Notes: generated by a model from the sequence alone, not told the origin. DNA of 17,349 nucleotides from Planctomycetota bacterium (GCA_947501605.1 CANMWZ010000055.1:1-17349); one strand, 5' to 3'. Counted from the stretch's first letter, positions 1 to 17,349 are shown. Numbers and translations are program-made.

Positions 1-119
1 GCGTGGTGCTGCGGCCGATGCGCGAGCGCTTCGACGAACGGATCGGGCGGGTGGTGCTGAAGTATGTGTCCGACGAGTTCCTGCTCGACGAGCGGAAGAC
101 GGACTTCACGGAGGCGTGA
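1..119 (+). CDS. 3' end of probable ATP-dependent RNA ligase (DRB0094/Rnl2-like), cut by the window edge
   Basis: Frame from nt 3 reads VVLRPMRERFDERIGRVVLKYVSDEFLLDERKTDFTEA* (TGA 117-119). This resembles nucleotidyltransferase motif IV ((EG)VVxRP) and motif V (LKxVSxxY/FL) at the end of DRB0094-type ligases. Confidence 0.55.
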   Translation, partial: VVLRPMRERFDERIGRVVLKYVSDEFLLDERKTDFTEA

Positions 120-176
120 GTGCCTGTGCAGTAGAGTCCGCGGCGTCCCCGTCCTGAGTGCTCGACGGCGACGTGG

Positions 177-881
177 ATGGCGCTCCTCATGAAGCCGACG
201 GACACGATCTATGGCCTCCACCTCTACGGCCTCACGCCCTCCGCACTCGCACGGCTTGGTGCGACGCCGGTGCGGATCGAGGTCATGCTCGACACCTACC
301 GGATCACGCCGGCCCTTCGGCGTCTGCGTCCCGAGCAGCGCGGCGAGTTCCTGAAGGCGCGAGCGGCGAAGATGAGGCGGGCAGTCGAGAGGAAGTGGCC
401 GTTCGGGAAGGTGGCGTTCGACAACAGGGACGCAGTCCTCTCCCGGATGACGACCACCGTCCGCGCCAAGGACGTCGCGACGATCGCGGCCTTGCCCGGG
501 AGGAGTTTCGTGACCGTCGAGCGGATCCAAGGCCGGCGGCGCAAGCCGTATCGAAGGGGTGCGCTCGAGTACTACTGCGTGCGCGCCAAGGTAGCGATCC
601 AGATCGAAGGGCAGACGCGCGGCACACAAGAGTGGGAGGACCGCTTCGTCCTCGTGCGCGCGACGGGCCACAAGGACGCCATTCGACGATTGCGCAAGGA
701 GTGGGTCCGTTATGCAGAGCCTGGGATCAACCGAGACAATCAGCTGTTCAGATACCAACTCGAGAAGGTCGTCGACGTCTACTACACGTGCGAGCAGACC
801 ATCGACCCGAATGGCTCCGAGGTGTTCTCCGTGTTTCACGAGAGGAGAATGAAGCCGGAGTACGTCTGGCGCGGGGACTGA
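177..881 (+). CDS. DUF4288 domain-containing protein with N-terminal extension
   Basis: 234-aa ORF with GC-rich third positions. C-terminal half YYCVRAKV...WEDRFVLVRA...DAIRR...YQLEKVVDVY...GSEVFS matches the DUF4288 pattern. Start may be 192. Confidence 0.7.
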   Translation: MALLMKPTDTIYGLHLYGLTPSALARLGATPVRIEVMLDTYRITPALRRLRPEQRGEFLKARAAKMRRAVERKWPFGKVAFDNRDAVLSRMTTTVRAKDVATIAALPGRSFVTVERIQGRRRKPYRRGALEYYCVRAKVAIQIEGQTRGTQEWEDRFVLVRATGHKDAIRRLRKEWVRYAEPGINRDNQLFRYQLEKVVDVYYTCEQTIDPNGSEVFSVFHERRMKPEYVWRGD

Positions 882-892
882 CAACTCGTCGA

Positions 893-961
893 CCGCGCCA
901 GCGCCATTCCTGGGCCGAGCTGCTGCGCCGCGGCCACCTCATCGATGTGCTCACCTGCCCG
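893..961 (+). mobile_element. Small inverted fragment of the IS91/ISCR-type transposase gene
   Basis: Encodes PRQRHSWAELLRRGHLIDVLTCP, against PRQRHSWAELLRRVYLMDVLTCP at about 10815-10883 on the minus strand. Confidence 0.85.
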
Positions 962-1115
962 AGCAGTTGCTCCAAGGTCCTCTGGCCACTCGCAGCCCAA
1001 GAACCGCCATCCGCCCGCGCGCGGAGTCTTCGTCATCAACCGCAGGGGCCAGCTCGCACGCCGATGGCATCGTGCTAGACTCCAACCCCTCCTCGGACTC
1101 CCTACTGATACCCGC

Positions 1116-1328
1116 ATGAAGTTCAGGGTCTTGATCGAACAGGACGAAGACGGTGCCTTCGTCGCCATTGCGCCGTCGCTCCCGGGTTGCGTTTCGCAAG
1201 GAAGCACTCGCCAGGAGGCGCTGCAGAACATCCGCGAGGCCATCGCGGCCTACATCGAGAGCCTGCACGCGCATGGCGACCCGATCCCACCATCGATCGG
1301 CGAAGAGGTCGTGGACGTCCCGGCGTGA
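1116..1328 (+). CDS. hicB: Type II TA antitoxin, short HicB family (70 aa)
   Basis: MKFRVLIEQDEDGAFVAIAPSLPGCVSQGSTRQEALQNIREAI is a typical HicB partial RNase H fold. Its stop overlaps the hicA start (GTGA). Confidence 0.92.
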   Translation: MKFRVLIEQDEDGAFVAIAPSLPGCVSQGSTRQEALQNIREAIAAYIESLHAHGDPIPPSIGEEVVDVPA

Positions 1329-1552
1329 GTGGACTGCCTCGCATCTCTGGACGCGAGGTCGTGGCCGCTCTGGCGAAGCTCGGCTACGAGTTCGACCGCC
1401 AACGCGGTAGCCACATCGTGCTGCGTAACCCAGCTCCGCCCTTCCGACGCATGGTCGTGCCCGACCACAAGGAAATCGCTACGGGGACCCTGCGCGCCAT
1501 CGTCCGCGAAGCCGGGCTCACGGTCGCCGAGTTCATAGCCCTCCTCGGTTGA
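1325..1552 (+). CDS. hicA: Type II TA toxin, HicA family mRNA interferase (75 aa)
   Basis: GTG start. SGLPRISGREVVAALAKLGYEFDRQRGSHIVL...VVPDHKEIATGTLRAIVREAGL contains the GSH motif. Confidence 0.92.
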   Translation: MSGLPRISGREVVAALAKLGYEFDRQRGSHIVLRNPAPPFRRMVVPDHKEIATGTLRAIVREAGLTVAEFIALLG

Positions 1553-1695
1553 CCGATCCGCCCGGTTGGGGGCGCCGCCGCTGTCGCGCGCGCATCGACG
1601 TGCCGGCGAGGTCGGCGCCTACCAGCTCACCGCGACGGCCGTCGAGAGCGGGACGCAGTTGCCGCTGATGCTGATGCCCGATGCGGCAGCGATCC

Positions 1696-1868
1696 CGCTG
1701 CAGGCGAAAGTTCTCGGCGAGGACGCCGAAGACACGTTGGCTTCGCGCAACAATCTGGGGCTCGCGGCGCAGCGCAGCGGCAAGTTCGCGGAGGCCGAGC
1801 AGATCCTGCGCGACGTGCTGCAGCGGTGCCGCAGGGTCTCCGGCGCGCGACACCCCGAGACCCTGCGT
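1696..1868 (+). pseudogene. Internal fragment of a TPR (TPR_10/TPR_12-like) repeat protein, cut by the element end
   Basis: LQAKVLGEDAEDTLASRNNLGLAAQRSGKFAEAEQILRDVLQRCRRVSGARHPETLR runs directly into GGTAGGAC. No convincing start. Left boundary approximate. Confidence 0.75.
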
Positions 1869-2221
1869 GGTAGGACTTCCGAATGGGCTCCCAGACCATC
1901 CGCGAGCCGCGCGGGATGGTAGTCGTGGCGATTCACTCCCAGAAGTTGCCCGCTCCGCTCGCTCCCGCCGGCCGCAGTCGAGGTGAGGTTCCCCGCCCCG
2001 CCGGGGTGCGAACGCACTGCCGCTGGCCGAGCTGCCGAGTGTGCAGTTCGGATCACTTGGATTCGGCGCAAAGTTCATAGCGCGATCCGCGATCACCAAA
2101 GCAGTCGCGCCTGTGGCGGCGGCCTCGCCGGTGCGACCGCTGGCGGTTCGGCGGGCAGGCCGAGGTGGGGGAGGATCCTGCGGATGCTGTCCGGGTCGTG
2201 GATCGCGGCGAGCAGAGTGCG
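1869..2221 (-). mobile_element. IS91/ISCR-type remnant copy A: oriIS end, 224-nt noncoding segment and last ~42 transposase codons
   Basis: Begins GGTAGGACTTCC. Transposase stop at 2093-2095. Encodes RTLLAAIHDPDSIRRILPHLGLPAEPPAVAPARPPPQARLLW*. Confidence 0.88.
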
Positions 2222-2284
2222 CATGGGCACGTTGGAGGACGAGCTGTTGAAGCTGGTCGCCGACGGTCTCTCCACGCCGGATGA

Positions 2285-3085
2285 CGATCGCGCCGCGCAT
2301 TCATCGCCGCCTGCGCGCTCCTCACCCTGCTGTCGTCGTGTGCATCGCGACCGCCGGCCAAGAAGCCGCAACCACTCAGCGTCGTCTCCTACAACATCCG
2401 CCACGGCGCTGGCATGGACGAACGCGTCGATCTCGCGCGCACGGCCGCGACTCTGCGCGCGCTCGAACCGGACTTGGTCGCACTGCAAGAAGTCGACAAC
2501 GGCGTCGCGCGCAGCGGCGGCATCGATCAAGCGAAGGAGCTGGGCGCCGCACTCGGCATGCACCACGCGTTCGGGTCGTTCATGGACTACCAAGGCGGTC
2601 GCTACGGGATGGCGATCCTGTCGCGACTGCCGATCCGCACGCAGCGCGTGATCCAACTGCCACCCGGCGACGAGCCGCGCATCGCGTTGCTCGTCGAGGT
2701 CGAGACCGAGGACGGCGCTCTCGTGTCGCTGATCTCGGTGCACCTCAACTGGGTCCACGACGACGTGCTGCGCTTCGCGCAAGCGGAGACGCTTTGTCGA
2801 GAACTCGATGCGCTCGCGACGCTGTATCTCGTCGTCGGCGACTTCAACGACGAGCCGGGTTCGCGAACGTTGGCGTTGTTCGAGGCGCGCGCTAGGCAAG
2901 CAGCGAAGCCTGACGGGGCGAGGTTCACGTATCCGTCGCCCGCGCCCGAGAAGGAGATCGACTTCGTCTATGCGGCACCGAAGACGCAGTTGGACGTTGG
3001 CGAAGTTCGCGTCGTCGACGAGCGCATGGGGTCGGACCATCGGCCGGTGCTCGCGGTGCTGGGGTTGCGCCCCGTGGCGCAATAA
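2285..3085 (+). CDS. Endonuclease/exonuclease/phosphatase (EEP) family lipoprotein; native start missing or frameshifted
   Basis: Motifs SYNIRHG, DLVALQEVD, SVHL, GDFN, IDFV and SDHRPV. The lipoprotein-like leader RSRRAFIAACALLTLLSSC lies upstream of the tracked ATG 2414. In-frame TGA at 2282-2284; the ATG at 2281 is out of frame. Confidence 0.85.
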   Translation, partial: RSRRAFIAACALLTLLSSCASRPPAKKPQPLSVVSYNIRHGAGMDERVDLARTAATLRALEPDLVALQEVDNGVARSGGIDQAKELGAALGMHHAFGSFMDYQGGRYGMAILSRLPIRTQRVIQLPPGDEPRIALLVEVETEDGALVSLISVHLNWVHDDVLRFAQAETLCRELDALATLYLVVGDFNDEPGSRTLALFEARARQAAKPDGARFTYPSPAPEKEIDFVYAAPKTQLDVGEVRVVDERMGSDHRPVLAVLGLRPVAQ

Positions 3086-3095
3086 CACCGCCCCC

Positions 3096-3737
3096 CTACT
3101 GCGTCGATACGAACCGATCCAGCGCCCGCCGCGGTTCCGTCTGCTGTCGGCCCGCAACCGCATACAGCACCAGAGGCCCCAGCTCCCGGCGCACCAACTG
3201 CAGCGCGCTCGACGCCGGCAACTGCGGCGCGGGGTCGCGTTCGCGCGAGATCGCGAACACACCCACCGGCCCGTTCGGCGTATCGATCAACGCCGCCACG
3301 CAGCCGCCGGTCGGCAGGCCGCGATAGCACCCGCGCAGCGTCAACTCCGCATTGTCGCCGCCGAGCGACAGTCGCACGGAGAACTGCTGCTCGCACGTCG
3401 CACAGAAGTCGAGGTCTGGATCGCAGCAGGACACCGCCCCGCTCGCTTCGCCGGCGATCGCGTGCTCGTAGGCCGCAGCCCACAACGCGCCGAGTTCTTG
3501 CCCGTCGTGTCCTTCGGGGCCCGACGTCGTGTCGCGCGCGAGGATCCAGACGCCGAGGCTGACCAGCAGTGCGGCCGCCGCGAGCAGACCATGGACCCAC
3601 CATCGCGCAGAAGGTCGCTTCGCGACCGCGCAGGCGAGGTTCGCGAAGGATGCATCGGGCGGCGGCGAGAAGCTGCCGCGCAGCATCGCGTCGAGGCGTT
3701 CGTCGAGCGGATCGGGCGTGTCGTCGTTGGTGTTCAC
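3096..3737 (-). CDS. Putative membrane-anchored anti-sigma factor with Cys-containing external domain
   Basis: Start overlaps the ECF sigma stop. N-terminal LDERLDAMLRGSFSPPP, one TM (WWVHGLLAAAALLVSLGVWIL), then SCC..FCATC..GC..GC. Confidence 0.7.
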   Translation of the reverse strand: MNTNDDTPDPLDERLDAMLRGSFSPPPDASFANLACAVAKRPSARWWVHGLLAAAALLVSLGVWILARDTTSGPEGHDGQELGALWAAAYEHAIAGEASGAVSCCDPDLDFCATCEQQFSVRLSLGGDNAELTLRGCYRGLPTGGCVAALIDTPNGPVGVFAISRERDPAPQLPASSALQLVRRELGPLVLYAVAGRQQTEPRRALDRFVSTQ

Positions 3738-4270
3738 AGGGTCCTCCGCAGTGCTTCTGTCGCGAGCGGGGCGAGGGCCGCGCGCAACGCGACGCGTGCG
3801 CGACGAGCATGACTGGTGGCGGTGTTCTCGTTCACCTCGAGCATTTCAGCGATCTCGGCAAAGCTCAGTTCGCCGACCACGTGCAGCAAGAGCGCCGCAC
3901 GTTGCGGAGCCGGTAGCGACTGCAGAGCCGCAGCGACTTCGTCGGAGAGCCCCATGCGGTCCGCGTCGAACAACCGCAACGTCGGCACCGAGTCGCGAGC
4001 GAACGGTTCGGGCTGGGCTTCGGTCGCTGTCGGCCGCACCTTGCGCCGCCAATTGGCACCGACGTGGCGCACGATCTGCGCGAGGTAGGCACCGAACTGC
4101 GACCCCGCTGAGACCTCGTGCCGCTTCTGCCACGCGACGCGCGCGGCCTCTTGGACGAGGTCCTGCGCATCCCCGCGACCGACCCAAGCAGCAGCGAGCA
4201 GCCACAGCGTTCGCCCATGACGGGCGAACGCGGCGGTGAACTCGTCGGCTCCGATCGGCGCGCTGGACAT
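3734..4270 (-). CDS. ECF (sigma-70 family) RNA polymerase sigma factor, ~178 aa
   Basis: Region 2 (DAQDLVQEAARVAW...FGAYLAQIVRH) and region 4 (ALQSLPAPQRAALLLHVVGELSFAEIAEMLEVNENTATSHARRAR). Start placed at MSSAPIG. Confidence 0.92.
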   Translation of the reverse strand: MSSAPIGADEFTAAFARHGRTLWLLAAAWVGRGDAQDLVQEAARVAWQKRHEVSAGSQFGAYLAQIVRHVGANWRRKVRPTATEAQPEPFARDSVPTLRLFDADRMGLSDEVAAALQSLPAPQRAALLLHVVGELSFAEIAEMLEVNENTATSHARRARVALRAALAPLATEALRRTL

Positions 4271-4292
4271 GCAGGTCGACAACGGTAGCGGC

Positions 4293-4538
4293 TCAGCAGC
4301 CGGACGTACCGCAGCGAACGGTGCAGCAGTCGGTCGCAGGCGCGGGCGCGGCCGGAGCGGTCTCGCAGCAGTCCTGGCAGCAGCCGTCGTCACAGCACGG
4401 CTCGTCGCAGCAGTTGACTTCGACGCAGCACGCGGGCGGGCAGCACGGGCAACAGGCGGGATCGCCGCCTTGGGGCTGACCGTGGGTCGAGGCAAAGAAG
4501 AAGAAGAAGGGCAGGATGGCGTGTAGGAAGAGGTTCAT
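4293..4538 (-). CDS. Small exported Cys-rich peptide (81 aa, 18 Cys), metallothionein-like composition
   Basis: MNLFLHAILPFFFFFASTHG hydrophobic leader, then ACCPCCPPACCVEVNCCDEPCCDDGCCQDCC...DCCTVRCGTSGC. Ends 22 nt before the sigma start. Confidence 0.75.
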   Translation of the reverse strand: MNLFLHAILPFFFFFASTHGQPQGGDPACCPCCPPACCVEVNCCDEPCCDDGCCQDCCETAPAAPAPATDCCTVRCGTSGC

Positions 4539-4733
4539 GGTGTTTTGGGTCCGCGAACGGGACGCCCTCTCATGTCGCGGGGGCGGACCTTCCGTGCAGC
4601 GAGTTCGAAAACTCTGCGGCCGCGTGTCTGAGGTCTTCGATTCTGGGCTGTGCCCCGCGACGGCGAGGGGGCCGGGATCGACAATGCCGCGCTGCCGTAG
4701 CGGCGCTGCCACGGCGTTCTCGGACTGCTCGCG

Positions 4734-7109
4734 ATGAAGAAGTTCCTCTTGCTGCTGTTGCTGCTGCTGGCGGCCACCTTCGTGCTGCGGGACCAGCTCT
4801 GGCCGGGGGTGCATCCAACTGGCGAGCTTGCACCGGCGGCGCGCGAGGCGGACCTCGCGACAGGCAACCTCACGGCGGCGGCGGCGACACCGACGCCGAC
4901 CGGAGCGATCGATCCCACCAGAACGGAGCGGCGCGCCACAGCCGGCTCCTTGCGCGTGCGCGCCCTGGCCCAGGCGAAGGACGGCACCACGGCGCCGCTG
5001 CCCGATCTGCTGGTCCTCGCCTTCGAGGGCGAAGGCAGCCACGAACCCGTCGACGGGTTCGTCCATCGTCTTCGTACCGACGAACGCGGCGAGGCGGTGT
5101 TCGCATCGCTGCAGCCAGGAACCTTCTCGGTGCGTGCGCCTTCGGCGCGCGTCGCCACGCAGCATGCGGTCGTCGCCGACTCGGGCGAGGCGCTCGCCGA
5201 GTTGCGAATCGACTCTGCCTACACGGTGCACGGGATCGTGATCGACGCCAACGGCAGGAGGGTCGAAGGGGCGGACCTGTGGTTCGCGCGCAACATCCTC
5301 CGCGACGCCTACGGCATCGAGGAGCCGAGCGAAGTGTTCGCTCGCCGCGCCGGCCGCAGCGCCCCGGACGGGTCCTTCGCGGTCGCCGTCACCGACCCTC
5401 GTGAACGCCGCATCTCCGCGAGCCACACCGTGCACGGCGAGTCGATGGCGCGCTACGTCCAGTCAGGCCAACGCGAACTGGTACTCGCACTGCAACCCGC
5501 CACGGCGAAGCTGAGCGGCGTCGTACGGGACGCGCGCGAGACCCCCGTCGTCGATGCCGTCGTCGTCGTTCGGATCGGCAACGAGAACGCGCGGCGACTT
5601 CGCGATGGCACGCTGGTCGCTGGCCACCGGCCGTTCGGCGCGCGCACAGACGCCGACGGGCAGTTCGCGTTCGCGGAACTGCCCGCAGGGCGCGCCACGG
5701 CCACCGCGAGTGCCGACCCTCACGGCGCGGTCACGGTCGAACTGGACCTTCGCGCAGGCGAGCCACAGGATGTCGCGCTGAACCTTCCCGAAGGCGTGAT
5801 CGTCCACGGCTTCGTGCGGCGCGCGAACGGGACGCCGCTGCGAGCAACCGTGCGCCTCCTGCCATCGCGCGGCGTCGACGGGTCGCTCAACGAATGCACC
5901 GTTCGCCCCGACGGCAGCTACCTTCTGCGCGCACGATCGCGACATCCGTTCGTCATCGCCGTCGCACTCGGGCACCGCACGCTCGTGGATCGCGAGTTCG
6001 AACGCCCGGAGCCAGGCAGCTTGCGCTGCGACTTCGTCGTCGACGATGCGTTCGCGACGGCCGGCACCGTGACCTCGAGCGACGGTCACCCGCTCGCGGA
6101 GTGGCGCGTGCGCCTGCTGCCCCGCGGCGGCAGCCCGGTCGAGACGCGCACGGACGAGAGCGGGGCGTTCCTGCTGGAGAGTCGCTTCGCCGAACTCGCC
6201 GAGGCTTCGGTGTTCGCTCCTGGCTCGGGGACGCCGGCGCTCGTGCAGGACGGCGTGCGCCCTGGCGAGACGCTCCTTCTGAAGGTCCCGCTCGCGGCGA
6301 TGCCGCGCGGCCGCATCGAGGGCCGCGTGACGGATGCCGCAGGATCACCCGCCGCCGTCACCCTGAGGCTCCGCTGTCCATCGCCGCGCGTGCAGCACGA
6401 AACACAGAGCGGCGCCGACGGCTCGTTCGCGTTCGAAGGCCTCGTCGCCCTGCGATGGACGCTCGAGCATGCACACTTCGGCAACACGACGATCCTGAAG
6501 GACGCGATCGAAATCGCCGACGGCGAAGTTCGCGACCTCGGCACGATTGCCCTGCCGCCCACGGGCCGCCTCGCCATCGAGGTACTGGACGAGTTCGGCC
6601 GACCGTGGTCGGGCAGCGCTGTCGGGTTCTCCTTGCACGACCAACGCGGCGCCGGCGTGGCCGTCGACCACGTGACGATCGACGGTCGACTTGGCGTCGA
6701 AGCCGCGCCGGGCAACTACACGCTGGGCGTGATCGCGACCGATCTCCTCTGCGACCGCGTGCCCGTGACGATCGAAGCAGGCCGCATGGAGAACGCGCGC
6801 TTGTCGCTGCGCGTCGGCCGCACGTTGCGGCTCCACTTCACTTCTGACGCCGAGAACGGCCGGGGCGAAGCGCGACCGCTGCGCGTCGCGATCCGCGATG
6901 CGAACGGCGCATCGGTGCTCGACGAGAGTTTGCCGCGGGCGAGGGCCCTCTCCGGCAACCGCGCGTTCTGGCAGCTCTCGCGCACGTTTCCGTTCGGCCC
7001 GCACCGAATCGAAGCGACCACCGAGGACGGGCTACGGTTCGCGATGGACCTCGACGTCACCGAGTCCTTCGACAGCGATCCGATCGTCGAAGTGCCAATC
7101 GTCCGCTGA
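4734..7109 (+). CDS. Exported protein with repeated carboxypeptidase-regulatory-like (prealbumin-fold) domains, 791 aa
   Basis: Signal/TM MKKFLLLLLLLLAATF. Repeats of the type GxVxDxxGxPV...TDxxGxFxFxxLPxG. Confidence 0.85.
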   Translation: MKKFLLLLLLLLAATFVLRDQLWPGVHPTGELAPAAREADLATGNLTAAAATPTPTGAIDPTRTERRATAGSLRVRALAQAKDGTTAPLPDLLVLAFEGEGSHEPVDGFVHRLRTDERGEAVFASLQPGTFSVRAPSARVATQHAVVADSGEALAELRIDSAYTVHGIVIDANGRRVEGADLWFARNILRDAYGIEEPSEVFARRAGRSAPDGSFAVAVTDPRERRISASHTVHGESMARYVQSGQRELVLALQPATAKLSGVVRDARETPVVDAVVVVRIGNENARRLRDGTLVAGHRPFGARTDADGQFAFAELPAGRATATASADPHGAVTVELDLRAGEPQDVALNLPEGVIVHGFVRRANGTPLRATVRLLPSRGVDGSLNECTVRPDGSYLLRARSRHPFVIAVALGHRTLVDREFERPEPGSLRCDFVVDDAFATAGTVTSSDGHPLAEWRVRLLPRGGSPVETRTDESGAFLLESRFAELAEASVFAPGSGTPALVQDGVRPGETLLLKVPLAAMPRGRIEGRVTDAAGSPAAVTLRLRCPSPRVQHETQSGADGSFAFEGLVALRWTLEHAHFGNTTILKDAIEIADGEVRDLGTIALPPTGRLAIEVLDEFGRPWSGSAVGFSLHDQRGAGVAVDHVTIDGRLGVEAAPGNYTLGVIATDLLCDRVPVTIEAGRMENARLSLRVGRTLRLHFTSDAENGRGEARPLRVAIRDANGASVLDESLPRARALSGNRAFWQLSRTFPFGPHRIEATTEDGLRFAMDLDVTESFDSDPIVEVPIVR

Positions 7110-7119
7110 TCCCTTCCCC

Positions 7120-7332
7120 ATGCGCCGACTCCTCCCACTGCTCTCCCTCCTCGTCACAGCCGCGCTCGCGCAGGCGCCGACGCCACCCCGCGTCGTGCGC
7201 GTGTTCCTGCTCGCGGGCCAATCCAACATGGAAGGCCACGGCGTCGCCGACCTCGACGACGAACGCGACTACAACGGCGGCCGCGGGACGTTGCTGCACT
7301 GGCTCGAGCACGGCGGCAAGGAGGCAGCGTAG
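7120..7332 (+). pseudogene. Sialate O-acetylesterase-like (SASA/SGNH) gene truncated after 70 codons
   Basis: Signal peptide plus VRVFLLAGQSNMEGHG (SGNH block I). The TAG stop (7330-7332) is the TAG of the element end GTAGGAC. Confidence 0.85.
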
Positions 7333-7555
7333 GACTGCCAAAGGGGCTCCCAGACCATCCGCGAGCCGCGCGGGATGGTAGTCGTGGCGATTCACTCCCA
7401 GCAGCAGCCTCCTTCGCTCGCTCCCGGCGCCCGCAGTCGAGGTGAGATTCAGAGCCCAGCCGCCATGCGAACGTACCGCCGCCGGCCGAGCTGCCGAGTC
7501 TGCAGTTCGGAGTTGCTCGGACTCGGCGCCAACTACGTCGCGCGATCCACAATCA
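7328..7555 (-). mobile_element. IS91/ISCR-type remnant copy B: oriIS end plus noncoding segment only
   Basis: CGTAGGACTGCCAAAGGGGCTCCCAGACCATCC... aligns with copies A and C. Similarity stops at the transposase stop codon (7553-7555). Confidence 0.88.
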
Positions 7556-7571
7556 ACGTGCTGGACTCCGA

Positions 7572-7630
7572 CCGCTCCCACCTTCGATCGGCGAATCGCT
7601 TGTGGACGTCCCGGCGTGAGCGGGCTCGCC
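7572..7630 (+). pseudogene. Fragment of a second hicB-hicA junction
   Basis: 42 of 48 nt identical to 1281-1328. Encodes PLPPSIGESLVDVPA* with the overlapping GTG start, then SGL. Confidence 0.8.
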
Positions 7631-7671
7631 GAATGTCGCCACCCATCGCAGCGACGCGCTAATGTGCGAGC

Positions 7672-8862
7672 ATGTCGCTCGCGCACTCGCACTCGCGTTC
7701 GTTCGTCTGCCGGCTTGCCGCCATCGCCGCGCTCGCGCTCGCCGCAACGGCGCAGCAGGACGGTGCACCCGCCACGGACAAGGAACCCCGCGTGGCGTGG
7801 AAGCACGCGCCTTCTGGCTGCAGCTTCGAGGACCTGATCACCGACGGCCGCACGCTGTTCGTGCTCGATCGCCGCGGACGCATCCAGGCGCTCGATCCAG
7901 AGTCCGGCACCGTGAAGTGGGAGAGCAAGGAGAAGCTCGAGTTCGGCCGCGGATTCGGCCTCGCGCTGTCGCCGGCAGCGGACTTCGACGCGCTGCTCGT
8001 CGGCCACGACGAAGGACTCGTCGCCCTGCGGCGCGACAACGGCGAGAAGATCTGGCGAACGGACTTCGCGTCGGGCGTCGCCGGCCCTGCGTGCACCGAG
8101 CGCGCGGTGTTCGTCGGCGGCGCCGACGGCAAAGTGCACGCGCTCGATCTGCGCACGGGCGATGCGCTCTGGTCCTCCGACTGCTTGGACGATCGGCCCG
8201 ACGATCCGCCGGGCTTTGACGGTTCGCAGGCGCGCTTCGCGCCCCACGCGGCGCGTCCGGGCGCTGCGCGTACCGACGGACGCATCGTCGTCGTGCCGAT
8301 CTTCGACCAATGCCGCGTCGTCGCGATCGAATGCGCGAGCGGCAAGCGCGCGTGGGACTTCCGCACGCAGGGCTGGACCTACGGGGGCGTGGCGATCGGT
8401 GATCACAACGCCTTCGTCGTCAGCCAGGACGAGCACCTGTACGCAGTCGACAAGGTGCTCGGCAAGGAAACGTGGCGCGTGAAGACCACCGCGCGCAACG
8501 AGGCCCCGGCCACGGCAGCCGGCCGCTTCGCCTACGTCGGCTCGTGCGACGGCAACCTGCGCGCGGTCGACGAAGTCGTCGGCCAAGTGGTCTGGAAGTT
8601 CGCGATCGAACCCGACTCGGAAGGCAACACGCCAATCTATGGCGCGCCGGTCGTGCACGGCGATTCGATCGTGTTGGCGGCGATGCCGGGCGTCGTCTAC
8701 GCCGTCGACAGAATGAAGGGCACGTTGCGATGGAAGCTGCGGCCGTCCACGGACTCCGAACTCAACGGCGACCTCGTGGCGATCGGTGCGCGACTGTTCG
8801 CGACGACGCGCATGGACGGCGAGAAGGGGGAGAGTGGCGTGTTCGCGATCGATCCGCCGTGA
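7672..8862 (+). CDS. PQQ-binding-like beta-propeller repeat protein (BamB-like), exported
   Basis: Signal-like LAAIAALALAATAQ. Repeated A(L/V)DxxxGxxxW motifs (ALDPESGTVKW, ALDLRTGDALW, AVDKVLGKETW, AVDRMKGTLRW). Confidence 0.88.
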   Translation: MSLAHSHSRSFVCRLAAIAALALAATAQQDGAPATDKEPRVAWKHAPSGCSFEDLITDGRTLFVLDRRGRIQALDPESGTVKWESKEKLEFGRGFGLALSPAADFDALLVGHDEGLVALRRDNGEKIWRTDFASGVAGPACTERAVFVGGADGKVHALDLRTGDALWSSDCLDDRPDDPPGFDGSQARFAPHAARPGAARTDGRIVVVPIFDQCRVVAIECASGKRAWDFRTQGWTYGGVAIGDHNAFVVSQDEHLYAVDKVLGKETWRVKTTARNEAPATAAGRFAYVGSCDGNLRAVDEVVGQVVWKFAIEPDSEGNTPIYGAPVVHGDSIVLAAMPGVVYAVDRMKGTLRWKLRPSTDSELNGDLVAIGARLFATTRMDGEKGESGVFAIDPP

Positions 8863-9015
8863 GATCCTCGCCAGACCACGCGTCGTGATTGGCGCGCATC
8901 GGCGCCTCGTTCGCCCAGCAGCGCGGCCGCTGCCATGGCGCGCACCCAGTCAGCGAGCGTGGCCCGGAGCCCTCTGCGCTTGCGCTACGCGACCACGGTC
9001 GCAGGCTCGTGCCGA

Positions 9016-9104
9016 TTGACAAGCATCCCGAAGTGTGCGTTAGTGGAACCCACAGGACTTATCCATCCCTGTCAAACCCCGATCCCCTCACTGGATCGAA
9101 GGAG
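9016..9104 (+). promoter_or_regulatory. Possible -35 box (TTGACA 9016-9021) and RBS (AAGGAG 9099-9104)
   Basis: Consensus TTGACA in an AT-richer intergenic patch, but a poor -10 match. AAGGAG lies 6 nt before ATG 9111. Confidence 0.4.
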
Positions 9105-9110
9105 ACTCTC

Positions 9111-10301
9111 ATGTTCCATGCACTCACCGCCTGCATTGTGGCAGGCGCGGCCATTGTCTGTAGCTCAGGCGTGGCCAATGCCCAGTTGCTCGGGCACTCC
9201 CCCAAATCCCAACACAACTTCCCCGCCTTCTACGTCGACTCGGCCGGCAACAGTGTCGCGCACTGCATCGACTGGACCGACCCGATGTGCGGTCACCTGC
9301 CCTTCGAGGACCCGGCGTACGGCCAGGTGCTCGACGTGGCCTCGGGCGTCTTCTGGCAAGAGTCGTTCTACTGGCTCTGCCTCGCCGAAGCGGACGTCCC
9401 TGGTGGCCGCCTGATCATCGTGTTCGCCATCGAAGGCGTGTTCGGCAACGCAGACGAAGCGGTCATCGACGGCGACCAGACGGTGTTCAGTCGCATCCGA
9501 TTCCGGATGGGCACGACGGAGCCCGGCACCTACACGATCCTCCATCCGTTCGGCGAGAACACGTTCACGGACGTCGGCGTCGGCGGACGTGCGATCAACT
9601 ACACCGAAGACTGCCTCCACACGCTGAATGCCGATGGCGTCATCGTCCCGTCGTGCGGCGAGGGCGTTGGCAACTGGTTCGCGAGCGGGCTCGATCCGGG
9701 CACTGCGCGGATCGACCGGTTCCTCTACTGGGATCCGAACGTGTTCCCGCTGGCGCCTGCGGGCTACTACGGCAACCCGGACATCCCGCACCGCATCGCT
9801 GGCGCGTCGAACGGCCGCAATTCGGTCATCGTGCAGGGGCCCAACGTCGGCGGGCCTGGCGTCAACCAGATCGAGATCACCGAGTTCACCATCATGGGCA
9901 AGCACGGACCTGCCCCGACGCTGACGTCGTCGCCGCGCATGATCGACACCGGCACCGGTGGCGTGCAGACGCTGCAACTCGACGGCGGTCCGGCGCGCGC
10001 CGGCGACTTCTACTTCCTCGCCGCGAGCCTCCTGAACACCGCACCCGGGATCGATCTGCCCAATGGGCTGCACGTGCCGTTGGCGCCCGAGGGCATCTTC
10101 GTGTTCGGGCTGCAGGCCGAACCCGCTCCGTTCGCGATGGGCTATGTCGGCCTGCTCGACGGGAACGGGCGCGCGACCGCGCAGCTGTCGATTCCGAGCT
10201 ATCCGGAGATGGCCGGGCTGAACCTGTATCACGTGTTCCTGTCGGGCCCGCCGGGTTCGTTCGAGCACGTGAGCAACATCGCGACGGTGTCCCTGCAGTA
10301 G
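9111..10301 (+). CDS. Secreted hypothetical protein (396 aa)
   Basis: RBS and signal peptide ending VANA-Q. N-domain FPAFYVDS..HC..ESFYW..GDQTVFSRIR..GTYTILHPFG. C-terminal domain QTLQLDGG..AG..YFL..GLLDGNGRATAQL resembles tails of planctomycete exported proteins (recalled, unverified). Confidence 0.8.
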   Translation: MFHALTACIVAGAAIVCSSGVANAQLLGHSPKSQHNFPAFYVDSAGNSVAHCIDWTDPMCGHLPFEDPAYGQVLDVASGVFWQESFYWLCLAEADVPGGRLIIVFAIEGVFGNADEAVIDGDQTVFSRIRFRMGTTEPGTYTILHPFGENTFTDVGVGGRAINYTEDCLHTLNADGVIVPSCGEGVGNWFASGLDPGTARIDRFLYWDPNVFPLAPAGYYGNPDIPHRIAGASNGRNSVIVQGPNVGGPGVNQIEITEFTIMGKHGPAPTLTSSPRMIDTGTGGVQTLQLDGGPARAGDFYFLAASLLNTAPGIDLPNGLHVPLAPEGIFVFGLQAEPAPFAMGYVGLLDGNGRATAQLSIPSYPEMAGLNLYHVFLSGPPGSFEHVSNIATVSLQ

Positions 10302-10445
10302 CACGCTGCCACGGCGGTGGAACGTCGCCCGTGCGGTCGAGTGCCGCCGGGCGACGAGGTCGGCGCGCGCGCGACGCATGCCATGTTCGACGACGAGGAC
10401 CTCCGTGGTTGCAGCCCTGCTCGCGTGCAGCGACGCTGAAGGCAG

Positions 10446-11373
10446 GGTAGGACTTCCAAAGGGGCTCCCAGCCCATCCATGAGCCGCGCAGGATGGTAGC
10501 CGTGGCGACCTGCTCCCAGCAGCAGCCTCCATCGCTCGCTCGCGGCGACCGCAGTCGATGTGAGATTCCCCGCCCAGCCGCCATGCGAACGGACCGCCGC
10601 CGGCCGAGCTGCCGAGTCTGCAGTTCGGAGTTGCTCGGACTCGGCGCCAACTACGTCGCGTGATCCACAATCACCAAGGCAGTCGCGCCTGCGGCGGCGG
10701 CCTCGCCGGTGCGACCGCTGGCGGTTCGGTGGGGAGGCCGAGGTGGTGGAGGATCCTGCGAATGCTGTTCTGGTCGTGGATGGCGGCGAGCAGTGTGCGG
10801 CGACCGCGGCAGGTGGGGCAGGTCAGCACATCCATGAGATAGACGCGGCGAAGGAGCTCGGCCCAGGAGTGGCGTTGGCGAGGGCTGTGGTTCTTCCTCG
10901 GGGCGTGGGGGACAGACGGCACGCGGCGTCGGCGCAGCGGGTCGTTGTCGAAGGGTTGGTCCTGCAGAGTGCGGCCGTGGGGTGAACTCGACGACTGCGA
11001 GCGGTGGCGTTCGCGTCGGCCATCGTGGTCGCAGCCGCCGGCACCATCTGCGCCATCATCATTGTCAGGCAGCAATGGCGGCGGCACGACGCGGTCGCGC
11101 ATCCCAGCGGCTGGCGCGAGCACGCCGTGATACGTGAGCATCATGCGTCGGGGCCGCGGCACCAGCGCGCAGAGGCGTTCGAGGAAGGTGAGCGGATCGA
11201 GGACGACGTGCGTGGAGCCGTCGCGATACCGCTTCTTCAACCGATAGCTGACGCGACCATCGGGGAGCAGCGACAGTCGCTCCTCGACGATCGGCGGACG
11301 CGCGGCGTAGCGGCACAGCTTCTCGAGGCGCTCGCGACAGCCAGCGGGAATGCGTACGGCGGCGTGCAGCGAG
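10446..11373 (-). mobile_element. IS91/ISCR-type remnant copy C: oriIS end, 225-nt noncoding segment and C-terminal part of the transposase
   Basis: Minus-strand end CCCCTTTGGAAGTCCTACC resembles the ISCR oriIS pattern TTTGAA..TCCTA. Longest copy. Confidence 0.92.
10671..11373 (-). pseudogene. 5'-truncated IS91/ISCR-family HUH transposase (Y2_Tnp-like)
   Basis: SLHAAVRI..RERLEKLCRYAARPPI..RLSLLPDGRVSYRLKKRYRDGSTHVVLDPLTFLERLCALVPRPR..LTYHGVLAP; WAELLRRVY..DVLTCPTCRG..IRRILHHLGLP. It has the ISCR-like RYxxRP tyrosine motif. The N-terminal Zn-binding and HUH parts are absent. Confidence 0.92.
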
Positions 11374-11397
11374 TCGTGCTCGGAGTGGGGAGGTGAG

Positions 11398-11616
11398 ATG
11401 AGCAGCGGCGAGATCCCCGTCGTGAACGTCCCGGTGACGGTGAAGCAACTGGCGGAGATCCTCTCGGTCCGTGTGCCTGCGTTGCTGGCCTTGCTCACGT
11501 TCCGGCTGAAGCGAAAGAAGCTGAACGTCCACGCGGAACTCGGCGCCGAGGACGTGAAGGACATCGTCTGCGAGCTAGGGATTCGCGTCCTCCTCGTCGT
11601 GCCGAACGGTGACTAG
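11398..11616 (+). CDS. Stand-alone translation initiation factor IF-2 N-terminal-domain-like protein (72 aa)
   Basis: GGAGGTG RBS. VPVTVKQLAEILSVRVPALLALL...LNVHAELGAEDVKDIVCELGIRV resembles IF2_N. Confidence 0.7.
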   Translation: MSSGEIPVVNVPVTVKQLAEILSVRVPALLALLTFRLKRKKLNVHAELGAEDVKDIVCELGIRVLLVVPNGD

Positions 11617-11647
11617 GACGCGGACGACTGCCCCGCGCCCGCGAACT

Positions 11648-13711
11648 TCACCGCTTCGGCAGCTTCACCTCGATCTCCGCCATCCCCTGCGCCGGCACAT
11701 CGACGTTGACGATCGCCGTCTGGTGGCCTTCGGCCGCGAAGATGCAGCGGTGGCGGCCGGGCACGAGCCCGCGAAACAGCGTCGGCTCGTAGATCGTGAG
11801 ATCCAGATCGCTCATGTACATCTGCACGGGCTTCGACTCGTCGTCAGCGCAGCGCACGTTCACCTTCAACTGCCCGTTGGGCATCGTGAAGTTCCACGGC
11901 CCTTGTCCCTGAACCAGAAGGCGCGCGGGGACGGTGTACACGTTCTGGCCGTCGACGACCTCGGGCTGAGTCTCGTTCGGCGTCACGTGCAACACGTCCC
12001 CGTCCTGCAGGTCGAGCATGGGGACGTGACCGTCACTCAAGAGCGGCACTTGGCTGAAGGACTGTCCCAGGCGCTCTATCGCCACGAATCCACGCCGCAG
12101 GAGTGCGACGTGCATGTACTCGATCGGTTCGCCGTTCGCATCGCGGATGCAGTACTGCGGTTTCGCCGGCAGCGTGATCGCGCCCACGTCGACGAACGCG
12201 TCGTCGCCTCGCGGCGGCAGCAGCACCGGCACGATGCGCGTCGTGTGCTCGCGGTCCTGGCTGATGACCGCAAGCAGAGCGAGCCCTTCTCGTTCGGTCT
12301 GGAGCTGGATCGAGCCCGCCGTGTCGGCTGCTTCTTCGACGTCGTCGAGGCGCGGAGTCATGGCCTCGTGCGGGGTCAATAGCGCGAGCTTCGCTTCGAG
12401 CGGTTGGCCCGCTTCGTCGACGACGCGACCTTCGATGCGCGTCGGCCGATACCACGGAAGGCGCACGACGCCCTCGGCCAGTGCCTTTGCGCGATCGGTG
12501 GGGAAGGTGCGGGTCTTGCCAAGACCGTCCACGACGAAGGCGAACGGCTCGTCGGGCAGCGGCAGGGGTTCGCCGCGCGCGAGGAGTTCACTGACGTCGG
12601 CGCGACGCGTTCGCGTCACGAGGTCGACCGTGCAGTTCTCGTCTGCGTGGACCAGACGGACGGGCACGGTGGGCCAACTCCGATCAGGGAACGGCGGCAG
12701 CTCGTTGTCGGCGTCCTCGCGACTGCGCACGCCAACCGGCAGGTTGACGAGTTCGGTTCCGTTCACGGGTTCCGCGGGTGCGGGCGGGACCTTCAGCCGC
12801 ACGGGCGTCTCTGCGTCGAGGTCGACCAGGAGTTCGCGTTCGCCTACGTGGACCCAGAGTTCGGTCGGTCGATCCTCGATGCCGCACAGCAGGAACGCGC
12901 CGTCGTTGCCCGTTCGCGTCCACGGCCCGCGATGCACGTCCTTGTAGCCGACGTGCGCGTTGGCGATCGGCTTGCCGTCGGCGTCGACCACGGTGCCGCG
13001 CAGCGAGATCGCGAACTTCTCTTCGATCCGCGCTGGCGGCTCGCCGGGGAACCAGTCGCACTCCTCGTAGAAGAGACCGAGGTCTTGGTGCTCGAGGTAG
13101 ACGTCGCGGATGCCCTGGAGAGTGTCGATGCCGGGAAGCATGCACTGGCCGTTCGCGTCGGTGCGCGCGGAGACGAGGTCCGGCGTGTGGCCGCAACCGC
13201 TGCAGAAGCCGACGTGACAGTCGGCGACGGGCTGCCCGAAGGCGTTGAAGACCTGCAGCGGCATGTCGATGGCCGGCGCGAGTACGGTCACGTCGTCGAG
13301 CGCGTCCATCTCCATGCGTTGACCGAAGCCGGGTGCGCGCACCATGAGCCAGTGCCACGTGCGGCCCTTCTGCAGGTTCGGGTCCAGCGGGATGCGGAAG
13401 AACCCGTCCGCGTCGGGGGCGAGACACTGCTGGAACGAGAACTCGCCGCGCACCGGGTGGTCGCTCTCCGCGATCAGGAACAGCTCGGCCTGCGGCAGGG
13501 CCGCGCCGGTCATCCCGTCCACCGCGCGGAAGCAAAGGGTCTTCTTCCCGTCGACCTCCTCGTAGCTGTCGGGCGGGTAGACCAGCGACGAGAACTGCAC
13601 CGAAGGGGCCTGCGCCGAGGCATTGGCGACGAGGGCGAGGGCGAGAGAGACAGCGAGGGCCCGCGTCGTGTCACGGGCAGGGGACAGAGAGTCCATGAGG
13701 GCGCGCGCCAT
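11648..13711 (-). CDS. Exported protein with carboxypeptidase-regulatory-like domains (687 aa)
   Basis: Signal-like ALAVSLALALVANASA-Q. Repeats LRGTVVDADGKPIANA and IEGRVVDEAGQPL. Contains FCSGCGHTPD. Confidence 0.82.
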   Translation of the reverse strand: MARALMDSLSPARDTTRALAVSLALALVANASAQAPSVQFSSLVYPPDSYEEVDGKKTLCFRAVDGMTGAALPQAELFLIAESDHPVRGEFSFQQCLAPDADGFFRIPLDPNLQKGRTWHWLMVRAPGFGQRMEMDALDDVTVLAPAIDMPLQVFNAFGQPVADCHVGFCSGCGHTPDLVSARTDANGQCMLPGIDTLQGIRDVYLEHQDLGLFYEECDWFPGEPPARIEEKFAISLRGTVVDADGKPIANAHVGYKDVHRGPWTRTGNDGAFLLCGIEDRPTELWVHVGERELLVDLDAETPVRLKVPPAPAEPVNGTELVNLPVGVRSREDADNELPPFPDRSWPTVPVRLVHADENCTVDLVTRTRRADVSELLARGEPLPLPDEPFAFVVDGLGKTRTFPTDRAKALAEGVVRLPWYRPTRIEGRVVDEAGQPLEAKLALLTPHEAMTPRLDDVEEAADTAGSIQLQTEREGLALLAVISQDREHTTRIVPVLLPPRGDDAFVDVGAITLPAKPQYCIRDANGEPIEYMHVALLRRGFVAIERLGQSFSQVPLLSDGHVPMLDLQDGDVLHVTPNETQPEVVDGQNVYTVPARLLVQGQGPWNFTMPNGQLKVNVRCADDESKPVQMYMSDLDLTIYEPTLFRGLVPGRHRCIFAAEGHQTAIVNVDVPAQGMAEIEVKLPKR

Positions 13712-13812
13712 GGCAATCCACGTTCCGCGGGCACGGCGTCATGCGCCACCCCGTTCTCGCGAAGGGCGCCACGATGCGGGGCGCTGTCCTCGCTGCGCCT
13801 TCCCTCGACGGC

Positions 13813-13848
13813 GCGAGGGTTTCGGAAGTGGCCTTCCGAAACCCTCGC
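13813..13848. terminator. Perfect 16-bp inverted repeat, possible terminator or stabilising hairpin
   Basis: GCGAGGGTTTCGGAAG-tggc-CTTCCGAAACCCTCGC, about 60 nt downstream of the Lys-rich peptide stop. No U-tract. Confidence 0.5.
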
Positions 13849-13910
13849 ATCGACATCCTCCTGCATGCAGGGGATGGGTCCAGCGAACGGGATGACGATC
13901 GCTGCTGCGA

Positions 13911-14015
13911 TCAGCCCTTCGTCGCCTTCTTAGCGGCCTTCACGGCGCGCTTTTCCTTCAGCGACTTCTCGGACTTCTTCTTCGTTTCCTTCTTACCTTG
14001 TTGGCTCTTAGCCAT
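13911..14015 (-). CDS. Small Lys-rich basic peptide (34 aa)
   Basis: GGAGG RBS 5 nt upstream of the ATG. MAKSQQGKKETKKKSEKSLKEKRAVKAAKKATKG*. Confidence 0.75.
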   Translation of the reverse strand: MAKSQQGKKETKKKSEKSLKEKRAVKAAKKATKG

Positions 14016-14314
14016 GGTTGCCTCCGTTGGAACTGTGGACTGAGTGTTCGTGCGCGGCTCCGTGCCGCGAACGGTCGCGTTGCGATCGATGCAGAGTGCA
14101 CTCCGAGCGAAGGGGATTCCAGTGGGCGGAATGTGGCGTGCTTCGGCGCGCGAGCGAGCGCCCCATCGACCCTTCGGCGAGGAAGCCGCGGCGGTAGCGC
14201 AGCAAGCTGCCGCCGGATGGTGCGGCCGCTGACGAGTCCGCGGACGACGGAGCATCCCGGCTCCACCACCCCGGCCACCCCGCCGATGTCGCCCGGCCAC
14301 GCACGCGAGGCGCG

Positions 14315-14500
14315 TCAGCGTTGGCGGACGAGCCGGATCGACCGCACGTTGACGACCGCCTCGCCGGGCTTCGACTTCGCGCGCAGCGTTGCGCGATGGG
14401 CGCCGAACGGCAACTCGACGCGACCCAACTCGACCGTGTGGTAGCTCTGCCAACCGCCCGTCGCCGGCACCGCGAACTCGAGCGTGCGCTGCCGCCCTCG
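14315..14500 (-). pseudogene. C-terminal fragment of a carbohydrate-binding (CBM6/35-like) domain
   Basis: TLEFAVPATGGWQSYHTVELGRVELPFGAHRATLRAKSKPGEAVVNVRSIRL with the TGGW motif. No coherent N-terminal part upstream. Confidence 0.65.
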
Positions 14501-14693
14501 CCCTCGAAAGCGGATCGGCCGCCATGAAGGTGAGCTACGCGTTCTCTTGGGTGTCTCGCAGCAGTCCATGGTAGATGCGAGGACAGCGCCCTGGAGAGCC
14601 TGCTGCAGTCGATCGCTGGCGGCATCGGCTGGTACCTCGTGATGGCGCTCACCGAGCAGCGCAGGCTCGCCACCTTCGGCGGCAATGAGGCAG

Positions 14694-15055
14694 GGTAGGA
14701 CTTCCAAAGGGTCTCCCGGACCATCCGCAAGCCGCGCCGGATGGTAGCCGTGGGGCTCCGTCCCGCGAAGTGGCCTCCGTGGATCGCGTCCGCGACTTCT
14801 ATTCGAGGTGAGATTCCCCACGCGGCCGCCCAATGAACACAGCGCCGCCGGCCGAGCTGCCGAGTCTGCAGATCGGGTGGTTTGGATTGGGCGCCAACTA
14901 CATCGCGCGATCCACAATCACCAAGGCAGTCGCGCCTGCGGCGGCGGCCTCGCCGGTGCGACCGCTGGCGGTTCGGCGGGAAGGCCGAGGTGGTGGAGGA
15001 TCCTGCGAATGCTGTCCTGGTCGTGGATGGCGGCGAGCAGAGTGCGGCGACCGCG
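14694..15055 (-). mobile_element. IS91/ISCR-type remnant copy D: oriIS end, 224-nt noncoding segment and last ~45 transposase codons
   Basis: Begins GGTAGGACTTCCAAAGGG. Stop at 14918-14920. Encodes RGRRTLLAAIHDQDSIRRILHHLGLPAEPPAVAPARPPPQARLPW*. Confidence 0.9.
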
Positions 15056-15600
15056 ATCGCCCAGTAGCCGACGAGGTTGATCCAGAACGGCGAACGCACG
15101 TCGCCGGCGCCGCGCAGCAAGCCGATGGCGGTGACCTGCAGCCCGTCGCCGATCTGGAACACGCCGGCGATCGGCAGCAATGCGGCGCCCCATGCGACGG
15201 CGCGCGGATCGCTCGCGAGGACGCCGGCGAGGAACTCCGGCGCCAGCAAGAACAGCAGCATGAACGCGCTCATCACGAGCGCGCCGCAGCACAGCGCGGC
15301 GAGCGCGGTGCGGCGCGCTGCTTGTGGTTCGCCGCGGCCGATCGCCCAACCGACGCGAACGGAGCCGGCGATGCCGACGCCGAGCGGCACCATGAAGCTC
15401 AGTGACGCGAGCTGGATCGCGATCTGGTGGCCGCACAGCCGCAGCCCTTCGGTCTCGCCCGATTGCGCGTCGAGGTCGCCGATCAACAGTGCGGTCGCCG
15501 CGAACACGCCCATCTCCATCGCATACTGGCCGCCGATCGGCAGGCCGAGTCGCAGCAAGCGCGCAACCGGCGCACGTCTTGGAGTGGTGGCCCGACTCGT
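15056..15600 (-). pseudogene. Internal fragment of a MATE (NorM-like) efflux transporter
   Basis: LLRLGLPIGGQYAMEMGVF..HQIAIQLASLSFMVPLGVGIAGSVRVG..FQIGDGLQV..GLLRGAGD..GYWAI. The N-terminal half and last TMs are missing. Right boundary approximate. Confidence 0.88.
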
Positions 15601-15674
15601 CTCCCAGTTGCGTCGCACAGTCTGGTAGCTTGGTGCAAGAACTGGTCTTGTTCTTGGGCCCGGCTGATTAATTT

Positions 15675-16529
15675 TCAGCGGCGGCGCTGCAGGAAAAACG
15701 ATCGAACGGCAACTTCGAACTCGGCGCGCAGGTAGTTCAAGTCGTCTCGGGCCGCGAAGAACTCGGGGCTGTTGGTGCGATCGAGCCAGAGCACGCGGCG
15801 GTGCGTAAGGTCGCGCCCTGGAACCGTCGAGATGTTGAAATCTGGGCCTAGATTAGAGCGCGCTTCTTCCATCAGGCTCTCGTTGAGTCCGTCTGGCCAC
15901 TTGCCATTGGGGACCTCCCGAAAGCGCCCGCTGCGAACTGCTTCAGCAATACCCATTTGTTCTTCCGCCCACCTGTCCCGGGACCGATCGCGCAGGCGTT
16001 GGGAATACTCCGCGATGAGAGATTTCAGATAGCTGAGTTGATCATCTTTCAGCGGTCTTTCGAGTGGGTTTATATTGCGATCCGCTGCTAGTTCATTTGC
16101 AGTCGGGAGCGGCACGGCAAACGGATCCGGAAGGGGTTGGCCATTAGCGTCCAGGATCGGTTCTGCTAAATTGCGACTCAGCGACTGGTGGACAAAGTCG
16201 AAGCACTCGTCGCCACTCGGGCTTTGTATCGACGCGATCCAATGACGAGCGCGTTCGACGGTGGACGGGATGTGGATCTCGCTTCTCTGGCCAATAGAGG
16301 GGGCAGTGGTAGGTGCGGGTGCCGATTCGGGCTGACTCCGTGACTGCGATGTGGTTTCCTGTGATGCAGTTATGGCAGGTAGTTCGGCTTCGTTGGTGGG
16401 ATTTGATATCGCTGAATGCGGTGCAGCATCGTTGCGCCAAACTACGAGCACGAAAGCGACGATGCCCAGCGACGCAGCCAGGATGAAAAACCTTCGATGC
16501 TCACCGAAAGTATAGCTTGGGTATGACAT
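15675..16529 (-). CDS. Hypothetical membrane-anchored protein (284 aa)
   Basis: N-terminal TM FFILAASLGIVAFVLVVW, Pro/Ser/Thr linker, helical body. Visibly more A/T-rich codons than neighbours. Confidence 0.7.
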   Translation of the reverse strand: MSYPSYTFGEHRRFFILAASLGIVAFVLVVWRNDAAPHSAISNPTNEAELPAITASQETTSQSRSQPESAPAPTTAPSIGQRSEIHIPSTVERARHWIASIQSPSGDECFDFVHQSLSRNLAEPILDANGQPLPDPFAVPLPTANELAADRNINPLERPLKDDQLSYLKSLIAEYSQRLRDRSRDRWAEEQMGIAEAVRSGRFREVPNGKWPDGLNESLMEEARSNLGPDFNISTVPGRDLTHRRVLWLDRTNSPEFFAARDDLNYLRAEFEVAVRSFFLQRRR

Positions 16530-16535
16530 CTAGGC

Positions 16536-17048
16536 TCACTCGCCTCCAGCCGGATCTGGCACATCGACGCATGCTGCGCAAGCTCCGCCGGGGCTGCCAA
16601 TGAGCTCATTCCCAGGCTGTCGACGCAAGCGTAGGAAGTCCTTTCGGCCGCAGGGTACGGCCCAGTTGGAAATGGTGGACGGCGTGCCGGCAGCCATTGG
16701 TGTGGCGGTTGCACAGGCTGTGCCCGAGCCCAAGGAGCGTCCGTTCTGGTCCACCGGTTCTGTGCAGAACTCGGCTGTGTATGACGGCGAGTAGGGGCAG
16801 CCCGGTTTGGATTGAACCTCGATTGTCATGGTGAACAGGCAAACCGAGTCTGGCAGGCATAGCACCGGGTTCAGGCTGCGACGGCTGCAGTCGCCGTTCA
16901 GGTTTGTTCCGAAGCTGACCACAACGCGTGTACACGCGTCGTCGACAGGCGCACCTAGGTCGGGGTAGTTCTTGCAGTTGCTGCAAGTTTGTCCAGACAG
17001 TGGCAGGGATGTGGCGAACATGATGCCCGTTACCCAAATCTTCTTCAT
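16536..17048 (-). CDS. Secreted Cys-rich hypothetical protein (170 aa)
   Basis: MKKIWVTGIMFATSLPLSGQ leader and 12 Cys. Ends 6 nt before the next ATG. Confidence 0.7.
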   Translation of the reverse strand: MKKIWVTGIMFATSLPLSGQTCSNCKNYPDLGAPVDDACTRVVVSFGTNLNGDCSRRSLNPVLCLPDSVCLFTMTIEVQSKPGCPYSPSYTAEFCTEPVDQNGRSLGSGTACATATPMAAGTPSTISNWAVPCGRKDFLRLRRQPGNELIGSPGGACAACVDVPDPAGGE

Positions 17049-17205
17049 GCAAGCGAGGGTAGCAGGGAACGTGGGCAGCGTCAAGTGATTGACTCGCAAA
17101 CACGGTGCGAACCGCCTACATCGGTGGCAGTCGGAGACTGCTTACGAGGGCGACTTGGGCTTCCGCCGTGAGGTCTCTGAAGCAGACCGAGTCTGGCGTG
17201 GGCAG

Positions 17206-17349
17206 GGTAGGACTTCCAAAGGGTCTCCCGGACCATCCGCAAGCCGCGCCGGATGGTAGCCGTGGGGCTCCGTCCCGCGAAGTGGCCTCAGTGGATCGCG
17301 TCCGCGACTTCTATTTGAGGTGAGATTCCCCACGCAGTCGCCCAATGAA
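17206..17349 (-). mobile_element. IS91/ISCR-type copy E, running off the window
   Basis: Nearly identical to 14694-14837 (copy D subtype). Confidence 0.88.

Follow-up and report, generated by a model that had tools for sequence, protein, structure and literature searches.

Why do five short transposon ends, all facing the same way, separate unrelated blocks of genes in a stretch of Planctomycetota DNA? The window analysed here is the whole of contig C55 of a Planctomycetota bacterium (17,349 nt; GCA_947501605.1, CANMWZ010000055.1:1-17349), which stops inside the fifth end. A first-pass annotation proposed an integron-like array in which each unit is the ori end of an IS91/ISCR element with its cargo, mobilised in trans. 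Our preferred reading, to which we give a probability of about 55%, is that the window belongs to a chromosomal array that grew at a resident ISCR-like element through exact, transposase-made ori joins together with host recombination and repair. Because the same-facing ends separate unrelated, partly foreign blocks, and because the arrays of relatives reach about 100 kb, the element probably aids these bacteria in gathering DNA from elsewhere, though not as tidy reusable cassettes.

The window contains the following features; strands of the element copies are those of the transposase gene (tnp), and the name pilT comes from reading the protein rather than from a family scan.

177..881, plus strand: open reading frame (ORF) with a weak DUF4288 match (below cut-off), outside ori 1
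893..967, plus strand: internal tnp scrap, inverted (70-nt match), a sixth piece absent from the first-pass annotation
1116..1552, plus strand: hicB-hicA toxin-antitoxin pair, outside ori 1
1566..1864, plus strand: TPR-repeat gene fragment, clipped at ori 1
1865..2221, minus strand: copy 1, oriIS end, 3' untranslated region and last ~43 tnp codons; ori end at 1865
2222..2288, plus strand: pilT-like C-terminal scrap, truncated on both sides; a full gene on C18 is 87% identical
2303..3085, plus strand: endonuclease/exonuclease/phosphatase gene, block 1
3096..4270, minus strand: ECF-type sigma factor and downstream gene with a weak anti-sigma match, block 1
4734..7109, plus strand: 791-aa CarboxypepD_reg-repeat protein, block 1
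7120..7323, plus strand: N-terminus of a SASA-family esterase, clipped at ori 2; full paralogue on C19 (82%)
7324..7555, minus strand: copy 2, oriIS end and 3' untranslated region, truncated at the stop codon of tnp
7572..7626, plus strand: hicB 3' scrap and hicA start, 85% identical to 1281-1335, adjoining the inner end of copy 2
7672..8862, plus strand: PQQ-like beta-propeller protein, block 2
9111..10301, plus strand: putative secreted protein with no Pfam or NCBIfam match, block 2
10442..11373, minus strand: copy 3, oriIS end and C-terminal ~234 tnp codons (10671-11373)
11395..11616, plus strand: 73-aa ORF with no family match, block 3
11648..13711, minus strand: 687-aa CarboxypepD_reg-repeat protein, block 3
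14315..14530, minus strand: CBM6-like fragment (below cut-off), block 3
14690..15055, minus strand: copy 4, oriIS end and last ~46 tnp codons, meeting the MATE scrap via a shared CGCG
15056..15573, minus strand: MATE-transporter scrap, truncated on both sides, with 97% identity to congener G002 and 78% to the host's own gene
15675..17048, minus strand: two low-GC (56-62%) ORFs with no family matches, block 4
17202..17349, minus strand: copy 5, oriIS end, 97% identical to copy 4, truncated by the contig end

The five co-oriented ends had been placed at 1869, 7328, 10446, 14694 and 17206, with lengths of 353, 228, 928, 362 and >144 nt. A repeat search of the window recovered the same five direct copies at start-to-start distances of 5459, 3118, 4248 and 2512 nt, confirming the spacing and lengths. 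The true ori ends lie 4 nt further out (1865, 7324, 10442, 14690 and 17202), since the matching GCGG of the sister copy on C78 is missing from the empty site in congener G003. Copies 1 to 4 match each other at 195-418 bits, compared with a best off-diagonal score of 42.8 in shuffled windows (n=20), and similarity is highest between neighbours (0.85, 0.88 and 0.97). The IS end is the only multi-copy repeat family in the window, and no inverted end pair occurs among the 25 longest repeats listed for it. An Rfam search of the window gave 0 matches, and no sigma-70-like promoter was found in it, by a scan that leaves outward promoters possible. The blocks themselves are mosaics that include doubly clipped gene scraps. 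Genes are indeed clipped at the junctions, as first noticed: the TPR gene at ori 1 and the SASA esterase at ori 2, with scraps of pilT, hicB and MATE adjoining copies 1, 2 and 4, respectively, on the inner side. An 80% homologue of the block 2 secreted protein in G018 had no detectable element copy beside it.

The assignment of the repeats to the oriIS ends of an IS91-family, ISCR-like element held up against protein domains, a shared TCCTA motif and NCBIfam scores. The coding sequence retained in copy 3 is the C-terminal portion of a Y2_Tnp transposase (PF04986, E 6e-16); it includes the catalytic-tyrosine motif CRYAARP and lacks the Zn finger and HUH motif. The full-length transposase sought in relatives exists: P0001 (531 aa, 93% identical) carries PF14319 (Zn_Tnp_IS91) and PF04986, and its H180/H182 and Y320/R323 are unchanged across 40 homologues. 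The element thus belongs to the IS91 family in the broad sense, with a Zn_Tnp_IS91 plus Y2_Tnp HUH transposase, a conserved oriIS end downstream of tnp, and neither terminal inverted repeats nor short target duplications at the junctions; a long, diverged flank duplicate at C52 is not a transposition target-site duplication. The TCCTA motif lies ~217 nt past the tnp end in G000 and ~195 nt past it in several relatives, and recurs in distant relatives and in the oriIS of ISCR1. A CCATCC...GGATGG stem is predicted in most of 10 oriIS copies, with nil covariation (a double change in 2/20 pairs). The host tetranucleotide of IS91 sensu stricto (CTTG/GTTC type) is absent at oriIS, where the conserved GCRG is element-encoded, and P0001 falls below the transpos_IS91 equivalog cut-off (77.5 bits vs 125). 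Its best NCBIfam model is ISCR_clade_Ia (E 1e-98 vs 9e-22 for IS91). A single-tyrosine motif distinguishes the ISCR group, and the LEKLCRY motif here aligns with an ISVsa3-family protein; profile scores and motif together place the element in that group, outside the named clade Ia (ISCR1-like; 331 bits vs a cut-off of 925). The transposase is 38-39% identical to plasmid proteins annotated as ISCR1 or ISVsa3. Read by eye, the upstream regions of seven near-full copies show no common end that could represent a terIS, and two G018 copies share only ~40 nt. A full-length Y2 transposase on C10 was considered as a trans-acting enzyme and rejected at ~20 bits against the profile of this family; it belongs to a separate, integrase-linked IS91 type that passes transpos_IS91 (415.8).

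Two public sequencing runs bear on the architecture. Single contigs of run X2 cover 2174-7358, 7526-10601, 11325-14718 and 15027-17230 with 0 differences at a depth of 12-14, and run X3 gives nearly the same spans, with block 1 as two overlapping pieces. As these contigs carry each ori-to-ori block unchanged, the succession of tnp piece, cargo and ori is real. None of the contigs listed from either run bridges two blocks across a complete repeat, which leaves the block order without independent proof. Depth in X2 rises from 12-19 over cargo to 92-146 over the tnp region, and four X3 contigs run on into tnp past 11373. The read depth suggests that longer element copies are present in this population; the claim that a complete transposase is missing stands for the assembly only. 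Contig joints were dropped as evidence of rearrangement, being short-sided and inside repeats, and the thin coverage of runs X11 and X15 was not taken to mean that blocks had been lost.

The array pattern is order-wide. Among 18 relatives, picked mainly for few contigs and many hits (hits merged by eye), neighbouring copies are co-oriented in 68 of 81 pairs within 20 kb and in 22 of 43 further apart, bearing out the expected clustering and co-orientation; in G141 co-orientation is absent (5/10). The transposase family occurs in 147 of 251 searched genomes. Exact ori-pattern scans of metagenome and genome contigs, which may lack near relatives, returned 0 loci. In G218, a chromosome in a single contig, six arrays span 15-106 kb, and the nearest relative of an ori lies in the same array in 51 of 63 cases, compared with 11.2 when shuffled. 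A 5'-intact copy stands at the head of all six (P 1.4e-5); outside G218 this holds for 9 of 19 clusters against 7.6 expected, which leaves a general rule unsupported. No age gradient along the arrays was found, and 18 of 19 scanned loci have no tRNA gene at the array borders. A fixed chromosomal anchor beside a carboxyltransferase gene, suggested by G000 and G018, was discarded because other genomes have other neighbours. The literature searches returned no report of chromosomal arrays this large, though supplements might describe larger ones.

The two ends of each copy behave differently. In G218, 75 ori ends stop at TCCTATCCGT, followed by C (42), T (22), A (7) or G (4); only this pyrimidine bias lies beyond the end, and none of the 75 shares a non-IS outer flank. 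The C78 empty site and nested insertions in G218 ruled out GCAG/GCGG as a host target tetranucleotide. The ori is kept in 76 of 105 pieces and the 5' end in 13. Inner junctions show no terIS or target motif, and the truncation points (57 scored in G218) have neither a conserved host tetranucleotide nor a ter-like motif (CCGT 6 vs 4.1 expected); they show an excess of C runs that is uncorrected for multiple testing. Truncated copies are 98.6-100% identical to the neighbouring full copy in G020, G018 and G007, which points to truncation as a copy forms or shortly afterwards. The breakpoints repeat although their flanks differ (33 pairs within 5 nt vs 16.2 jittered, p 0.002), as would be expected if copying stops at preferred sites. 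Microhomology was readable at one junction only, where a close donor existed. Coding sequence runs up to the edge in 26/75 outer and 24/66 inner flanks, in a frame-continuity test that is blind for intergenic flanks. Simple insertion received no support (8 of 73 cases, against 6.1 +/- 1.7 when shuffled and 45% in a positive control); the flanks are not contiguous. The first-pass annotation had named dispersed random copies, contiguous flanks and misassembly as findings that would count against it, and none of the three was encountered, misassembly being judged from assembled contigs.

That DNA is gained with the elements is seen at one empty site: at C52 a 6.1-kb insert begins exactly at an ori and lies between two genes that 3 of 4 congeners have side by side (the contig of the fourth does not reach the site), with a diverged duplicate of the flank at the tnp-5' side. 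At C78 the cargo, clipped at an ori, is 90-95% identical to G003, while the host's own orthologue is at 75%. By such identities, some cargo is derived from congeners. Some foreign cargo is found outside the ori as well, where a rolling-circle unit working purely inward would not be expected to place it. Upstream cargo is common to three pairs of copies in G218, one in G021 and one in G155.

We propose the following route for the array. The HUH transposase would nick oriIS and attach this end precisely to new DNA, showing little preference for the target; the signature of this step is visible in the sequence, and its chemistry is modelled on IS91. The other end would usually not be finished at a terIS. 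Instead, the rolling-circle copy may halt inside tnp, or incoming DNA may be anchored by homologous recombination in the tnp-ori segment, and the loose end would then be closed by host microhomology repair. Each event would leave an ori and a variable 3' tnp piece, related to the local element and in the same orientation. At four loci the DNA beside the junctions contains segments of congeneric genomes, and later events would overwrite older cargo, leaving doubly clipped scraps. Copies may sometimes take upstream DNA along; the duplications are observed, and this route is one way to produce them. The outcome would be an integrase-free gene-collecting platform whose units fall short of precise, reusable cassettes. 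Against this reading, no event was observed and the assembled contigs show no circle junction. The head polarity confined to G218, the missing co-orientation in G141, and the fork-directed clusters and already variable array F locus of G218 also count against it, and most IS801 fragments in genomes were regarded by Bardaji et al. as products of rearrangement.

A more ambitious version, which we regard as possible but tentative, is a sedentary capture platform: the intact ISCR-like gene at the head would repeatedly copy its own ori end and splice foreign fragments into the chromosome directly downstream, as an integrase-free counterpart of super-integrons and a natural source of clinical ISCR gene capture.

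We consider it unlikely that ori, truncated tnp and inner cargo form a stable non-autonomous unit, with a transposase in trans copying the stretch between one ori and the following one into a circle, which would integrate again at a further ori in the manner of integrons. The head-to-tail architecture and six direct ori-into-tnp junctions in G218 (counted by eye) agree with such cassettes; both IS91 and IS801 are documented to act in trans and to form circles (PMC13181058, PMC3189936), and an 11-kb circle with IS91 cargo is documented in Sphingobium (PMC5737581). In the fetched G218 arrays, however, no truncated unit recurs with its own cargo, and truncated copies share no non-IS inner cargo. 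The only identical inner flank, a 3495-bp segment in four arrays first taken for a moved cassette, is an unrelated serine-recombinase element inside tnp. One pair in G155 does support the proposal, as two 5'-truncated copies 26.6 kb apart have the same junction and at least 4.5 kb of common upstream cargo, but it could be a duplication made by recombination. Thus the self-contained cassette keeps one supporting pair, while the ragged inner junctions, the mosaic blocks and the foreign cargo on the outer side speak against it.

Equally improbable in our view is a passive graveyard, in which full elements hop locally with strand bias into accessory islands and then decay by deletion, so that cargo arrives otherwise and the elements only clip it. 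Strand bias is reported for the IS91 family (PMC3971601), and 15 of 16 clusters in G218 point with the replication fork, which explains part of the orientation there. Arrays also gather IS256-like, ISL3-like and serine-recombinase elements. One G218 array, F, continues for ~6 kb beyond its last ori and starts 3.5 kb ahead of its first tnp; congeners have other accessory genes and no large array at this place, so the locus is variable anyway. Copies at C52 keep their 5' ends and are internally deleted. Decay should nevertheless strike both ends, yet the ori is the end mostly retained; truncated copies are almost identical to full neighbours, co-orientation is gone at 20-300 kb on the same contig (12/24), the C52 insert starts exactly at an ori, and the flanks give no support to simple insertion.

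Finally, that a short-read assembler linked unrelated loci through a dispersed repeat is very improbable, for although the copies sit on small contigs that break at the repeat and no listed contig bridges the block order, contigs of X2 (and nearly so of X3; the runs are from different studies, one of which may be the source of the assembly) run from tnp to the next ori, and the same arrays lie inside 0.1-8 Mb contigs of relatives, including the single-contig chromosome.

The capture of neighbouring genes by ISCR elements is so far understood mostly through models: in 2018 their transposition was stated to have no experimental evidence (PMC6218425), and in 2020 transfer of an ISCR2 unit was reported (PMC7722449). 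Clinical examples offer two or three junctions each; the G218 chromosome offers its full set of exact ori junctions and scored truncation points along with intact transposases, and congeners supply donors and empty sites, so that sequence comparison and bench work can both test the origin of each junction. Should the element drive the arrays, they would be a means by which accessory genes are gained across a Planctomycetota order that looks uncultured. If the capture platform is true, chromosomal super-integrons would have a second, integrase-free counterpart.

Among known systems, homology-facilitated illegitimate recombination combines one homologous with one microhomology junction, and Helitrons capture gene fragments. 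The arrays resemble both in pairing a homologous or programmed junction with a microhomology junction and in capturing gene fragments. We know of no ordered arrays anchored on an IS end from either, and P0001 has no helicase domain match. Sedentary chromosomal integrons hold long arrays of accessory genes with co-oriented repeats that group by array. Similarly, co-oriented repeats punctuate these arrays and group by array, and in G218 an intact enzyme gene stands at the head. Here, in contrast, the repeat is a transposon end, and the blocks (~5 kb on average) hold several genes in both orientations, clipped. In agreement with the first-pass annotation, IntI (TIGR02249) scored above cut-off in neither this assembly (G000, 91% complete) nor G218. 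As regards attC sites behind single-gene cassettes, the observations are the IS end as the sole multi-copy repeat family of the window and the empty Rfam search.

One-ended transposition of IS91, IS801 and IS1294 provides a closer parallel. It shares the ori-first polarity, 5'-truncated ori pieces of similar size and occasional upstream carriage (PMC3189936, PMC13181058); IS801 produced ori-end miniatures of 229, 360 and 679 nt in vivo (PMC3189936). Unlike those elements, no conserved host tetranucleotide lies beside the ori or the truncation points here, and the IS801 miniatures are simple insertions, whereas the pieces here stack between non-contiguous flanks.

The closest resemblance is to ISCR1 and ISCR2/ISVsa3. 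The ori motif fits the ISCR1 oriIS GTGGTTTATACTTCCTATACCC around TCCTA at a similar distance past tnp, no terIS was found here, truncated copies and cargo form direct arrays, the variable region of ISCR1 also lies on the ori side, and the model of a circle plus recombination suits C52. Composites of truncated copies are described as dISCR2-tet(X)-dISCR2...ISCR2 in Acinetobacter (PMC7722449) and as the complex class 1 integrons of ISCR1 (PMC6218425, PMC13023784). Two- or three-unit versions are already known from resistance plasmids, and the published arrays consist of two or three mixed units or of one unit tandemly repeated (PMC7722449, PMC6218425, PMC13023784). Here, in contrast, the arrays are chromosomal and, to judge from the names of homologues, belong to environmental Planctomycetota; the window carries neither resistance cargo nor a class 1 integron, and up to ~16 co-oriented ori ends stand in one array, each with different cargo, in several arrays on a chromosome.

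The first-pass annotation had described five co-oriented IS91/ISCR ori ends, and five direct repeats are indeed present at the spacing it gave, with ori ends at 1865, 7324, 10442, 14690 and 17202; the copy lengths also hold when counted from where that annotation placed their starts. Copies 1-4 match one another at 195-418 bits, whereas no score in 20 shuffled windows exceeded 42.8, and the first 147 nt of the ori ends in the window share pairwise identities of 0.70-0.97. On the minus strand, copy 3 codes for the C-terminus of a Y2_Tnp protein, which places the common end of the copies downstream of tnp. A further piece, absent from the first-pass annotation, is an inverted scrap of tnp at 893-967. 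The cargo blocks between the copies had been described as unrelated, and in the window the two flanks of a copy are non-contiguous (TPR/pilT, SASA/hicB, unknown ORF/MATE). Two cargo features of the window are:

4293-4538, minus strand: small ORF, rich in Cys-Cys pairs and hydrophobic at its N-terminus, that precedes the ECF sigma gene.
16536-17048, minus strand: Cys-rich, low-GC, probably secreted protein, with a 69% DNA paralogue at C56 6050-6477; the stretch is missing at that place in congener G003.

On the tnp strand the element ends in TTTGGAAGTCCTACCCTGC, about 217 nt past the tnp end. The TCCTA core is also found after transposases of distant relatives and in the published ISCR1 oriIS (PMC13023784). 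The protein shares 38-39% identity with plasmid-borne transposases that carry ISCR1 or ISVsa3 annotations, and its nearest NCBIfam model is ISCR_clade_Ia, with a score under the cut-offs for both that model and IS91. The final four bases of the end are the element's own, as they are missing from a congener's empty site for a copy on contig C78. Unlike IS91 (PMC13181058), the array element is without a tetranucleotide target, and no recognisable terIS was found in it.

Contig C55, which the window spans in full, belongs to an assembly of 4.65 Mb in 89 contigs; the names of homologues suggest that the host is one of the Planctomycetota. A DNA profile search of this genome gave 19 matches on 7 contigs, and any trace of the element was confined to nine contigs (4.1% of the assembly) and to none of the 30 contigs above 50 kb, except for a different IS91-type element on C10, a clustering that is overstated because contigs break at these repeats. 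The main copies are co-oriented on C52 and C66 too, and mixed in orientation on C78 and among degenerate C45 matches. At C10:404-2596 (L009), a tyrosine-recombinase gene sits directly 5' of a full IS91-equivalog transposase; the pair lies near a tRNA-like sequence at the contig end and is unrelated to the array family.

Within the order, 251 genomes were searched with the transposase profile and 147 matched, the host counted. Nineteen relatives, picked mainly for few contigs and many matches, were examined exhaustively, with matches merged by eye. In 18 of them taken together (G218 excluded), 120 of 172 elements had a neighbour within 20 kb (13.7 expected under uniform placement), and adjacent pairs were co-oriented in 68/81 cases within 20 kb versus 22/43 further apart. 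Removal of pairs closer than 3.5 kb left 53/62 co-oriented within 20 kb, and at 20-300 kb the figure was 12/24; genome G141, with 5/10 co-oriented pairs, was an exception. Among distant, mostly non-planctomycete loci, 7/41 carried a further ori no more than 10 kb away, and 8/9 of these further ori shared the orientation. In G020, a genome of the order, a remnant of the array transposase family has an integron integrase above cut-off (C67:204691-205623) some 2 kb away. A gene adjoining a degenerate ori in congeners G003 (C238:6248-7139) and G001 (C440:833-1729) shares 95% identity with C15:70568-71460 of the host, which has no element copy nearby; we read this as recent exchange within the genus.

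In G218, a relative assembled as one 7.7-Mb contig, the seven regions analysed contain 105 pieces, 76 of which keep ori and 13 the 5' end. Six arrays of 15-106 kb have a median ori spacing of 5.2 kb, and 69 of the 76 ori pieces match their own array's orientation. Seventy-five ori ends break off sharply, with only pyrimidine bias beyond them, and the nearest ori relative lies within the same array in 51/63 cases (11.2 when shuffled). A 5'-intact copy heads all six arrays (P 1.4e-5); outside G218 this holds for 9/19 clusters versus 7.6 expected. With dnaA at the contig start and GC skew flipping sign near the middle, 15 of 16 clusters point with the replication fork, so strand bias sets array direction in this genome. 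An IS91-family strand bias of the opposite sense has been published (PMC3971601). Strand bias does not account for the way co-orientation disappears in other genomes once copies lie more than 20 kb apart. Array F takes up 27 kb at a site filled in G142 by about 2 kb of other genes, and the island extends past the elements on both sides. A 3495-bp element (G218:C1:248310-251804, L224, and three other arrays), 100% identical and at the same tnp position in all four, encodes a putative large serine recombinase-like protein and may target the array transposase gene. Lipoprotein and membrane-protein genes are co-duplicated with a full transposase copy (G218:C1:244083-245323 and 279517-280757), a pair that we take to resemble rhombotarget/rhombosortase.

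Some of the cargo has been gained from outside. A 6.1-kb stretch of C52, holding three decayed copies and cargo, separates two genes that three congeners carry side by side; the stretch starts exactly at ori and has a diverged left-flank duplicate beyond the tnp 5' end. This layout fits the product that would be expected of flank read-through followed by homologous re-integration of a circle, as proposed for ISCR1 (PMC13023784). Between its copies, C52:4686-5689 (L001) encodes two genes resembling a nucleotidyltransferase toxin-antitoxin pair. The MATE scrap of the window, which meets tnp via a shared CGCG, matches congener G002 at 97% identity and the host's own gene at 78%. On C78, some 5 kb of DNA on the outer side of an ori matches G003 at 90-95% identity and terminates in a core gene that is cut off where the ori begins; the host's own orthologue (75%) is kept on C26. 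Carriage of upstream DNA is real: upstream cargo is common to both members of four pairs of full-length or near-full copies (three in G218, one in G021) and of one pair of truncated copies in G155. No truncated G218 unit recurs with its own cargo. Movement of stable cassettes in trans can be a minority route at most, and strict cassettes are an unlikely account of the arrays.

A passive graveyard of copies is similarly improbable. In G218, reading frames continue across 8/73 copies versus 6.1 +/- 1.7 in shuffled pairs and 45% in unbroken DNA, a comparison that is weak for intergenic flanks; congener matches at element copies adjoin one side only. No motif was found at inner junctions, and inner breakpoints repeatedly fall at the same positions with differing flanks. 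In G020, G018 and G007, identity between truncated copies and the full ones beside them is 98.6-100%, which fits truncation at birth. Such truncation has been shown experimentally for IS801, whose authors ascribed most genomic IS801 fragments to rearrangement (PMC3189936).

Misassembly is very improbable. The window was compared with contigs of four public runs, each from a different study: every ori-to-ori block is a single contig in run X2 (0 differences, depth 12-14) and run X3 is concordant (block 1 as two overlapping pieces). Because the run contigs of each block begin in the tnp side of one copy and finish in the next copy's ori, the head-to-tail layout is independent of how the assembler crossed repeats. 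Among the run contigs listed, none bridges the order of the blocks. DNA near-identical to the window is present in lake and freshwater-sediment metagenomes. X2 depth is 92-146 over the tnp region versus 12-19 over cargo, and four X3 contigs extend into tnp beyond 11373; the population therefore holds longer element copies, although part of the tnp depth may come from other organisms. A 531-aa database protein that carries the two IS91 Pfam domains matches the window tnp fragment at 93% identity across 97% of its length. Run contigs from the same populations carry a diverged second version of 632-1159 plus the hicBA pair (window 632-1640).

Together, the ori junctions are exact and the inner ones ragged, copies are locally related, cargo is foreign and overwritten, and one empty site is clean. 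We favour, at a probability of roughly 0.55, a process in which the transposase would make the ori join and the remainder of the product would arise by aborted rolling-circle copying or by recombination anchored in the tnp-ori segment, two routes that predict the same product.

Searches of the open full-text literature found no report of chromosomes in which numerous truncated IS91/ISCR ends form arrays with differing cargo. Published relatives include composite dISCR2-cargo-dISCR2-cargo-ISCR2 structures (PMC7722449), ISCR1 in tandem repeats (PMC13023784), ISCR1 with a variable region next to its ori (PMC6218425) and an environmental bacterium with an IS91-cargo circle (PMC5737581). In our judgement the arrays are real and form a variant of ISCR-type gene capture that is lineage-wide, its driving step conjectural; they are notable for their scale and array-specific ori lineages.
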